From NCBI GenBank assembly GCA_016192685.1, contig JACPTS010000001.1:311647-375646 (forward strand): 64,000 nucleotides of DNA. The letters are read 5' to 3'. Source of the DNA: Candidatus Harrisonbacteria bacterium. Its GTDB lineage: Bacteria; Patescibacteriota; Minisyncoccia; UBA6257; 02-FULL-45-10c. Positions within the stretch are counted from its first letter, which is position 1, and every line of letters starts with the position of its first letter. The notes beneath the pieces were generated by a model. The model worked only from the letters and a program-made list of their open reading frames with translations. It was not told the DNA's origin and did no database searches. Shown piece after piece: positions 1 through 64,000 of this stretch. Both the position numbers and the translations under genes were made by a program.

Positions 1-195
1 ATCAATGGCGTTTTTGTGCCAGGAATTGAGAAAGAATTCGGTAAGCATTTCTTTTATTTGTCCATAGGTTGCTGGGAGCGGTTGGCGGTTTTCTCTTGAT
101 CGTTGTATAAATCTTCCTATTGCATGCCCCCCGATAACTACTTTTGATTTGTCAATGTCTGCCTCGCTGGCTATGACTCTGTTGTCAATTATCAC
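1..195 (-). CDS. hypothetical protein, runs off the left edge (only the 5' part is present)
   Basis: AAGGAGG SD followed by GTG at 195; frame open to position 1 (MIIDNRVIASEADIDKSKVVIGGHAIGRFIQR...). Confidence 0.55.
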   Translation of the reverse strand, partial: MIIDNRVIASEADIDKSKVVIGGHAIGRFIQRSRENRQPLPATYGQIKEMLTEFFLNSWHKNAID

Positions 196-253
196 AGCGC
201 ACGCCTCCTTTTATTCAGAATTAACTGCTATTATAAATGATAGCACTAAACTA

Positions 254-2380
254 TTATTTTGTCAATTGCTTGATGGAAAGCCCGATTTTTCCGTTTTCCA
301 TTTTAACGATTTTTGCCCGGACAAAATCTCCCAATCTTAAGACATCTTCCACTTTTTTGACGTAACCTTCTTTTAATTCGGAAACGTGAATCATCCCGTC
401 TTTGCCGCCGCCGAATTCCACGATGGCGCCGAATTCCAGAATTTTCACCACGGTCCCCTCCACAATATCGCCGATTTTATATTCTTTGGTAATCGCCATT
501 ACCTCGGCAAGCGCCTTCTGTCCGGTTTCCTGATTAGCGGCAGTAATGAATACCCGGCCGTCGTCTTCTATATCTATAGTAGTGACGCCGGTTTTTTCAA
601 TAATGCCGTTAATTACTTTGCCGCCCGGACCGATTAACCCCCCGATTAATTCCGGATTAATTTGAAGCGAAATAATGCTTGGCGCGAACGGCGAAAGCTG
701 CGGCCGCGGCGCGGATAGAGCTTGATTCATGGTTTTTAAGATTTCCAGCCGGGCTTCTTTTGCCTGCGCTAAAGTTTTTTCCAGCATTTCCGGGGTAATG
801 CCCTGGATTTTGACATCCATCTGGATGGCAGTGACGCCGGAATCCGTGCCGGCGGCTTTAAAATCCATATCGCCATGATGGTCTTCCGGGCCCTGGATAT
901 CAGTCAAAACCTTATAGGACTTATTGGACTTATTAGTTTTATCGGACTGATCAATCATAAGCCCCATCGCAATTCCGGCAGCCGGCTTTCTAATTGGCAC
1001 TCCGGCATCCATCAGTGATAAACTGCCGGCGCAAACCGTGGCCATGGAAGAAGAGCCGTTGGAAGAAAGAATTTCGGAAACCAAACGGATAGTATAAGGA
1101 AATTGTTCCTGTGCTGGAATTAAATTCCGGAGCGCTTTGTGGGCGAGATTGCCGTGGCCGATATCTCTTCGGCCCGGGCCGCGGAATGGGCCGATTTCCC
1201 CGACCGAATACGGCGGGAAATTGTAATGAAGCAAAAATCGGCGCTTGCCGGAAAATTCAACGGTTTCCACCAGTTGCTGGTCTCCCGGAGCGCCGAGAGT
1301 GGTGACCCCCAGAGCTTGGGTATTGCCGCGAATAAATAAAGCCGAGCCGTGGACGCGCGGCAAAAGCGCCACTTCGGAATGAAGCTCCCGAAGCTCGTTT
1401 AATTTCCGGCCGTCCGGCCGTTTTTCTTCCTTAAGAATTTTTTCGTGGACTAAGTCGTTGATTTCTTCTTCAAAAAGATTATTGGCCGCGATTAGCTCCT
1501 TTTCGGAATATTCCTTTTTTTCCAAATGTTCTTTCAGGGAATTTTTTAAGCCGCCCAAATTTTCATACATTTCCTGTTTATTGGGATTATAAACCGCTTT
1601 TTCCAGTTTGTTTTTGAGGAAACTCTTAATTTCTTTTTTTAATTTTTCATCCGGTTCAGCGAGGCCGACTTTTGCTTTCGGCTTGCCGATTTCTTTAATA
1701 ATAGTTTCTTGCCAATGGATAAGTTTTTGAATTTCTTTGTGTCCCTCGGAAAAGGCCCGCACTACTTCTGATTCTTGCGCTTCATTGCCTTCCAGCTCAA
1801 TCATATTTATCCGTTCTTTGGTTCCGGAGAGAAAAGCGTCCATTTCCATTTGGGCATTGGCAGTTTCGCTTAAATTGGGATTAAATTTTACTTCGGAAGC
1901 GCCTTTGGTTTTAAATATTTTTACTCCGGCCACCGGACCGTCCCAGGGAATCGGAGATATGGCAAGCGCCGCGGAAGCGGCCAGCAAGCCGATAAAATCC
2001 GGGTCATTTTCTCCGTCATAAGTTAAGACCGTTACTACCAGCTGGATTTCCCGCCGCATTTTTTGGTCAAAAAGCGGGCGGATGGTCCGGTCAATCAGCC
2101 GTCCGGTAAGAATTGCTTCGTCTGAAGACCGCCCCTCGCGCCGGACAAAGCGGCTGCCAAGAATTTTCCCGGCGGCATAAAATTTTTCTTCGTAATTTAC
2201 CATCAGCGGGAAATAATCTTTATCAATGTCTTTTTTACTCATGACTACCGTTGCCAAAACAGTGGTGTCGCCATAGCGCCCAAGTACCGAAGCATCGGCT
2301 TGATCCGCCAAGCGGGAAACTTCCAGCGTCAGCGGCTTTCCGGCGAAATCCATTTTAAATTGTTTCCGTCCTAAATTCAT
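254..2380 (-). CDS. pnp: polyribonucleotide nucleotidyltransferase (PNPase)
   Basis: two RNase PH domains (RTIRPLF, SNGSSSMA, GDMDFK), KH domain (IGPGGK) and C-terminal S1 domain. Confidence 0.98.
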   Translation of the reverse strand: MNLGRKQFKMDFAGKPLTLEVSRLADQADASVLGRYGDTTVLATVVMSKKDIDKDYFPLMVNYEEKFYAAGKILGSRFVRREGRSSDEAILTGRLIDRTIRPLFDQKMRREIQLVVTVLTYDGENDPDFIGLLAASAALAISPIPWDGPVAGVKIFKTKGASEVKFNPNLSETANAQMEMDAFLSGTKERINMIELEGNEAQESEVVRAFSEGHKEIQKLIHWQETIIKEIGKPKAKVGLAEPDEKLKKEIKSFLKNKLEKAVYNPNKQEMYENLGGLKNSLKEHLEKKEYSEKELIAANNLFEEEINDLVHEKILKEEKRPDGRKLNELRELHSEVALLPRVHGSALFIRGNTQALGVTTLGAPGDQQLVETVEFSGKRRFLLHYNFPPYSVGEIGPFRGPGRRDIGHGNLAHKALRNLIPAQEQFPYTIRLVSEILSSNGSSSMATVCAGSLSLMDAGVPIRKPAAGIAMGLMIDQSDKTNKSNKSYKVLTDIQGPEDHHGDMDFKAAGTDSGVTAIQMDVKIQGITPEMLEKTLAQAKEARLEILKTMNQALSAPRPQLSPFAPSIISLQINPELIGGLIGPGGKVINGIIEKTGVTTIDIEDDGRVFITAANQETGQKALAEVMAITKEYKIGDIVEGTVVKILEFGAIVEFGGGKDGMIHVSELKEGYVKKVEDVLRLGDFVRAKIVKMENGKIGLSIKQLTK

Positions 2381-2383
2381 AGT

Positions 2384-2884
2384 TTATTTTTTAAGCAGCA
2401 TTTTTGGCATTTCACCCAAATCAATAAATTCATCGGCTACCTCTTTTATTTTTCCGGAAGCGCTGCGGCCAAAAGCCGCCACTTCTACCGTCAGCCCTTT
2501 GCCCCATTTTAAATATTCCACCAGCGGGATAAAATCTCCGTCGCCGGTAACTAAAATTACCACGTCTAAAAGTTCGGACATTCGGATGGCGTCTACCGCC
2601 ATGCCCACGTCCCAATCCGCTTTTTTCATTCCGCCGGCGTAAATCTGCAAATCTTTGCTCCGAAGTTCCAAACCAGCCTTCACCAAAGCGTCAAAAAATT
2701 CCGCTTCGCCTTTGGCGGTTTCGCTTTTTACCACGTATGCCATGGCGCTGATAAGTTTTCGCCCGGCCACCAGCTCTTTCATCAATTCTTTATAATTGAC
2801 CCGAGCGTGATATAAGTTTTTAGAAGAGTGGTAGAGATTTTGGATGTCAATAAAAATTCCTACTCTCTGATCTTTTCGCTTCAT
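2384..2884 (-). CDS. NYN/LabA-DUF88 PIN-like nuclease domain protein
   Basis: IFIDIQN, K.DWDVGMAVDA and LVTGDGDF motifs; ATG at 2884 preferred to the ORF-track start at 2902. Confidence 0.88.
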   Translation of the reverse strand: MKRKDQRVGIFIDIQNLYHSSKNLYHARVNYKELMKELVAGRKLISAMAYVVKSETAKGEAEFFDALVKAGLELRSKDLQIYAGGMKKADWDVGMAVDAIRMSELLDVVILVTGDGDFIPLVEYLKWGKGLTVEVAAFGRSASGKIKEVADEFIDLGEMPKMLLKK

Positions 2885-3027
2885 TTGCTTTATGTAACGC
2901 AAACGATGCGAACATATACGGATACTGCCAACAAATTATTTTGTTCGCGGCATTCGCATACATTCGCCCGTCCTCCGCAGTAGCTGTCGCTACAGCTACG
3001 GAGGATGGATAGGTTTGCATTGTGTAT

Positions 3028-3294
3028 TTATTTTTTTAATCCTAATTTTTTAATTAAAGTAGTATAAGTTTTTGAATTTCTCTTGGAGAGATAATCCAAT
3101 AACCTTTTTCTTTTGCCGACCATTTTTAATAGCCCTCTTCGGGAGAGGTTGTCTTTCCGGTGCTTTTTAAGGTGTCCGGTTAATTCTTCAATGTTTTTGG
3201 TTAAAAGCGCCACCTGTACCTGGGGTGAACCAGTGTCGGTCTCGTGCTCGCCGTGTTCTTTTAAAATATTCAATTTTTGCCTGGTAGTTAACAT
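3028..3294 (-). CDS. rpsO: 30S ribosomal protein S15
   Basis: [13 protein letters not shown] and [19 protein letters not shown]; upstream of pnp. Confidence 0.98.
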
Positions 3295-3374
3295 TGTTAT
3301 TTATTATATTATATTTCTTTAAAAAAATCAAGCCCTTTATCTGTCGCAAAACGTTTTCCTGATATAATGAAAAT

Positions 3375-4286
3375 ATGGCATCAATCGAAAAATCTTTAAA
3401 AGACTACCTGGATTATCTGGAAATTGAGAAAAATCGTTCGCCGAAAACGCGGGAGAATTACGAACGATATTTAAAAGCATTTATAAATTTTTCTAAAATT
3501 AAAAAGCCGGAAAAAATTACGGCGGAAAATATAAAAAACTTCCGGGCGCATTTGGCAAGAAAAGAAAATCTTAAGAAGCTGACACAAACTTATTACGCCA
3601 TTGCCATAAGGAACTTTTTAAAATATCTGATTAAAAACGATTACGAAGTTTTATCGCCGGACAAAATTGAATTGCCCAAAATCGCCCGACGGCAGATTGA
3701 TATTATTGAATACGCGGATTTGGAAAGGTTTTTAGCGGCGCCGGCGCAAAACACTTTGCGCGGCCTGCGGGACCGGGCGATTTTGGAAATGCTTTTTTCC
3801 ACCGGCCTCCGTATTTCCGAACTTTGTAATTTAGACCGCTATCTTAATTTAAATCGCGGAGAAATCACGGTTCGCGGTAAGGGTGAAAAATTAAGAGTGG
3901 TATTTTTGTCTGACCGCGCCAAAGCCGCGATAAAAAATTGGCTGGACAAACGCACCGATACTTTGGAACATTTGTTTATCAGCTTTTCTAAACAGACTTC
4001 GCCGCTTGCCCAGCCGAAAGTAATCGGAAAAATCACGCCGCGGGCAGTCCAGCGCTTGGTGGAATTTTATCGCCGCAAAGCCGGCATCGCCAAAAATATT
4101 ACTCCCCACCAACTTCGCCACCAATTTGCCACTGATTTATTGGTGAACGGCGCGGATTTGCGTTCGGTGCAGGAACTGCTTGGCCACAGCAATATCTCTA
4201 CTACCCAAATTTATACTCATCTTACCAATAAAGAATTGCGGGAAGTCCATAAATCTTTTCATGCCGCCCGCCGGAAGCGATATTGA
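3375..4286 (+). CDS. XerC/XerD-like tyrosine recombinase
   Basis: N-terminal SAM-like domain, RDRAILE..STGLRISEL, GKG.K.R, TPHQLRHQFAT, LLGHSNISTTQIYTH. Confidence 0.93.
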   Translation: MASIEKSLKDYLDYLEIEKNRSPKTRENYERYLKAFINFSKIKKPEKITAENIKNFRAHLARKENLKKLTQTYYAIAIRNFLKYLIKNDYEVLSPDKIELPKIARRQIDIIEYADLERFLAAPAQNTLRGLRDRAILEMLFSTGLRISELCNLDRYLNLNRGEITVRGKGEKLRVVFLSDRAKAAIKNWLDKRTDTLEHLFISFSKQTSPLAQPKVIGKITPRAVQRLVEFYRRKAGIAKNITPHQLRHQFATDLLVNGADLRSVQELLGHSNISTTQIYTHLTNKELREVHKSFHAARRKRY

Positions 4287-4353
4287 CTTTCGTTTATAAT
4301 TATGTTATAAATTTATAAGCTGTTCGTTAATTCTTACATAAAGGGGAGGGATA

Positions 4354-4557
4354 ATGACGATAAATCCGGGCTTCAGGGACAGAAGTCTTACGGCGGTGGA
4401 AAGGAGAGCCGCAGAGCTGATTCCGGCAGAGGAAAAGTTGGACAAGGTTCTGCCTATTCTTCAGCAGGCGAATAACCTGCGAGTGTGTGACCGGTGCGGC
4501 ATGTTCCGGAAAGTCTGCCGAAGTTCCTGCCGGAAACACCCCGTCTTACGTCCCTAA
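4354..4557 (+). CDS. small hypothetical protein with Cys cluster (CDRC..C...C)
   Basis: GGAGG SD before ATG; followed by a palindromic terminator-like hairpin. Confidence 0.45.
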   Translation: MTINPGFRDRSLTAVERRAAELIPAEEKLDKVLPILQQANNLRVCDRCGMFRKVCRSSCRKHPVLRP

Positions 4558-4567
4558 GCTGATTCAA

Positions 4568-4599
4568 AAAAGCCCATTCTCAATTGAGAATGGGCTTTT
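4568..4599. terminator. bidirectional terminator-like perfect 32-bp palindrome
   Basis: AAAAGCCCATTCTCAA|TTGAGAATGGGCTTTT between convergent genes. Confidence 0.65.
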
Positions 4600-5272
4600 A
4601 GCTTAAAAATATCCTCCAGACAGCATCAGTCGCGCCGTGAACAAGGATGGGTACTATTATATTTTCCGATTCCAGATAGGCAAGGCCGTAAATAAGGCCA
4701 GCCAGAAATGCCAGGCCAACATATTTCCAATTGGGGAAAATTCCGCCGCCGGAAAGATGGCTGTAAATGCAGGCAAAAATTGCCGTAGTAATTAAAAGCG
4801 CCAGCCAATCATTCACCCATTTTCTTAATAAGTTAAGAATCAGGCCGCGGAAAATTAATTCTTCGCTTGGCGCCACAAACAGGAAATAGCCGGCAAACGT
4901 TTCCAGGATTAATTTTGGATTTTCAATCGGATGGAATTTTAAAAATCCGATGGCAAAACCGATTGGCAGAATCAGCACTGCCAGCATAGCAAGATAATCC
5001 CTTATCAGCAGAAGTTCATATTTAGAAAAGCTAAAATTTAATTTAATGCCACGGTTTTTTAAGTAGAAAAGCGCCAGCAGAATTAAAATAGTCGCGGAGA
5101 TTTCATAAGCATAGCCAAGGCCCAAATCAATAAGATAATTTTGCCAAATCTTTAAATTAAAAATCTGCCACGAACTTAAAAAGAATAAAATATCCCAGCG
5201 ATTTAAAGAATTCGTATTTTTAGTTTTCAAAATACAGCAAAGAGATAAGGCAATGCTTAACCAAAAAAGCAT
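4598..5272 (-). CDS. CPBP (Abi/CAAX) family intramembrane metalloprotease
   Basis: multiple TM helices; EELIFRG, FACIYSH and PILVHGATD motifs. Confidence 0.88.
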   Translation of the reverse strand: MLFWLSIALSLCCILKTKNTNSLNRWDILFFLSSWQIFNLKIWQNYLIDLGLGYAYEISATILILLALFYLKNRGIKLNFSFSKYELLLIRDYLAMLAVLILPIGFAIGFLKFHPIENPKLILETFAGYFLFVAPSEELIFRGLILNLLRKWVNDWLALLITTAIFACIYSHLSGGGIFPNWKYVGLAFLAGLIYGLAYLESENIIVPILVHGATDAVWRIFLS

Positions 5273-5336
5273 TTATCCTCCATTTACTTTCTTAAAAGAG
5301 ATTATCAGAAAAAATTTACTTTTTCAATTTCCGAAC

Positions 5337-5420
5337 TGGTGCTCGGGGTGGGACTCGAACCCACATGCCTTGCGGCGCATCCTCTTAAGGGATGTGCGTA
5401 TGCCATTTCGCCACCCGAGC
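5337..5420 (-). tRNA. tRNA-Leu(TAA)
   Basis: cloverleaf with long variable arm; anticodon arm CATCC-CTTAAGA-GGATG; encoded CCA. Confidence 0.95.
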
Positions 5421-5464
5421 ATTTTTAGAATTTTAAATTGTTTAATTATAAAATTCAAATTTTG

Positions 5465-5536
5465 AGGCCACGGCCGGAATCGAACCGGCGAATAACTCTT
5501 TTGCAGAGAGTTGCCTTACCACTTGGCTACGTGGCC
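5465..5536 (-). tRNA. tRNA-Cys(GCA)
   Basis: GGCCACG acceptor stem; anticodon loop CTGCAAA; GTTCGATT T-loop. Confidence 0.95.
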
Positions 5537-5551
5537 AACAAAATCATTTTA

Positions 5552-5896
5552 TTAGTTTTTTTGCTCTTTTTCAATCTTTATAAAAGTTTTTTCAATTTCC
5601 GCCGCTTTTTCTAATCCCAAATCTAACTTAAATCTAATTTCCGGCATCGGCTTGATATTTATTTTTTTCAAAAGCAAATGCCGCAAATTTTTCTGATTTT
5701 GAATTAAAATTTTCAATACTTCTTCGCCTTTTTCAGCCGGAATTACGGAAACCTTAACTGCCGCGTAATCCAAATCCTTTTGCGCCTCTACTCCAACCAC
5801 CGTCATCAAAGCCCCGGGAAATTCCAGTTCTTTTAAAATAAGCTTGTCTAACTCTTCTCTTATTAAACTTTCCACCCTTTGATGCCGTTGGTACAT
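5552..5896 (-). CDS. rbfA: ribosome-binding factor A
   Basis: R..RV.SLIREEL, DL.YA.V.VS, PEIRFKLD; directly downstream of infB. Confidence 0.92.
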   Translation of the reverse strand: MYQRHQRVESLIREELDKLILKELEFPGALMTVVGVEAQKDLDYAAVKVSVIPAEKGEEVLKILIQNQKNLRHLLLKKINIKPMPEIRFKLDLGLEKAAEIEKTFIKIEKEQKN

Positions 5897-7380
5897 TACT
5901 TAGATAGAAGTTTATCTCCAACCTGGATTTTAATATCGGATTCAAAAATCAGCCCGCACTCATTGCCCTCATTCACGGCATTAACATCTTTTTTCCCTTG
6001 CTGAAGATTTAAAACTTTTCCCTTGCCGATAATTTCTTCGCCCCTTTGTATTTCCAGCCAGGATTTTATCCTAATCTGCCCGCGATTAACCCGGCCGCCG
6101 ATAGTTTGTTTGCCGCCCTTCGCGCCGAAAACGGCCAGGATTTCCAGCTCGCCGCTGTATTTGCTTTTGCCCATTTCCAAAAAGGTTTTCTCAATTCCTT
6201 CCACTAATTTATAAATAATTTCATCTGTTACTATAGTAATTTCCTGCGCCCGCGCTAAATTTTCCGCGGCTTTATTCGGTTTAGTCCGGAACCCTAAAAT
6301 CATCGCTTTGGTGGCGACGGCGTCTTTGATATCGCCATCGGTAATTTCCCCGACCGATTGGCCGATAACATCCAAAGTCTGATTTTCTTTAATTGGAATT
6401 TTTCGCAAAAGATCATGCAGGGCTTCCAATGAGCCGGCGACATCGGCTTTTAAAATTACTTTGATAGTCTGGGATTCTTTATTGCTGGTGTCTGAAGCCC
6501 CCAATTTTTTGGATGCCGTTTTAGTAACTTTTTTCAAGTCTTCTTCAGAAAGCTGGCCAGAAATAAATTCTTCGCCGATCTCCGGCAAACTTTCAAATCC
6601 TAAAATTACCGCCGGACTGGACGGCTGAAGTTCGGTTACCGGTTTTCCCAAAAAATTTTCTAAAATTTTTACCTTGCCTTTGGCGGTGGCAGTCGCAATA
6701 AGGTCTCCTTTTTTTAGTCCTCCGTCTTTTAAAATAACCGTGACTGTATTTCCTCGCTTATTGTCTAATTTTGCTTCTAAAATTACTCCGGCAGCCCGGT
6801 GTTCTGGATTATAATGAAGTTCTTCTAAGTCGGCAGTAAGCAAAATTAAATCTAGAAGCTCATTGATACCCTCGCCGGTTTTGGAAGAAACGCCTTGATG
6901 ACTGATATTGCCGCCATAACCTTCCAATAATACGCCGTTGGCGGTTAAATCATTTTTTACCCTTTCTAAATCCGCGTTTGGCTTGTCGGTTTTTGTCATT
7001 GCCACCACAAAAGGCGTTTCCGAATCTTGCAGGGCTTTCAAGGCTTCTTTGGTTTGCGGTTTTACCCCTTCGTCAGCGGCAACCACTAAAATTCCGACAT
7101 CTGCCACATGCGCGCCCCGAACCCGCATCTTGGAAAACGCCTCGTGTCCGGGAGTATCAATAAAAGTGATTTTTCGGCCGCCATGCTCAATTTCATAAGC
7201 GCCAACCGATTGAGTTATACCCCCGGCCTCTTTTAAGGCAACGTTAGTTTTTCGGACATAATCAAGCAAACTGGTTTTGCCGTGGTCAACATGCCCAACC
7301 ACTACTACCACCGGCGGGCGCTTTTCAGCCATAGGCTGATCCGCCTTCGGCGGAAAATTTTTCACATTTTCTTCATTCAT
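5896..7380 (-). CDS. infB: translation initiation factor IF-2 (short form lacking the N-terminal domain)
   Basis: RPPVVVVVGHVDHGKTSLLD, EAGGITQ, FIDTPGHEAF, ECG near the C-terminus. Confidence 0.97.
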   Translation of the reverse strand: MNEENVKNFPPKADQPMAEKRPPVVVVVGHVDHGKTSLLDYVRKTNVALKEAGGITQSVGAYEIEHGGRKITFIDTPGHEAFSKMRVRGAHVADVGILVVAADEGVKPQTKEALKALQDSETPFVVAMTKTDKPNADLERVKNDLTANGVLLEGYGGNISHQGVSSKTGEGINELLDLILLTADLEELHYNPEHRAAGVILEAKLDNKRGNTVTVILKDGGLKKGDLIATATAKGKVKILENFLGKPVTELQPSSPAVILGFESLPEIGEEFISGQLSEEDLKKVTKTASKKLGASDTSNKESQTIKVILKADVAGSLEALHDLLRKIPIKENQTLDVIGQSVGEITDGDIKDAVATKAMILGFRTKPNKAAENLARAQEITIVTDEIIYKLVEGIEKTFLEMGKSKYSGELEILAVFGAKGGKQTIGGRVNRGQIRIKSWLEIQRGEEIIGKGKVLNLQQGKKDVNAVNEGNECGLIFESDIKIQVGDKLLSK

Positions 7381-7453
7381 AAGGATTTACTTAAAATAAC
7401 AGAAAATTTAATAATTTACAAATATTAAAATTTAAATTAAACTCAATTGATAC

Positions 7454-7540
7454 GGAGGTGTGGCCGAGTGGCTTAAGGCAGCATCCTGCTAAGATGTTAA
7501 CCGGGAAACCGGTTCGAAGGTTCGAATCCTTCCACCTCCG
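7454..7540 (+). tRNA. tRNA-Ser(GCT)
   Basis: GGAGGTG acceptor; anticodon loop CTGCTAA; long variable arm; GTTCGAATCC. Confidence 0.95.
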
Positions 7541-7556
7541 CAAAAATTAAAAATTT

Positions 7557-7994
7557 ATGAATTTTGAAAAAATGCCAAAAGAAAAAACAAAATTTTTAAT
7601 ATCGGAATCGGAACTGGAATTTGAAACCAGCCGGAGCGGCGGCAAAGGCGGCCAGAATGTTAATAAGGTGGAAACGAAAGTCGCAGTTCGCTGGGATTTC
7701 AGGAATTCGCCGGCCCTAACCGAAGAACAAAAATATTTGATTGCCGAAAATCCGATTCTTAAAAATAGAATCAATGAGGCGGGGGAAATACTTATCTATT
7801 CCCAAGCCGAACGTTCCCAGGCGCAAAATCGGGAAAAAGCGATTGTAATTTTAAATGATTTAGTGAATCAGGCGCTGGCAGTTCCGGAAGAGCGGAAAGA
7901 AACTAAAGTGCCAAGGCGGGAAAAAGAAAAACGGCTGGAAGAAAAAAGTAAAAAATCAGAAAAGAAAGCATTGAGAAAAAAAGAAAATTATTAA
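7557..7994 (+). CDS. arfB: alternative ribosome rescue peptidyl-tRNA hydrolase ArfB
   Basis: SRSGGKGGQNVNKVETKV, ERSQAQNRE, basic C-terminal tail. Confidence 0.92.
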   Translation: MNFEKMPKEKTKFLISESELEFETSRSGGKGGQNVNKVETKVAVRWDFRNSPALTEEQKYLIAENPILKNRINEAGEILIYSQAERSQAQNREKAIVILNDLVNQALAVPEERKETKVPRREKEKRLEEKSKKSEKKALRKKENY

Positions 7995-8035
7995 ACGCCC
8001 CCGCTTTGCGGAGGCGTTTTTGTTAAAATTAAAAT

Positions 8036-8998
8036 ATGAAGATTAGAGTCGCGGTTTTAATGGGCGGGCCTTCGTCAGAACACGAGGTTTCTTTGAAAAC
8101 CGGGGAAATGATTTTAAAAAATTTGAATCCGGAAAAATTCGCGGCCTTTCCGGTAAAAATAGAGAAAAACGGCTCTTGGCCGATAACTTTAAAAGAATTA
8201 AAAGAGAAATGTGATATCGCTTTTATTGCCATGCACGGTGAATACGGCGAAGACGGCCAACTGCAAAGCATTTTGGAAGTTTTTAAAATTCCTTATACCG
8301 GTTCTGGGCCGATTGTGAGTGCTTTGGCGATAGACAAGCAAAAAACCGCTCAATTGCTTTCCCAAAACGGCTTGCTTGCCCCGGAGGCAATTTTGGTAAA
8401 AAGGAACGACTCCTATGCTGAATGGGCGATTCAGAAAAGCTTTTCTACCCCGTTAGTAATTAAGCCGGCTGACCGGGGATCAAGCGTTGGCGTAAGTTTA
8501 GTTTCCGTCCGGAATAAATTAAAAGAAGCCATTGCCCGGGCTGGTAATTATTCCGAATCCGTGATGGCCCAGCGTTATATTCAGGGGCGGGAAGTTACCT
8601 GCGGAGTTTTGGAAATCAACGGCACTGCTATCCCGCTGGTTCCCACCGAAATTATCCCGAAACAAGGAATAATTTTTGATTACCGTGCCAAATACGCGAT
8701 CGGCGGCTCTGACGAAATTACTCCGCCAAACCTTCCGAGAAAAACCGTTAAAAATATCCAGATGATTGCTTTGAAAGCGCATAAATTATTGGGATGTTCC
8801 GGAATGTCCAGAACTGATATGATATTAACTGACGCAGGAAATTTATATATTTTGGAATTAAACACTATTCCCGGAATGACGGAAACCAGCCTTTTGCCTC
8901 AGCAAGCGGCGGCGATGGGCATAAATTTTCCTCAGCTTTTAGAAATAATTATTCGTAGCAGCCTGCAAAAACACGAAAAGTATGGAAAAGGAAATTAA
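8036..8998 (+). CDS. ddl: D-alanine--D-alanine ligase
   Basis: VLMGGPSSEHEVSL, HGEYGEDG, KP...GSSVGV, LELNTIPGMT. Confidence 0.96.
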   Translation: MKIRVAVLMGGPSSEHEVSLKTGEMILKNLNPEKFAAFPVKIEKNGSWPITLKELKEKCDIAFIAMHGEYGEDGQLQSILEVFKIPYTGSGPIVSALAIDKQKTAQLLSQNGLLAPEAILVKRNDSYAEWAIQKSFSTPLVIKPADRGSSVGVSLVSVRNKLKEAIARAGNYSESVMAQRYIQGREVTCGVLEINGTAIPLVPTEIIPKQGIIFDYRAKYAIGGSDEITPPNLPRKTVKNIQMIALKAHKLLGCSGMSRTDMILTDAGNLYILELNTIPGMTETSLLPQQAAAMGINFPQLLEIIIRSSLQKHEKYGKGN

Positions 8999-9455
8999 AG
9001 AAATAATCTGGCAAGCGTCAGAATTTAAGTACCAGTATAAAGATGTTTCCTGGTACTGGCTGACGATTATCGCCGCCGGCATTTTATTTTTGGTTTCCCT
9101 CTGGCAGGGGAATTTTCTTTTCGCTTTATTTATCGTGATTGCCGAAGCCACTCTGCTTTTTTGGGCTAAGGAACTGCCGAAAGTTATTCATTTTAAACTG
9201 GACAAAAAAGGCATTCAACTGGGGAAAATAAAATCTTATCAATACGAAGATTTAAAAGGATTTCATATCCGGGAAAGGGAGGAGGGGGCTTCGGAATTAA
9301 TTTTAAAAACCAGGAATAAGCTGCATCCTTATCTTAAAATTTTAATCGTTAATAAAGATATTCCGGAAATTAAAGAATTTTTAAAAAAGCATTTGGAGGA
9401 AATAGAATACGAGGAATCTTTATCCGAAAGCTTAGCCGAAAAGATTGGATTTTAA
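8982..9455 (+). CDS. conserved hypothetical membrane protein (CPR type, two TM helices plus soluble C-terminal domain)
   Basis: W.A.EF....K...WYW followed by two TM segments; overlaps the ddl stop. Confidence 0.7.
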   Translation: MEKEIKEIIWQASEFKYQYKDVSWYWLTIIAAGILFLVSLWQGNFLFALFIVIAEATLLFWAKELPKVIHFKLDKKGIQLGKIKSYQYEDLKGFHIREREEGASELILKTRNKLHPYLKILIVNKDIPEIKEFLKKHLEEIEYEESLSESLAEKIGF

Positions 9456-9538
9456 ATAAGATTTTTTGTCTTGGTATTGAAAAATAATCCTAAAAGGATT
9501 ATTTTTTAATTAGATTCAAGATTGAAAACTGAAGACAG

Positions 9539-10318
9539 GTGGCCAATCGAGTCTGGGTGTTTGATTTAGACGGCACATTAATGAACACTTTAGATTTGTA
9601 CGAAAAACCAAGAGAAAAAGCTTATGCCCTCATTACTGAAATTTTAGGAGACAAATCCCCCGCCTTAAATGAAATTAAAGAAAGACACAGTAAATTAGAT
9701 AAAGAACTGATTCCTGCCATTGATCCCTCAACCGGCAAACCTTATCTTTATACCAAACGGCGCTTCCCGACTTCTTTCGTGGAAATTTTTAAAATTTTAT
9801 GCAAAGAATCCGGGTTAGAATTAAGCGCTTCCGACGAAAGAAGGTATTATAATCAGCTTTATAAGATTGGCCTGGAAGCATTTAAGAAAGAAAGGTATAA
9901 AAGGAAAATTAAGCCGCAGGCTTTTACCGTTGTCCGGTTTTTGCGCAGACAAGAAGATATTTTGGTTATTTTGACCAAGGGTGATAAAGGCGTTCAAAAC
10001 GATAAAAAAGGCGCATTAAAGGAAGCTGGCCTGTTAAAGTTTTTTAAGGAATTTATTACCGTGCCCGACAATAAAGAGAAAGCTTTTAGAGATATTATGA
10101 AGCGATATCCAGCAGAGAGCTATTATAGCATCGGCGATACTTATGGCTGGGACATTCTTCCGGCAATAAAATCCGGATATTTCGGGATATACATCCCCTC
10201 TGCGGCAAATTGGATGGAAATAGGCAAGCTGAAAAAAATAGAGCGGCAAAGGAGTAAAATCAGGTCTAACCGATATGAAAGTTTAATTGAAATAAAGGAA
10301 AAATATGACTATTTGTGA
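9539..10318 (+). CDS. HAD superfamily hydrolase
   Basis: FDLDGTL motif I, LTKG motif II, SIGDTYGWDI motif IV. Confidence 0.85.
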   Translation: MANRVWVFDLDGTLMNTLDLYEKPREKAYALITEILGDKSPALNEIKERHSKLDKELIPAIDPSTGKPYLYTKRRFPTSFVEIFKILCKESGLELSASDERRYYNQLYKIGLEAFKKERYKRKIKPQAFTVVRFLRRQEDILVILTKGDKGVQNDKKGALKEAGLLKFFKEFITVPDNKEKAFRDIMKRYPAESYYSIGDTYGWDILPAIKSGYFGIYIPSAANWMEIGKLKKIERQRSKIRSNRYESLIEIKEKYDYL

Positions 10319-10526
10319 AACACCCTATTAAAGGGTGTTTTTTAATGGTGTGAAACATTTTGTGAAACATTGGTGTAAACTTTGTGCTTAAACAGCCCAG
10401 CACCCAGTTACATGAAACAATTTTATAGAGGGTAATATAAATTAAGCAAAGTGTTTCACGCTTATTTTGTGAAACATCCGGCATTTTTTAAGCTCAAAGT
10501 AGTTAGGGTACCGTTACGTGAAACAC
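10314..10526. repeat. cluster of GTGAAACA/TGTTTCAC (parS half-site-like) octamers
   Basis: copies near 10315, 10350, 10362, 10412 (ATGAAACA variant), 10452 (inverted), 10469 and 10518. Confidence 0.6.
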
Positions 10527-10972
10527 CTTTGTTGAAATTTTTTGGCTTTTTCTTCAAAATAGCCCCTTTTATATAAACCAAACAGAACTTTATAGTCAGG
10601 ATGAACATTTGGATCATTGCCGATTTTTTCTAACCAGGCAATAAATTGTTTTCCTTTAAACCCGATTAATTTTTTATTAAAAAATGGTATTATTATATCT
10701 CGTAATTCGCCAAAATCTCTCACCATTATTCTTACTGTTTTTCCTCTTTTAAAACCATCTAAAAGATATGGCTTGAAAGTATAAACTTTATTTTTAACGC
10801 CTAAATATTCCCTAACTTTCTCAACTAGTTCTCTGTCGCGTTCATGCATACCAAGAATAAATGCGGGTATTTTTATTTTATTGCCATATCTATTTCTTTG
10901 AGGTATATTACAAAAAGAAAAACAACCTTCGCCATCTATTAATCCTCTAATATAGTCGGCAGTTATATCCAT
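10514..10972 (-). CDS. free-standing single-motif LAGLIDADG homing endonuclease-like protein
   Basis: DYIRGLIDGEGCF motif; F.L.MHERD..L...VREYLG; IIPFF....L.G.K; AT-rich. Confidence 0.85.
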   Translation of the reverse strand: MDITADYIRGLIDGEGCFSFCNIPQRNRYGNKIKIPAFILGMHERDRELVEKVREYLGVKNKVYTFKPYLLDGFKRGKTVRIMVRDFGELRDIIIPFFNKKLIGFKGKQFIAWLEKIGNDPNVHPDYKVLFGLYKRGYFEEKAKKFQQRCFT

Positions 10973-11043
10973 ATAGTTTCACAACAAACTTTCTTAATTT
11001 GTTATCGCGATAACAATTATATCATGTAATTCATAAAACATCT

Positions 11044-11424
11044 ATGACCAAAAAATCCGAAATAGGCAAATTAGGCGAAGATATTGCTTGCGAATATTTG
11101 TTAAACAAAAGTTTCACGATTATTGAACGTAATTTTAGGCAGCCGTGGGGAGAAATTGATATTATTACTAAAAATCCGGGCGGCGCCTTAGTTTTTGTAG
11201 AAGTAAAGACTATGCAGCAATACGGCAATAATGCGGCAATTGCCGCATTATTGCCGGAAGATAATTTAACCAAATCAAAATTAAAAAAACTGCAGAGAAT
11301 TTCCTATTTATACGCTAATCATAATTCTGAATTATTAGATGATAGGCAAGGATGGCAAATTGATTTAATAACTATCGTCCTTAATGAAGCCGGAACTGAT
11401 ATAAAACATTTTGAAAATATTTAA
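11044..11424 (+). CDS. yraN: YraN (UPF0102) family PD-(D/E)XK nuclease-like protein
   Basis: G..GEDIA..YL, ERNFR...GEIDII, LVFVEVKT. Confidence 0.9.
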   Translation: MTKKSEIGKLGEDIACEYLLNKSFTIIERNFRQPWGEIDIITKNPGGALVFVEVKTMQQYGNNAAIAALLPEDNLTKSKLKKLQRISYLYANHNSELLDDRQGWQIDLITIVLNEAGTDIKHFENI

Positions 11425-11452
11425 AAACCGCCCATAAGGCGGTTTTTTAGTC

Positions 11453-12820
11453 TCAAAAACTAAATACCCAAGAAAAAGCTGGCTGATAAATACTAGACTG
11501 CGTTGAACCAAATACCGGAGGAACTTTTATTTTCCAATAAGAATACTCCGCCTTCATTATAAAGTTATCGGCAATCTGCCAATTTAATCCGGCGGTATAT
11601 TTATTCATAAAAGTTTTCAGGTCTTGAGGCGAAGAAGCAAAGGCAGTTATTGGCAATTGATCGGCGGGATTTTTATTTTTGGAAAATACCAATTCCGGCC
11701 CAATCCGCTCCAATTTATTAAAAGCTAAAATTCCCAACACCTTTTTCCCGACTGGGGGATTTTTCCAAATTGGAAATGCCGCCTGAAGATAATAACCTTT
11801 ATTGATTTCGGTCTTGCTTGGCAAATAATCCGTCCGTTGAGCAAAATCCACTATTTTAATAGAATCCGCCTGGGCTTTTCTGAAATCATTTTTGCTATAA
11901 ACATATTCAACGGAAAAGCTGTAGTTTTTATATTGAAAAATCAAGTCAGTTCCGAAAATTTGATAATCTTGGCCGGCAATCGCTTCCTCAAGGTCATAAC
12001 GCCCATGCATTCCCGAAAGACCAAGGCGAATCCCGTTTAATTCAATTTTCTTTTCCTCAAAAATGGTCGGGATTTTCAAATCTCCTAAAGCAAAAACGAT
12101 TCTTCCCCCCGGCGCTTTATTATTGTTATTGTCGGCAAGATTATTATTCAGATGGCCAAAATCAATATCAGTTCCGCCAATGGCAACGCCCGGAACTAAA
12201 AGATTATTGCTATTTTGGAAAATTCTTATCCGATTCGGAGTTTCTCCCAAGCCATTTACTAAATAAGCAATAATTTCGGTCGGAATCCAAAAATGCCCGC
12301 TTTGTGGATAATAGCCGACTTTTAACCCGATGTCTGAATAGCCGGCGCTCATCGGCGGATGCGGAGAATTTAAGCGGGAAACAATATCCAAGCTGTCCGG
12401 TGAAGCATACAAAAGCGGGCGAGTAACGGTTAAAAACTGGTCCGGCCGGTAAAGCTCGTTGTAATGTCCGAAAGGAATCAAGAATTTTCCCAGTTCCAAT
12501 TTATATTTTTCCTCATATAAAAGCTCGGTGGAAAAACGATATAAATTTATTCGGCCCTGGGAAGCGGTAGGAATCTGAAATTCCAGCAAAAACGGAAATT
12601 TTCCGCTTATTTTCCCGTCAAAGCCGAAATACATATCCGCAAGATAAATTTCGTGCTGAACCGTATTTTCAAAGCCCTGCTTTTCCGGACCGATCATTCG
12701 CCAATTAAGCGACATCACGCCATTCACGTTCAAATCCCTTACCAATCCTTTAGCCCAAACAGCTGAAATCTTGAAAATCAAAACAGCGGTTAAAACCAAA
12801 ACTCCAATTATTTTTTTCAC
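11453..12820 (-). CDS. putative outer-membrane porin-like beta-barrel protein
   Basis: signal peptide; GKFLIPFG motif typical of porin-like families; amphipathic strands; C-terminal SWVFSF. Confidence 0.6.
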   Translation of the reverse strand: MKKIIGVLVLTAVLIFKISAVWAKGLVRDLNVNGVMSLNWRMIGPEKQGFENTVQHEIYLADMYFGFDGKISGKFPFLLEFQIPTASQGRINLYRFSTELLYEEKYKLELGKFLIPFGHYNELYRPDQFLTVTRPLLYASPDSLDIVSRLNSPHPPMSAGYSDIGLKVGYYPQSGHFWIPTEIIAYLVNGLGETPNRIRIFQNSNNLLVPGVAIGGTDIDFGHLNNNLADNNNNKAPGGRIVFALGDLKIPTIFEEKKIELNGIRLGLSGMHGRYDLEEAIAGQDYQIFGTDLIFQYKNYSFSVEYVYSKNDFRKAQADSIKIVDFAQRTDYLPSKTEINKGYYLQAAFPIWKNPPVGKKVLGILAFNKLERIGPELVFSKNKNPADQLPITAFASSPQDLKTFMNKYTAGLNWQIADNFIMKAEYSYWKIKVPPVFGSTQSSIYQPAFSWVFSF

Positions 12821-12943
12821 TTACTGCCTCTTTTAAGATATGAATTTGCTGAATGTATATTACAAAAAATTTTATCTTCAGTCAACCCCAGTTATAGCCG
12901 ATTATCCTTTGGCGTGAAAATAAATTTCGTTTATAATAAAAGT

Positions 12944-15064
12944 ATGAAATTTCGCTACCATCTATTTTTATTTTTTAGCGCAATTTTTTTATTTTCAGCA
13001 TTTAACTTAGCAGCTGCCGCGGACCCGAATTTGCAAATTGAACCGGCGGCAACGCCGCCGCCGCTTTGCCGATGGGGGGTGTACACAAATCCTCGCTATA
13101 ACGATTCACAAAGTTTTTGCTACAGCCGGGCGGGAAAGCCGATTGAATATATTGATTCTTATCTCGTAGACCGTTACGGCGGAGTTCCGGCTACCGGCCG
13201 TAAACCTGAATATTGCTACTTAGAACAGGTTTCTTTAATGCCGGTAAATCTCGGCAGCCGGGGCGAAACTTTTTGCCCGCCACTGGAAGCAATGGTTAAA
13301 TTCTCGGTTTCGGCAAATAAAATTATTGATAAAGGTAAATTCACTATTCAGTGGCAAGCGCCATCGGCCCAATCTTGCGTTTTGTCCGGCAAAGCGCCGG
13401 AAGTCGGAAATTTTAGCCAAGATTTTGACGGGACGGAAAGTTATATCAAAGGCGGCAAAACTTATGATTTTGTAAAAAGAGGAATTTATAGTTTCCAATT
13501 TAACTGTAAGGGTTACTCGGATAATTCCAAATCAACTGCTCAAAGAACTATTACCAGAACCGCGACGGTTTTTGTCGGCGATATTCCGCCGGCGCCGACA
13601 GTGGAGCTAAAAATTGAACCGGCCGTGATTAAAAAAGGCGAAAGCGCCACTTTAAGCTGGAACAGCGAAAACGCGCTTTCTTTGTCTATTAATCAGGGTA
13701 TCGGCGTGGCAACAAAGCAAGGGTCTATCAAAATTTCACCCAAATTAACCACCCGCTATACGATTACCGGTTCCGGGGAGTTTGCTGAACTGGGCCTCGC
13801 CAGAAAATCAGTGACTCTAAGAGTAATTACTCCGGAAATCCAGCCGGAAGCGCCGCCGATAGAAGTGCCGCCGGACGTTGCGCCGCCTCCGCTAAAAGAG
13901 CCGGAAAAACCGCAAATTGACTTAAAAGTTAACGGCCAAGACGGCCCGGTTACCATGGCGCCCGGCTCTTTTACTTTATCCTGGAATTCAGATAAATATT
14001 GTTTGGCTTACGGCTCTTGGATTGGCGTTAAAACAAAAGCCGGCGATGAAAAACGCACCGAAACAAAACCCGGAACTTATACTTATAAATTATATTGCCC
14101 GACAATCGGTTCTGATGAAGTAGTTGTAAAAGTAACCGGCGTTGGCGGCGCCAGTATTCCTTTGCCGGTTGCGGAAGCCAGCGCCAGCTTGGACGGCAAA
14201 AATTTTTCTAAAAGCATCCGGGTGACCCGCGGAGAAAAAGTTAACCTTTGGCTTGGGGCGGCTTACGATATTGACGGCGACAAAAAAGTTTCCCGGGATG
14301 AAACCGGCCGCTGGACCGGATTAATTTCTGAAGGCGGCCAATGCCTTTGGAATACGGATTTAAATCAAGGCGACCCGACTTTTGACGGCGCGGTGGCTAA
14401 TCCGGAAAATCCGAAAAGCTGCACCATTGTGCTTCGGGACCTGGTTTTTTACGACCAGCCGGGAGTTTATCGCTACGGAGCGCTTCGTTTAATGCAAAAT
14501 AACGAAAAATTATCCACTATCGCGTATATTAATGTAGCCGTGCAGGAGCCGCCGCCGCCAGACGGGCCGCCGGTAATTGATTTACGGATTAATAATTTAG
14601 ATGGGCCAAATGTAATTTTGGGAGCGCCGGTGGAATACTTGCTTTCTTGGAATACTCGCAATGCTGACAGCTGTACTGCTTCCGGCGCCTGGAGCGGAGA
14701 TAAATTTTTATCCGGCTCCCAAAAATTTGTTTCTTCGGAAAAGAAAGAATTTACTTATACTTTAAACTGCGCCGGAAAATTGGGGACCGGCAGAAAAAGC
14801 TTAAATTTGAAAGTTACCGAACTGCCGGTTTGCGATTTTTCCGCTTTGCCGCTGACATTAAGCCAATCGGTTTTTGACCGCCAGTCGGTTTTAAGCTGGA
14901 AATGCCAGTTTGCCAATACTTGTGAAATTTCGCCGGCGGTTGGAAAAGTCAGCACTTTTGGATCTGCTCGCGTTTCGCCAAAAACAACTACGACTTATAC
15001 TTTATCCTGCCAAAATCTGGAAGGCAGCAGCAGTTTTGACCAGGCAGTGGAAGTGGCTCGGTGA
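12944..15064 (+). CDS. large secreted/surface protein with repeated Ig-like beta-sandwich modules
   Basis: signal peptide from ATG 12944; repeated TLSWNS..A.SC and TTYTLSC units; Pro-rich linkers. Confidence 0.7.
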   Translation: MKFRYHLFLFFSAIFLFSAFNLAAAADPNLQIEPAATPPPLCRWGVYTNPRYNDSQSFCYSRAGKPIEYIDSYLVDRYGGVPATGRKPEYCYLEQVSLMPVNLGSRGETFCPPLEAMVKFSVSANKIIDKGKFTIQWQAPSAQSCVLSGKAPEVGNFSQDFDGTESYIKGGKTYDFVKRGIYSFQFNCKGYSDNSKSTAQRTITRTATVFVGDIPPAPTVELKIEPAVIKKGESATLSWNSENALSLSINQGIGVATKQGSIKISPKLTTRYTITGSGEFAELGLARKSVTLRVITPEIQPEAPPIEVPPDVAPPPLKEPEKPQIDLKVNGQDGPVTMAPGSFTLSWNSDKYCLAYGSWIGVKTKAGDEKRTETKPGTYTYKLYCPTIGSDEVVVKVTGVGGASIPLPVAEASASLDGKNFSKSIRVTRGEKVNLWLGAAYDIDGDKKVSRDETGRWTGLISEGGQCLWNTDLNQGDPTFDGAVANPENPKSCTIVLRDLVFYDQPGVYRYGALRLMQNNEKLSTIAYINVAVQEPPPPDGPPVIDLRINNLDGPNVILGAPVEYLLSWNTRNADSCTASGAWSGDKFLSGSQKFVSSEKKEFTYTLNCAGKLGTGRKSLNLKVTELPVCDFSALPLTLSQSVFDRQSVLSWKCQFANTCEISPAVGKVSTFGSARVSPKTTTTYTLSCQNLEGSSSFDQAVEVAR

Positions 15065-15110
15065 TTTTAGCAAAATAAGCCAATATATTTCTTATTAGAC
15101 CTATTTATCC

Positions 15111-15262
15111 GATTCTCTACCTATATTTCTATCGGCACCGGCGTCGCTCCGCTCCAGCGGCGGAGCGCGCCTACGCCTCGCCGCGATTTTTGTTTCGCTT
15201 TGCGAAACAAACCAAGCAAATCGCGGCTCCGTAGTTGCCGTACGAAACATAGGCAGAGAATC
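15111..15262 (-). repeat. structured dispersed repeat, copy A (closing stem extends 15063-15299)
   Basis: + strand core CGGCACCGGCGT-hairpin(TCCAGCG)-CGCCTACGCCTC-stem-ACCAAGC-stem-TCCGTAGTTGCCGTACG, closed by a long inverted repeat. Confidence 0.9.
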
Positions 15263-15437
15263 TATAATCAAGAAATATATCTGCTTATTTTGAAAAATCT
15301 AACCTCGCTTAGTTGGGATTTTTTAAATGGACTTGACAATCGAAATTTTGTTATATATAATGTAAATAATGATTGATGTCCGCCTGCAAGCGGATATTTT
15401 ATTAAGACAACAGACGACTAACGACAGATAACAACAT

Positions 15438-16802
15438 ATGTTTAATTTAAAAGAACTAAAAAAAGCCGTAGAACAAATTGCCCAGGAAAAAGGCGTAGAG
15501 GCGAAAAAAGTTTTTGAGGCGCTGGAAGCGTCTTTGGCGGCTGCTTATAAAAAAGAATATTGCCAGAGGGGGGAAGTGGTTAAAGCGAAATTTGACCAAA
15601 AAACCGGCGGGCTTAAATTTTGGAAAATAAAAACTGTGGTTGATGACACTACGGTGAGAATTGTTGAAGAGGAGCCGGTTCCGGAAGGCGGAGCGCCGGA
15701 AAACGAATCTCGGCGCGCGCGAGAAGAATTTATGCCGGAAGGAGAGGATGTTTTACCTCGTTACAATCCCGATCGGCATATTTTTCTGGAAGAAGCTAAA
15801 AAGGAAAAACCGGACGTAATTTTAGGGGAAGAATTAATTTATCCCTTAGAAACTCACGATGATTTCGGCCGGATTGCCGCCCAAACCGCCAAACAGGTGA
15901 TTCTCCAGAAATTGCGGGAAGCAGAGCGAAATTCAATTTTAGAAGAATTTCACAATAAAGAAGGCGAGATTATCAGCGGCGTAATCCAGCGATATGACCG
16001 CGGCAATGTTTATGTGGATTTAGGCCGGGCAACCGGAATTATGTTTTATAACGAATCTATTCCGGGAGAACATTATACGGTCAGCGATCGGATGCGTTTT
16101 TATATTTTAGCGGTTCAGGAAGAATCAAGAATTCCCGGAATTATTTTATCCCGATCTCATCCGAAATTTGTCAGCCGACTTTTTGAGCTGGAAGTCCCGG
16201 AAATTGCCGACGGCGTAGTAGAAATTAAAGCGATCGCGCGGGAACCGGGCAGCCGCAGTAAAATCGCGGTAGTTTCCAAAACTGAAGGCATTGATCCGGT
16301 TGGTTCCTGCGTCGGCCAGCGCGGCACTAGAGTAATGGCGGTTTCTAATGAGTTGGGACAGGAAAAAATTGATATTATTGAATGGTCGGAAGATCCGGCT
16401 AAATTTATTACCAATGCTTTATCTCCGGCCAAGGTGACTGGCGTTGAAATTTTACCGCGCCGGGAAGCTAAAACTTTTGTTCCAGACGACCAATTAAGCT
16501 TGGCCATCGGCAAAGGAGGGCAAAATGTGCGTCTGGCGGCCAAACTGACCAGCTGGAAAATTGATGTTCGCTCCCAGTCAAAACCGGATGAAGTTTTAGA
16601 GGGCGGCGTGGCAGCGGCAATTCCGACTGAAGAAGTAAAAAAGGGGCTGGAAGAAAATAAAGAAGAGAAATCAGCAGAAGAAAAAAGCCCCGAAGCGGTT
16701 GCTTCGGAAATAGAATCTCAAGAAGCTAAACCCCCCGCCTCCGCCGAGGCTTCGGCGGGCAAGAAAAAACGAGGCCGAAAAAAGAAAGCTGAAACTCAAT
16801 AA
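15438..16802 (+). CDS. nusA: transcription termination/antitermination factor NusA
   Basis: [14 protein letters not shown]1 domain, [25 protein letters not shown]. Confidence 0.98.
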
Positions 16803-16812
16803 TAGAGACTTT

Positions 16813-18786
16813 ATGTATCTACTAGTTTTTCTCCCAATTATTTTAGCCGTCGCTTACAGCGCTTATATAATGTATTGGCTTTCCTGCCAGCCGAAAGGAA
16901 ACGCCAAAATGCTGGAAATTTCTCAGGCAATCCAGGAAGGCTCGGCGGCTTTTTTAAATCGCCAGTATAAAAGTGTCGCTGTGGTCGCCGCGATTTTATT
17001 GCTTATTATTTATTACCTGCTGGGCAGTATGTCCGCCCTTGGATTTTTAGTTGGCGCCTCGGCATCGGCGTTGGCTGGCTATATCGGAATGAATGTGGCG
17101 GTCCGTTCCAATTCCCGGACTGCCGAAGCCGCCAATCAAGGTTTAAATTCCGCGCTGACTCTTGCCTTTAAAGCCGGCTCGGTAACCGGATTTTTAGTGG
17201 TAGCCTTGGGACTGCTGGCGATTGCCGGATTTTATTTTTTAACCAATGACCCCAAAGCTTTAATTAGTCTCGGTTTTGGCGCCAGTTTAATTTCTGTTTT
17301 TGCCCGCCTGGGCGGAGGAATTTTTACCAAAGCCGCGGATGTCGGCACGGATTTAGTCGGTAAAGTGGAAGCCGGCATTCCCGAAGACGACGTCCGGAAT
17401 CCGGGCGTGGTAGCGGATAATGTCGGAGATAATGTCGGCGATTGCGCCGGCATGGCGGCCGACCTTTTTGAAACTTACGCGGTAACTTTGATTGCCGCGA
17501 TGCTTCTTGGCTCGCTGATTGATAAAAGCGCTGCCGGTCCTTTAGTAATTTTCCCGCTGGTGCTCGGCGGCCTGGCGATTTTAGCATCGCTGGTTGGATC
17601 GGCTCTGGTAAAAACCGGCTCAAGCAATTCCATTATGGGAGCGCTTTATAAAGGATTAATCGGGGCTTTGGCTGCTTCGGCGATTTTATTTTATCCGGCT
17701 GCCAGATTTTATCTTGGCGAAGGTTATTGGAATTTTTATCTGACTACCCTGATAGGCCTCGCGGTAACCGCGCTAATGGTGGTGGTAACTGATTATTACA
17801 CGGCAAAAAATTACCGGCCAGTCCAATCCATTGCCGAAGCGTCCAACTCCGGTCATGGCACTAATATTATTTTGGGACTCTCTGTTGGCATGGAAGCCAC
17901 TTTTGTTCCGGTTTTAATTATTGTTTCAGCGATTCTTTTAAGTTTTTCTTTGGCTGGGATTTATGGCGTGGCGCTCGCGGCGGTTTCTATGCTTTCGGTA
18001 GCCGGAATTGTAGTGGCAATTGATTCTTTTGGCCCGGTGACTGACAATGCCGGCGGCATTGCCGAGATGAGCGGAGCTCCCCAGAACGTACGGCAAATCA
18101 CTGACGCGCTGGATGCGGTTGGCAATACCACCAAAGCGGTTACTAAGGGCTACGCCATTGCTTCAGCCGGGCTGGCGGCATTAGTTTTGTTTGCCGGATA
18201 TGTTGAAGAGTTTGCCGCGCAGGCAAAAAATTTAGTTTTTGAATTAGAAAATCCTTATGTAGTAGCGGGATTAATTTTAGGCGCGGCAGTTCCCTACCTT
18301 TTTGCTTCTATTGCGATGAAATCCGTAGGCCGTGCCGCTGGCGCAGTGGTAGAAGAAATCCGCCGGCAGTTCCGGGAAATTCCCGGAATTATGGAATACA
18401 AAGCTAAGCCGGATTATGGCCGGGCTGTAGATATTGTGACTAAAGCCGCGCTCAAAGAAATGGTAGTGCCGGCAGTACTTCCGATTTTGTCAGTGGTTTT
18501 AGTCGGATATTTTTTGGGAGCGCAAGCTTTAGGCGGATTTTTAATGGGCACGATTGTCGCCGGACTTTTTTTGGGAATTTCCATGACTACCGGCGGCGCG
18601 GCGTGGGATAACGCCAAAAAATATATTGAATCCGGCAACTTCGGCGGCAAGGGCTCGGAAGCCCATAAAGCCGCGGTTACCGGCGACACAGTCGGCGACC
18701 CCTACAAAGACACGGCCGGCCCGGCAATCAATCCGCTGATTAAAGTTATAAATATAGTAGCTTTATTATTAGTGCCATTTTTATAA
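16813..18786 (+). CDS. hppA: membrane-bound pyrophosphatase, probably K+-independent H+-PPase
   Basis: [34 protein letters not shown] (Lys at the K+-dependence position), [10 protein letters not shown]. Confidence 0.95.
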
Positions 18787-18789
18787 TTT

Positions 18790-18935
18790 AAAGCTCTATA
18801 TATCTTCCTACCGGCACCGGAGTCCGCTTGCTCCAGCGGCAAGCGGCTCCTACGCCTCGCTCCGAAATTTTTGCTTCGCGAAAACCAAGCATTTCGGAGC
18901 TCCGTAGTTGCCGTACGAAAGATATATAGAGCTTT
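18790..18935 (-). repeat. structured dispersed repeat, copy B
   Basis: same core motifs as copy A with compensatory stems (GGAG/CTCC, CCGCTTGC/GCAAGCGG). Confidence 0.9.
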
Positions 18936-18945
18936 TGAAAAATTT

Positions 18946-19158
18946 ATGTCAGTTAAACTTGGAATTTATGAGCATTATAAAGGAAAAAAATATGAGGTAA
19001 TCGGAATAGCAAAGCATAGCGAAACTTTGGAGGAATTAGTAGTTTATCGGGCGCTTTATGGCGAAAATCAGTTATGGGTTAGGCCTATAAAAATGTTTAT
19101 AGAGGAAGTGGAAGTTGCCGGCAAGAAAATTCTGCGATTTAAATATATTGGGAAATAA
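18946..19158 (+). CDS. DUF1653 family protein
   Basis: G.Y.HYKGK.Y.V...A.HSET.E..VVYRALYG....WVRP..MF; start taken as ATG 18946. Confidence 0.88.
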   Translation: MSVKLGIYEHYKGKKYEVIGIAKHSETLEELVVYRALYGENQLWVRPIKMFIEEVEVAGKKILRFKYIGK

Positions 19159-20412
19159 ATGAAATACACATCTAAAAAATTACCAGACTCAATCATTGAG
19201 GCAGAGGTGGTTTTGGAGCATAAAGAATTTTTGGAATATTATCAGCCGATTTATGATCAGGCGCTGGCTTCGGTTAATCTTAAAGGTTTTCGGCCCGGAG
19301 CGGCGCCGAAAGATTTAGCGGAAAAAGCCGTGGACAAAGAAGCGGTTTTTAATGAAGCAGTGAATAAAGCTGTACGCGACTCCTTGCAAGAAATTACCGA
19401 AGAAAATAACTGGCAATTGATTGACCAGCCGAAGGTGGAAATCGTTGAAACCAATCCGCAAGAAAATGTCGGTCTTAAATTTAAAGCCACCATTACAATT
19501 TTTCCGGAAGTAAAATTGGGGAATTATCAAAAAATCGCTAAAAAGATTTTGGGAAGCGCTAAAAAAGATTTTTCCGCAAGCGAAGAAGAAATAAACCAAT
19601 CTCTTCAATGGATTTTAAATTCCAGGGCAAAAGTTACCCGGGTAGCGCGTGAGGCAAAAATGGGAGACGTGGTAGATTTGGATTTTTCCGGATTTGTTGA
19701 CGGGAAACCGCTTGATGGCGCAAGCGGCAAGGCGGATAATTTTGTTTTGGGCGAAGGGAAATTTATTAAAGGATTTGAAGAAAATTTGATTGGACATAAA
19801 GAGGGTGAACATTTGGAATTTTCAGTGAATTTTCCGGCGGATTATTGGAAAAAAGAACTCCAAAATCAAAAGGTGGATTTTCAAGCTGATTTAAAAGGCG
19901 TTTTTGAACGGGAACTGCCGGAATTAACCGATGATTTCGTAAAAAGTCTCGGCAAATTTGAAAATGCCGCCACGCTTAAAACTAGTATCCGAGAAGGAAT
20001 TGCCAAGGAAAAAGAAATGAAAGAAAATGAACGCCTGCGCCTGAAAATTTTTGAGGAAATCATTAAAAATTCTGAAATTGCGCCGCCGCGAATTATGGTG
20101 GAGCGCACTCTGGATAATTTAATCGCGGAATACAAGAATTTAGTAAAAAATCCCGATGAAAAAATCGCTGTTAGAAAAAATTTAGAGGAGAAAGCCAAAA
20201 ACAGCGTGGCTACCAATTTAATCTTGTATCAAATTGCCAAAGAGCAAAAAATTGAGCCGTCTCAAGAAGAGATAGAATCAGAGGCCAATAAAGCCCTTTC
20301 CCATTCTGAATTCAGGAAAAATCCGAAAATTGACGTCCAGCGGCTTTACGATTATATTTATGGTGAGCTTCGAAATAAGAAAATTTTTGAATATTTGGAA
20401 TCATTAAAATAA
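19159..20412 (+). CDS. tig: trigger factor
   Basis: GFRPG.AP signature, FKBP domain ([17 protein letters not shown]), upstream of clpP. Confidence 0.95.
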
Positions 20413-20413
20413 T

Positions 20414-21016
20414 ATGGAACACAGCGATTATTTAATTCCAACGGTCATAGAAAAAACCCAAGCTGGCGAGCGGGCTTATGACATTTATTCCCGGCTTTTA
20501 AAAGAGCGGATAATTTTTTTGGGCGGACCGATCAATGATGGAGTGGCCAATACCGTGATCGCGCAAATGCTTTTTTTGGAGCATGAAGACCCCAAAAAAG
20601 ACATTAAGCTTTATATAAATTCTCCGGGCGGTTCAGTGACTGCCGGTTTAGCAATTTACGATACGATGCAATATATCAAGCCGGATGTTTCCACGATTTG
20701 CGTTGGCATTGCCGCTTCTATGGGCGCTGTTCTTCTGGCAGCCGGGAAAAAAGGCAAAAGAATTGCTCTGCCAAATTCCGAAGTGCTTTTGCACCAAGTG
20801 ATGGGCGGCGCGGAAGGGCAAGCGGTGGAAATTGAAATTACAGCGAAACACATTGTCCGGATGAAAGAGCAGTTAAGTCAAATTCTTGCCAAACATACCG
20901 GACAGACGCTTTCAAAAATTGAAAAAGATACTGATAGAGATTTTTGGCTGACGGCGGCTGAAGCAAAAGAATACGGGGCGGTAGATGAAGTTTTGAAAGG
21001 AAGGAATGCAAAATAA
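20414..21016 (+). CDS. clpP: ATP-dependent Clp protease proteolytic subunit
   Basis: [34 protein letters not shown]. Confidence 0.98.
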
Positions 21017-21088
21017 CGCAAGCCCGCAAGGCTTGCGATTTTTTTATTTTCGGGTTATTTTCTAATAAAAGGCTTTTGAGGAGAACGG

Positions 21089-21430
21089 ATGTCCATTGAT
21101 AAATTTTATGCCTGTTGGGAGGGGATGCATTTTTCCAATGCTGAATATGGAATTTGGGATTTGCCTTTTATCTATTTTTTGCATGACTGTTTGGGGGAAC
21201 GGCGGGGAGGAATTTTATTTTTAGCGGTTGACGGCGTAGAGCGGCGGCTTGGTGCTGATCGGGTAAAAATTCTAAAAAAGATATTCCAATCTCGGGATTT
21301 TGATAAAGTAATTTTACGTCCAGATGAAGATAATAACCTTTATTGCCTTGTTGCCGATACTGGCGATGATGAAGCGGATTGGATTTGGGTGGGAGAAATT
21401 ATTGACCCCACTGATCCGCGGCAGCGCTAG
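21089..21430 (+). CDS. hypothetical protein
   Basis: GAGGAG SD; 113-aa ORF with no recognised motif. Confidence 0.55.
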   Translation: MSIDKFYACWEGMHFSNAEYGIWDLPFIYFLHDCLGERRGGILFLAVDGVERRLGADRVKILKKIFQSRDFDKVILRPDEDNNLYCLVADTGDDEADWIWVGEIIDPTDPRQR

Positions 21431-21485
21431 AAACCTATGATAATCCTCATTTTATTTTGAGGATTTTTTGTTTTATAATATAAAA

Positions 21486-22646
21486 ATGGCAAATAATGAT
21501 TTATTAACTCGGGGCGTTATAGAAATAATTGGAAAAGAGCATTTGGAAACCGCGCTTCATAGCGGCAGGAAATTACGGGTGAAATTCGGCATTGATCCGA
21601 CTTCGCCGGATTTGCATTTGGGGCACACGGTGCCGCTTCGGAAACTCCGCCAGTTTCAGGATGCCGGCCATACAGCGGTTTTGATTATCGGCGATTTTAC
21701 CGCTAAAATCGGCGATCCATCCGGCCGCGATAAAACCCGTCCCCAGCTTTCTGATAAAGAAATTAAAACCAACTTTAAAACTTATTTGAATCAAGCGAAG
21801 AAAGTTTTGGATATGAAAAAAACCGAGATTCATTATAATAGCGAATGGTTGAAAAAAGATAAGCTGATTTTAGAGTTGATGTCCCAGATGTCAATGGAGA
21901 GAGTGATGGAGCGGGAGGATTTCCAAAAAAGAATTAAAGCCGGACAAGAAGTAACTATGCTGGAGGCGCTTTACCCGATTTTACAAGGCTATGATTCAGT
22001 GGCAGTTCGCGCTGATGTAGAAATCGGCGGCAATGACCAAAAATTTAATCTTTTAATGGGCCGGCGGCTTCAAAGAAAATACGGCCAGAGCGAGCAGGAC
22101 GTGGTTATGCTTCCGCTTTTGGAAGGCACGGATGGCGTACAAAAAATGAGCAAAAGTTTGGGAAATTACATTGGGCTTGCGGAAAAGCCGGAAATTATGT
22201 TCGGGAAAATTATGTCGGTGCCGGATGAATTGATTTTAAAATACGCGGAACTTTTAACTGATTTGCCATTAGATAAGATATCGGCAAAAGCAAAATCCGA
22301 CCCTCGCGGCGCCAAAATGGACCTGGCCAAAACTTTGACAAAAATGTATCACGGAAAATCTGCCGGCGAAAAAGCGGAAAAAGAATTTGTGCGAATAGTA
22401 TCTAAAAAAGAAACACCAACAGAAGTTAAAAGTTTAAAGTTAAAAGTTATAAAGTTATCTTTGATTGATTTACTCGTTGAAACTAAATTAGCTTCCAGCA
22501 AAAGCGAAGCCAGGCGGCTTATTCAGCAGGGAGGAGTTAAAATCAACGGGGAAAAACAAGTTGACCCGGGCAAAACCGTTGATTTAAAGAAAGAAATTTT
22601 ATTGCAGGTTGGTAAAATGAAATACTTGAAAATTCGCAGAGGATAA
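21486..22646 (+). CDS. tyrS: tyrosine--tRNA ligase
   Basis: GIDPTSPDLHLGH, KMSKSLGN, C-terminal S4 domain. Confidence 0.97.
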   Translation: MANNDLLTRGVIEIIGKEHLETALHSGRKLRVKFGIDPTSPDLHLGHTVPLRKLRQFQDAGHTAVLIIGDFTAKIGDPSGRDKTRPQLSDKEIKTNFKTYLNQAKKVLDMKKTEIHYNSEWLKKDKLILELMSQMSMERVMEREDFQKRIKAGQEVTMLEALYPILQGYDSVAVRADVEIGGNDQKFNLLMGRRLQRKYGQSEQDVVMLPLLEGTDGVQKMSKSLGNYIGLAEKPEIMFGKIMSVPDELILKYAELLTDLPLDKISAKAKSDPRGAKMDLAKTLTKMYHGKSAGEKAEKEFVRIVSKKETPTEVKSLKLKVIKLSLIDLLVETKLASSKSEARRLIQQGGVKINGEKQVDPGKTVDLKKEILLQVGKMKYLKIRRG

Positions 22647-22684
22647 TATAAAATTCTAATTAGTTTCTTTAAAAGGAGGGGGTA

Positions 22685-22957
22685 ATGAAACGCGGAAAAG
22701 GAGCAGTGAGACGCAGAAAAAAAGATACGGCTCAGAAAGTTCGGGAGTTAAGGCATCTTTTGGGCGGCCGGAGAGCAGTTGTCCGGACGATGGAAGCGGC
22801 GTCTTCTTCCAGTTTGAAGAGGTGGGAGCAAAAAGAATGTTCCCCATTGCGCGCCCATGTGAAATTGGTAGATGAAACTTACGGCCTCGCAAGAAGAATG
22901 GGGAAAGTAATGCTTAGAAGATTGAGGGATAAAAATGGACATCCCCGCCCGAGTTAA
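22685..22957 (+). CDS. small basic hypothetical protein, possibly HTH-like
   Basis: AGGAGG SD; overlaps the next gene. Confidence 0.45.
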   Translation: MKRGKGAVRRRKKDTAQKVRELRHLLGGRRAVVRTMEAASSSSLKRWEQKECSPLRAHVKLVDETYGLARRMGKVMLRRLRDKNGHPRPS

Positions 22958-23273
22958 TAAACTGCTTGTTCATTTTGGTGTAAATCAGAAAAGGCTTGCT
23001 TTGATGCTTCGGGTTTCCGAATCAACCGTAAAACGCTGGCAGAAAGGGATTGGCGTAAGTAGAACGGATAGGTTGCCGGCATTTCGAAAATTGGAAGACT
23101 TAATGAAATTAACAGAAAAAACTTTAAGCAATGAAGGCATTCCCCGTTGGTATCATCGCCCCGCGGAACTTTTCGGCCGAGAAACGCCGATTGAATTTAT
23201 GATTAAAAATGACAGCGGCATAGAAAGAGTTACCAATCTTGTTGGACAGATACGCTGGGGAATTTTACCCTGA
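22935..23273 (+). CDS. Xre-type HTH plus MbcA/ParS-like antitoxin C-terminal domain protein
   Basis: NQKRLA.ML.VSESTVKRW HTH; W...P...FG.ETP..........V..L....WG C-terminal pattern. Confidence 0.72.
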   Translation: MDIPARVNKLLVHFGVNQKRLALMLRVSESTVKRWQKGIGVSRTDRLPAFRKLEDLMKLTEKTLSNEGIPRWYHRPAELFGRETPIEFMIKNDSGIERVTNLVGQIRWGILP

Positions 23274-23312
23274 TAGTACGAAAGGCCGGTTTTATAACCG
23301 GTTTTTTATTTG

Positions 23313-23383
23313 ACCCCGCACATAACTAAGACAATTAAAAATTACGAAACCTTTGGTTTCGCAGTCTTAATTATGTGTGGGGT
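23313..23383. repeat. 71-bp inverted-repeat (MITE/REP-like) element
   Basis: ACCCCGCACATAACTAAGAC ... GTCTTAATTATGTGTGGGGT arms with an internal CGAAACC-TTT-GGTTTCG hairpin. Confidence 0.6.
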
Positions 23384-23418
23384 TTGACGCCATAAATTAG
23401 TTTGTTATAATAAAATTA

Positions 23419-23481
23419 ATGAAAATTATTGCCACTACAACCACTGCCGCCGTTTCTAGCATTTTTGCTGGGGTATTTTAG
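23419..23481 (+). CDS. thrL: thr operon leader peptide MKIIATTTTAAVSSIFAGVF
   Basis: Ile-Ile-Ala-Thr4 run directly upstream of thrA, overlapping the antiterminator arm. Confidence 0.8.
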   Translation: MKIIATTTTAAVSSIFAGVF

Positions 23482-23535
23482 TAGTTTTAATAAATTAAGT
23501 TACTAAATCGCCCCGCAACGCGGGGCGATTGTTTT
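23467..23535 (+). promoter_or_regulatory. transcription attenuator (antiterminator and terminator)
   Basis: terminator AATCGCCCCGC-AAC-GCGGGGCGATT-GTTTT at 23506-23535; GCTGGGGTATTTTAGTA can pair alternatively with TACTAAATCGCCCCGC. Confidence 0.8.
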
Positions 23536-23544
23536 ATAAAACAT

Positions 23545-25965
23545 ATGGCGAAAATAACTAAAATTTTAAAATTCGGCGGTTCTTCGGTAGGAACGCCAAA
23601 AATGATTAAAAAGGTTGGTGAGATTGTTAAAATTGCTTCCAAAAAAGATAGGGTGGCAGTGGTAGTTTCGGCATTTCAGGGGGTGACTGATCAGCTTTTA
23701 AAGTGCGCCAAGCTTGCTGCCCAAAATAATTCTAAATTAGAAATAGAATTGAAAAATTTAAAAAATCGTCATTTTCAAGCCATTCAGTTATTAGTTGAAA
23801 ATAAAAAGTTAAAAGGAGGAAGTTTAAATTATGCGGAAAATTTATTTAAAGAACTGCAATTTATTTTAGAAAAGATTGCTAAGGAGAAAATAGCTTCGCC
23901 AAAAAATTTAGATTGGGTCGCTAGTTTTGGCGAGCGGCTTTCCGCTTATATCATCGCGGCTTCTATAAAAAATGCTTATTTTGTTGATGCGAGAGAATTA
24001 GTAAAAACTAATAATAATTTTACCAAGGCCGCTGTTGATTTTGGAAAAACCAATCGTCGAATCAAAAATTTCTTTAAAAATAAAAAGGGGATTCCTATTA
24101 TAACTGGGTTTCTTGGTTCTACCGCGAAAGGCGAAACTATTACTTTGGGGCGAGGCGGGTCTGATTATACCGCCTCAATTTTTGGCGCAGCATTAGAAGT
24201 AAAAGTTATAGAAATTTGGACAGATGTGGATGGCGTGATGAGCGCCGATCCACGATTAGTCCGAAGCGCTCAAGTTTTACCAAAAATCAGTTACGAAGAA
24301 GCTGTAGAAATGGCTTATTTTGGAGCTAAAGTGATTCATCCGGCCACCATGCTTCCGGCAATTAAAAATGGCATTCCGATTTTGATTAAAAATACTTTTA
24401 ATCCAAAAGCGCTCGGAACTTTGATTCAGAAAGAATTAATACCGGCGCCGACGATTAAAGGAATAACCGCGATGGATGATATTTCGTTAGTTACGATTAG
24501 GGGTGTCAGTTTGGCAGGAATTCCCGGTAGCGCCGCCAGAGTTTTTAGCGCCACCGCCAAAGCCAAGGCAAATGTTATTTTAATTTCACAAGCCTCTTCC
24601 GAACACACTATTTGCTTTGCCGTTAAAACTAATGAGCTTCGGGCCGCGCTGGGAGGGTTAAAAAAGGAATTTCAAAAAGAAATAAAATACAGGCAAGTCG
24701 GTATAAATACTATTTTAAATCAATCCATTCTTGCCATGGTTGGCGATGGGATGCGCGGCGTCCCCGGTATCGCGGGGCGGCTTTTTAGCATGCTTGGTGA
24801 TAATGGAGTTAATGTAACTGCCATTGCCCAAGGCGGCTCCGAACGGAATATTTCTTTTGTGGTTGACGCTAAAAATAAAGTGAAGGCTTTAAATGTTGTT
24901 CATGGGGAATTTTTTGAAGGCGGCGTGAAAAATATCTTTCTAGCCGGAACCGGCAATATCGGCAGCGCCCTACTTAATCAAATTTATTCAATATTAAGGA
25001 CATCGGGTGTCCAAAGATTGAAAATACGCGGCATAATTGACGCTTTTAATATGATAATAAATGAGCGCGGGGTTAATTTAAGAAACTGGAAAAATAAATT
25101 AAAAAAAGCAGAAAAACCAAACTTTAATAAATGGCTAGAACAAACAAAATCTTTGCCATTGGGAAATAAAATTTTTGTAGATTGCACTGCCAGCGAAGCG
25201 GTGGCTAAAAAATATATTGAAATTGCGGAAGCCGGATTCCATATCGTGACGCCGAATAAGAAATTTAATGTTTTGCCGATGAAAGAATATCGGAAATTGC
25301 GTGAGGTAATGGTGAAAAATAAAAAGCAGTTTTTATACGAAACCAATGTCGGCGCCGCTTTGCCGATTATATCCACTTTGCGGGATTTGCTGAAAACCGG
25401 CGATAAAATTACCAAAATTGAAGGTATTTTTTCCGGAACTCTTAGTTTTATCTTTAATTCTTACGACGGCAGTCGGTCATTCAGTGAAGTGGTAGCGGAA
25501 GCGAAAAAACTTGGATACACAGAGCCGGATCCGCGCGAAGATTTAAACGGCAATGATGTTGGCAGAAAGCTTTTAGTGCTTGCGCGGGAAACTGGATTAG
25601 AAATGGAAATGAAAGACATAAAAATTGAGAATTTAGTTCCGCGCACACTGCTATCTCGCGGGATAGCACCGGAAGATTTTTTAAAGAGACTGGAAAAATA
25701 TGATGACTATTTTAAAAAATTATTAGAAAAAGCAAAATCTAAAAATAAAGTTCTCCGATATGTCGCCAAATTAGAAAAAGGAAAGGTGGCCGCGGGATTA
25801 CAAGAAATTTCTTTAGATAACCCGCTTGCCAATACCAGAGATGCTGACAATATTTTTGCTTTTTACACCAAGCGATATAATAAAAGGCCTTTGGTCGTTC
25901 AGGGTCCGGGAGCTGGACGGGAAGTAACTGCGGCTGGGGTGCTGGCGGATATTTTAAGAATATGA
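23545..25965 (+). CDS. thrA: bifunctional aspartokinase/homoserine dehydrogenase
   Basis: KFGGSSV, TLGRGGSDYTA, two ACT domains, G.GNIG, YETNVGAALP, EPDPREDL.G.DV. Confidence 0.96.
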   Translation: MAKITKILKFGGSSVGTPKMIKKVGEIVKIASKKDRVAVVVSAFQGVTDQLLKCAKLAAQNNSKLEIELKNLKNRHFQAIQLLVENKKLKGGSLNYAENLFKELQFILEKIAKEKIASPKNLDWVASFGERLSAYIIAASIKNAYFVDARELVKTNNNFTKAAVDFGKTNRRIKNFFKNKKGIPIITGFLGSTAKGETITLGRGGSDYTASIFGAALEVKVIEIWTDVDGVMSADPRLVRSAQVLPKISYEEAVEMAYFGAKVIHPATMLPAIKNGIPILIKNTFNPKALGTLIQKELIPAPTIKGITAMDDISLVTIRGVSLAGIPGSAARVFSATAKAKANVILISQASSEHTICFAVKTNELRAALGGLKKEFQKEIKYRQVGINTILNQSILAMVGDGMRGVPGIAGRLFSMLGDNGVNVTAIAQGGSERNISFVVDAKNKVKALNVVHGEFFEGGVKNIFLAGTGNIGSALLNQIYSILRTSGVQRLKIRGIIDAFNMIINERGVNLRNWKNKLKKAEKPNFNKWLEQTKSLPLGNKIFVDCTASEAVAKKYIEIAEAGFHIVTPNKKFNVLPMKEYRKLREVMVKNKKQFLYETNVGAALPIISTLRDLLKTGDKITKIEGIFSGTLSFIFNSYDGSRSFSEVVAEAKKLGYTEPDPREDLNGNDVGRKLLVLARETGLEMEMKDIKIENLVPRTLLSRGIAPEDFLKRLEKYDDYFKKLLEKAKSKNKVLRYVAKLEKGKVAAGLQEISLDNPLANTRDADNIFAFYTKRYNKRPLVVQGPGAGREVTAAGVLADILRI

Positions 25966-27041
25966 AGAAAAGAGAGTTAAAAGTTAATAGTAAAAGGTTA
26001 AATGTTGGCATCTTGGGTGCCACTGGGATGGTTGGGCAGAGATTTGTGACGCTTTTGGAAAATCATCCGTGGTTTGAGGTGGTGAGTTTAGCGGCTTCGC
26101 CGCAATCGGCCGGGAAAACTTATGAGGAGGCAGTGTCTGGCCGTTGGGTTATGAAAAATTCAGTTCCAGAAAAATTACGCGGTTTAAAAATAAAAGTGGT
26201 TGAAGAAGATTTTGATGAAATTGTAAAAGAGGTGGACTTAGTATTTTCCGCTATTGATGCTGATAAAGAAAAAATCAAAGAAATTGAATTGCGATATGCC
26301 ACGGCTGGCGTGGCAGTAGTTTCCAATAATTCCGCGCATCGCTGGACCCAAGATGTGCCGATGATAATTCCCGAAATAAACGCGCATCATTTATCTTTAA
26401 TTGATATCCAGAAGAAAAATCGGGGTTGGGAAAAGGGGTTGCTCGTAGTGAAGCCAAATTGTTCTTTGCAGTCATATCTTCCAGTAGTATACGCGCTTAA
26501 AAAATTCGGCCCTAAAGAAGTTTTAGTTACGACTTTGCAGGCAATTTCCGGCGCCGGAAAAACTTTTGAATCGTGGCCGGAAATGCTGGATAACTGCATT
26601 CCTTTTATAAAAGGCGAGGAAGAAAAAACTGAAAAAGAACCGACAAAAATCTGGGGCGCGGGCTGTCCGGCTATTTCCGCCACCTGCATCCGTGTTCCAA
26701 TCTCGGATGGCCATATGGCAAGCGTTTCGGTAAAATTTGAAAATAAACCCTCGTTACAACAAATAAGAGATGCGATTGATAGTTTTCCAAATCCTTTGGC
26801 TAGCTTAGACTTACCGTCAGCTCCAAAAAAATTTATCAAATATTTTCTAGAAGATGATCGGCCGCAGACTAAATTAGATCGGGATTATGAAGGCGGCTTG
26901 GGCATTACTTGCGGGAGATTTCGCGAAGATGGAAATAATAGCTGGAAATTTGTTTCTCTTTCCCATAACACAATCCGTGGCGCTGCCGGCGGAGCGATTT
27001 TAATCGCCGAACTTTTGTATAAGAAAGGATATTTAAAATGA
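25962..27041 (+). CDS. asd: aspartate-semialdehyde dehydrogenase
   Basis: GILGATGMVGQ, KPNCS, QAISGAG, HNTIRGAAG. Confidence 0.96.
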   Translation: MKKRELKVNSKRLNVGILGATGMVGQRFVTLLENHPWFEVVSLAASPQSAGKTYEEAVSGRWVMKNSVPEKLRGLKIKVVEEDFDEIVKEVDLVFSAIDADKEKIKEIELRYATAGVAVVSNNSAHRWTQDVPMIIPEINAHHLSLIDIQKKNRGWEKGLLVVKPNCSLQSYLPVVYALKKFGPKEVLVTTLQAISGAGKTFESWPEMLDNCIPFIKGEEEKTEKEPTKIWGAGCPAISATCIRVPISDGHMASVSVKFENKPSLQQIRDAIDSFPNPLASLDLPSAPKKFIKYFLEDDRPQTKLDRDYEGGLGITCGRFREDGNNSWKFVSLSHNTIRGAAGGAILIAELLYKKGYLK

Positions 27042-27532
27042 AAGGAATTACTTTAATCGGAATGCCGGGATCGGGGAAATCTACTATCGGTAAATTACTT
27101 GCCAAAAAATTGGGGTGTAAATTTGTTGACTTGGATATCTTGATTAAAGAAAAAGAAAACCGCGGACATGAGGAAATTTTAGAAAAAGACGGCGGGGCGG
27201 AACTTTTGCGGCTGGAAAATTTGTATACTCTTGATTTGGATTTAGAAAATACCGTCTTTTCCCCCGGCGGAAGCATTGTTTATTCTTTGCCGGCAATGAG
27301 AAAACTCCAAAAAGAAACTAATATTATTTATTTAAAATTACCGCTTTTGGAAATAGAAAATCGTTTAGGCGGCAAAATTGATAGCCGGGGAATTGTTGGT
27401 TTTAAAGAAAAAGGGATTAAAAAGCTTTTTCGAGAACGGGATATTTTATATAAAAATTTTTCCCATAAAATCATTTCCTGTTTGGGATTAGATAAAGAAC
27501 AGCTTATTTATGAAATTTTACAGCACCAATAA
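27038..27532 (+). CDS. aroK: shikimate kinase (AroK)-family P-loop kinase; probable homoserine kinase from operon context
   Basis: GMPGSGKSTIG, FVDLD, SPGGS, R..LY; lies between asd and thrC with no thrB in the window. Confidence 0.75.
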   Translation: MKGITLIGMPGSGKSTIGKLLAKKLGCKFVDLDILIKEKENRGHEEILEKDGGAELLRLENLYTLDLDLENTVFSPGGSIVYSLPAMRKLQKETNIIYLKLPLLEIENRLGGKIDSRGIVGFKEKGIKKLFRERDILYKNFSHKIISCLGLDKEQLIYEILQHQ

Positions 27533-28868
27533 CCCTCCTTCGCATAAAGCTACGGAAGGCAAGAAAATCCATTTCGTTGATTTTAGAACGGCACTGCTAC
27601 AAGGATTGGCTTTAGATGGCGGACTTTTTATGCCGGAAAGATTTCCAAAATTGAATAAGAAATTCTTAAAAGATATTTCTAAAAAGGAATTTTGGAAAAT
27701 CGCTCTGGAAATCAGCAAAGGTTTTATTAAAGATATTCCGGAAAGAGAATTAAAGAAGATGCTAAAAGACGCTTTTAATTTTGAAGTGCCGCTGAAAAAA
27801 ATAAACGAAAATTTATATATTTTAGAGCTTTGGCATGGGCCAACTTTGGCTTTCAAGGATTTTGGCGCGCGGTTTATGGCCCGGCTCATGAATTATTACC
27901 TGCGCCGCGAAAAGGAAAAATTAAACATTATTGTCGCTACTTCTGGGGACACCGGGAGTGCGGTGGCGCAAGGATTTTATGGATTATCTAACATAAAAGT
28001 TTTTGTTTTATATCCGAGTAAACGCATAACTGCGCTTCAAGAAAAACAAATGGCAACGCTCGGTAAAAACATTGTGTCATTGGAAGTAAAAGGAAATTTT
28101 GATGATTGCCAAAAACTTGCCAAACAAATATTGGCAGATAAAGATTTAAAAGAAAAAATAAATTTATCTTCAGCCAATTCTATAAATTTTGGAAGATTAC
28201 TTCCGCAATCCTTTTATTATTTTTACGGTTATGCCCAATTACTAAATAAGTTAAAAGTTAAAAGTGAAAAATTAAAAGTTATTTATTGTGTTCCCAGCGG
28301 GAATTTCGGCAATTTAACCGCCGGATTAATGGCGAAACAAATGGGTTTGCCCGTGAAACAATTTATCGCGGCGACGAATGCGAATGATATTGTTCCGCAA
28401 TATCTCAGAACCGGAAAATTTGTTTCACGCGTTTCGTGTAAAACAATTTCTAACGCCATGGATGTCGGCAATCCGAGCAATTTTGCGAGGATGCTGGAAA
28501 TGTTTCACGGCGATGTAAAACAAATGCGCCGCGAAATTATTGGTTTCGGTGTAAGTGACAAACAAACGCGTGAAACAATTAAAAATGTTTATCGTAAAAC
28601 CGGCTATATTTTAGATCCGCATACTGCGGTTGGAATTGCCGCGGCGCGCAAAAGCAATATTTTGCAACCGATTATCGTATTAAGCACCGCGCATCCTGCT
28701 AAATTCAGAGAAGCGGTGGAGCCGGTTATAAGCAAAAAGATTTCCTTGCCGCCGCAGCTCAAAAAAATTATTAATAAAGCCAAAAAGGCGACTTTGGTGG
28801 AAAATAATGTTGAGACGGTTAAGCGGATTATTTTAGAAAAATATGGACATATCAAAAAAACCGCCTGA
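27510..28868 (+). CDS. thrC: threonine synthase
   Basis: GLA.DGGLF, HGPTLAFKDFG, ATSGDTG, SANSIN, PSGNFGN, DPHTA, TAHPAKF. Confidence 0.97.
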   Translation: MKFYSTNNPPSHKATEGKKIHFVDFRTALLQGLALDGGLFMPERFPKLNKKFLKDISKKEFWKIALEISKGFIKDIPERELKKMLKDAFNFEVPLKKINENLYILELWHGPTLAFKDFGARFMARLMNYYLRREKEKLNIIVATSGDTGSAVAQGFYGLSNIKVFVLYPSKRITALQEKQMATLGKNIVSLEVKGNFDDCQKLAKQILADKDLKEKINLSSANSINFGRLLPQSFYYFYGYAQLLNKLKVKSEKLKVIYCVPSGNFGNLTAGLMAKQMGLPVKQFIAATNANDIVPQYLRTGKFVSRVSCKTISNAMDVGNPSNFARMLEMFHGDVKQMRREIIGFGVSDKQTRETIKNVYRKTGYILDPHTAVGIAAARKSNILQPIIVLSTAHPAKFREAVEPVISKKISLPPQLKKIINKAKKATLVENNVETVKRIILEKYGHIKKTA

Positions 28869-28885
28869 AAGCGGTTTAAAAATTT

Positions 28886-29197
28886 TTACTTAGAGCTCTT
28901 ACATAATGACATAATTCCTTCCTCCATCATTTTTTTGAGTTCGTCGGCATGCCACCGATTATCAGTAGTTGCCCATCCGTCAATCATTCGCGCCAGTATT
29001 GGCTCTTTTACATTTTTAATTTCGTAAGCCAATGCCTCCTTAATTTGTTTGGCAAGGTATTCCTTATTGCTCAAAATACAATTATATTGCCAAAACATTT
29101 CAACGCCAGCAGCGAATAATACTGATTTTTCTGTTTCCAGATACACATGCTTAACATAACCGCGCCAACCTTTAAAAGTAAGCCTATGCACTTTCAT
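28886..29197 (-). CDS. hypothetical protein
   Basis: 103-aa ORF sharing a terminator with thrC. Confidence 0.5.
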   Translation of the reverse strand: MKVHRLTFKGWRGYVKHVYLETEKSVLFAAGVEMFWQYNCILSNKEYLAKQIKEALAYEIKNVKEPILARMIDGWATTDNRWHADELKKMMEEGIMSLCKSSK

Positions 29198-29267
29198 TGG
29201 CTGCTCTTTTATTTTTTAGAAATAACTATTAAGTAGATTAATAAGAAATTATTCCTAAGTCAAGTTC

Positions 29268-29291
29268 TGGAGTGGGTAACTAGAGTCGAAC
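29268..29291 (-). pseudogene. tRNA 3'-end remnant (Gly-like)
   Basis: minus strand GTTCGACTCTAGTTACCCACTCCA = T-loop, acceptor strand and CCA; resembles the 3' end of tRNA-Gly at 30006. Confidence 0.5.
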
Positions 29292-29329
29292 ATTTATGAT
29301 ATACTAATATAGTATAATATAAGGTTTAT

Positions 29330-29992
29330 ATGCTGACAATAAGAAAAGAAAAATATCTTGCTATTAAATTACGCAAGCAAAATAAAAGCTATGATGAAAT
29401 TAATAAAATTCTTGGAATATCTAAGAGTACTTTAGCTGGGTGGCTTAAAAATGACCCCAGTTCTAAAAAAGCAAAATTATTTCTTAATAGCAAATCTAAC
29501 AAAAAGGTAGCTGAAAGAATTCAAAAATTTGTTGAAGAAAATAGAAAACGTCACGAGAATCGAAGAAAAGATATTCGAAATGAAGCAATAAAACAATTTG
29601 AGATCTTACAAAAAGATCATTTATTTATTGCTGGAACAATGCTCTATTGGGCAGAGGGCGATAATAAGCTAGGAAATCCATTTAGATTGACAAACACAGA
29701 TCCAAGAATGATATCTCTGTATATAAAATATTTGATAAAAATCCTTAATATTTCTGAAAAAGAAATACGACCAGCCATTATTCTTTACCCGGATTTATTA
29801 GAAAGGGAATGTATAAAATTTTGGTCAAAAATTACTGGAGTAAATTCTAGTCAATTTTACAAAACTCAATTCATCAAAGGGAAACATCCTACAAAAAGAT
29901 TATCTCACGGTATTTGCATGATAAATTGCAATAATAGACCTACAAAACAAAAAATATTGGCATGGATTGATTTATTGAGTAAAACCTTATAA
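29330..29992 (+). CDS. HTH plus degenerate LAGLIDADG-like domain protein (CPR type)
   Basis: AI.LRK...SY.EI...LGISKSTL..WL HTH; GTMLYWAEG, F..TNTDP.MI, FWSKITG. Confidence 0.75.
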   Translation: MLTIRKEKYLAIKLRKQNKSYDEINKILGISKSTLAGWLKNDPSSKKAKLFLNSKSNKKVAERIQKFVEENRKRHENRRKDIRNEAIKQFEILQKDHLFIAGTMLYWAEGDNKLGNPFRLTNTDPRMISLYIKYLIKILNISEKEIRPAIILYPDLLERECIKFWSKITGVNSSQFYKTQFIKGKHPTKRLSHGICMINCNNRPTKQKILAWIDLLSKTL

Positions 29993-30005
29993 AATAATTT
30001 ATATT

Positions 30006-30076
30006 GCGGGTATCGTATAGTGGTAATACGTCACCTTGCCAAGGTGAGGTCGCGGGTCCGATTCCCGCTACCCGCT
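30006..30076 (+). tRNA. tRNA-Gly(GCC)
   Basis: GCGGGTA acceptor; anticodon loop TTGCCAA. Confidence 0.93.
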
Positions 30077-30117
30077 CAGTAAAAATAAAAAACCGCACGT
30101 AAAGTGCGGTATTTATT

Positions 30118-33100
30118 TTACCAGTTGTAGCCGAGCCAGAAATTCCAGTCTTGCTTTCCGTATAATCCTTTACTGAATCTTGCATTCAGTCCGAGCGCAG
30201 TCGGGATATTTATGAAATATCCGGCGCTTTGCTCTAACTTCAATCCGCGATGCCCTTCAATAAACGGGGATGTTTTATCAAACCACATATCGCCAATATC
30301 ATGATATAACCCGCCGCGAATATCCAGATAAACGGTAAGCGGAGCAAACGCTTCACCAATTGGTCCGCTTATCACCGCGCCAGCCGCATTGAGAATCGGA
30401 AAACGCAATTCCGTGCTTTGCATGAGATAGCTGTTGCCCGCCTGACTGAATAACGGAATGCCTCGGAAAGTTTGATTGCCGCCCCAGATGAAAATAGTGG
30501 AATTGGGGCCGAAACTTCGGCCGCCAACCGCGCGCAATGCCAAACCGGCTCGCTCAGCGAGCGGCAAATGATATCGGGCATCCGCGTTTATTTCAATAGT
30601 TTGGAATCCTTTCTTGTGGTCAAAACCAATTTCGGTTCCGGTAAAAACCGCGGCTCCGGAATGCGGGCCGTGGCAATACCATTGATTGGCTTGGCAGTCC
30701 CAGATAGTGGTGTCTAAACTCAAGCTGGTGCCGAGCTTGGAACGCCACCATTGTACCGTGCCGGAATCCCGTTCATTTCTCACCGTTTGTTCTTTGAGGG
30801 TAACATCCCAATTGAGGAATTCATGCAGGAAGATATTTTGCGAAACGCCGACATCCATTTTATGGCGCCGGCCGTCAAAATTCCAATAGTCAAGCAGATA
30901 AGATCTGCCGGTATGCAAATTGTAATACTGGATATCCGCAAACCCCTGATTGCTGTTTTGGAGGTAAACATTGGCTGCCAATAATCGGTCATTAATTTCA
31001 TCAAGGGCCATTCCTTGCAGAGCCAGATAGCTGTTGATGCCGCCGCCGCCGAAAATAACGCCGCCAACGCCTTGAGCCTGCATTATTCTGGGCAACTTCA
31101 ATAAATTTCGGTATCGCTTTGGAATGCCGGATTTGGTATTCCATTGCCTAGCGGGAACCGCTGTTTGTTTTGAATTAACGCCGTAAGAAGAATAAACAAT
31201 CAAGTACGGAGAATTTTCGTCATTAGTTTCCATCAGGCCGCTTCCGTATACCCTTATGTTTCTATCCAGACCATAGGCATTGCCGACGGTTAAAAAGAGA
31301 GTATCATTTTTTAATTCAGCTTTTTTGACTAGCGGGATTCCGGAAGCAACCGGTGTCAGGCTGCTGGAAGCGGTGTCAAACAGAAAAATATCCAAACCAG
31401 TTTCTTTCTGCGGAACAATAAGGAATATTTTCGCTCCGTTCAGAAGCGGGTACCAGGCGATTTGTTTTTCCACCTTGACGTTCTCGGGAAAAATTTTATC
31501 CCAAGTTTTATCGGTTTCGGTGGTTACATCAAGTTCGCTGATGCTGGCATTCCATTTTTTATCCAATACCAGAATTTTGGTTTCCGATACAAAAGCCGCG
31601 TCTTGTATTTCATAGAATTCTTTACGGAATTTCTTTTTTTCTTTGCCTATTGCGTCGTAAAGAATAATTTTTGTGCGGCTCTTATCAGCCCAAATGAAAT
31701 AACGCTGGTCCGGAGACAACTTGGACAGGAAACGATTGCTTCCGGAAGATTCAGACGTGATTTCCGTATCTAGGTCATGGATTTTACCCTCCAGCCAATC
31801 GTAGATATAAGATTCTTTGTATATCACTTCTTCTTCCGGGTTTTGGGCATCGGTAATTTCGCTGTTTTTTTCAATGCTTATCATCCGCCTTTGCAATAAG
31901 GCGTTGGTTCCCGCAAGTAAAGAAATGCCGCCGTAATGTTTCATCTTTTTGAATTCATCAAGAGTGAATTGGATTGCCGTTCCAGTGGAAGAATCTGTGA
32001 GCCAGAAGCGCATTTCCGTATCGCCGCTCTTGAGAACTTCCATTGATAATTTTCTGTTTTCAACAAATAGCGCCCTGGTTTTATCTGAAGACAATGCTAC
32101 GTCAAAAATCGTCTTAGATTCCGCATCGGGAATTTTTTCACGCAGGCGCCGCACTTCAGGCCTATCCCATATTGAATCAGTGGAATGGCTGGAAGTGTTC
32201 GCAGTTACGGATGTTGAAATTGAGATTGTTTGGGGAAAAGGAGCGGTTTTTACCGACATTTCTCCTCGGGAAATAAAATTGAACGCCAATCCGCCATCGC
32301 CAAACCATTGGGGCCTAAAGATGCCGATTTTCGCGTCAGTCAATACTTCGTCAACGCGCGTGAAAAGATTGTAGCGGTGAATATTATGCGCCAATCCTTT
32401 ATCGCTGATATACAGCAAGTGGGCGCCATCAGAGGAACAAGCCGCGTAAAATTCGCTTTCCGGCGTTTGGGTTAAAAATGTAAATGTTCCGGCCGCAAGA
32501 TCGTAGAGCGCCAAGTCGTAAGAATTATTAACTTCGTTTTCAACGGAGGTAATAAGCGCGTTGCGCATTTTTGAGTAAGCCAGGCCGCGATAAGTTCGTT
32601 GGGTTGAAGTCAATTGTTTTACGGTTCCGGAACTAATATCGGCCAAAAAAAGTTCGGCGAATACGCCGTCGGCTCTGCCGACAAACGCCGCTTCTCGGTC
32701 ATTCAATATAATAGGATGCCGCATTTCGCGTATGCCATTGAATTGATGCTTAGATTTTTTGCCAAGATGAAATTTCTTTTTGTCTTTATCAAATGAAAAC
32801 TGCTGGATGACAAGCGCGTCTTGGCCGCCGACATCTATGGCGTAAGCCAGCGTTGCGCTGGAAGCAAATGACGCGCCGTGTTCCTGAAAGCCGAATTCCG
32901 GAGAAAGCTCCACTTCAAATCCTCTGACATCAACGCTTTTTAATCGGCCGCCTTCAACTAATTTTTTGGATTTTACAGCTGTGCCGTCAGTCCAGTTGAG
33001 AAACAGCGTTTCCCGGCCGTAAACTTCTTTTTTGGTGATGAAGAATTGATCGCGAGCGGCCAGAAGTGTTCCGTCGCCAATTGATATTGCTTCATCGGCA

Positions 33101-34017
33101 ATATCGGTTTTTATCCGAAGAGGCGAGTAGCGCTGTTCAATGTGCCGCCAGAGTTTTTTATCAAATTCTTCCAGGGTGTCACCGGTTGCCTTTTTAAAAG
33201 CTTTGGCGAATTTCATTTCTGCGCTGGCTTTAAGAATGGCGCTGATAACATCGCCTTTTTCTTTATAATGAGCGGCCATAAAGTGGAGAATGAATTCTCC
33301 TTCTTTATAGACCAAGCTGGTGTACCAGGGGCTCCATTTACTGATTCTCGCGAGATAGCCGTTAAGATAAGCGTCTCGCATAACCAGCTCTCCGCGCGGA
33401 TCCCATTCGTGGGCCATATGTTCAGCTGACCCCTCTATGAACCAGAGAGGCAAATCGCGGAACATAAAGTTCATCAGCGTAAGCCGAAGAAATTCGCCTT
33501 GATATCTGTGAGTCAATTCATGTCTTAATAGCCTTTGGAATCCTCGCGGTGAATCGCGGAAGGCGATAACTACGCGTTTCCATTTAATCATCTCGGTTTC
33601 GCCGCCCAATCCCTTGGGCACCAATCCCCAGATAATATTTGCCTCTTCGAAATCGCGGGAAGAATTGAAAATCACGATGCGGATTTTCTCCGCAAAATGA
33701 TTCATGTTCATTTTCTCGCTGAATTCCTTATAGGTTGCTTCGGCGTTTTCAAGATAGAGAGCCGCCAGTTGTTCGCTGTTGCCGTAAGTGTAAATTTGAA
33801 AGTGCGGAGATTCCAGCACTTTCCAATCGTATTTGCCGTAACGCGGTTTATTTTTGTGGAGATGGCCGTTGGGCAAAAAATCCACGTATTTGAAGTCAAT
33901 TTCCGGAAAAATATATCTCTCTAATGTTTCCAGTGTGTCAGCATAGCTTTGAGTTTTGAAACTAAGCGAAGCAATAAGAATTGCAGACAAAAACAGCAAT
34001 TTCTGTTTTAGCTTCAT
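30118..34017 (-). CDS. large secreted protein: zincin (HELTH) peptidase MA-like domain, TolB-like beta-propellers and C-terminal Omp85/BamA-like barrel
   Basis: signal peptide from ATG 34017; LRHELTH..Q and PLWFIEG.AE; propeller repeats; GG..TFRG...ELRFP and terminal FWLGYNW. Confidence 0.72.
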   Translation of the reverse strand: MKLKQKLLFLSAILIASLSFKTQSYADTLETLERYIFPEIDFKYVDFLPNGHLHKNKPRYGKYDWKVLESPHFQIYTYGNSEQLAALYLENAEATYKEFSEKMNMNHFAEKIRIVIFNSSRDFEEANIIWGLVPKGLGGETEMIKWKRVVIAFRDSPRGFQRLLRHELTHRYQGEFLRLTLMNFMFRDLPLWFIEGSAEHMAHEWDPRGELVMRDAYLNGYLARISKWSPWYTSLVYKEGEFILHFMAAHYKEKGDVISAILKASAEMKFAKAFKKATGDTLEEFDKKLWRHIEQRYSPLRIKTDIADEAISIGDGTLLAARDQFFITKKEVYGRETLFLNWTDGTAVKSKKLVEGGRLKSVDVRGFEVELSPEFGFQEHGASFASSATLAYAIDVGGQDALVIQQFSFDKDKKKFHLGKKSKHQFNGIREMRHPIILNDREAAFVGRADGVFAELFLADISSGTVKQLTSTQRTYRGLAYSKMRNALITSVENEVNNSYDLALYDLAAGTFTFLTQTPESEFYAACSSDGAHLLYISDKGLAHNIHRYNLFTRVDEVLTDAKIGIFRPQWFGDGGLAFNFISRGEMSVKTAPFPQTISISTSVTANTSSHSTDSIWDRPEVRRLREKIPDAESKTIFDVALSSDKTRALFVENRKLSMEVLKSGDTEMRFWLTDSSTGTAIQFTLDEFKKMKHYGGISLLAGTNALLQRRMISIEKNSEITDAQNPEEEVIYKESYIYDWLEGKIHDLDTEITSESSGSNRFLSKLSPDQRYFIWADKSRTKIILYDAIGKEKKKFRKEFYEIQDAAFVSETKILVLDKKWNASISELDVTTETDKTWDKIFPENVKVEKQIAWYPLLNGAKIFLIVPQKETGLDIFLFDTASSSLTPVASGIPLVKKAELKNDTLFLTVGNAYGLDRNIRVYGSGLMETNDENSPYLIVYSSYGVNSKQTAVPARQWNTKSGIPKRYRNLLKLPRIMQAQGVGGVIFGGGGINSYLALQGMALDEINDRLLAANVYLQNSNQGFADIQYYNLHTGRSYLLDYWNFDGRRHKMDVGVSQNIFLHEFLNWDVTLKEQTVRNERDSGTVQWWRSKLGTSLSLDTTIWDCQANQWYCHGPHSGAAVFTGTEIGFDHKKGFQTIEINADARYHLPLAERAGLALRAVGGRSFGPNSTIFIWGGNQTFRGIPLFSQAGNSYLMQSTELRFPILNAAGAVISGPIGEAFAPLTVYLDIRGGLYHDIGDMWFDKTSPFIEGHRGLKLEQSAGYFINIPTALGLNARFSKGLYGKQDWNFWLGYNW

Positions 34018-34159
34018 GATTATTTTCTTTATTTGGATATCAATGAATCTGAATAGATTGTACGGAAAAATAGCGGACAAGTCAAAGCGCTGTTTTCCTT
34101 GCTCTTTTTTGGGGTTGCGCTTACTATTTTAATAGATTGCCTTTGAAAATTAATTAGAG

Positions 34160-34699
34160 ATGAACATACATGATTTTTTTGCGTCCCTGAAAGGTAATGG
34201 CCAGGAATTGTTAAACGGGTTAGATGAGCTTAGGAAGCGCCTGGGATTGGAAAGGCTTTATTTAATTTATGCCAATGAGCAAGAAATAGTGTGGGGAACT
34301 CGCGGCACAGAGGTTGATTATGAAAATGTCGCTCGAGAACTTTTGAAATTTGTTCAGGAACATACCGGCCTGAATTATGATACGGAAATGACTAGACTGG
34401 TGGTCTTTGGAAATGAGATGGCAGAAGTGGATTATGTGCTAAATAAGGAATTGATACCTTATATTGAGAGCCATGAAGGCCGCTTGGAAATAGTGTCTAT
34501 CAGTGAAAATACCGGAGAAATTGTTGTTTCTTTGCGCGGAGCTTGCGGCACTTGTCCAAGCGCGATTTTTACCATGAAAGCTGGAATTGAACGAACTTTA
34601 AAAAGCCTCTTGCCTTGGGTGAAGACGGTAAAATCATTTGATAAGCCGGAAGAGCCGGATGAAAAAAATGACTTTCGGGATTACGGGGGCGAAGGATGA
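34160..34699 (+). CDS. NifU C-terminal domain (Nfu) protein
   Basis: PYI.SH.G..E.V...V.LRGACGTCPSA..T.K.GIE..L. Confidence 0.85.
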   Translation: MNIHDFFASLKGNGQELLNGLDELRKRLGLERLYLIYANEQEIVWGTRGTEVDYENVARELLKFVQEHTGLNYDTEMTRLVVFGNEMAEVDYVLNKELIPYIESHEGRLEIVSISENTGEIVVSLRGACGTCPSAIFTMKAGIERTLKSLLPWVKTVKSFDKPEEPDEKNDFRDYGGEG

Positions 34700-34778
34700 C
34701 GCCCCATTTTTTTACTTGACTAAATAATTAAAATCGCCTACGCTTATAAAAGTTTCTTGAATTATCAAATCAAGCAGA

Positions 34779-35459
34779 ATGGCCTCCAAGAGACAGCTGA
34801 TTCTTCTAACTTATGCCCTGATATTCAATTTTGCTTTTCCCAACCGGGTTTCGGGACAAAATACCAAACTTTCCGTAGAAACGGCTTTTGGCAACTACCA
34901 ATTTCCAGGAGCATTTCTCAGAGTAGACAAGTCATTGGTTACGACACCGGATAATTTTGAGGGAAGCATCCGGGAAGTCCGAATCGCTTATGCTTTATTT
35001 GAATCTTGGTCAATTGGACTGCAATTATTCAAGGTGGAAGCTGACGGCTATGGCCAATGGGCCAGATCTGACACTTCGGAAATTCTTGCCGCCAATAATG
35101 TCGCTGGGACAATCAGCGGCCGGACTGATTGGGATATGAAAGGAGCCGCGGTTGATTTTGAATTCCAGCCTAAGAAATTTTGGAAAAATAAAGTTATTCC
35201 TTATCTTCGGTCCGGAGTGGGTGTCGCGGAACTGGCCGTAACTTTCAATGGCCAATTTGATGGTCATGAAACTTTCAGCGGCTTCAATTTTCCCGTAAAT
35301 GAGCCGGCGGTAGATAGGGTAATCACTCAGATACCGATTGTAACTTCGGAACTCGGTTGCCACTTCCGCCTGACAAATAAGCTTTTGGTTTCCGGTTCTT
35401 ACTATTGGAATATGGGCGGCCATGGCCCGAAAGGAGCTTTAATTTTGGAATTATTTTAA
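34779..35459 (+). CDS. putative small outer-membrane beta-barrel protein
   Basis: signal peptide; PY...GVG strand motif typical of 8-stranded barrels; C-terminal Phe. Confidence 0.55.
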   Translation: MASKRQLILLTYALIFNFAFPNRVSGQNTKLSVETAFGNYQFPGAFLRVDKSLVTTPDNFEGSIREVRIAYALFESWSIGLQLFKVEADGYGQWARSDTSEILAANNVAGTISGRTDWDMKGAAVDFEFQPKKFWKNKVIPYLRSGVGVAELAVTFNGQFDGHETFSGFNFPVNEPAVDRVITQIPIVTSELGCHFRLTNKLLVSGSYYWNMGGHGPKGALILELF

Positions 35460-35517
35460 AAGAGGCAAATGCCTCTTTTGTTTTTTGTTTTTTCAAATTA
35501 TATTTAACTTATTGATC

Positions 35518-35589
35518 GCCCTCGTCGTTCAACGGATAGGACGCAAGATTGCGGATCTTGTAATAGAGGTTCAACTCCTCTCGAGGGCA
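35518..35589 (+). tRNA. tRNA-Arg(GCG)
   Basis: GCCCTCG acceptor; CAAGA-TTGCGGA-TCTTG anticodon arm. Confidence 0.92.
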
Positions 35590-35606
35590 CTAAAGTTTGA
35601 CAAGGC

Positions 35607-35770
35607 GGTGCGCGCTGAGGGGATAGAACCGCTCGGAAACCCTCGGTTTTCCGACGGTCGCCTACGGCGACCTGCCTTCCGATACGGGAAACTCCCGTTT
35701 CCCGACCCCTTCCCGTTCAATTCCCTCAAGCTAAAAATAAAAATTACCGATGAACGGTAATTTTTATTTT
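35607..35770 (-). repeat. structured element ending in a duplicate of the tRNA-Val 3' end
   Basis: 35607-35630 is a near-direct copy of 35771-35793; several internal hairpins. Confidence 0.7.
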
Positions 35771-35771
35771 G

Positions 35772-35843
35772 TGCGCGCTGAGGGAATTGAACCCCCGACC
35801 TTTGCTGTGTAAAAGCACTGCTCTGCCGCTGAGCTAAGCGCGC
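35772..35843 (-). tRNA. tRNA-Val(TAC)
   Basis: GCGCGCT acceptor; anticodon loop TTTACAC. Confidence 0.93.
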
Positions 35844-35887
35844 AATTATTATGAATATAAAATAAAAGAACCTTTTTGGGAAGGTTC

Positions 35888-36325
35888 TTAATCAGGAGAC
35901 ACATCTCGATTGGAATAAATTAGTTTGACTATTGCTTTTGATTCTCCTTCTTCATTGGCAATCCTTGCTTCCACAAATACTAATTTTTTGGTTAATCGCT
36001 TCAATTCTGCCCAGGCCAGAATTTTTTTATCTTTTCCAAAAATGGTTTTCCGATAGCATCGGAGCTGGGAAATTATCAGAGGGGGAAAACGCTCGCATTG
36101 CATTTTAGCAACTTGGACTCCGGCAAAATTGGCAAGAGCGCCCAATTCGCCGCCATTAACAATATAAGTGCCTTCTTCTTTTACGCATAAAGCCAAAGTA
36201 ACCGGAGTTGAGACAATTGCCGTTCGTTCAGTCAGGCCATCTAATTGGAATTTGTGCTTTTCTTTAATGCAGGGATGATTATTAAAATCCTTTTTAATCT
36301 TCTCAATCTTTTCTTTTTCTTCCAT
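35888..36325 (-). CDS. hotdog-fold (PaaI-like thioesterase) protein
   Basis: IVNGG.L.ALAN.AG helix followed by the hotdog strand pattern. Confidence 0.65.
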   Translation of the reverse strand: MEEKEKIEKIKKDFNNHPCIKEKHKFQLDGLTERTAIVSTPVTLALCVKEEGTYIVNGGELGALANFAGVQVAKMQCERFPPLIISQLRCYRKTIFGKDKKILAWAELKRLTKKLVFVEARIANEEGESKAIVKLIYSNRDVSPD

Positions 36326-36417
36326 TCCTATATTTAATTTTTTTTGTTCTATAAGAACTTTAAATCAAATGGCTATTTTTTGTCAATCAATTCTTTGATT
36401 TTTTTGATATAAAGCTG

Positions 36418-36490
36418 TGGGTCAGGATGGAATCGGACCATCGATCCCCAAGGTATAAGCTTGGTGCTTTAACCGCTAAGCTACTGACCC
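36418..36490 (-). tRNA. tRNA-Ile(TAT)
   Basis: GGGTCAG acceptor; CCAAG-CTTATAC-CTTGG anticodon arm; A discriminator. Confidence 0.9.
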
Positions 36491-36606
36491 ATTTATAAAA
36501 TTATATATAAACTAACATTTTTTGAAACTATTGACAAATTATTATAGTATGGTATAATTATTTTAGTACATTGAGTTCTGAAAATTCTTAAAAACAAGGA
36601 GGTAGT

Positions 36607-37008
36607 ATGGAGTGGGGGCAATTGGTGCTTGTAACTATTCGGGTGCTTTCGGGAATATCCTTAGTCTCTTTTTCTTTATTTATGATTTACGAAATGCTTC
36701 CAGATTGGGAACGTTGTCGCAATCTTTTGCCAGAAAAACCAGAATATTCAAAAGATATAAATTATATACGCCGTCTAAATGCAGAATTACTTTGGAAAAA
36801 TGAATGTTTGTCATCTTTGGGAAACTACTTATTTATATCATTACCTCTAACTTGTTTCGGACTAACATTAATAACTGAAAAAGATTTTTTATCAATAATT
36901 GGAGTTTTCTCTTTCCTTTTATTTTTGTCTTATCTTGCCATAAGCACAGTAATTTCTTGGATTCAGAAAACAATCAAAAAAGGAGGAGTGAAATGTACAT
37001 CTCAATAG
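36607..37008 (+). CDS. hypothetical membrane protein
   Basis: TTGACA..TATAAT promoter and AAGGAGG SD upstream; three TM segments. Confidence 0.6.
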   Translation: MEWGQLVLVTIRVLSGISLVSFSLFMIYEMLPDWERCRNLLPEKPEYSKDINYIRRLNAELLWKNECLSSLGNYLFISLPLTCFGLTLITEKDFLSIIGVFSFLLFLSYLAISTVISWIQKTIKKGGVKCTSQ

Positions 37009-37202
37009 AGATGCTTGTGACGATGTGGTGCGGCCTTGGATTGATCGGCTTCATCAATGCGCTCCAGAAGCTTTACGGCGGAATCGCCGCAGGAATCTTG
37101 GCTATAAGATGGGAACTTGGCTATGATCTTAGCGTTTCGCTCATGGGAGGACCTTTCTCGCTTCTTTTTTCAATCAACCCTTGGCTTCCACTATCAAAGT
37201 AA
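36993..37202 (+). CDS. small hypothetical membrane protein
   Basis: AGGAGG SD before ATG 36993; hydrophobic; followed by a terminator. Confidence 0.5.
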   Translation: MYISIEMLVTMWCGLGLIGFINALQKLYGGIAAGILAIRWELGYDLSVSLMGGPFSLLFSINPWLPLSK

Positions 37203-37263
37203 CCAACAGCCCCGCGCTTACATAGGCGGGGCTTTTGTTTTTTAAAAACCTCGCGTCAAACTG

Positions 37264-37295
37264 GTTAACAATATTACGATCGTAACATTGTTAAC
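37264..37295. repeat. CGATCG-centred palindrome downstream of the PaaX/Cas2-like gene
   Basis: GTTAACAATATTACGA|TCGTAACATTGTTAAC (1 mismatch). Confidence 0.92.
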
Positions 37296-37316
37296 TAAAA
37301 TAATTTATTCTTTTAT

Positions 37317-37889
37317 CTAATTTAATGACCCCTTTTTAATTACCCTAAAAATATGTATATAAGAAGTTAATTCGAGTTTTTCTATATCAAATAAAAAATC
37401 TTCTGGAATTTTATATTCTCCCGCCCACACACTTTTTTGCAGCATTTCAAATGCTAATAATTTTAATTGTTTTCTTAACCATATTCTTTTATATTTTAAT
37501 CTTTCCGGTATGTCAAAAATTATAAGATTTAAAGCACTATCTTTATGGGGTGCGTATAATCTTTTCGGAAAATAAGCAGTTTTGAATATTTTAATTTTTT
37601 CTAATTTTTGTATACCGTTTTTAGTAATTTGCCAATGCGATAACCCTTTTATTTTTTGTTTTTTTATAAAACCCTGTTTTTTAAGACGAGAAAGTAGGGC
37701 GAAAAAGCTTTTTTCTTGTAATCTTTCAATCTGTTTTTTATTTAGTTTTTCAGGATAAGTATAACCGTGCATTACTCGGCGCATTGCCTTGTAAGTTTTT
37801 TGATATCCAGGAATAATGTCGTCTATAAGTTCGGCGGTAACTAAAACTTTATGGCGCAATTTTTTTAATATAATTTCTGTTTGGGTCAT
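37317..37889 (-). CDS. PaaX-like protein: winged HTH plus Cas2-like domain
   Basis: LSRLKKQGFI....WQIT..G wHTH; LIIFDIPE..K.KR.WLR..L....F..LQKSVW Cas2-like motif. Confidence 0.85.
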   Translation of the reverse strand: MTQTEIILKKLRHKVLVTAELIDDIIPGYQKTYKAMRRVMHGYTYPEKLNKKQIERLQEKSFFALLSRLKKQGFIKKQKIKGLSHWQITKNGIQKLEKIKIFKTAYFPKRLYAPHKDSALNLIIFDIPERLKYKRIWLRKQLKLLAFEMLQKSVWAGEYKIPEDFLFDIEKLELTSYIHIFRVIKKGSLN

Positions 37890-37912
37890 ACTTATATTTT
37901 ATTCATTAACGC

Positions 37913-37948
37913 TAGTTAACAACATTACGATCGTAATATTGTTAACTA
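37913..37948. repeat. CGATCG-centred palindrome upstream of the PaaX/Cas2-like gene
   Basis: TAGTTAACAACATTACGA|TCGTAATATTGTTAACTA (1 mismatch). Confidence 0.92.
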
Positions 37949-37983
37949 ATTAAAAATTAACGGAAAAACTAATTTCTTGATTT

Positions 37984-39834
37984 TTAAATACCTAGCGGTT
38001 TCAATTTAAATCCGCCAACAATTTTATTAAAGTCTTCCTGCTCCAAGGTCTCTTTTTCCATCAAAGCCGAGGCAATGGCTTTCAATACCTGCCTTCGGGA
38101 ACTGATGATTTTTTTGGTTAAATCATAGGCATGGTCAATAAAAACTTTTACCTCCTCGTCAATTTTCGCCGCCACGCTTTCCGAATAATTCCGTTCGTGA
38201 GAAATTTCTTTTCCTAAAAATACCAATTCCTGGGTTTCACCGAAAGTCTGCGGCCCAAGTTTTTCGCTCATCCCAAATTGGGTGACTAAAGCCCTTGCCA
38301 CCCGGGAAGCTTCTTTTAAATCGCTTGAAGCGCCGGTGCTCATATCGCCAAAAACCATTTTTTCCGCCACATAGCCGCCAAGCGCCACCGCAATATCCGT
38401 TAAAAATTGGGTGCGGCTCCGCAAGTGCAATTCCTCCGTGGGCAATTTCAAAGTATATCCGCCAGCCCGGCCGCGGCTGACAATAGAAACTTTATGCACC
38501 GGGTCCGCGTCTTTTAAACTCGCGGCCACCAGCGCGTGCCCGGCTTCATGGTAAGCGGTAATTTCTTTTTCTTTCTGGGTAATCACCCGGCCTTTCCGCT
38601 CCGGACCAAGCAATACTTTTTCCACTGAAGAATAAAGGTCGTCTTGGGAAACTAATTTTCGGTTGTGCCTTGCGGCCAAAATCGCCGATTCATTCATCAA
38701 ATTTGCCAAATCCGCGCCGGAAAATCCGGGAGTACGGACAGCCACTTTTCTCAAATCCACGTCTTTTCCAAGCGGTTTTTCTTTGGAATGGATTTTCAAG
38801 ATTTCTTCCCGGTCTTTAATATCCGGCAAGTCCAAAATTACCCGGCGGTCAAAACGGCCCGGACGAAGTAAAGCCCGGTCTAAAATATCCGGCCGGTTAG
38901 TTGCGGCAAGCACAATTACATTAGTATCCCGCTCAAAACCGTCCATTTCCACCAAAATTTGGTTTAAAGTTTGCTCCCGTTCATCGTGGCCGCCGCCTAG
39001 CCCGGCGCCCCGCTCCCGGCCAACCGCGTCAATTTCATCAACAAATAATATGGAAGGCGCGGCTTTTCTGGCAGTCTGGAAAGCATCGCGGGTTCGGGCC
39101 GCGCCGACTCCGACGAACATTTCCACGAATTCAGACGCGGAAATATGGAAAAAGGGGACATTGGCTTCGCCAGCCACTGCCCGCGCGAGCAGGGTTTTGC
39201 CGGTTCCCGGCGGGCCCATTAAAAGCACGCCGCGCGGAATCCGGGCGCCCATTTCCAGAAATTTTTTCGGATTTTTCAAAAAATCCACCACTTCTTCCAA
39301 TTCTTGTTTAGCTTCTTTTAGCCCGGCTACGTCTTTAAAAGTGAGCCGGTCTTTAAAAGCGCCGAACATTTTTAAATTGGATTTTCCGAAACTGAAAGCT
39401 TGGCCAGCGCCGGCTTTGGCTTGGCTGAAAATAAACCAAAACATGGCGCCGATAATAATCAGCGGCAAAAGCGTCGGAATTAAAATTTCCGCCCAAAAAC
39501 GCCAGCCGCCCGGCTCTTTAACTTCTAAATTAACCGATTGCAGAGCCGCGGAATTAACGCCGTAATTATTTAAAGTTTCCGTCAGGCCGGCTTCGGATTC
39601 TTTTTTAGCCACTGCCCTCTCTTCATTTTTTAAATCAATAAAAAGGTCATTGCCGCGAATGGTAATTTTTTCCGCTTCTCCCTTATTGATTCTGGTCACT
39701 AAATCGCTGATGGATAATTCCAGCGGCGCCTTGCCGGTCTGGAATAAAAGCGAAAAGGCAAGCGAGATCGCCAATAAAGTAATGGTGGCCCAGAACAGGT
39801 TTTTAGAAAAATTAATTTCTTTCTTAATTCTCAT
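37984..39834 (-). CDS. ftsH: ATP-dependent zinc metalloprotease FtsH
   Basis: two TM helices, [27 protein letters not shown]. Confidence 0.98.
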
Positions 39835-39891
39835 AGCTTTAAGTATATAAAAAAATAACAAAAAGAAAAAGCCCCGTCAACTGGCCGCTTC

Positions 39892-40033
39892 GCTATACCT
39901 ATTTACCTACCGGCACCGGCGTCGGTCGCCTCCTGCGGGCGACCGCGCCTACGCCTCGCCGCCAAAAGTCCCGCATAGCGGGACACCAAGCTTTCGGCGG
40001 CTCCGTAGTTGCCGTACGATAAATAGGTATAGC
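39892..40033 (-). repeat. structured dispersed repeat, copy C
   Basis: same core; stems CGGTCGCC/GGCGACCG and GTCCCGC/GCGGGAC. Confidence 0.9.
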
Positions 40034-40103
40034 TCGCTTACTGTTAATTTTAAAAATAAAAAAGCCTCGTCAATGCTGCTGACGAGGCTTGTCATAAATC
40101 TAA

Positions 40104-41675
40104 TTAACGCTTGGATTTTAAAAATTCTTCCATCTCATCAATTAGGGGAATATCGTATTTTTGGAAAAGCGCAATCAATGCCATCAGATGCCAGTAGTAC
40201 GGCGGGCCAAGATAAGCCGGATCGCCGCCCTTAAGCCACATCCGAAAAAGTTCGCCCACGGTCGGATAAACCGTCCGGACAATTTCGTGAGATTCTTTTA
40301 CCGGAAGATTTTTCTCTTTATGGGCAATTTTAGTCCAAAAGTGATCAACGTGATTTTCTCCTTTTTGTTTCCGGAAGGGCCGTTCAAATATTTTTAAAAC
40401 CTCGTGGCCAGACTCATTTTGATATTCCCGGATTGAGTGGCCGATGATTTTATACAAAAATCCATCTTCTAAGGTTTGTTTAGCCAGTTCTGGCGGAAGA
40501 ATTCTCTTAATGTCTTGGTCAAGAACCTGGCCATATTTGTCTGATTCAGTGGCGCCGCCCGGCCAGCCAAGGCCAGCTGGTTTGCCGCCTTTTTTTGCGG
40601 CGTGGCCGAAGTAATCCCGTTCGCCGTCATCGCCGCGATTTTCCACCATAATAACTTGTAATGCCGCTAATTCTTCTTTGGATTTGCTTTTTAGAATTTT
40701 CACCAATTCCTCAACAGATTTGGCGAAAATCCCCAGAAAAGCCATGCCAAAAGAAGTATTTTCTATGTCTCTTATTTTCTTCTCGCGCTCCAGGTCAATG
40801 ATTTCCGGATGCTCATCCGCGTATTTATAACGAACCCTTTCTGCTTCTTGCTCAGCCAGCCAATTTTTTAAGCCTCGCATCCGCTCTTTGGCATCTTCAT
40901 AAGTTTGCGCGTATAAAAGGTCCAGTTTAATGATTTTCCAATCTTTTTTGTAGCGATGCGGCACGGTTTTGGTCAATAATCTGATATTCTGCAATTCTTC
41001 AATATGCGCCTCGCAAGCAATCAACGGTTCATCTAAATCTTTCAGGCCAAGCGCAAAAGGAAGCTTAAAAAAATTCATTTCCTCGCTCAGAGTCACTGTC
41101 ACAAAAGAACCATTCCTCACCTTTTTGCCTTTCCATTCGGCGATTTCTCCGTAATGAATATCACCTTTTCTGGTATTAATCCGGAAACGGAACTTGGGAA
41201 TAAATTTTAGCTCGGCAGTGTCGCCGGCAAGAATTTTATCCCGAATTGAAAGAAGAATTTTTTGTGTTTCCAGCATTTCTTTTTGCCTGGCTTCGTATTG
41301 CTGAAACTCTTTGCGGAGCTGGGCAATTTTTGCCCGGGCGTCCAGAAAATCCTGATAACTCGGATGATTGTTTGGCGCGCCTCTCAATAGCTGATTGCAA
41401 ACCAAGTTTATTTCTTCATATTTGTTAAATAGCTCTTTTAAAAGTGCGCTGTCGGGCTCTAACGCCATTGTTTGTTCTAAGATTTCATTGGCAAGATGCA
41501 CTGCGCAGATTGTTTTATCGCCGTCTGGAGCTAAAGAATCAACTCGCGGCTTTTGAGGATCGTCAGGTTCAAGCACCGCTGTCGGCTCAGCTGATTTTTG
41601 TTTCTCGTCCGGAAGTACGTGAGCCAGGAATTCAGCTTCGGTAACTTTGCAGATTTTTTCTTCCATTTTTTCCAC
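40104..41675 (-). CDS. hypothetical protein with coiled coils and a possible C-terminal Nudix-like domain
   Basis: WPGGATE ... IREYQNESG resembles a split Nudix box; GAGGAG SD. Confidence 0.6.
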   Translation of the reverse strand: MEKMEEKICKVTEAEFLAHVLPDEKQKSAEPTAVLEPDDPQKPRVDSLAPDGDKTICAVHLANEILEQTMALEPDSALLKELFNKYEEINLVCNQLLRGAPNNHPSYQDFLDARAKIAQLRKEFQQYEARQKEMLETQKILLSIRDKILAGDTAELKFIPKFRFRINTRKGDIHYGEIAEWKGKKVRNGSFVTVTLSEEMNFFKLPFALGLKDLDEPLIACEAHIEELQNIRLLTKTVPHRYKKDWKIIKLDLLYAQTYEDAKERMRGLKNWLAEQEAERVRYKYADEHPEIIDLEREKKIRDIENTSFGMAFLGIFAKSVEELVKILKSKSKEELAALQVIMVENRGDDGERDYFGHAAKKGGKPAGLGWPGGATESDKYGQVLDQDIKRILPPELAKQTLEDGFLYKIIGHSIREYQNESGHEVLKIFERPFRKQKGENHVDHFWTKIAHKEKNLPVKESHEIVRTVYPTVGELFRMWLKGGDPAYLGPPYYWHLMALIALFQKYDIPLIDEMEEFLKSKR

Positions 41676-41765
41676 CTCTCCTCATATACTGTTGTCAATT
41701 TTTGATATTCCAGTTTCTAGCTATATATTACTATAAAATTTTTATTAAGTCAAATTTCCGCTCGC

Positions 41766-41939
41766 TTCTTATTCTCGCCAACGGCGCTCTCGCTTGAACA
41801 AATAATATTCGCTCATGACGGAAATTTATCACCCTGGTCGACTCCTCGCTCCGCTCGGCTCTCCTGGGTATCCCGATAAATTTCCTACTCGCTCATTTAT
41901 TTGTAATCAAGCTTCGCTAATGTTGGCTTGAATTAAGAA
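41766..41939. repeat. long rod-like imperfect hairpin
   Basis: nested arms TTCTTATTC/GAATTAAGAA, GCCAAC/GTTGGC, GCTTGA/TCAAGC, ACAAATAA/TTATTTGT, GGAAATTTATC/GATAAATTTCC. Confidence 0.7.
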
Positions 41940-42020
41940 ACTCGCTTAGAGCTGGATTTTAAAAAAGAAAAACCGCCTCAGCTTTCGCTTTGGCGGAAAT
42001 TTATAACAATAACAACTAGT

Positions 42021-42311
42021 TTATTGCTTATTTATAAACCGAATTTCAGCGATAGTATTCCAGGATATCTCTTTATTTTTTGTTGCCCATGGCATTTTTT
42101 CGCGCCATTGATTACTACGACAAGAAAGATATTCTTCGGCACCTGGCGCAAAAAAGTTAACCGGACCTATACCGCCCGAACACATTACTCTTTCTCCTGT
42201 CACGAGTCGTATCTCTGCTGGTCGCGGTGTACCACCAACCTCTACACTGAATAAACAAACTATGAAAAAAAGTAAGACAGCCCCTCCCATAAGATAAAGC
42301 AGTACCCGCAT
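42021..42311 (-). CDS. hypothetical membrane-anchored protein
   Basis: AAGGAGG SD; N-terminal hydrophobic helix. Confidence 0.55.
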   Translation of the reverse strand: MRVLLYLMGGAVLLFFIVCLFSVEVGGTPRPAEIRLVTGERVMCSGGIGPVNFFAPGAEEYLSCRSNQWREKMPWATKNKEISWNTIAEIRFINKQ

Positions 42312-42520
42312 ATTTCCCTCCTTTTTTGATCGGAATGTTCTGTTTTATATATTATTTCAATATCAAAAATAAATCAAGTTTTTGCTTTGTAAATTTTTTT
42401 AAATTATAGAAGGCCGCGTTAGCGACCTACATTATTATCTACAACTATCCCTCAAAGAAGTTGAAAATATATTTGATTTGGCTATGTGCCGTGCGGCAAC
42501 TATTTTAATTTGAATTTCTA

Positions 42521-42668
42521 GCCGCTCTGCCGAGTTGTCGTAGAGAAACTACGGAGCCCCAAAAAGATTGGTGTCCCGCCATGCGGGACTTTTTGGGGCG
42601 AGGCGTAGCGGGCTCGCGCCGCTGGAGCGCGAGAACCGCGGTTCTCATAGACAATTCGGCGGAGCGGC
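42521..42668 (+). repeat. structured dispersed repeat, copy D (inverted, nested in a relic copy)
   Basis: GTAGAGAAACTACGGAG...GATTGGT...GAGGCGTAG...CGCTGGA...GTTCTCATAG with a 19-bp closing stem. Confidence 0.88.
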
Positions 42669-42716
42669 CGTCAAAAAATGCCGGTGCTGATAGACAAATA
42701 GACAGAGCTTAATAAA

Positions 42717-43808
42717 TTATTTTTTCAGCTTCAAAACAATCCTCTTTTCTTGCGGCTTTACCGAATCAATATGGAAAGTATAAGTCTCGCCCTCGCGGAT
42801 TTTCGCTTTCATTTCTTCTATGCCGCCGAATTCGGAAACGTGAATCAAGCCCTGGATTTCCGGATCCAGCGACACAAAAGCGCCAAAAGGATTAAACCGC
42901 AAAACTTTGCCCTGGATATCGGCGCCGGCTTTATAGCGTTCTTCAACTTTCTGCCACGGGTCTTCCTTAAGCGCCTTCAAAGACAAAGTCACCCGGCCGT
43001 CTTTAATTTCCAAAATTTTTGCTTTTACTTGGTCATTGACTTTAATAATGTCCTTCGGATTTTCAATTAATTTATGGTCTAATTCGGAAATATGAATCAA
43101 ACCTTCAATTTCCGGGTCGTCGGCAAATTTCAAGAAAGCGCCGAAATCCGCCACTCCCGAAATAATGCCGTCCACTATCTGTTCCGGCGCGTATTTCGCC
43201 AATTTTTCTTTAACATTGGCGCTGGTAATTTCTTTTTCGGAAAGAATCAGCTTGTCGTTCCGCAAATTAAAATCCAGAATTTTCACCGTTAATTCCTGGC
43301 CGATAAATTTTTTCAGTTCTTCCAGAATTTTATTTTTATCGCCGTCATCAACGCGGGGATAATGTTCATTGGAAAGCTGGGAAACCGGCATAAAGGCCCG
43401 CAGGTTTTCTATTTCCGCCATTAATCCGCCGGCATTGGCGCCGATAATTTTAACCTTTAACTCCTCGCCTTTTTCGTAAAGTTCTTTCACCGCTTGCCAG
43501 GATTTTTGTTTTCCGGCTTCGGCCAAAGAAAGTTCCACATAGCCATTTTCATTTTCCGCTTCCACCACTTTTGCCGTAATCGGGTCGCCTTCTTTCAGAT
43601 TTTTTAATGCTTCTCTGGCATTCACTAATTCCGTTCCATAAACTACGCCGGTGCCGAATTTCCCCAAATCAAAATAAACCGCCCGCGGGGTCCGGCGTAG
43701 CAAAGTTCCGGTAACCAAGTCTCCTTCTTTGGCCATTGTTCCCAAATCCGGCAAGGACCTTAAAAGCTGGGCAACGGCCGAATCGGTTTTTTTAAGACTA
43801 TTAAGCAT
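42717..43808 (-). CDS. rpsA: 30S ribosomal protein S1 (four S1 domains)
   Basis: repeated FGAF....GLIH.SE S1 motifs. Confidence 0.92.
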   Translation of the reverse strand: MLNSLKKTDSAVAQLLRSLPDLGTMAKEGDLVTGTLLRRTPRAVYFDLGKFGTGVVYGTELVNAREALKNLKEGDPITAKVVEAENENGYVELSLAEAGKQKSWQAVKELYEKGEELKVKIIGANAGGLMAEIENLRAFMPVSQLSNEHYPRVDDGDKNKILEELKKFIGQELTVKILDFNLRNDKLILSEKEITSANVKEKLAKYAPEQIVDGIISGVADFGAFLKFADDPEIEGLIHISELDHKLIENPKDIIKVNDQVKAKILEIKDGRVTLSLKALKEDPWQKVEERYKAGADIQGKVLRFNPFGAFVSLDPEIQGLIHVSEFGGIEEMKAKIREGETYTFHIDSVKPQEKRIVLKLKK

Positions 43809-43891
43809 TTGTTCAATATATTGTAGTTTAAAAAAATTTGCAACTTTTTCTTATTGCAAATTATATCTGAAAATCTTATAATATATTAGGT

Positions 43892-44509
43892 ATGATAATC
43901 AACTGGTACGGTGAAGGCTGCTTTAAGGCGCAAACAGGCGGTCTTACTTTATTAACTGACCCTTTTGAGTCTTCTATCGGCCTTACTCCGCCGCGCGGGA
44001 AAAGCGAGGTAATTTTAAAAACTTTAACCAGCTGGCCAATTAAAGAAGAAGAAACCAGTGGCCAATTAATCCAAGGCGCCGGAGAATACGAAGTCCGGGG
44101 AATAGAAATCCGCGGCTTCGCGCTTCTTCAGGAATCTTCGGAAAAATTCTTTAAAACCGCTTATAAAGTCATTGCCGAAGAAATGACACTCGGTTTTCTC
44201 GGCCACCTAAGCGAGGAGTTATCTCCGGAAGCAAATCAAAATTTAAAAGATGCTGATTTGCTTTTTTTGCCGGCCGGCGGCAAGCCGTTTATTGACCAGG
44301 AAAAAGCGGCAAAATTAATAAAACAGCTAAGCCCCAAAATTGTCGTGGCTTCTTTTTTTAAAACCCCGGGCCTCAAACGAACCAGCTCTGACTGGAAGGG
44401 ATTAGCTGAAGAAATGGACCAAAAACCAGAAGTAACAGACCATTTAACTGTTAAAAGGAAGGAGTTAAAAGAACAAAAAGGAATCAAATTAGTCGTGTTA
44501 AAAATATGA
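43892..44509 (+). CDS. metallo-beta-lactamase-fold protein with degenerate metal site
   Basis: I.WYG..CF, LTDPF, GAGEYEV.G, D.LFLP.GG. Confidence 0.8.
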   Translation: MIINWYGEGCFKAQTGGLTLLTDPFESSIGLTPPRGKSEVILKTLTSWPIKEEETSGQLIQGAGEYEVRGIEIRGFALLQESSEKFFKTAYKVIAEEMTLGFLGHLSEELSPEANQNLKDADLLFLPAGGKPFIDQEKAAKLIKQLSPKIVVASFFKTPGLKRTSSDWKGLAEEMDQKPEVTDHLTVKRKELKEQKGIKLVVLKI

Positions 44510-44868
44510 CTGGAAAAATTCAAAACTTTTTCTTAAAACTCCAGCAAGAAGATGAAGCCACCCGAAAGCGCTGGCTGATAATTTTAACTTCCGGAACCAT
44601 GGCCGTAGTGGTCAGCCTTTGGCTGGTTTACCTTAATTTTACGATTAAAGCGCTGGCTCCGGAACCGCCAAAAGAAGAAGCGGGATTTTTTAAAACTTCC
44701 GCCAACGGCCTTCAAATCATCTCGCAAGAAACCGCCTTAAAAATCAGCCAATTAAGCGCCTATCTAAAATCGCTGGCCAATCAAACTAATTCCATTACTA
44801 TTCAGCCGGCAAATATTAATTTAATCCTGGAAGATTTAGAAACGGTCAAACCAAAAAAATTGCCTTAA
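44506..44868 (+). CDS. hypothetical single-TM protein
   Basis: translationally coupled; one TM helix; upstream of gyrA. Confidence 0.6.
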
Positions 44869-44884
44869 CTTTACGGAAAACTCA

Positions 44885-47353
44885 ATGACTGAAAAAGATA
44901 AAAAACTTAATACCGGAGTAGAAAAACGGGAAATTACCGAGGAGCTTCAGGAGTCTTATTTGGATTACGCCATGTCGGTAATTGTCGCCCGCGCCCTGCC
45001 GGATGTCCGGGACGGACTAAAACCGGTCCAGCGCCGGATTCTTTGGGCCATGTGGGACAGCGGCCTGACGCATTCGGCTAAATTTAAAAAATCCGCCAAT
45101 ATCGTCGGTGAAGTGCTTGGCAAATACCATCCGCACGGCGATTCTTCAGTATATGAAGCCATGGTCCGCATGGCGCAGGAATTTTCTCTCCGATATCCGC
45201 TGGTGGAAGGCCAGGGCAATTTCGGCAGTATTGACGGGGATTCGGCCGCCGCCTACCGCTACACCGAAGCCCGGCTTTCTAAATTAGCGGAAGAAATGCT
45301 GTTGGATATTGAAAAAGAAACCGTGGACTGGCTGCCGAATTATGACGCCAGCCGCCAAGAGCCGAAAGTCCTGCCGTCCAAAGTTCCGAATCTTTTATTA
45401 AACGGCACCGTGGGCATTGCCGTTGGCATGGCCACCAATATCCCGCCGCATAATTTAGGAGAAATCGTTGATGCCGCGCATCATCTGATTGATAATCCCA
45501 AAGCCACCATCAGCGATCTTATGAAATTCGTCCAGGGGCCGGATTTCCCGACTGGCGGAATTATTTATGATAAAAAGGCGATTGATGAAGCTTATGCTTC
45601 CGGCCATGGCGCGGTTACGGTCCGGGCGGTTGCCGAAGTAAAAGAAGAAAAAAAGGGGAAAAATGAAATTGAAATTACGGAAATTCCATATCAAGTGAAT
45701 AAAGCGGAGCTGATTATAAAAATCGCGGAACTGGTAACCGATAAAAAAATCCAGGGCATTCGGGACGTCCGGGATGAATCGGATAAAGACGGCCTGCGGA
45801 TTATAATTGAATTAAAAAATGACGCGGCGCCGCAAAAAATCCTGAATCAGCTTTATAATTACACCGATCTTCAGAAAAATTTCAATCTCAATATGATTGC
45901 CCTTGCTAAAAACGGGCTCCAGCCGGAGGTAATGTCCATTAAAGACATTTTAGCCGCTTATTTGGAACATCGGAAAGAAATTGTCCGGCGCCGGGCCGAG
46001 TTTGATTTGAAAAAAGCCGAGGAACGCGCCCATATTTTAATGGGGCTGCATAAAGCGCTGGGCGATATTGACCGGGTAATTTCTACAATTAAAAAATCAA
46101 AAGACAAAGAAGACGCCCATAAAAATTTAGTTGCGAAATTTAAATTCAGCGATTTACAGGCAACTGCCATTTTAGAAATGCGGCTTCAGACGCTGGCGGC
46201 CTTGGAACGGGAAAAAATTGAAGAAGAACTGAAAGAAAAGAAAAAATTGATTGAGGAATTACAGGCGCTTCTTAAAAGTCCGGCAAAAATTCTGAAAGTC
46301 ATAAAAGACGAGCTGAAAGAAATGAAAGAAAAATACGGCGATCAGCGCAAAACCAGGCTGGTTTCCGGCGGACTTAAAGATTTTAAAGAGGAAGATTTAG
46401 TGCCAAAAGAAGAAACGATTATCACTATGTCTCAAGGAGGTTATATTAAGCGCGTTCAGCCGTCATCTTTCAAATCCCAAAAACGCGGCGGCAAAGGCCT
46501 GATCGGTTCGGAGGTGGCGGAAGAAGATTTTTTGAGCCATTTTATGACCGCCAATACCCACGACAACCTTTTATTCTTTACCGAGCGCGGCCGGGTGTTC
46601 CAGACTAAAGTTTATGAAATTCCGGAGGCCAGCCGGATTGCCAAAGGAAAAGCCATCCATAATTTCCTGGAAATTCCTTTGGAAGAAAAATTAAGCGCGG
46701 TTATTGCTTATGCCGGCGAACATAAAACCAAAGAAGAGAAAAAATCCGCTCAAGGATATCTGGTGATGGTAACTAAAAACGGGCTGATTAAAAAAACCGC
46801 TTTAGCGGATTTTGCCAATGTCCGTCGCAATGGAATTATTGCGATTAAACTTAAAAAAGGTGACTTGCTCCAGTGGGTGCGGCTTTCTTCGGGGAACGAC
46901 CAAGTTACGCTCGCGACTGCCCAAGGCCAGGCGATTCGTTTTAAAGAATCCCAGCTCCGGCCAATGGGCCGGACTGCTTCCGGCGTCCGGGGAATCCGGA
47001 TTAGAAAAGGCGATTCCGTAGTGGCGCTTAATATCGTTACCAAAGAAAATGAAAAAGGCCAATTGCTTACCGTAATGGCCAATGGTTTTGGAAAACGGAC
47101 CCCGCTTTCCGAATACAAAGTGCAGGGCCGCGGCGGTTCAGGAATAAAAACTTCTAAAGTGACTTCTAAAACCGGTTTGGTAGTGGCTTCACCTCTTATC
47201 AACGTGGAAAAAGAAATCTTGGCGCTTTCCGCTAAAGGCCAGATTATCCGCACTCCGATTGAAAGCATCCGATTAAGCGGCCGCGCCACCCAAGGCGTCC
47301 GGATTATGAATGTCAAAGATAAGGACAAGGTGGTTGGTGTCATTTGTCTTTAA
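44885..47353 (+). CDS. gyrA: DNA gyrase subunit A
   Basis: [35 protein letters not shown], GyrA box QKRGGKG, pinwheel CTD. Confidence 0.98.
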
Positions 47354-47423
47354 ATTTATTTCCTTGCCAGCATCAGCATTATTTTGAAATGCTGTTCCGC
47401 CGAATTGTCTACGAATTTTACTC

Positions 47424-47575
47424 GCCCTGCCTGTATTTCTGACGGCACAGCCCCGCTTTGCGGGGCTACGCCTCAACGCCAAAAATTTAGGCTACCATTA
47501 TGCGATCGCATAATGGTAGCCTAAATGCCGAGCTTTTGGCGTTTCCGTAGTTGCCGCACAAAACACAGGCAGAGC
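47424..47575 (-). repeat. structured dispersed repeat, copy E, containing a 42-bp perfect palindrome (47485-47526)
   Basis: CGGCAC..CTACGCCTC..GCCGAGC..TCCGTAGTTGCCGCAC core. Confidence 0.88.
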
Positions 47576-47780
47576 TCGTTAAATTATTTATGGAATTTCT
47601 CCACGATAGCTTAACAAATCGGCAATAAATAAAAAAACGAAATAGAACTTCTTAGTTGCCGCACGACAGATAGGTAGCTTACTTTAATGTCTATATTTTA
47701 GCGCGCGCTTGACAGAGCATTGGAAATATGATATACTATTTTTAAGCTGAAAAGTTGCACATTCATAAAGGAGGTATAAC

Positions 47781-48260
47781 ATGGGCATTTTGGTTCAAGG
47801 AATTCTCTGTTATGGATTCCGCATCAAGGACGAAGATGGTAACGAGGAAAACGTAACCATCAACTGGCTCCCCAAAGATCCAGACGGTGCTGAGGGGGAC
47901 TTCGAGGACTTTCTCGCTAAGCTGTTCGGCCTTAAAGAACCTGACAGTCAATACGACGAAAAGAGGTATGCCACAGACCCAGAGTATAAGAGGATGTGGA
48001 GCAGTTACTGGGAAAAGAAAAACAAGCTCGAAGAAGAGATTGGGGTAACCCTTGTTCATCACTGCTCTGGCGAACAGCGAATGTGTATCTTGGCTGTCAC
48101 GGAATCAGTGCGGGAAGCGAACTGGGGTGAGCCTGTCAATCTTGGTCAATCCATCACCGACAAGCAGACGGAGTGGCGAGAGAAACTTCGTGCCTTCTGC
48201 GAACGAGTGAATATCCAATTTGAAGAGCCTCAGCTTATCCTTTGCAGCTACTACGGATGA
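47781..48260 (+). CDS. hypothetical acidic protein (accessory)
   Basis: TTGACA promoter, AAGGAGGT SD and its own terminator; codon style differs from neighbours. Confidence 0.7.
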   Translation: MGILVQGILCYGFRIKDEDGNEENVTINWLPKDPDGAEGDFEDFLAKLFGLKEPDSQYDEKRYATDPEYKRMWSSYWEKKNKLEEEIGVTLVHHCSGEQRMCILAVTESVREANWGEPVNLGQSITDKQTEWREKLRAFCERVNIQFEEPQLILCSYYG

Positions 48261-48410
48261 GACTTTGGCAGTCGAATTGGAATCTCCAGGAGGCCAACCA
48301 GCGATAACATCAAGGTTGGCCTCTTTCTTTTTTAAAATTTCCCGCCAAAGCGAAAGCCAAGTCTGACTTGGCGAAAGCTGAGGCGGTTTTTATATTGAAT
48401 TAGATTAAGA

Positions 48411-48579
48411 GCTCCGCCTCTCTGTTGTGCGGCAACTACGGAGCCGCTAAAAGCTTGGCCTTCTACCTAACTATCTGACGATCGTCAGATAGTTAGGTAG
48501 AAGTTTTGGCAGCGAGGCGTAGGCGGCGCCGACCACAGGAGTCGGCGAACGCCGGTGCCGGTAAACAGAGAGGCGGAGC
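48411..48579 (+). repeat. structured dispersed repeat, copy F (inverted), containing a 44-bp perfect palindrome (48460-48503)
   Basis: GTGCGGCAACTACGGAG..GCTTGGC..GAGGCGTAGGCG..CACAGGA..ACGCCGGTGCCGGTA core. Confidence 0.9.
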
Positions 48580-48600
48580 GATTTGTTGTATAATTAAAAT

Positions 48601-49911
48601 ATGAACTTTTCTCGTTCCCAGCTTGTTATTCTTGGTTCAGTGCTTTTTATTGTTCTTCTTTTGGTTGGCATTTTTACCGGAGTTTTGCCGGGTACCCGCC
48701 AACTCCGGGAAAAACCGCCGGAATTGACTCTGGCTGTCTGGGGAATTGATGAACAAGAATTATTTTTGGAAAATATCAATGCTTACGAAACTCTTCGGCC
48801 GAATGTCCGGGTGGATTACGAAGAATTGGACCCGGCCACTTATGAAGAGAGGATTATTAACGCGCTGGCTGCTGGCGCCGGGCCGGATATTATAATGTTC
48901 CATAATTCCTGGCTGCCGAAACACTATAATAAAATCGTGCCGGTTGGCGACACCCAGCTTAACCTTAAAACCCTGAAAGAAATCTTTCCGGCTGTTGTGG
49001 AACAAGATTTCGCGCCAGACGGGAAAATCCGGGCGCTTCCATTATATATAGATACCCTGGCGTTGTTTTATAATCAGGATACTTTTGATAAAAACGGCAT
49101 TGCTGTTCCGCCAAAAGACTGGCTGGATTTTCAGAATCTTTTGCCGAAATTGCGCGAACGCGACGGTTCCGGCCGAATCACTAAAGCCGGAGCGGCCATC
49201 GGCGGCTCCGAAAAAACCATTGCCAAGTCCGCGGATTTGCTGATGCTTCTGATGCTTCAAGCCGGCGCCAAAATGACCGATGATGGATTTAGCCAAGCTA
49301 CTTTTGCCAGCAATGTCGGCGGCCAACTGCCCGGCATTGACGCTTTAAATTTTTACGCCAAATTCAGCGATCCCCGGGATAATTATTACACCTGGAATGA
49401 TGGCTTGGAATATTCCCTGGACAGTTTTTCGCGCGGCAACGCGACAATGATTTTCCATTACGCGAGAGAACGGAAAAATATTAAAAGTAAAAATCCTTTC
49501 CTCAATTTTAAAACCGCGGAAATGCCTCAGCCGACCGGCGCGGAAAAAGCCGTTAATTACCCGGATTACTGGGGATTGGCGGTTACCAATAACAGCAAAA
49601 ATCCGGACTGGGCCTGGGATTTGATTCTTTATTTGACCGCCAATGATGCCGCCGCGGAAACTTATTTAAAAACTGCTGACCGGCCGCCGGCGCTCCGTTC
49701 TTTAATCCAAAAATACGCTAACCATCCGGAACTCGGCGCTTTTACCAAGCAAGCGCTTTCCGCCCGTTCCTGGCCGCAAATTGATAAAGATGCCATCCGG
49801 CTGATTTTTTCCGATATGATTCAGGCGGTAATCAGCGGCCAGTTGGATTCCCAGGCCGCCGCGGCGCAGGCAGAACGGCAAGTAACCGAATTAATGAAAT
49901 CTCGCCGGTAA
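48601..49911 (+). CDS. ABC transporter extracellular solute-binding protein (family 1, sugar type)
   Basis: N-terminal anchor; A.G.GPDII, ALPL..DTLALFYN.D.F, PP.DW. Confidence 0.88.
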   Translation: MNFSRSQLVILGSVLFIVLLLVGIFTGVLPGTRQLREKPPELTLAVWGIDEQELFLENINAYETLRPNVRVDYEELDPATYEERIINALAAGAGPDIIMFHNSWLPKHYNKIVPVGDTQLNLKTLKEIFPAVVEQDFAPDGKIRALPLYIDTLALFYNQDTFDKNGIAVPPKDWLDFQNLLPKLRERDGSGRITKAGAAIGGSEKTIAKSADLLMLLMLQAGAKMTDDGFSQATFASNVGGQLPGIDALNFYAKFSDPRDNYYTWNDGLEYSLDSFSRGNATMIFHYARERKNIKSKNPFLNFKTAEMPQPTGAEKAVNYPDYWGLAVTNNSKNPDWAWDLILYLTANDAAAETYLKTADRPPALRSLIQKYANHPELGAFTKQALSARSWPQIDKDAIRLIFSDMIQAVISGQLDSQAAAAQAERQVTELMKSRR

Positions 49912-49925
49912 TTCGCGTTTCTTTC

Positions 49926-50065
49926 GCTTTGCTTATTTGCCTACCGGCACCGGCGTCGTTCCGCTCCTGCGGCGGAACGCGCCTACGCCTCGCTCCGAAA
50001 TTTTCGCTTCGCGAAAGCCAAGCATTTCGGAGCTCCGTAGTTGCCGTACGACAAACAAGCAAAGC
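49926..50065 (-). repeat. structured dispersed repeat, copy G
   Basis: same core; stems CGTTCCGC/GCGGAACG and GCTCCGAAAT/ATTTCGGAGC. Confidence 0.9.
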
Positions 50066-50091
50066 TTAATAATTTCATATATAATTAAATT

Positions 50092-50481
50092 ATGAAAAAA
50101 ATAAAGAAAAAATATTATTTTCTACTTTCTACTTTCTACTTTCTAACTACCCAAATGGCGCTCGCCCAAGGTTTAGTGCCTTGTTCCGGCCTCGATTGCA
50201 CGCTCTGCGATTTTTTGGTTCTCGCAAAAAATTTAATTGATTTAATGCTTAAATGGGGGGTGGCTTTGGCGGCGCTATTTTTTGCCTGGGGCGCTTTTGT
50301 TATAATGACAGCAGGCGGATCAGAGGAAAAAGTAACCGAAGGAAGAAAAATTATGACTACGGTTGCGGTCGGAGTTTTAATCGCTTTTACCGCCTGGCTC
50401 ATTATCGGCACCTTAATGCAAGTTTTAACTAATTCGCCGTCAAAATTACCGTGGAATCAAATTCAATGCACGCTCAAATAA
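50092..50481 (+). CDS. CPR pilin-like (TrbC/VirB2-type) membrane protein
   Basis: signal peptide, GLVPC...C..CDF, TM-GG.EEK...G+..-TM. Confidence 0.78.
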   Translation: MKKIKKKYYFLLSTFYFLTTQMALAQGLVPCSGLDCTLCDFLVLAKNLIDLMLKWGVALAALFFAWGAFVIMTAGGSEEKVTEGRKIMTTVAVGVLIAFTAWLIIGTLMQVLTNSPSKLPWNQIQCTLK

Positions 50482-50915
50482 AAAAAAATAATTACCAAAT
50501 TATTTTGCTATTATTCTTTTTGGTATTTTTATTATTTTTACCAATTTTTACTAATGCCCAACAAGCTGGTCCTTCGCTAGATGGCAGCGGCGGAACCAGA
50601 ATTGAAGGTCCGGGAGGAACTGCCAAAAGCGGCGGCAGCGGCATTCAGCCGATTCGCCTTCCCAATCCGCTTCAGGCAAATACTTTTCAGGAATTGATTG
50701 GGCGAGTAGTTAATTTCCTTTTGGCAATCGGCGCGCCAATCCTTGTTTTGATGATTATTATCGGCGCCTTTCAGATAATGACCGGTGCCGGCAATCCGGA
50801 AAACATCACCAAGGGAAGGCAAACTATTACTTACGCGATAATCGGCTACGCGCTTTTACTGCTGTCTAAGGGCATTACTCTTATTATTGAGCAATTGCTT
50901 GGTGTGAATAAATAA
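50466..50915 (+). CDS. CPR pilin-like (TrbC/VirB2-type) membrane protein
   Basis: LPNPL, TM-GAGNPE.I.KGR.TI..AIIG-TM. Confidence 0.78.
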   Translation: MHAQIKKNNYQIILLLFFLVFLLFLPIFTNAQQAGPSLDGSGGTRIEGPGGTAKSGGSGIQPIRLPNPLQANTFQELIGRVVNFLLAIGAPILVLMIIIGAFQIMTGAGNPENITKGRQTITYAIIGYALLLLSKGITLIIEQLLGVNK

Positions 50916-50984
50916 TTGTGTTATAATATTCAATGAAAGGTCGATTTGTGTTTTATACACGATATAATACGAATCTACGAAATT

Positions 50985-51329
50985 ATGAAAAATTTAACTA
51001 AAAAAATCGCAATTTTAACTTCTATCGCCTTGCCGGTTTTAGTTTTAGCTCAAGGAATTATTCCTTCGCCTAATGTCCCGGTTACCGGCGTTCGCTCTCT
51101 TGATGATTTAAGCAGAATTTTTGTCACTTTAGTAAATTGGGTTACCGGATTATTTTTTGTAACCGCCATTCTTTTCCTTTTCTATGCCGCTTATCTTTAT
51201 CTTGGCGCGGCAGGAGACCCGGAAAAACTTACTCAAGCCAAAAATCAGCTGATTTATTCAGTAATTGCCATCACGGTGGCATTACTTGCGGGTAGCGTAA
51301 GATTCATTGTAGAAAATATTTTAAGATAG
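50985..51329 (+). CDS. CPR pilin-like (TrbC/VirB2-type) membrane protein
   Basis: signal peptide, TM-AAGDPEKL..AK.QL.Y.VI-TM. Confidence 0.78.
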   Translation: MKNLTKKIAILTSIALPVLVLAQGIIPSPNVPVTGVRSLDDLSRIFVTLVNWVTGLFFVTAILFLFYAAYLYLGAAGDPEKLTQAKNQLIYSVIAITVALLAGSVRFIVENILR

Positions 51330-51330
51330 A

Positions 51331-51363
51331 AAAAACCCGTCAAGTCAGACTTGACGGGTTTTT
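51331..51363. terminator. bidirectional terminator
   Basis: AAAAACCCGTCAAGTC-A-GACTTGACGGGTTTTT between convergent genes. Confidence 0.7.
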
Positions 51364-51379
51364 GATTTTTTAATTTACT

Positions 51380-51859
51380 TTATTTCACAAGTTTAAATCT
51401 TGCCTCACCGGGGTCGCCACGCAAGCGCATCCGGGTCGGAAAAACAATTGGCCGTCCCGCATCTTTGGCTGTAACTTCTTTAACCAAAAAGCAATCCTGA
51501 TTGTTTTCCCTTTTGCATTCGTAAATTTCTGTAGTGCCCGGAAAAGAATATCGCAAGCTTCCCATTGCTAAATCCGAAGGCAGAACCATAAGTTCCGATA
51601 AACAATTCCAATTTTGTAATTGCCTTACAGAATTATCTTTTCTAGAAAGTCTTGCGTTTTTTGTTCCTTCGCAAATCGGCAATCGTGACGATTTAATAGA
51701 TGGCAAAGAGTCGCCGGAAGGACGAGGTGGAGAATTAAATTTTCTTACAAAATAGTGAATACTTTCAGAAAGTCCCCCGATAATCATTAAGGCAATAGCG
51801 ATGGCAATACCGATTTTGAAAACCCGATTGCTGATTACTCCCCGCTCTTCTTTTTGCAT
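51380..51859 (-). CDS. hypothetical membrane-anchored protein
   Basis: N-terminal TM helix; coupled to the SPFH gene. Confidence 0.55.
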   Translation of the reverse strand: MQKEERGVISNRVFKIGIAIAIALMIIGGLSESIHYFVRKFNSPPRPSGDSLPSIKSSRLPICEGTKNARLSRKDNSVRQLQNWNCLSELMVLPSDLAMGSLRYSFPGTTEIYECKRENNQDCFLVKEVTAKDAGRPIVFPTRMRLRGDPGEARFKLVK

Positions 51860-52731
51860 TATTTGCCTCCGCCGATGTTGACATTCAAGCCTTTGAGGCC
51901 CTCGACGCTGATAACTTTTTTTTCTGCCCTTTTCAAAGAAACCTGGGAAGCATTAACTGCTTCTTGCCCGCTTAACCCCTCAAGCTCTTGAAAGGATTTC
52001 GCGAGAAGAATTTCTTCTTGCGCCGCTTTCCGTAAAAATTCCGCATTTTTTTTAGCTTCCATGGCTTTTTTCGTTTCTTCGGTATATTCAACGCTCGCGA
52101 GATTATATAATTTTGCGTCCAATCCATACGCCTCTTCTATGTGGGAGCGGCGCGGGTCGAATATTTCTCTCCTAAGACTTTTTTGAATTTCTTTTAAATA
52201 TTTTTTATAAAAGCCGATTCTTTTTTCCGGGGGAATAGAGCCGCCAGCCGTTTTTACTTCCGGATACTTATTTTGCCGATGGGGCATAATTGCCAGCCGC
52301 AACCGGCAATTAATAATCGTTCTTAACACTTCTCTTTCAGAAATAAAAGCTTCTCCTTCTTTAAGGCCGGCTAAAACGCCGATTTCGTCTTTAATTGAAT
52401 CTTCCAAGGCCTTTTTCTGCTGAATCTTAGTCAGGTCATACTGAAACAAAAGGTCAAAATCAGGGACTGATTCCAGGGAGCCGGTAACTTTTATTCCTAG
52501 CATATCTTTACTGGTTACAATTACGATTATTTCCAACCTATCAAGTTCGGCGCTGTATAACTGCGTTTTTTCCACAAAAGGAAACATAAAGGCCAGACCC
52601 TCCTTTTCTTTGCGCCATCTCCATCCGAAAAGATTAAAGACGGCATAATATTTAGCCGGAACTTCATAAAGCGCATAGCGTACAGTCAATAATGATAAAA
52701 ATAAAACGGCTCCGATAGTAATCAAGATCAT
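51859..52731 (-). CDS. SPFH/band 7 domain-like membrane protein
   Basis: N-terminal TM, FG......EGL.F..PFVE, V.SKD, C-terminal coiled coil. Confidence 0.7.
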   Translation of the reverse strand: MILITIGAVLFLSLLTVRYALYEVPAKYYAVFNLFGWRWRKEKEGLAFMFPFVEKTQLYSAELDRLEIIVIVTSKDMLGIKVTGSLESVPDFDLLFQYDLTKIQQKKALEDSIKDEIGVLAGLKEGEAFISEREVLRTIINCRLRLAIMPHRQNKYPEVKTAGGSIPPEKRIGFYKKYLKEIQKSLRREIFDPRRSHIEEAYGLDAKLYNLASVEYTEETKKAMEAKKNAEFLRKAAQEEILLAKSFQELEGLSGQEAVNASQVSLKRAEKKVISVEGLKGLNVNIGGGK

Positions 52732-52852
52732 TTTTCTCCTCCTTTGATTTTCAATTCGCCCTGTAAATCAGGACTTTCTACTACTCATAAAATAGCATAA
52801 AAGAAATCGTTTGTCAAAATGGGAAAAATATCCTAGGATATATTTATAAAAT

Positions 52853-52934
52853 GCTCTCGTGGCGGAAATGGAATACGCGCAGCGCTTAGGACGCTGTCCC
52901 GCAAGGGTTAGAGGTTCGAATCCTCTCGAGAGCA
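52853..52934 (+). tRNA. tRNA-Leu(TAG)
   Basis: CAGCG-CTTAGGA-CGCTG anticodon arm; variable arm; GTTCGAATCC. Confidence 0.95.
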
Positions 52935-53018
52935 CCGCTTGCGCTTGACGCTCTTTTTTTAATTGCTATAATACTTTCAGACTTATTTTGATAGAGAAAA
53001 AAGGAAAGGAGGAAAAAG

Positions 53019-54053
53019 ATGAAAGTAATCCAGGCAGAATATATTTGGCTGGACGGGCAGAAGCCGACAGCGAAACTTCGCTCAAAAACGAAGATTATTG
53101 AAGAACCCGGAAGGAAATTGGAAGCGATTCCCGAATGGGGATTTGACGGTTCAAGCACCGAGCAGGCGACAGGCAGTTTCAGCGACTGCGCTCTTTTTCC
53201 AGTGGCTTTTTTTAAAGACCCGATCCGTGGCGGAGCGAATATTCTTGTAATGTGCGAGGTGATGAATCCGGACGGAACGCCCCATTCATCCAATACTCGG
53301 GCAAGGTTGACTAAAGCGGCAGAAAAATATCGCAATCACGACCCACTCTTCGGAATTGAACAGGAATACACGCTTTATGATAAAGATGGCGTTCGTCCGC
53401 TTCGTTGGCCGGAGGGTTCGGGATTTCCCGCGCCCCAAGGCCGTTATTATTGCGGCGTTGGCTCTGATGAGGTTTACGGGCGTGAATTAATTGAAGCGCA
53501 CACTAAAGCCTGCCTTGAAGCTGGTATTTTAATTTGCGGCACAAATGCCGAAGTAATGCCTGCCCAATGGGAATTTCAAGTTGGGCCGCTCGGCCCGCTT
53601 GAAGCCGGAGACCATTTGTGGGCGGCTCGCTGGCTTCTTTACCGGCTGGGTGAAAACTTGGGCATAAGCGCCAAACTTGACCCAAAACCGATTGCCGGCG
53701 ACTGGAACGGCGCCGGCGCTCATACTAATTTCAGCACTAAAGCGATGCGCGAAAATGGCGGCCTGAAAGTTATTGAAGCCGCGTGCAAAAAACTGGGGCA
53801 GTTCCATAAAGAACATATTGCTGTTTATGGCGCCGATAACGACAGGCGTCTCACCGGCAAACACGAAACCTGCGGCATTAATGAATTCCGTTACGGCGTT
53901 AGCGACCGCGGCGCTTCTATCCGAATTCCGATGGCAACCGCCAATGCCGGATGCGGATATCTGGAAGACCGGCGGCCGGCAGCCAATATGGACCCCTATC
54001 TGGTACTGACTGCTCTTTTGGAAACTGTTTGCGGAGAAGGATTTGAAGGATGA
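53019..54053 (+). CDS. glnII: glutamine synthetase type II
   Basis: 344 aa; AEYIWLDG, LRSKT, WGFDGSST, NAEVMPAQWEFQVG, GDWNGAGAHTNFST, YLEDRRPAAN.DPY. Confidence 0.93.
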   Translation: MKVIQAEYIWLDGQKPTAKLRSKTKIIEEPGRKLEAIPEWGFDGSSTEQATGSFSDCALFPVAFFKDPIRGGANILVMCEVMNPDGTPHSSNTRARLTKAAEKYRNHDPLFGIEQEYTLYDKDGVRPLRWPEGSGFPAPQGRYYCGVGSDEVYGRELIEAHTKACLEAGILICGTNAEVMPAQWEFQVGPLGPLEAGDHLWAARWLLYRLGENLGISAKLDPKPIAGDWNGAGAHTNFSTKAMRENGGLKVIEAACKKLGQFHKEHIAVYGADNDRRLTGKHETCGINEFRYGVSDRGASIRIPMATANAGCGYLEDRRPAANMDPYLVLTALLETVCGEGFEG

Positions 54054-54086
54054 TTTTAAAGTAAAAACCCCATAGCGGGGTTTTTT

Positions 54087-55088
54087 TTATAATTCTTTTT
54101 CCAGTCGCTCTTTGGCAAATCTCTCTACTTCTGTTTCGCGCCTTTCCATTGCTGTTTTAATATCTCCTAAATTAAATTCAGCGGTATCAAGAGTAGCTAC
54201 GGGATTAAATGGAGTGAAGACTATAGTTTTTCTTTTTATTATCATTCTCTCCGTTATTGATTCCGGATTCAGGGGATTGATGGCGTCAATGGCATCGCCT
54301 AAAACGTTTTTTATAACACTTTTCTTATTGACCTCCATATCTTCAAAGTGGCGGCTGGGATTTTCTTCTATTAATTGATATCCGCTATTGATGGCATGTT
54401 TGATGTCTTTAACGATTGATTGCCGGACCGACCTTCTCATAGTGGCAATTTGTTTTTTTTGCCAAAACTTTTTTCTTAATAGAAGATCAGAGCCGTCCAG
54501 ACGATGATTGATTAAAAGAAAAATATTATCCATTTTATTTTCTATAGAATTGGCTATGCTGCAAGTGAGGCCATCGCTATAAAATTCTCCGTCTATTTCA
54601 ACTTCCGGAAGCAGCATTCCCAGACTGGCGGAAGCTAAAATACCTAAATTCAGCCGTTCGGGAGTCATCCCTTCATCTTTATTGGAAAATGGCACGTTAA
54701 TTCCCAGACTTTCATTATGGGTTACGGCAATATATTTGCCTTTCCAGTCAATTATTTTTTTAGCGTTGACATAGCGGCTAATCAATTCTTTTATTCCTTC
54801 ATTATCATATAAATTGGGACCGGTATAATGCGGCACATTTTTCCAATTACTACTTCGGAAAATGCTTTGCGGCCCCATTTTTTCAATTTCCAAGCCGACG
54901 TTAATTAATTTGTCAATATCAAAATCATGGCTTATGTCGATGGCTAAAAGGAGCGCGCCAGCTGAGACTCCTTCCATTACCTCTATATTGGAACATTTTT
55001 TGTGAAGGTATTTTAACGGCCCGACGCTATGGAATACTGAAAATCCGCCGCCGTAAGCGTGAACGGAAGTTCGGCCCTCAAAGCGCAT
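54087..55088 (-). CDS. patatin-like phospholipase
   Basis: GGGF.....G, GVSAG nucleophile elbow, ASAS and SDG. Confidence 0.78.
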   Translation of the reverse strand: MRFEGRTSVHAYGGGFSVFHSVGPLKYLHKKCSNIEVMEGVSAGALLLAIDISHDFDIDKLINVGLEIEKMGPQSIFRSSNWKNVPHYTGPNLYDNEGIKELISRYVNAKKIIDWKGKYIAVTHNESLGINVPFSNKDEGMTPERLNLGILASASLGMLLPEVEIDGEFYSDGLTCSIANSIENKMDNIFLLINHRLDGSDLLLRKKFWQKKQIATMRRSVRQSIVKDIKHAINSGYQLIEENPSRHFEDMEVNKKSVIKNVLGDAIDAINPLNPESITERMIIKRKTIVFTPFNPVATLDTAEFNLGDIKTAMERRETEVERFAKERLEKEL

Positions 55089-55187
55089 TTTTTATTTTCA
55101 AGGGGCAAATTTATTAATCTTAAAATAATCTAAAATCGGAAAAAAGACAATATCAAATTAAAACTCCCCCGCTTTGCGGGGGAGTTC

Positions 55188-55688
55188 TTAATGCAAGTTT
55201 ACTTTCAGTTTTTTAGATTTCTGGCGGTTGATTTTGGGCATTCGGATAGTGAGAACGCCGTTTTTAAGCGCCGCCGTAGATTCATCCGGGTCTACTTCTT
55301 GGGGGAGAATAACAGAACGGGAAAATTTTCCCCAATAACATTCCTGGTAAAAATAGTCTTCATCGGAAATTTTCTTTTCCCGCTCTCTTTTCCCGCGGAT
55401 AGTTACCGATTCCGACGAAATATCAATGTCTAAATTGTCCGGATCCACTCCGGCAATGGTTGATTCTACCACGATTTCTTCCGGAGTCTGATAAACATCA
55501 ATGGTTAGCTGGCCCTCGCCCTCTTCCATTAATTCCGCCAGACCCTCCCGCGATTTTTTAGAAACTTTTTTTTCCGGTTCCACTGACAGGTGGGTGGTTT
55601 TGGCGAGCTCCACGTGCGGCTCTAATTGCACTTCTTCTTCGGCGGAGTGCGATAATTCTTCAAAAAATTTTTTGGAATCATTATCCAT
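55188..55688 (-). CDS. Hsp20/alpha-crystallin small heat shock protein
   Basis: IDVYQT, E.YWG.FSR...LP, A.LKNGVL.I..PK. Confidence 0.93.
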   Translation of the reverse strand: MDNDSKKFFEELSHSAEEEVQLEPHVELAKTTHLSVEPEKKVSKKSREGLAELMEEGEGQLTIDVYQTPEEIVVESTIAGVDPDNLDIDISSESVTIRGKREREKKISDEDYFYQECYWGKFSRSVILPQEVDPDESTAALKNGVLTIRMPKINRQKSKKLKVNLH

Positions 55689-56341
55689 TATTTTATATGC
55701 TTTAACTTCTCAAAATCGTATAAAATGAATAAGGCGGCGACAATCAGAAAGGTGGTTGGAATTACCACCGGTTCAAACCTTATTATAAGGTAGTTAAAGA
55801 TAGTATGCAATAAGGTAGCGAGTGCAAAACCTGTGAATAACAGCGACTGCCGATTTTCTAATATGGAACGGGCCCAGTAATATCCCAATAGGCCGGACCC
55901 TAAAGTATGCAGCAGGGTGGCGCCGATGAATCTTAGAGTAGCGGTTTCAAAAAAAATTTCTTGGGCTTTGAAGGCGGCCGCCACATTTTCTACTGCCGCA
56001 AAACCAAGGGCGGCAACAATAATATAAATCATCGCGTCCACCGGTTCGTCAAAATCGCCGAGATGCTGGCTGATTACCGCCCGGGCGGATAAAAATTTAA
56101 ATAATTCTTCAATGGCGGCCAGGCCAAAGAAAGAAAGGAGGCTGTATTGGGCGATTCCGTATGGCTGAACCAAGCCATTAAAAAAATATTGAGCTCCAAG
56201 GACGATAAGGGTAATGCCGGCTCCGGCAAGGAAGGTCTCAAAAATAAGCGGTTTTGGTTCCGGGTGCGGATCTTCCTCCAAATAAAAAACCAGCCACGCG
56301 AAAGAAGGAAGAAGACCGAGAATTAGAGGCAGGTAAGGCAT
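55688..56341 (-). CDS. PrsW family intramembrane protease
   Basis: PEP, IEELFK, FDEPVD, ALGFAAVEN, H motifs. Confidence 0.9.
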   Translation of the reverse strand: MPYLPLILGLLPSFAWLVFYLEEDPHPEPKPLIFETFLAGAGITLIVLGAQYFFNGLVQPYGIAQYSLLSFFGLAAIEELFKFLSARAVISQHLGDFDEPVDAMIYIIVAALGFAAVENVAAAFKAQEIFFETATLRFIGATLLHTLGSGLLGYYWARSILENRQSLLFTGFALATLLHTIFNYLIIRFEPVVIPTTFLIVAALFILYDFEKLKHIK

Positions 56342-56351
56342 TTAATTAGTT

Positions 56352-58421
56352 TTAGAATTTTTCTATCATCAACATTTCTTTTTCTTTATTTGGTAAATTT
56401 TGATATATTTCTTCAGTGAGGTGCGGCATGAACGGATGGAGCATTTTTAAAATTTCCAGCAAAGCGGCAGATAAAGTTTCTTTAGTCTCATTGTCTGTCT
56501 GTTTTTTTGCCAGTTCAATGTATTTATCCGCAAATTCGTGCCAAACAAAATCGTAAAGCGTATGCAGCGCTGGCCCGAATTCATAAGCATCAATTTGTTC
56601 CGAAACTGACTTTTTAGTTGTTTTGAGTTTTTCTAAAAATTTTTTATTCTCGGGCATTTTTACATTAATGTTATCCGCCTTCGCCAAGGCTTCGGCGGAT
56701 GGCCCGATTCGCCCTAAGACGAATCGGGCCATATTCCAAACCTTATTCGCGAATTTTTTTCCGGCTATTACGGCATTTTCATCCCAGTGGATATCCTGGC
56801 CGCCCATTGCCTGCCAGATTAATCCGAATCTGGTTGCGTCCGCCCCGTATTTTTCTATAAGAATCATCGGATCAATGCCGGTTCCTAGGGATTTTGACAT
56901 TCTTTTTCCGTCTTTAGTTAAAATCGTTCCGTGAATAATCACATCGGAAAATGGAATTTTTTTTGTAAATTCCAGTCCGGAAAAAACCATTCTTGCTACC
57001 CATAAATTGATAATATCCCGTGCCGTAGAAAGCACTTGGGTAGGATAAAATTTTGCCAAGTCGCCATTCTTCGCTGAAGCTTCGGATGGCCATCCGAGAG
57101 TGGCAAAGGGCCAGAGCGCGGAAGAAAACCAGGTGTCCAAAACATCGGTTTCTCCTTCCAGCGGAATTTTGTGGCCCCACCAGATTTGGCGGGAAACATT
57201 CCAATCGCGGATATTTTCCAGCCAATCAAAATAAATTTTTTCCCAGTTTTTTGGATGAAATTTTACTTTGCCGCCTTTCACCGCTTTGATTGCCGATTTG
57301 GCCAGTTCTTCCATTTTTAAAAACCATTGCAAGCTAGGCAAGGGTTCAATCACGGTTCCGCAGCGGTAACAAACTGCCACGTTGTGGGTATAATTCTCTT
57401 CTTTTTCAATCAAGTTTTGCCTTTTTAGTTCTTCAATAACTTTTTCCCGGCAATCATTGATTTTTAAGCCGGCGCAAAGCTGGCCGGCGGCTTCGGTCAT
57501 TTTGCCAAGCGGCCCGACAACTTTATATATAGGAAGCTTATGCGTTTCTCCGATTCGCGCGTCCAGTAAATCGTGAGCTGGCGTTACTTTTACCGCGCCG
57601 GTTCCGAATTCCATATCAATTTCTTTGTCGGCGATAATCGGAATTTCCCGATTTTGGATTGGCAGTAAAACTTTTTGGCCAACGAGATTTTTATAACGCT
57701 TATCTTTTGGATTCACTGCCACGGCCGCATCGCCGAGCATGGTTTCCGGCCGGGTCGTCGCTACTATAATGTAGTCTTTTGTTTTTTGTTTATCGTCTTT
57801 TGTCAGTGGGTATCGCAGATACCACAATTTACCTCTTCCCTCTTTATATTCCAATTCCAAATCCGACAAACTAGTCTGGCATCTTACGCACCAATTGATT
57901 ACCCGTTCGGCTTTATAAAGCCAGCCTTTTTTGTGGTAATGGAGAAAAGCCTCATTAACCGCTTTTTGATAGTTTTCGTCCATGGTAAAACGGGTGTGGG
58001 ACCAATCCATGGAACAGCCGAGTTTTTTAAACTGGTTTAAAATTATATTTCCGTATTTTTCTTTCCACTCCCAGACTTTTTCCAGAAATTTTTCCCGGCC
58101 TAGGTCGTGGCGATTCAAACCTTGTTTTTTCAATTCTTTTTCCACTACATTCTGGGTGGCAATGCCGGCATGGTCAGTGCCCGGAAGCCAAAGGGTTTTA
58201 TATCCCTCCATTCTTTTTTTGCGGATTAAAATATCCTGAATGGCGGCATTGAGGGCGTGGCCCATATGGAGTGAGCCGGTGACATTCGGCGGCGGAACCA
58301 CTATGGTGTAACTTTTCCCTGTCGGCAGGTTGTCCGGATTAAAATATCCGGACTTTTCCCAAAGCTCGTAAATTTTATCCTCAACTTTTTTCGGGTCGTA
58401 AGCGGAGGGCAGTTCTTTCAT
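56352..58421 (-). CDS. valS: valine--tRNA ligase (compact, no C-terminal coiled coil)
   Basis: PPPNVTGSLHMGHA, DHAGIATQ, SRQIWWGH, DTWFSS, RMSKSLG. Confidence 0.97.
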   Translation of the reverse strand: MKELPSAYDPKKVEDKIYELWEKSGYFNPDNLPTGKSYTIVVPPPNVTGSLHMGHALNAAIQDILIRKKRMEGYKTLWLPGTDHAGIATQNVVEKELKKQGLNRHDLGREKFLEKVWEWKEKYGNIILNQFKKLGCSMDWSHTRFTMDENYQKAVNEAFLHYHKKGWLYKAERVINWCVRCQTSLSDLELEYKEGRGKLWYLRYPLTKDDKQKTKDYIIVATTRPETMLGDAAVAVNPKDKRYKNLVGQKVLLPIQNREIPIIADKEIDMEFGTGAVKVTPAHDLLDARIGETHKLPIYKVVGPLGKMTEAAGQLCAGLKINDCREKVIEELKRQNLIEKEENYTHNVAVCYRCGTVIEPLPSLQWFLKMEELAKSAIKAVKGGKVKFHPKNWEKIYFDWLENIRDWNVSRQIWWGHKIPLEGETDVLDTWFSSALWPFATLGWPSEASAKNGDLAKFYPTQVLSTARDIINLWVARMVFSGLEFTKKIPFSDVIIHGTILTKDGKRMSKSLGTGIDPMILIEKYGADATRFGLIWQAMGGQDIHWDENAVIAGKKFANKVWNMARFVLGRIGPSAEALAKADNINVKMPENKKFLEKLKTTKKSVSEQIDAYEFGPALHTLYDFVWHEFADKYIELAKKQTDNETKETLSAALLEILKMLHPFMPHLTEEIYQNLPNKEKEMLMIEKF

Positions 58422-58480
58422 ATATTGAAAAGTATAATTTAATTTTTCGCATTTAAAAAGCGGCTCTATTGAGCCGCTTT

Positions 58481-59593
58481 TTAAATAGTCAGATTTCCTT
58501 GCGCTTCAATTTTAAGGCGTTTTTTGTTTTTTTGGAGAAGATTGATATACGCGGCGGCGGCGATCATGGCGGCATTGTCGGTGTTAAATTCAAAATCCGG
58601 CACAACAAAATTTAGTCGTAAGTCGTTAGTCATTTGTCGTAAGTTGTCGCGAAGCTGTTTGTTTGCCGATACTCCGCCGCAAAGAAGAACTGATTTGGCC
58701 CGGTACTCTTCCGTTGCCCGGATAGCTTTTTTTACTAAAACATCAATAACTGCTTGCTGGAAAGAGGCGGCCACATCAGCTTTTTTTACTTTTGGATTAT
58801 CGCGGAGGTAGTAAAGCACAGAAGTTTTCAATCCGGAAAAACTGAATTCATAGCCGGGTTTATTTAGCATCGGCCGGGGAAATTTTATTGCTTTAGGATC
58901 TCCCCTGGCAGCTAATTTTTGTATTTCCGGGCCGCCGGGATATGGCAAATTCAGCATTCTTGCCACTTTATCAAATGCCTCGCCGGCGGCGTCATCCAAT
59001 GTTTCGCCGAGTTTAGTCCATTTATTGATGGCAGTCATATGGAGTAAAATTGTATGCCCGCCGCTTACGATTAAAGCGATAGCGGGAAATTTGATTTTTG
59101 GAATTATGAATTTGGAATCAGGAATTATGGAATTTTTTTCTTTTCCCCTAATACCTAATACCTTATTCCTTATTCCTTCTATTCGAACTGGAAGCCAGTT
59201 CGAATAGAGGTGTCCCTTCATATGATTTACGCCGATTAGCGGCTTTTTTAATTTCTTTGCCAGTTCTTCGGCAAAATTGATTCCAGTCCAAAGCGCCGGC
59301 TCTAATCCGGGGCCAACGGTCACAGCAAGGTAGTCAATTGTTGTCTTTTGTTGTTTGTTGTTTGTTGTCTTAAGAATTTGCCGTAAAACTATAGGCAAAT
59401 TCTTAAGGTGTTCCCGTTTAGCTAAATTGGGGACTACGCCGCCAAATGGACGGTGAATCGGAATTTGGGAAGAAACGATATTTTTTAAAATTTTAAATCG
59501 CGGCGATTTCAGCGTGCCGTTGGCTTTTAATAAAGCCATAGAAGTTTCATCACAGCTGGTTTCGATGGATAAAAGGGTCTTTGCCTTAGACAT
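58481..59593 (-). CDS. tsaD: tRNA N6-threonylcarbamoyltransferase TsaD
   Basis: IETSCDET, GGVVP, VNHMKGH, SGGHT, DDAAGEAFDK, FSFSGLK, TDNAAMIA. Confidence 0.97.
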   Translation of the reverse strand: MSKAKTLLSIETSCDETSMALLKANGTLKSPRFKILKNIVSSQIPIHRPFGGVVPNLAKREHLKNLPIVLRQILKTTNNKQQKTTIDYLAVTVGPGLEPALWTGINFAEELAKKLKKPLIGVNHMKGHLYSNWLPVRIEGIRNKVLGIRGKEKNSIIPDSKFIIPKIKFPAIALIVSGGHTILLHMTAINKWTKLGETLDDAAGEAFDKVARMLNLPYPGGPEIQKLAARGDPKAIKFPRPMLNKPGYEFSFSGLKTSVLYYLRDNPKVKKADVAASFQQAVIDVLVKKAIRATEEYRAKSVLLCGGVSANKQLRDNLRQMTNDLRLNFVVPDFEFNTDNAAMIAAAAYINLLQKNKKRLKIEAQGNLTI

Positions 59594-59622
59594 GCCGTAA
59601 GAAAGTATTTTATCTTTTTATT

Positions 59623-59700
59623 TGGTAGTGCCATCGGGATTCGAACCCGAGTTTCCTCCGTGAAAGGGAGGCGTCCTAGGCCAGGCTAGACGATGGCACC
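59623..59700 (-). tRNA. tRNA-Glu(TTC)
   Basis: CCTCC-CTTTCAC-GGAGG anticodon arm; encoded CCA. Confidence 0.95.
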
Positions 59701-59753
59701 ATTAACAATTGTAATATTATACACTATACTAAAAATATAAGGCAAATTAACCT

Positions 59754-60155
59754 ATGATTCCAGTATTATTAGTTTTCAGTAATCAGGCGCTTTTAGTTTT
59801 AAGGGTGGTAGTTGGTTTAATTTTTGTCGCGCACGGCTGGCCGAAGTTAAAAAATTTAAAAGGCACGCAGGCCTGGTTTGGCTCGGTTGGTTTTAAGCCA
59901 GGCTGGCTATGGGGAACTTTAGCGGCTTTGTTGGAAGGAGTTGGCGGACCGCTCATAATCGTCGGTTTTGGCACTCAACCGTTCAGTTTCCTGCTGGCGA
60001 TTCAAATGTTGGTGGCGGCGATTTGGCAAAAAAGACAGGGCAAGAATTTTTCCGGCGGTTATGAACTAGATTTGCTTTTAGTTGCGGCTTTATTAGTGCT
60101 TGCCGCTACTGGCGGCGGCACTATTTCTCTGGAAGGATATTTTAGATTAATCTAG
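59754..60155 (+). CDS. DoxX family membrane protein
   Basis: LR...G..F..HG..KL, E..GG, GYE..L, G.G..SL. Confidence 0.88.
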   Translation: MIPVLLVFSNQALLVLRVVVGLIFVAHGWPKLKNLKGTQAWFGSVGFKPGWLWGTLAALLEGVGGPLIIVGFGTQPFSFLLAIQMLVAAIWQKRQGKNFSGGYELDLLLVAALLVLAATGGGTISLEGYFRLI

Positions 60156-61625
60156 ATGATCCGCTTTTTTGATGTTTTACCCGGAGCGTTTTCCTGGGGA
60201 ACGCTTTTTTTAATAGTTTTTTTATCTTGGCAAAAACCGGTTTGGATTGCCATTTTTATTATTTTATTTGATATTTATTGGCTTTTAAAATCTCTTTATC
60301 TTTCTTTGCATTTGCGGGCCGCTTTTAAAAAAATGCGGCAGCATTTAAAAATTGCTTGGCGGGAACGGCTGGCGATTTTTGCCCACTGGAAAGAAATTCA
60401 TCATTTGGTAATTTTGCCGATGGCCGATGAGCCTTATGAGGTAATTAAGGATTCTTTTCAAAGTTTGCGGAAGTGCGATTATCCGAAAGAAAAATTGCTT
60501 TTGGTACTTGCCATTGAGGAGCGGGCCGGAGAGAAAGCGAAGAAAATTGCCGCTCAAATCCAGAAAGAATTTTCCGAATTTTTCCCCTGGCTGATTATTA
60601 CGGAGCATCCGGCCAATTTAGCTGGCGAGATTCCGGGCAAGGGCTCTAATGAAACTTGGGCCGCCAAAGAAGCAAAAAAATTATTGGTTGATAAATTAAA
60701 AATTCCTTATGAAAATGTTTTGGTTTCGGTTTTTGACGCGGACACCCAGGTTTATCCGGAATATTTCGGCTGTCTGGCTTATCATTTTCTGACCGCCGAA
60801 AAACCACAGCGCTCCAGTTATCAGCCGGTTCCTCTTTTTATAAATAACATTTATCAGGCGCCGGCACTGGCGCGGATTATTTCTTTTTCCGCGACTTTTT
60901 GGCAGATGATGCAGCAGTCCCGGCCGGAACGGCTGACCACCTTTTCTTCTCACGCCATGCCCTTTAAAGCATTGACAGAAATTGGTTACTGGCAAAAAGA
61001 TATTGTTTCGGAGGATTCCAGAATTTTTTGGCAATGTTATCTGCATTATAATGGTGATTGGCAAGCGGTGCCGCTTTTTTACCCGGTTTCCATGGACGCC
61101 AATTCGGCCCCGAGTTTTTGGCAAACGCTTTTGAATTTGTATAAGCAACAGCGGCGTTGGGCGTGGGGAGTAGAAAATATTCCTTATCTTTTGGACGGTT
61201 TTAGAAAAAATAAGTTAATTTTAATCCGTTCCAAAATTTATTGGACCTTTCAGATTATTGAGGGTTTTCATTCCTGGGCGACCAATTCACTGATTATTTT
61301 TTCTTTGGGCTGGCTGCCGATTTTAATTGGAACGGCCGATTTTAATCAGAGCGTCCTTTCTTATAATTTGCCGGCAATTACCAGAAATATTATGATGTTC
61401 GCGAGCATTGGCATTGCCAGTTCGGCGATTTTAAGCATTATGCTGCTTCCGCCGAAACCGGAAGGAATAAGGCGGCGCCATTATCTTTTTTATCTTATCC
61501 AATGGGCGCTTCTGCCCCTTACTTTGATATTATTCGGTTCTATTCCCGCTCTTGAAGCTCAGACTCGTTTAATGCTTGGCGGCAAATGGCGATTGGGTTT
61601 TTGGGTTACTCCCAAAAACCGTTAG
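60156..61625 (+). CDS. membrane-bound family 2 glycosyltransferase
   Basis: GKGSN, FDAD, SED, QQRRW motif; flanking TM helices. Confidence 0.88.
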   Translation: MIRFFDVLPGAFSWGTLFLIVFLSWQKPVWIAIFIILFDIYWLLKSLYLSLHLRAAFKKMRQHLKIAWRERLAIFAHWKEIHHLVILPMADEPYEVIKDSFQSLRKCDYPKEKLLLVLAIEERAGEKAKKIAAQIQKEFSEFFPWLIITEHPANLAGEIPGKGSNETWAAKEAKKLLVDKLKIPYENVLVSVFDADTQVYPEYFGCLAYHFLTAEKPQRSSYQPVPLFINNIYQAPALARIISFSATFWQMMQQSRPERLTTFSSHAMPFKALTEIGYWQKDIVSEDSRIFWQCYLHYNGDWQAVPLFYPVSMDANSAPSFWQTLLNLYKQQRRWAWGVENIPYLLDGFRKNKLILIRSKIYWTFQIIEGFHSWATNSLIIFSLGWLPILIGTADFNQSVLSYNLPAITRNIMMFASIGIASSAILSIMLLPPKPEGIRRRHYLFYLIQWALLPLTLILFGSIPALEAQTRLMLGGKWRLGFWVTPKNR

Positions 61626-61642
61626 TAAATTTTTTCAGTCGG

Positions 61643-63775
61643 CTATTCTAAATGAATTGCTTTTTGGAACTCTTCAAATTTTTTGGCGAGCAATGGATGA
61701 TTTTTAAATTCCGGATCGTTGGAAATAATTTCTTTGGCCGCGTCGCGGGCGGTTTTTACCAGTTGGATATCTTTTAGGGCGTCCATAGCCACATCCGGCA
61801 GACCGGCTTGGCTTTCGCCCAAAAATTGGCCCGGGCCGCGGATCTGTAAATCCATTTCGGCAAGTTCAAAACCATTTTTAGCGGTAATCAAATAATTTAA
61901 TCTTTTTCGGGTATTCCCCGAATCCGAATCAGTAAAAAGCAGGCAAAAAGATTGATGATTGCTTCGGCCAACCCGGCCGCGGAATTGATAAAGCTGGGCA
62001 AGACCAAATCGATCCGCCCCTTCAATTATCATAATGGCGGCATTAGGAACATCTACCCCGACTTCAATGACAGAGGTGGAAACCAAAAGGTCATATTTCC
62101 GTTCCTGAAAATTTTTCATAATCTGGTCTTTTTCCTTGCCCTTCATTTTGCCGTGCAGCATTATTACCCGCAGATCCGGAAAAACCTTTTTGGATAATTT
62201 TTCAAATTCTTCTTTAACTGATTTTAATTCCAGCGCTTTCTTTTTTGCCTCGCTTAGAATTTCCCCTTCTTTTATTGCCCCCGGTTCTATGCGGGGACAG
62301 ATAACAAAAGCCTGCCGGCCCTTTTTAATTTGTTCGCGGATAAAATCATAAGCCTTTTGCCGATTTTCCGGAGCAACGATTTTGGTGACGATTTCTTTTC
62401 TTCCGGCCGGCAATTCGGTGATAGTGGAAAGATCCAGGTCGCCGAAAACCGTTAAAGAAAGAGTGCGGGGTATGGGCGTGGCGGACATACTAAGAAAGTG
62501 GGGGATCGGCTGATTGGCCAGTTCATTATTTTCTTGGTCTTGAAGAGCGGCGCGCTGTTTAACGCCAAAACGATGCTGTTCGTCCACGATGGCTAAAGCC
62601 AAATTTTTAAATTTAACGCCTTTTTGAATAACGGCGTGAGTGCCGATAATAATTTTCACCTGGCCATCCGCAATGGCTTTCAGAAGCAGGGTTTTAGAAA
62701 TTTTAGCCGGGGTAAGTTCGGTTTTGCCGGCAGTAAGAAGCGCAATGCCATCGGAGAAATTGGGAAAAATTTTAGAAATGGTGCGATAATGCTGGCCAGC
62801 CAGCACTTCGGTTGGCGCCATAAAGGCGGTTTGTAAATTATTTTCCGCGGTAAAAATCGCGGCCAGAGCGGCAATAACCGTTTTGCCGGAGCCGACATCG
62901 CCCTGAAGCAAGCGGTTCATCGGCCGCGGCTTTTGAAGGTCGGCGAGAATTTCTTTTAAACTTTGTTTTTGGGAATCAGTCAGCTGGAACGGCAAACTGC
63001 CGGTTAGTTTCGCCAGTTTATCTTGATTGATGGCCAGCGGCAGAGCGTTTTTTCCCGCCAACCGCGTTTTAATTTTTAAGTTGTTTAATTGGAGTAAAAA
63101 TAAATCCTCAAAGGCGAATCTTTTTTTAGCCGATTCGGCATCGTTCGGCTGAAGCGGGAAATGAATCCGTTTCAGGGCAAGATTGAGAGCCGGCAATTTA
63201 TTTTCTTTTAAAATTTCTTCGGGCAGGAAATCTTCCAGCGGATCCAAGCTTTTTAAAATTGGTTTTATGAGATAGCGGAGGCCTTTGGAGGTAAGGCCGC
63301 GAGTTTCCGGATAAATAGGAATTAAACCCGCGGTGTGCTTAGTTTCCCCGCGGCCCATAGCGCCGATCTGCTCATAAGACGGGCTGGCCAGATAAATTTC
63401 TCTTTTGGAGCCGGTAATTTTTCCGGCAAAATTATAGCGCCCGCCTTCACGAAGGATATTATTTACGTACGGCTGATTAAACCAGACGGCTTTGATGCCG
63501 CCGGTTTCATCCACGATAATCGCCTCGGTGATTAAAAGATTTTTTTTCCAGGTGCGGCGGGTGGCAATTTGATTGATCGTGCCCTGGACAGTGGCTGACT
63601 GGTTAATTTGGAGTTCGCCGATCGGAGCTATTCTGGAGTAATCTTCATAGCGGAAAGGAAAATGCCAAAGCAGGTCTTTGACGGTTATAATGCCGAGTTT
63701 TTTTAACCGGGCGGTGAATTTCAGGCCAATGCCCGGTATGGCGCCAAGTTCAGTTGAAAGCAAAATGCCAGCCAT
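61643..63775 (-). CDS. recG: ATP-dependent DNA helicase RecG
   Basis: wedge domain, MNRLLQGDVGSGKT, DEQHRFGV, SATPIPRTL, QFRGRVGR. Confidence 0.97.
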   Translation of the reverse strand: MAGILLSTELGAIPGIGLKFTARLKKLGIITVKDLLWHFPFRYEDYSRIAPIGELQINQSATVQGTINQIATRRTWKKNLLITEAIIVDETGGIKAVWFNQPYVNNILREGGRYNFAGKITGSKREIYLASPSYEQIGAMGRGETKHTAGLIPIYPETRGLTSKGLRYLIKPILKSLDPLEDFLPEEILKENKLPALNLALKRIHFPLQPNDAESAKKRFAFEDLFLLQLNNLKIKTRLAGKNALPLAINQDKLAKLTGSLPFQLTDSQKQSLKEILADLQKPRPMNRLLQGDVGSGKTVIAALAAIFTAENNLQTAFMAPTEVLAGQHYRTISKIFPNFSDGIALLTAGKTELTPAKISKTLLLKAIADGQVKIIIGTHAVIQKGVKFKNLALAIVDEQHRFGVKQRAALQDQENNELANQPIPHFLSMSATPIPRTLSLTVFGDLDLSTITELPAGRKEIVTKIVAPENRQKAYDFIREQIKKGRQAFVICPRIEPGAIKEGEILSEAKKKALELKSVKEEFEKLSKKVFPDLRVIMLHGKMKGKEKDQIMKNFQERKYDLLVSTSVIEVGVDVPNAAIMIIEGADRFGLAQLYQFRGRVGRSNHQSFCLLFTDSDSGNTRKRLNYLITAKNGFELAEMDLQIRGPGQFLGESQAGLPDVAMDALKDIQLVKTARDAAKEIISNDPEFKNHPLLAKKFEEFQKAIHLE

Positions 63776-63863
63776 ATTTAAGATGTGTATATTATATCAA
63801 GGATTTTACTAAAGCAATAGGTTGAAAAACTTAACCTTATTGTGATATTTTAAATACAAAAGA

Positions 63864-63936
63864 GCATCCCTAGCTCAATTGGCAGAGCAGATCCCTCTTA
63901 AGGATAAGGTTCTGGGTTCGAGACCCAGGGGATGCA
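63864..63936 (+). tRNA. tRNA-Lys(CTT)
   Basis: GCATCCC acceptor; anticodon loop CTCTTAA; GTTCGAG T-loop. Confidence 0.92.
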
Positions 63937-64000
63937 CAAAACTAAAGCTTCCCTTTTGATTTTTTGACAATTAGGTGTTCTAGGGCAAAGAAGATAATTA

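Follow-up and report, generated by a model that had tools for sequence, protein, structure and literature searches.

Seven copies of a structured repeat lie dispersed over the window, by which we mean the entire 64,000-nt stretch analysed here, and all of them were confirmed at the coordinates and on the strands given by the original prediction. They represent 7 of the 31 full copies counted with model R1 in this 725-kb Patescibacteria genome (32 with model R2) and are accompanied by half-copies of enclosing remnants:

15111..15262, minus strand: copy A, full; antisense, directly behind the stop codon of an ORF of 716 aa; 144.6 bits
18790..18935, minus strand: copy B, full; antisense, 3 nt past the H+-pyrophosphatase stop
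39892..40033, minus strand: copy C, full, ending in a tandem GA; in sense orientation to the upstream gene
42475..42503, plus strand: 5' half (P1-loop-P2) of an older element around D
42521..42668, plus strand: copy D, full, GAGAA/TTCTC subtype; antisense after an S1-domain (rpsA-like) gene
42680..42710, plus strand: 3' half of this older element around D
47394..47415, minus strand: 3' half of a D-type remnant that surrounds E
47424..47575, minus strand: copy E, short P5; antisense after gyrA; 87.9 bits
47485-47526: P4 of copy E, a perfect palindrome centred on CGATCG
47595..47623, minus strand: 5' half of this D-type remnant around E
47654..47678, minus strand: 5' half of a third, outermost remnant upstream of E
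48411..48579, plus strand: copy F; sense, 22 nt before a solute-binding-protein gene
48460-48503: P4 of copy F, a perfect palindrome centred on CGATCG
49926..50065, minus strand: copy G, full, GCGAAGC apical loop; antisense, 15 nt past the solute-binding-protein stop

The stem variants named earlier were read correctly (P5 in A, B, C and G; GGAG/CTCC in B; GAGAA/TTCTC in D), as was the shortened P5 arm of E. The bulge consensus GCTTGGY holds except in D (GATTGGT) and in E (GCTCGGC). The copy ends are right as coordinates, except that P1 often runs past them. The neighbours are unrelated housekeeping genes differing from locus to locus, so a gene-specific riboswitch is disfavoured, as had been argued. 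The count of five copies antisense and two sense to the upstream gene also stands, but the orientation is not merely inconsistent as had been concluded from it: copies lying no more than 25 nt from a stop codon are strongly biased to antisense (51 vs 8), antisense copies cluster at stop codons (83 vs 26), and the 3' end of the element adjoins the stop codons of convergent genes. The folded strand lies on the C-rich strand, i.e. the leading-strand template, in 51/77 cases (p=0.006), and the sense ratio was 6:3 beside lagging-strand genes vs 11:30 beside leading-strand genes (p=0.047), a weak replichore effect given the small numbers and the non-independence of related copies. Replichores were called in 20-kb stretches (26/28 right; 56/68 for a 3-kb caller), with 8 of 40 undecided stretches dropped.

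A branched fold and its strand polarity

One strand of the element folds into a three-way junction (Y-shape) made up of a long closing stem P1, internal loops and two arms, one carrying a GCTTGG-type bulge of 7 nt and a variable hairpin at its apex, the other a 7-nt CGC(T/A)GGA loop. Fold z-scores ranged from -8 to -10 as RNA and from -8 to -13 as DNA. Among 26 genome copies, 97.9% of cells are paired, two-sided changes occur in 42/52 pairs and the covariation score was reached by none of 500 shuffles; in 92 copies from many genera, 52/52 pairs covary in an alignment that was fitted to the structure. All 14 of 14 P1 pairs vary on both sides. Loops and bulge are retained throughout the phylum, whereas every stem covaries. 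Covariation and strand polarity thus support the claim that a single strand folds. The reported covariation is real, but selection on function is not required to explain it, because arm-to-arm copying in a DNA hairpin would yield paired changes in one step. A K-turn reading of the GA/GAGG loop was rejected on inspection, as no 3-nt bulge lies in register.

On the fold strand of 160 distinct copies, G·T pairs number 317 vs 82 A·C pairs, and the excess has the same direction on either replichore (82:29 and 51:14), so that replication-linked deamination, a form of the strand-biased deamination named beforehand as a possible refutation, is excluded as its cause. The P4 loops of 153 copies, which are related by descent and hence not independent events, comprise 111 triloops, of which 77 are GNA (68 closed by C-G), together with one reverse-complement TNC, six GNRA and no UNCG loops. 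DNA mini-hairpins melt at 76.5 C vs 39 C for r(GCGAAAGC) (PMC13037366). In 46/155 copies a tandem GA stands in each arm of P1 at or past position 10 (39 at positions 14 or 16); its mirror control occurred four times, never at those P1 positions. G·U is rare in the inner stems (32/1563 cells of P3 and 8/964 of P4). We therefore take the fold to be DNA, on account of the GNA mini-hairpins and the putative tandem sheared G·A, and the fold strand most likely acts as ssDNA and not as RNA. Some G·U-capable P1 pairs, like the close grouping of antisense copies at stop codons, would also be expected from an RNA-level effect, and sequence comparison alone cannot prove DNA, a view shared by PMC5737381.

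Range, mobility and the search for an enzyme

The repeat makes up ~0.6% of the genome (G000). It is present in 21/22 genomes of the host's family, with copy numbers of 0-39 over 23 family genomes, and in 80/150 order genomes; the 70/150 in which it was not found include entire families (0/7 in three families). The motif is kept across classes of Patescibacteria. Outside the phylum, 0/50 genomes carried it, with 65 candidates scored per genome and no positive control. A single loose DNA pattern run on genome contigs gave real copies in 16/121 among the matches listed, the remainder being mostly chance, hence the range beyond Patescibacteria rests on the 0/50 genome test. Three DNA patterns returned 42, 61 and 0 loci from IMG/VR viral contigs, none of them real copies by model R1, and blastn with copy C found no match in INPHARED phages or PLSDB plasmids. 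In line with the original prediction, which could place it in no family, no Rfam family matched the window copies (E<=5), nor did any match 14 loci from other genomes (E<=1). No description of the family was found in the literature, chiefly open-access main texts; supplementary motif tables of ncRNA surveys and of bcr/RPE papers could bear on novelty. The seven elements are copies of a gene-less mobile repeat of ultra-small groundwater Patescibacteria that is apparently undescribed. G000 holds no identical pair of copies (best pair 93%, median 66%), which indicates no recent burst there.

Empty orthologous sites, proposed beforehand as a check, were found in mnmA and inside another repeat. The mnmA loop is short and empty in four family genomes and filled by differing subtypes in seven, and a separate host repeat family occurs with and without the element, once inverted. 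Copies nest in one another and in other repeats, flip and swap arms, leaving Russian-doll remnants at at least five loci, and their P1, P3 and P5 types are freely recombined. Insertion sites are not common to different genomes. Copies decay, and other inserts disrupt some of them; the alaS copy, complete in G004, is shortened in G000. About 8% of copies are intragenic (13 of 168 other copies lie within long ORFs), with in-frame insertions in mnmA (seven genomes) and alaS. One such copy, sense and full-scoring, lies in frame within mnmA of G000, and the peptides encoded by the mnmA copies differ from one another.

Direct repeats of 5 nt near the ends were seen in 51/182 copies (19 expected) and, among non-GA copies, in 29/134 vs 14.5 expected (maximum 24 in shuffles). 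Repeats of 4-5 nt are thus modestly above chance and those of 7-8 nt at chance level; 4-nt YTCR repeats occur at three of six antisense mnmA junctions, and no fixed-length target duplication was evident at the ends. Contigs of four DNA runs contained no joint skipping a single copy among the 15 listed, with 39 more outside that list, which says nothing about excision since contigs drop rare variants. As to gene capture by inverted pairs, two pairs in G000 enclose phage-like orphans, but three further pairs enclose alaS, comEC-type and mixed genes; for a 159-aa protein inside an inverted pair no viral relative was found.

A spreading enzyme was not found among the Y1, GIY-YIG, RT, PaaX and LAGLIDADG candidates. 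No copy lies within ~1.5 kb of the 72 candidate loci (38 Y1, 29 GIY-YIG, 2 PaaX-like, 2 LAGLIDADG, 1 RT). The suggested co-occurrence with RAYT/Y1 or RT genes was not borne out either by adjacency or by genome-level association (Y1: 26/44 vs 55/107, p=0.47; RT: 44/76 vs 37/75, p=0.33), nor was a PaaX-like partner, neither of the two PaaX-like loci having a copy nearby. The Y1 family PF01797 is absent from G000, which encodes a DGR-type RT; RTs are present in 76/151 order genomes. No autonomous version occurred among 89 metagenome loci, and Pfam assignment of small neighbouring ORFs (71/101) gave no recurrent nuclease or transposase.

Interpretation and comparison with known systems

We consider it probable (roughly 0.6) that the repeat is a non-autonomous mobile element of ~140 bp in Patescibacteria, which is recognised in the form of a single folded DNA strand and spread by nick-and-copy recombination. 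A host or trans-acting nuclease or recombinase would bind the conserved bulge and loop of a strand exposed at the replication fork or in incoming transforming DNA. The enzyme would nick this strand, and strand invasion or hairpin-templated synthesis might copy the element to new sites, often at short YGAR microhomology or inside an existing hairpin; the same copying step would swap modules and generate the paired stem changes. The host may then filter the survivors, leaving those just past stop codons or in tolerant protein loops, with the folded strand preferentially on the leading-strand template. More tentatively, the family may constitute a new class of mobile ssDNA elements recognised by a branched tertiary fold of the DNA and not by a hairpin. 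Such an element would be read by an enzyme of Patescibacteria, would offer other repeats a landing pad and a shuttle and, where two copies form an inverted pair, would take up genes of phage origin together with their promoters (two G000 cases); this extension seems rather doubtful to us.

Of the two options in the original prediction, the ssDNA mobile element is favoured by the GNA triloops, tandem G·A, nesting and filled and empty sites, which makes a ncRNA or ribozyme unlikely. At the RNA level, a bcr1-like element could be a transcribed repeat folded as RNA, or could move as RNA/cDNA through a DGR-type RT, read-through mRNA yielding the fold strand as cDNA joined to a gene end in antisense, which is the commonest geometry. 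The fold strand is indeed stabler than its complement as RNA in 153/159 copies, its 3' end sits at convergent stop codons, RTs are available, and bcr1 is transcribed with a similar two-armed fold (PMC3184786). We nevertheless regard this as unlikely, given GNA triloops rather than GNRA or UNCG, few inner-stem G·U pairs, no association with RT genomes, and neighbouring genes that would not transcribe the fold strand of most copies. A self-cleaving ribozyme or other autonomous ncRNA is far less credible still: junction and loop nucleotides are conserved and stems covary, yet the loops are of DNA type, a full-scoring sense copy lies in frame in mnmA of G000, a hammerhead core occurs in 1/198 copies, and Rfam, which contains the known ribozyme classes, gave no match.

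A classical MITE, derived from a lost DDE insertion sequence whose terminal inverted repeat would survive as P1, with the fold inside it a by-product, would account for the P1 of mostly 14-27 bp and the slight excess of 5-mer repeats, and the size and AT-rich intergenic targets fit it as well (PMC10969869). It is improbable because P1 is less conserved in sequence than any other part and the inner loops are nearly invariant, the opposite of a MITE; double-stranded recognition would leave the strand polarity unexplained, and neither a fixed-length duplication, 7-8-mers above chance nor, among the 89 metagenome loci, an autonomous IS partner was seen. Equally improbable is a domesticated ssDNA host signal, such as a priming or restart site or a transformation handle, selected and only secondarily spread. 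Conservation across classes and the replichore bias speak for it, as do mini-hairpins described at ssDNA priming sites and N4 promoters (PMC13037366); the failure to find it in nearly half of the order genomes, the unshared sites, the decayed and disrupted copies and the preference for the less exposed template strand speak against it.

The mobile, strand-recognised element that we favour would extend a short record, since a natural DNA element with a conserved fold beyond a hairpin has been called a rare case (PMC5737381); the family supplies ~200 aligned, covarying examples over a whole phylum. Its two invariant loops are a ready bait in the search for a new enzyme specific to ssDNA, a role that the NTS repeat played for Ssn nucleases. 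It also shows that streamlined genomes of Patescibacteria harbour several repeats devoid of genes, which nest in one another and add residues to housekeeping enzymes. In practice, the copies break assemblies and would be mis-called as ncRNAs.

Among known systems, attC sites likewise conserve structure over sequence, with the folded strand antisense just past the stop and a comparable bias to the leading-strand template (PMC5371416); the repeat differs in its branched fold and housekeeping neighbours and in being without R boxes or cassette arrays. An integron identity was rejected, since the R''/R' core boxes occur in 1/198 copies, no cassette arrays are present and the nearby tyrosine recombinase is Xer-type by score (136.6 vs an integron-integrase cut-off of 265). 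NTS/SRM repeats of the Ssn system are also dispersed hairpins recognised as ssDNA, some P4 hairpins resemble dRS3, and small GIY-YIG genes are common in the host's family (PMC11893778). The published degenerate SRM pattern matched 0/92 copies on both strands, and the repeat flanked the small GIY-YIG gene at none of 29 family loci nor at the G000 locus; several of the 29 carry their own SRM-type flanks. REP/BIME-RAYT systems share extragenic, strand-polar ssDNA hairpins, inverted doublets and mosaics, but a REP is a 30-40-nt hairpin and the present unit a branched 140 nt (PMC3333891). The GTAG read earlier as a REP tag precedes the hairpin in 121/198 copies but is base-paired inside the fold, in P2b, where it varies with its partner and is replaced in distant copies.

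Structured gene-less repeats of such size are an already known kind, as bcr1 and RPE illustrate, both compared here by description. The bcr1 repeat (Bacillus cereus group A repeat, ~155 bp) is alike in size, in its closing stem with a pair of stem-loop arms, in showing compensatory changes, in genomic positions that are not conserved and in the lack of an encoded enzyme; it differs in having 5-bp direct repeats each time, where no constant duplication is seen here, and in being read as an RNA fold, as against DNA-type loops, nesting and module swaps (PMC3184786). Rickettsia palindromic elements encode a conserved peptide and are nearly half intragenic, unlike the few intragenic copies here, in both orientations and with differing peptides; they resemble the present family in being palindromic, ~150 bp long, resident in a reduced genome, and both intergenic and in frame within unrelated housekeeping genes (PMC10969869).

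Fold, covariation and distribution of the repeat family

The gene content of the genome that contains the window (C1:311647-375646) agrees with its placement in Candidatus Harrisonbacteria. Its 724,852 bases (3 contigs, completeness 99.94) contain 31 full copies of the ~140-bp element by R1, a covariance model built on 26 of its copies, and 32 by R2, a broader model from 92 copies; half-copies flank several of the full ones. The seven copies (A to G) that the original prediction had recognised in the window are all present where it placed them, and each carries the modules it described. On the strand that folds, the closing stem P1, mostly of 14-27 bp, is followed by a 3x3 loop, P2 and a three-way junction. 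In the first arm a GA/GAGG loop leads into P3, which is followed by a 7-nt bulge (GCTTGG in 90 of 160 copies) and the variable hairpin P4; the second arm, P5, ends in a 7-nt loop which reads CGC(A/T/C)GGA in 135 of the 160.

Among the 26 copies, 97.9% of the cells are paired and 42 of 52 pairs have changed on both sides; the covariation score was reached by 0 of 500 shuffles, and slid controls scored far lower. The covariation noted originally persisted in the larger alignment of 92 copies, which was fitted to the model and in which 94.7% of cells are paired and all 52 pairs have changed on both sides. No Rfam family matches the element.

R1 detected the element in 21 of 22 other genomes of the family (0-39 copies each), 31 of 150 sampled from the class and 5 of 150 from the phylum, three of the five lying outside the class. 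With R2 it was found in 80 of 150 genomes of the order, where some families carried it in 7/7 genomes and three families in 0/7, and in 0 of 50 genomes outside the phylum, to which limited scoring was applied. A pattern scan of metagenomes returned 89 loci, 61 of which match the model, and the viral contigs, phages and plasmids searched held no element. In the source genome, C1 477850-478050, C1 571780-572000 and the first mnmA insert contain members of a diverged sister family, which shares the architecture but mostly scores under the threshold of the model.

Insertion, nesting and exchange of modules

The original prediction had proposed looking for empty orthologous sites in relatives, and a loop of mnmA supplies them, being short and empty of the element in four genomes (G002, G003, G011, G015) and filled with antisense copies of different subtypes in others (G001, G007, G008, G020, G153, G166). 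The same loop holds a sense copy in the source genome and other repeats in further genomes. The alaS gene carries a full element in G004; in the source genome a remnant occupies that position. A second, smaller repeat family (~85-100 nt; L587-L612 in G001, G004, G007 and G012) has near-perfect 20-26-bp terminal inverted repeats that are different at every locus, which suggests that the arms arise when target DNA is copied in inverted form. It occurs both empty and with the element in its apex, the insert being inverted in one G001 copy, and it also nests in its own copies.

In the source genome, copies, D and E among them, are enclosed by the halves of older ones in up to three layers. The P1, P2, P3 and P5 types are freely combined, and identity between copies is 93% for the closest pair with a median of 66%. 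As public contigs are broken inside each copy, some of these combinations could be assembly errors, yet every stem pairs within itself. P4 of E, F and one further copy is a CGATCG-centred palindrome resembling those that bracket the mini-PaaX gene of the window. Two 3' halves are joined head to head through P5 at L004:8228-8310 (C1 76228-76310), the outcome expected of recombination between inverted copies. Besides, the inverted copies E and F enclose a 159-aa orphan gene (window 47709-48260) whose sigma-70 promoter is close to the consensus (11/12); the gene product resembles tailed-phage hypothetical proteins, and the gene was not found in 400 other genomes of the class. A 100-aa phage-like orphan occupies an equivalent setting between copies at L002:1777-2079.

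The ends of the element show no constant target duplication, 7-8-mers being at chance level, and 4-5-mer direct repeats are in modest excess over chance. The YGAR motif at both ends doubles as a direct repeat and as a G·A tandem that can pair with itself. Native codons on one side agree with it at 3 of 6 antisense mnmA junctions, which suggests a short core or microhomology.

Orientation and the nature of the fold

The neighbours of the copies are unrelated housekeeping genes. Copies lying no more than 25 nt from a stop codon have the fold strand antisense in 51 cases and sense in 8, and at 26-100 nt the counts are 20 and 27; the stop codon overlaps paired P1 in 17 of the 83 antisense copies. 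Of 168 copies in other genomes, those inside long ORFs are antisense in 11 cases and sense in 2. Further in-frame copies (L524, L525, L529, L532, L533, L534, L546) were observed in genes that, judging by their sequences, are tgt, an O-antigen-ligase-like gene, parB, lepA, a cysteine desulfurase gene and mnmA. Replichores were assigned from an oriC near dnaA at ~285 kb in the source genome and from 20-kb calls in the others. Of 77 copies, 51 have their fold strand on the leading-strand template, which is the C-rich strand (p=0.006; kin not independent). The fold strand is antisense 30:11 beside leading-strand genes and sense 6:3 beside lagging-strand genes (p=0.047; kin not independent), so there may be two orientation effects, one tied to replication and the other to gene ends. 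An orientation effect tied to replication is described for attC sites in PMC5371416.

In the stems of 160 distinct copies the fold strand shows 317 G·T pairs against 82 A·C, a bias that strand-biased deamination alone, named in the original prediction as a rival to functional folding, might produce. The excess is the same in direction on both strands of the replichore, at 51:14 where the fold strand is the G-rich one (23 copies) and 82:29 where it is the C-rich one (48 copies), and replication-linked deamination therefore does not explain it. As to whether DNA or RNA folds, P4 loops could be parsed in 153 copies (7 were unparsable) and 111 of these are triloops; GNA accounts for 77, of which 68 are closed by C-G, against 1 loop of its reverse-complement form, 6 GNRA and 0 UNCG, although loop and pair counts overstate independent events as the copies are related. 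According to PMC13037366, DNA mini-hairpins of the GCGNAGC type have exceptional stability, and a related RNA hairpin is much weaker. Tandem G·A occurs on both P1 arms in 46 of 155 copies, in 39 of them at position 14 or 16, where the mirror control has none, and G·T pairs are scarce in the inner stems. On the strength of the triloops, the G·A tandems and the few inner G·T pairs, the fold is probably formed at the DNA level, with the warning, in PMC5737381, that ssDNA motifs are hard to distinguish from RNA motifs.

Candidate enzymes, mode of spread and known systems

The source genome lacks a Y1 gene and encodes one DGR-type reverse transcriptase (RT), one small GIY-YIG, two mini-PaaX and two LAGLIDADG candidates. 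The co-occurrence with RAYT/Y1, PaaX-like or RT genes raised originally was not borne out: no copy adjoins any of 72 loci of these kinds or of GIY-YIG and LAGLIDADG genes, and genomes carrying the element are not enriched in Y1 or RT genes. The Y1, GIY-YIG and PaaX genes inspected are flanked by repeats of their own. The following genes of the window were also recorded:

10514-10972, stand-alone 152-aa LAGLIDADG gene adjoining a UPF0102 gene, no element nearby
23545-28868, aspartokinase-homoserine dehydrogenase, asd, kinase and threonine synthase genes in succession, an amino-acid pathway of a kind uncommon in Patescibacteria
30118-34080, 1320-aa ORF with a weak match to peptidase M9 (collagenase-like)
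37317-37889 (-), mini-PaaX/Cas2-like gene bracketed by two 36-bp CGATCG-centred palindromes (37262-37948)

The second mini-PaaX/Cas2-like gene (C1 ~270 kb) comes with a separate pair of palindromes, and solitary ones occur elsewhere. The ~230-aa Y1-type genes of the family (L277, L278, L279, L281, L282) lie between palindromes of their own, 20-25 bp long. A DGR-like locus (L019, C1 ~249.5-251.5 kb) encodes a 330-aa reverse transcriptase; close to it are a small helical gene and what looks from the sequence to be a lectin-type target gene, the roles of all three being read from sequence.

It is established that the fold is polar and branched with an invariant bulge and loop, and that copies insert, nest, invert and exchange modules; the repeat is very probably a mobile element without genes. 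It would be recognised as ssDNA and nicked by an enzyme, and then copied by strand invasion or hairpin-templated repair. As such a route would change both sides of a stem at once, covariation is evidence of a fold in use and not necessarily of benefit to the host. We assign a probability of roughly 0.6 to the whole reading of a mobile ssDNA element spreading by nick and copy.

No description of the family was found in the main texts of the literature searched, and the family is real and apparently undescribed. The present analysis contributes evidence on DNA versus RNA, a control for deamination and a test by replichore, and it excludes five candidate enzymes. Unlike classical MITEs, the element lacks a conserved terminal repeat. 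It is probably read as one DNA strand, as are REP, SRM and attC, but it has no partner gene of the REP kind (PMC3333891) and fails the defining tests of SRM and attC, the SRM pattern of PMC11893778 matching 0 of 92 copies. Though without the constant 5-bp repeat of bcr1, it is like bcr1 in behaviour, and like the Rickettsia palindromic elements, as portrayed in PMC3184786 and PMC10969869 respectively.

Follow-up and report, generated by a model that had tools for sequence, protein, structure and literature searches.

Why should a stand-alone gene of the PaaX type lie between two copies of one long palindrome? An operator could account for the copy in front of the gene, and the question is what the equally spaced copy behind it does. 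The locus lies in a 64,000-nucleotide stretch of a Candidatus Harrisonbacteria genome, which was analysed here as a whole (the window). The original prediction was that palindrome, gene and palindrome form a minimal mobile cassette whose protein recognises, and perhaps cuts, its own ends.

The cassette occupies a low-GC island between a tRNA gene and ftsH (Table 1). The GC content of the open reading frame is 27.9%, compared with 42.4% for the window. The two palindromes had been described as near-identical twins; they are 38 nt long, share 92% identity in direct alignment and are centred on CGATCG. No match to the pair was found in 100 dinucleotide shuffles. The gaps to the gene, originally put at about 22 and 24 bp, measure 21 nt from the stop codon to the 32-nt core and 23 nt from the start codon (ATG) to the 36-nt form of the upstream copy, and the ftsH stop codon is located 35 nt before the upstream palindrome. 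The palindrome centres are 651 bp apart, with their midpoint 2 nt off the midpoint of the gene. As single-stranded DNA of the gene's sense strand, the downstream copy forms a continuous 14-bp stem including one G.T pair (z = -5.1) and the upstream copy a continuous 16-bp stem, also with one G.T pair (z = -5.2). A genome search allowing up to 3 mismatches returned just the two window copies. No promoter on the gene's strand was found in a sigma-70 scan.

Table 1. Features of the cassette locus, in window positions.
Feature	Position	Strand	Description
tRNA-Ile	36417-36490	-	
Low-GC island	36491-37983	.	26-43% GC; between tRNA-Ile and ftsH; besides the cassette, holds two small membrane-type ORFs
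Small membrane-type ORF	36607-37008	+	inside the low-GC island
Small membrane-type ORF	36957-37202	+	inside the low-GC island
Downstream (3'-side) palindrome	37261-37298	.	halves CTGGTTAACAATATTACGA and TCGTAACATTGTTAACTAA; outer box of the TAGTTAAC type, variable spacer, CGATCG centre
32-nt core, downstream copy	37264-37295	.	one mismatch
Mini-PaaX gene	37317-37889	-	190 aa; PadR/PaaX-type winged helix (about 1-106) and Cas2-fold domain (115-183)
Upstream (5'-side) palindrome	37912-37949	.	halves CTAGTTAACAACATTACGA and TCGTAATATTGTTAACTAA
36-nt form, upstream copy	37913-37948	.	
32-nt core, upstream copy	37915-37946	.	one mismatch
ftsH	37984-39861	-	

Profile searches and an AF2 model bear out the description of an AT-rich 190-aa gene with a winged helix-turn-helix and a Cas2-like domain that keeps the FDIPE motif (residues 125-129). 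The Cas2-like PaaX_M profile matches residues 121-183 with 44.4 bits (cut-off 24). The Pfam PadR match (E 0.001) is under the family cut-off, as are those to Pfam CRISPR_Cas2 (18.7 against 23.8) and TIGR01573 (21.1 against 24.5). TIGR02277 (PaaX) reaches 23 bits against an equivalog cut-off of 264.55 and covers only profile positions 34-153 of 279. In total, the profiles matched are PaaX_M, PadR, Cas2 and a sub-threshold S10_plectin, and the searches returned no known transposase or recombinase domain. The PADLOC Cas2 models match at E ~7e-5. The AF2 model, built from a 150-sequence alignment, has a mean pLDDT of 90. In fold it resembles E. coli PaaX (8a39) most closely; Cas2 and PadR-like regulators come next, and VapD toxins are also among the matches. 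Residues 1-106 resemble PadR-like, MarR and TubR regulators as well as 8a39. The Cas2-fold domain aligns to residues 106-175 of 8a39 with a Z-score of 8.0 and to Cas2 chains with 7.3-7.7 (rmsd 2.2-3.1 over 68-70 residues). Type II Cas2 (6jhz, 8ia4; E ~1e-3) shares the motifs F/Y-D-I/L-P and Q-K-S-V-W/Y, and residues G92, D126, P128, R135 and S153 are invariant in 150 family sequences.

The protein shares with the Cas2 and VapD nucleases the ferredoxin-like beta-alpha-beta-beta-alpha-beta fold with an Asp ending strand 1. It differs from them in its fused DNA-binding domain, in scores below the family cut-offs, and in the lack of an associated cas1 gene or array. The claim that both of these are absent holds: the window contains no CRISPR-like array or array-like tandem repeat, and a search of the 99.9%-complete genome gave no hit to Cas1 (PF01867). 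The matches to the VapD toxin and Cas2 nuclease folds, those to the PADLOC models, and the hyper-diverse, patchily distributed family would suit a single-protein toxin or defence module, in which a VapD/Cas2-like nuclease carries its own DNA-binding autoregulator and the palindromes are operators only. We consider this extremely unlikely. No recurrent neighbour that could be a partner gene is present in the family loci, no defence-island context was found among the neighbours scanned, and the downstream and solitary palindromes (see below) would be left unexplained.

The closest structural counterpart is PaaX, the phenylacetyl-CoA-responsive repressor (8a39, from E. coli W; 3l09; TIGR02277; Pfam PaaX, PaaX_M and PaaX_C), in which a Cas2-like middle domain likewise follows a winged helix at the N-terminus. 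In contrast to PaaX, the protein described here is a mini-PaaX: it stops at residue 190 and has no profile match to the PaaX_C effector domain. Nor are there paa catabolic genes among its neighbours (ftsH, the small membrane ORFs and tRNAs). The PaaX-like protein 3kfw is without the Cas2-type Asp that is invariant here, on a weak alignment (E 0.79). In the portions of the PaaX study drawn on here (PMC9493321), the E. coli protein binds a 39-bp site, TGATTC-N27-GAATCA, and represses its own promoter. A palindromic site of about 39 bp with half-sites far apart is common to both systems, whereas the sites on both gene sides and the mobile unit are particular to the one described here.

These similarities raise the possibility that the protein is simply a transcription factor of the host. 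A truncated repressor of the PaaX type would then autoregulate from two operators, by DNA looping over the gene between them; the solitary palindromes (see below) would be additional operators of a small regulon, and the unit would not itself be mobile. PaaX homology, the wide half-site spacing of the 39-bp PaaX operator, PaaX autorepression, the short distance between the upstream palindrome and the ATG, and purifying selection on the protein (see below) all agree with it. The missing PaaX_C effector domain does not, and the family-wide comparisons that follow bear on it further.

The layout recurs. In the 725-kb genome, a 30%-identical paralogue is flanked by its own twin 36-nt palindromes, which are 100% identical to each other and of a different sequence. 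Of the 26 homologue places that could be evaluated in 40 relatives, 20 have twin flank repeats, and twin palindromes were found at 62 of 77 evaluable homologue loci in other Parcubacteria-type genomes, compared with 1 of 101 control ORFs. Because the paralogue and these 62 homologues have twin palindromes at a frequency so different from the controls, the layout is not due to chance. Most of the evaluable homologues thus have paired palindromes in their flanks, and the downstream copy is a conserved family feature and no accident of this locus. Family palindromes have a median length of 40 nt, and 76 of 124 carry CGATCG as their centre hexamer.

The window protein has matches in 17 of 41 related genomes, with a best identity of 41-42% and up to 4 copies per genome. 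At E <= 1e-3 the family comprises 5278 clusters (50% identity), and the best 150 sequences are all 184-224 aa long. The closest relative is 54% identical among cluster representatives and 48% among metagenome contigs; an exact-pattern scan of the metagenome contigs for the window palindrome returned nothing. The link between outer box and protein kinship is modest in aggregate: where two proteins share 45-80% identity, their palindromes are 0.42 identical at positions 10-17, compared with 0.32 where the proteins share 30-45%. Some single examples nevertheless agree at 11 of 11.

Does the unit move? The family loci have no conserved neighbour, the biggest neighbour cluster occurring in 10 of 100. 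For 23 distinct cassette loci elsewhere, this genome has both neighbours no more than 6 kb apart. The gap between them is at most 460 bp, empty and free of a long palindrome in 11 of the 23; one is occupied here by a cassette of the other subfamily in the opposite orientation, and the remaining 11 have larger gaps. Within one genus (g10), genome G014 has 806 bp between two anchors, compared with 25 bp in G017 and about 30 bp in G009, and neither empty site carries a palindrome. Cassettes L100 and L102, from two related genomes, are 89% identical over 796 nt and occupy different loci with host flanks of 70-76% identity, the reciprocal sites being empty; this comparison may be coloured by assembly at a repeat, as both contigs end 51 nt past the downstream palindrome and are 100% identical over the final ~130 nt. 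The pair has a dN/dS of 0.12 at a dS of 0.37, and its 36-nt upstream palindromes differ by one change; by these rates, the protein is under purifying selection. In the tree, three cassettes that come from two genomes of the same family, and that all occupy different sites, group with the window protein (SH-aLRT 98). At 74 of 77 loci, the cassette has a lower GC content than its flanks.

The cassette is thus a non-syntenic presence/absence unit, and both palindromes travel with the gene. Block-wise gain and loss occurs at many sites in related genomes, and the unit is therefore likely a selfish mobile element. Some of the occupied/empty pairs could reflect deletions, not insertions. We infer the mobility of the window cassette itself from the family, because no relative exceeds 54% identity. 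The mobile-cassette reading of the original prediction stands as far as block-wise presence or absence and the lack of synteny are concerned; its expectation of a single-palindrome empty site beside ftsH does not. Neither cassette nor palindrome was found after ftsH in any of 17 relatives, from which the two small membrane-type ORFs are also absent at this place, and the other empty sites carry no palindrome. The homologues are not a syntenic, vertically inherited set with an upstream operator only.

Like a classical insertion sequence, the cassette is present or absent at non-orthologous sites, and its terminal repeats move with the gene. Unlike one, it matches no transposase family and has no target-site duplication beyond chance: outside the palindromes, the mean is 1.23 nt against 1.47 nt in shuffled pairing (39 loci). 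No relatives that would point to a vehicle were detected in viral contigs (pattern scan) or in plasmids and phages (tblastn).

Palindromes are also found without the gene. A third, more diverged window-type copy outside the window (G000:C1:502799-502838) shares the outer boxes and the centre. It is located 7 nt past the dnaE stop codon, between convergent genes, at a spot where three relatives have ordinary terminator-like hairpins. Paralogue-type copies occur in two other intergenic spacers, and one sits in frame inside a glycosylase-like ORF. The genome contains 3 window-type and 4-5 paralogue-type palindromes.

A further property is the preservation of symmetry. Between twins, 24 compensated mirror changes were counted, compared with 5.4 +/- 2.1 expected (maximum 11 in 1000 simulations); palindromic symmetry is maintained through compensated changes. 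Half-sites selected independently, as operators bound by a host regulator would be, are not expected to give such changes. Together with the absence of a conserved neighbour or regulon, the block-wise presence and absence at non-orthologous sites, the promoterless position of the third copy, with a convergent stop codon on either side, and the paralogue-type copy in frame within a coding region, this makes the host transcription factor unlikely.

Compensated changes that preserve self-complementarity would also be expected if the transcript of the cassette began and ended in RNA hairpins formed by the palindromes, with a role in stability, termination or processing and with the Cas2-fold domain perhaps an RNase or RNA binder acting on them. 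The lone mismatch in both window copies is G.T on the sense strand (A.C on the other), sense-strand mismatches across the family comprise 34 G.T against 18 A.C (p = 0.036) and 35 others, and solitary copies are found where relatives have terminator-like hairpins. However, the strand bias is weak, no T-run follows the hairpins, and no Rfam family matches the palindromes. Although the sequence of the centre hexamer is conserved, no strand bias is seen among its asymmetric variants (CGGTCG 10, CGACCG 9), and block-wise gain and loss is left unexplained. We regard this reading as very unlikely.

Two other ideas about the centre were rejected. A divergent -35 pair, suggested by TTGACG-type centres, is not compatible with the window centre, TTACGA. 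Restriction-enzyme shuttling at GATC was suggested by the under-representation of GATC and the presence of two Dam-like methyltransferases; no DpnII-family enzyme was found, and whole palindromes at new sites would not be explained.

It could also be that the gene integrates into a pre-existing solitary palindrome, in the manner of an att site or a CRISPR repeat, the site being duplicated or recombined and the solitary copies representing landing sites. Asymmetric twins are more often in direct than in inverted orientation (16 against 6, with 40 ties), as is also seen in the half-site comparison (10 against 4), and such a route would suit repeats of 36-40 nt next to Cas2 homology, solitary palindromes with matching boxes and the lack of an extra target-site duplication. 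A palindrome is missing, though, from all 11 short empty sites and from both within-genus empty sites, and Cas1 is missing from the genome. The palindromes are also more internally symmetric than a cross-over at the centre between different sites would leave them, with 189 half-site mismatches within one palindrome against 232 in direct and 248 in inverted pairing. Integration into landing sites is accordingly highly improbable.

The known system that the cassette resembles most is the REP/RAYT module, or REPtron. In the parts of Nunvar et al. (2010, PMC2817692) drawn on here, each RAYT gene has its own short palindromic repeat on both sides, the repeats also occur solitarily in intergenic spacers, each paralogue has a private repeat type, complementary changes preserve the palindromes, and the layout is that of an insertion sequence. 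All of these features are shared by the cassettes. The two differ, against the same account, in their unrelated proteins, an IS200/IS605-type tyrosine (HUH) transposase in RAYT and a winged helix with a Cas2 fold here; in the palindromes, which are long, loopless, AT-rich, CGATCG-centred and without a GTAG head here; in copy number, with 2-5 copies per type here compared with usually more than 100 REPs per genome; and in the hosts, Patescibacteria here and Proteobacteria there.

We therefore favour, with roughly even confidence, a selfish REP/RAYT-like module whose PaaX-type dimer likely binds the terminal palindromes. That the protein recognises its ends is likely from PaaX homology, the geometry of the PaaX operator and the private palindromes of each paralogue. 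A dimer held together by the Cas2 fold would set one winged helix on each outer box (TAGTTAAC...), at a distance of about 26 bp from each other, a spacing that resembles E. coli PaaX on TGATTC-N27-GAATCA. The upstream site would overlap the promoter region, and binding there would cause autorepression. The two palindromes would delimit the element, and the module would spread selfishly, with solitary palindromes either left over from deletion between twin repeats or representing minimal non-autonomous copies. The unit could be moved by a host function or by a cut that the protein makes itself, in which case the invariant Asp126 would act near the conserved CGATCG dyad.

In a stronger version, a Cas2-type nuclease dimer guided by its winged helices would cut the CGATCG dyad of its terminal palindromes and move both the cassette and bare palindromes, as a new self-mobilising class. 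The predicted cutting draws on one feature, the invariant Cas2-type Asp, and we think this version unlikely. Self-complementary ends are familiar from other mobile DNA: at IS200/IS605 ends and integron attC sites, structure is conserved above sequence, and IS200/IS605 elements make no target-site duplication. The enzymes of these systems are HUH or tyrosine recombinases, and their hairpins are imperfect and asymmetric. The palindromes described here differ in being near-perfect, and no such enzyme is encoded.

This kind of element is apparently undescribed. The literature searches returned no published description of it, and no paper on PaaX in Patescibacteria.

The family seems to be restricted to ultra-small Patescibacteria, which with their minimal genomes are generally regarded as poor in mobile DNA, and its scale, at thousands of clusters, is very large. 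If the protein binds its own palindromes, the family would be a source of natural protein-site pairs in the hundreds, orthogonal to one another and each with a site of 36-40 bp. If it moves the palindromes as well, the Cas2 fold would underlie a transposition system, with a bearing on the origin of the CRISPR adaptation module and on REP-like repeats arising outside Proteobacteria. Should the Cas2-fold domain be the engine, the element would be related to one half of the CRISPR adaptation machine, Cas2, but free-living.

The original prediction had described twin palindromes around an AT-rich gene of 190 amino acids, and both were located at near-symmetric spacing. The downstream palindrome follows the stop codon of the mini-PaaX gene after 21 nt, 23 nt separate the upstream palindrome from the start codon, and the midpoint of the gene is offset by 2 nt from the midpoint of both palindrome centres. 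The twins share 92% direct identity, and the 32-nt core of each is one mismatch away from the consensus. No match to the palindrome was found in 100 shuffles, and with up to 3 mismatches the twins are the sole two copies across the 724,852-bp source genome (G000, with contigs C1 and C3). The ORF has a GC content of 27.9% vs 42.4% for the window, and the cassette occupies part of a low-GC island that has tRNA-Ile on one side and the 3' end of ftsH on the other. Also in this island is an overlapping pair of small membrane-type ORFs, of 133 and 81 aa, which end at a terminator-like hairpin and have no homologues after ftsH in 17 relatives. As had also been noted, the window contains no CRISPR-like array. 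No Cas1 was found in the genome.

Features of the cassettes and related palindromes (window positions unless a contig of G000 is given; locus coordinates in brackets)
Feature	Position	Strand	Length	Remark
tRNA-Ile	36417-36490			
Membrane-type ORFs	36607-37202	plus		Two, overlapping
Terminator-like hairpin	37215-37238			
Downstream palindrome	37261-37298		38 nt	Near-identical to upstream copy
mini-PaaX gene	37317-37889	minus	190 aa	Between twin palindromes
Upstream palindrome	37912-37949		38 nt	Near-identical to downstream copy
ftsH	37984-39861			
Orphan palindrome	47485-47526		42 nt	Perfect, downstream of gyrA
ORF between orphan palindromes	47781-48260	plus	159 aa	Without Pfam family
Orphan palindrome	48460-48503		44 nt	Perfect, differs from the other orphan, downstream of gyrA
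Paralogue of mini-PaaX	G000:C1:269932-270498		188 aa	30% identical to window protein
Third window-type palindrome	G000:C1:502799-502838 (L164:1500-1539)			Halves TTTAGTTAACAATGCTACGA and TCGTAGCGTTGTTAACTAAA
In-frame paralogue-type palindrome	G000:C3:60612-60647 (L165:813-848)		36 nt	12 codons

An hmmsearch of all ORFs in G000 yielded just one paralogue of the window gene. Its flanking 36-nt palindromes (halves TATCCAGTTATCAAGCTC and GAGCTTGATAACTGGATA) are 100% identical to each other and unrelated in sequence to those of the window. Homologues are present in 16 of 40 relatives (17 of 41 including G000), with best identities of 41-42% and at most four per genome. They occupy 29 places, three of which are truncated or broken and were set aside. 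The paired palindromes predicted at homologues were recovered: a repeat common to both flanks is found at 20 of the remaining 26 places, with weaker twin palindromes at 2 more, and of 80 loci taken independently from other species, 77 were evaluable, with a shared flank repeat scoring at least 14 at 62 of these vs 1 of 101 other ORFs from the same loci.

The typical palindrome of the family is 40 nt long, and the twin centres are about 660 bp apart. Of 124 palindromes, 76 have CGATCG as their central hexamer, 19 have CGGTCG or CGACCG, and 10 have CAATTG. The three bases beside the dyad are about 82% identical family-wide, while positions 4-5 vary most. Identity of the outer part is somewhat higher where the proteins are related (0.42 vs 0.32), and three cassettes with proteins of 52-64% identity clearly have ATTATCTACTA in common. 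Within a genome, every paralogue has a private palindrome. The cassette palindromes retain the central GATC despite the scarcity of this word in G000, where it is strongly under-represented (948 observed vs a Markov expectation of 2279). Two adjacent genes for D12-class (Dam-like) adenine methyltransferases are present (L168/L169, G000:C1:46409-48227), and no DpnII-family nuclease was found for this genome.

Twins of one cassette often differ at mirror positions, with the self-complementarity of each retained. We observed 24 compensated pairs between twins vs 5.4 ± 2.1 under independent substitution (1000 simulations, maximum 11). In 49 cassettes, half-site mismatches number 189 within a palindrome vs 232 (direct) and 248 (inverted) across twins. 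Since the halves of a palindrome are closest to each other and pairs are compensated, something keeps every palindrome symmetric, possibly selection in favour of a hairpin or cruciform, possibly copying of one arm from the other. G.T mismatches exceed A.C on the sense strand (34 vs 18, p = 0.036), and both window mismatches are G.T, a weak hint at a single-stranded or RNA form.

In mini-PaaX, residues 121-183 match Pfam PaaX_M (44.4 bits, cut-off 24), which in PaaX is the middle domain and resembles Cas2. Matches to Pfam PadR and Cas2 are weak and under their cut-offs, as are those to NCBIfam PaaX (23 bits, cut-off 264.55, profile positions 34-153 of 279) and cas2 (21.1 bits, cut-off 24.5). 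The PaaX_C effector domain is absent. Against PDB sequences, the family profile matched the type II Cas2 chains 6jhz and 8ia4 (E about 1e-3), with which its FD[IL]P and QKSV[WY] motifs align. The AF2 model built from 150 family sequences (mean pLDDT 90, pTM 0.70) has an N-terminal winged helix, followed by a beta-alpha-beta-beta-alpha-beta domain at residues 115-183. In a structure search with an earlier model, from 13 sequences, the top match was E. coli PaaX (8a39, residues 106-175; Z 8.0, rmsd 2.6, 70 residues), followed by about twenty Cas2 chains (Z 6.4-7.7). Structural matches of the N-terminal half are PadR-like, MarR and TubR regulators. G92, D126, P128, R135 and S153 are invariant across the 150 sequences, and conservation is 90% or more at Y112, F125, E129, K134, W137, R139, Q151, V154, W155 and G157; variability is high in the helix-turn-helix part. 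The solved PaaX-like structure 3kfw has VTSI opposite the FDIP of the family in one weak alignment (E 0.79), which suggests that the Asp is no general requirement of the PaaX fold.

A predicted empty site with a single palindrome next to ftsH was not borne out: after orthologous ftsH, both the cassette and the palindrome are absent from all 17 relatives. There is no recurrent neighbour gene, the biggest neighbour cluster occurring at 10 of 100 loci. At 23 distinct foreign cassette loci, both neighbours lie at most 6 kb apart in G000. Eleven of these have larger gaps, and the inspection covered the 12 others. At 11 of the 12 the G000 gap is 1-460 bp without a long palindrome; at the last, the polA-like locus, G000 carries its subfamily-B paralogue and a relative has an oppositely oriented cassette of subfamily A. 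In genus g10, the spacer from a CIRCE-like element to the following start codon is 806 bp in G014, which has its cassette there, 25 bp in G017 and about 30 bp in G009, the latter two palindrome-free. At this site (L005:1335-1362, with orthologues in L172, L173, L170 and L171), the stretch that separates the CIRCE-like inverted repeat TTAGCACTC-N9-GAGTGC from the gene behind it is a within-genus insertion hot spot: G014 has the cassette, G021 and G019 have other, unrelated small ORFs, and G017 and G009 have no insert.

The cassettes at loci L100 and L102 are 89% identical across 796 nt (dN/dS 0.12, dS 0.37), while orthologous flanks of the two genomes are merely 70-76% identical. They occupy different loci, and the reciprocal sites have neither cassette nor palindrome. 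Both contigs end 51 nt past the downstream palindrome, with the last ~130 nt 100% identical (L100:2900-3034, L102:3035-3169); assembly probably broke off at a repeat common to both, a caveat on the pair. Outside these ends the cassettes are 86-96% identical. The window protein clusters with three cassettes (SH-aLRT 98), which come from two genomes of its host family and all lie at different chromosomal sites. Cassette GC is below flank GC at 74 of 77 loci, and no target-site duplication was found outside the palindromes.

Palindromes also occur alone. The third window-type palindrome of G000 has a changed spacer, with outer boxes and centre as in the window, and lies between convergent genes, 3 nt (dnaE stop) and 31 nt from their ends. 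None of 20 relatives has such a palindrome after dnaE. Ordinary terminator-like hairpins are seen there in three of them, and G015 carries a distinct loopless palindrome of 36 nt, similar to those around a G011 cassette. The paralogue-type palindrome has two to three additional copies in G000, one of which lies in frame in a 3-methyladenine-glycosylase-like ORF, within a variable loop. The G016 homologue of this ORF (58% identity) has a different insert at the same spot, GC-rich and partly palindromic. Four orphan CGATCG palindromes of cassette build are present in G000 without a cognate gene there, two of them in the window, downstream of gyrA. The one at 47485-47526 resembles a palindrome at G000:C1:310108 and those around the cassette of a relative (L006). 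The positions of the solitary palindromes do not fit a promoter regulon; they fit REP-like behaviour. Two further repeat families were seen in G000: a loopless one, TATACCCCTTATTCGTACGAATAAGGGGTATA (centre CGTACG; C1:52758, C1:72896, C3:21462, C3:24355), all intergenic and with no adjoining mini-PaaX family gene, and hairpins CCGAGCACATAA...TTATGTGCTCGG with variable loops (C1:121108, 476268, 485165, 516111).

The review PMC9493321 describes the E. coli PaaX dimer as binding a 39-bp palindrome with distant half-sites (TGATTC-N27-GAATCA) and repressing its own promoter. The cassette palindromes are alike in size to this operator, and the outer boxes in the window are about 26 bp apart between centres. 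The upstream palindromes of L100 and L102 differ by 1 change in 36 nt, against a synonymous divergence of 0.37. Because of this size and box spacing, the private palindromes and the near-unchanged upstream copy, we infer from sequence that mini-PaaX is a predicted binder of its own flanking palindromes. With its Cas2-type Asp invariant, the CGATCG dyad conserved and the effector domain missing, mini-PaaX may have a nuclease role. We found no published description of this mini-PaaX/palindrome family in a literature search outside subscription journals. Given block-wise gain and loss, solitary copies and the predicted binding, the best-supported reading takes the cassette as a selfish module with an organisation like that of REP/RAYT units, in which palindromic repeats accompany their transposase gene; the RAYT protein is an HUH transposase, whereas mini-PaaX is unrelated to that class.
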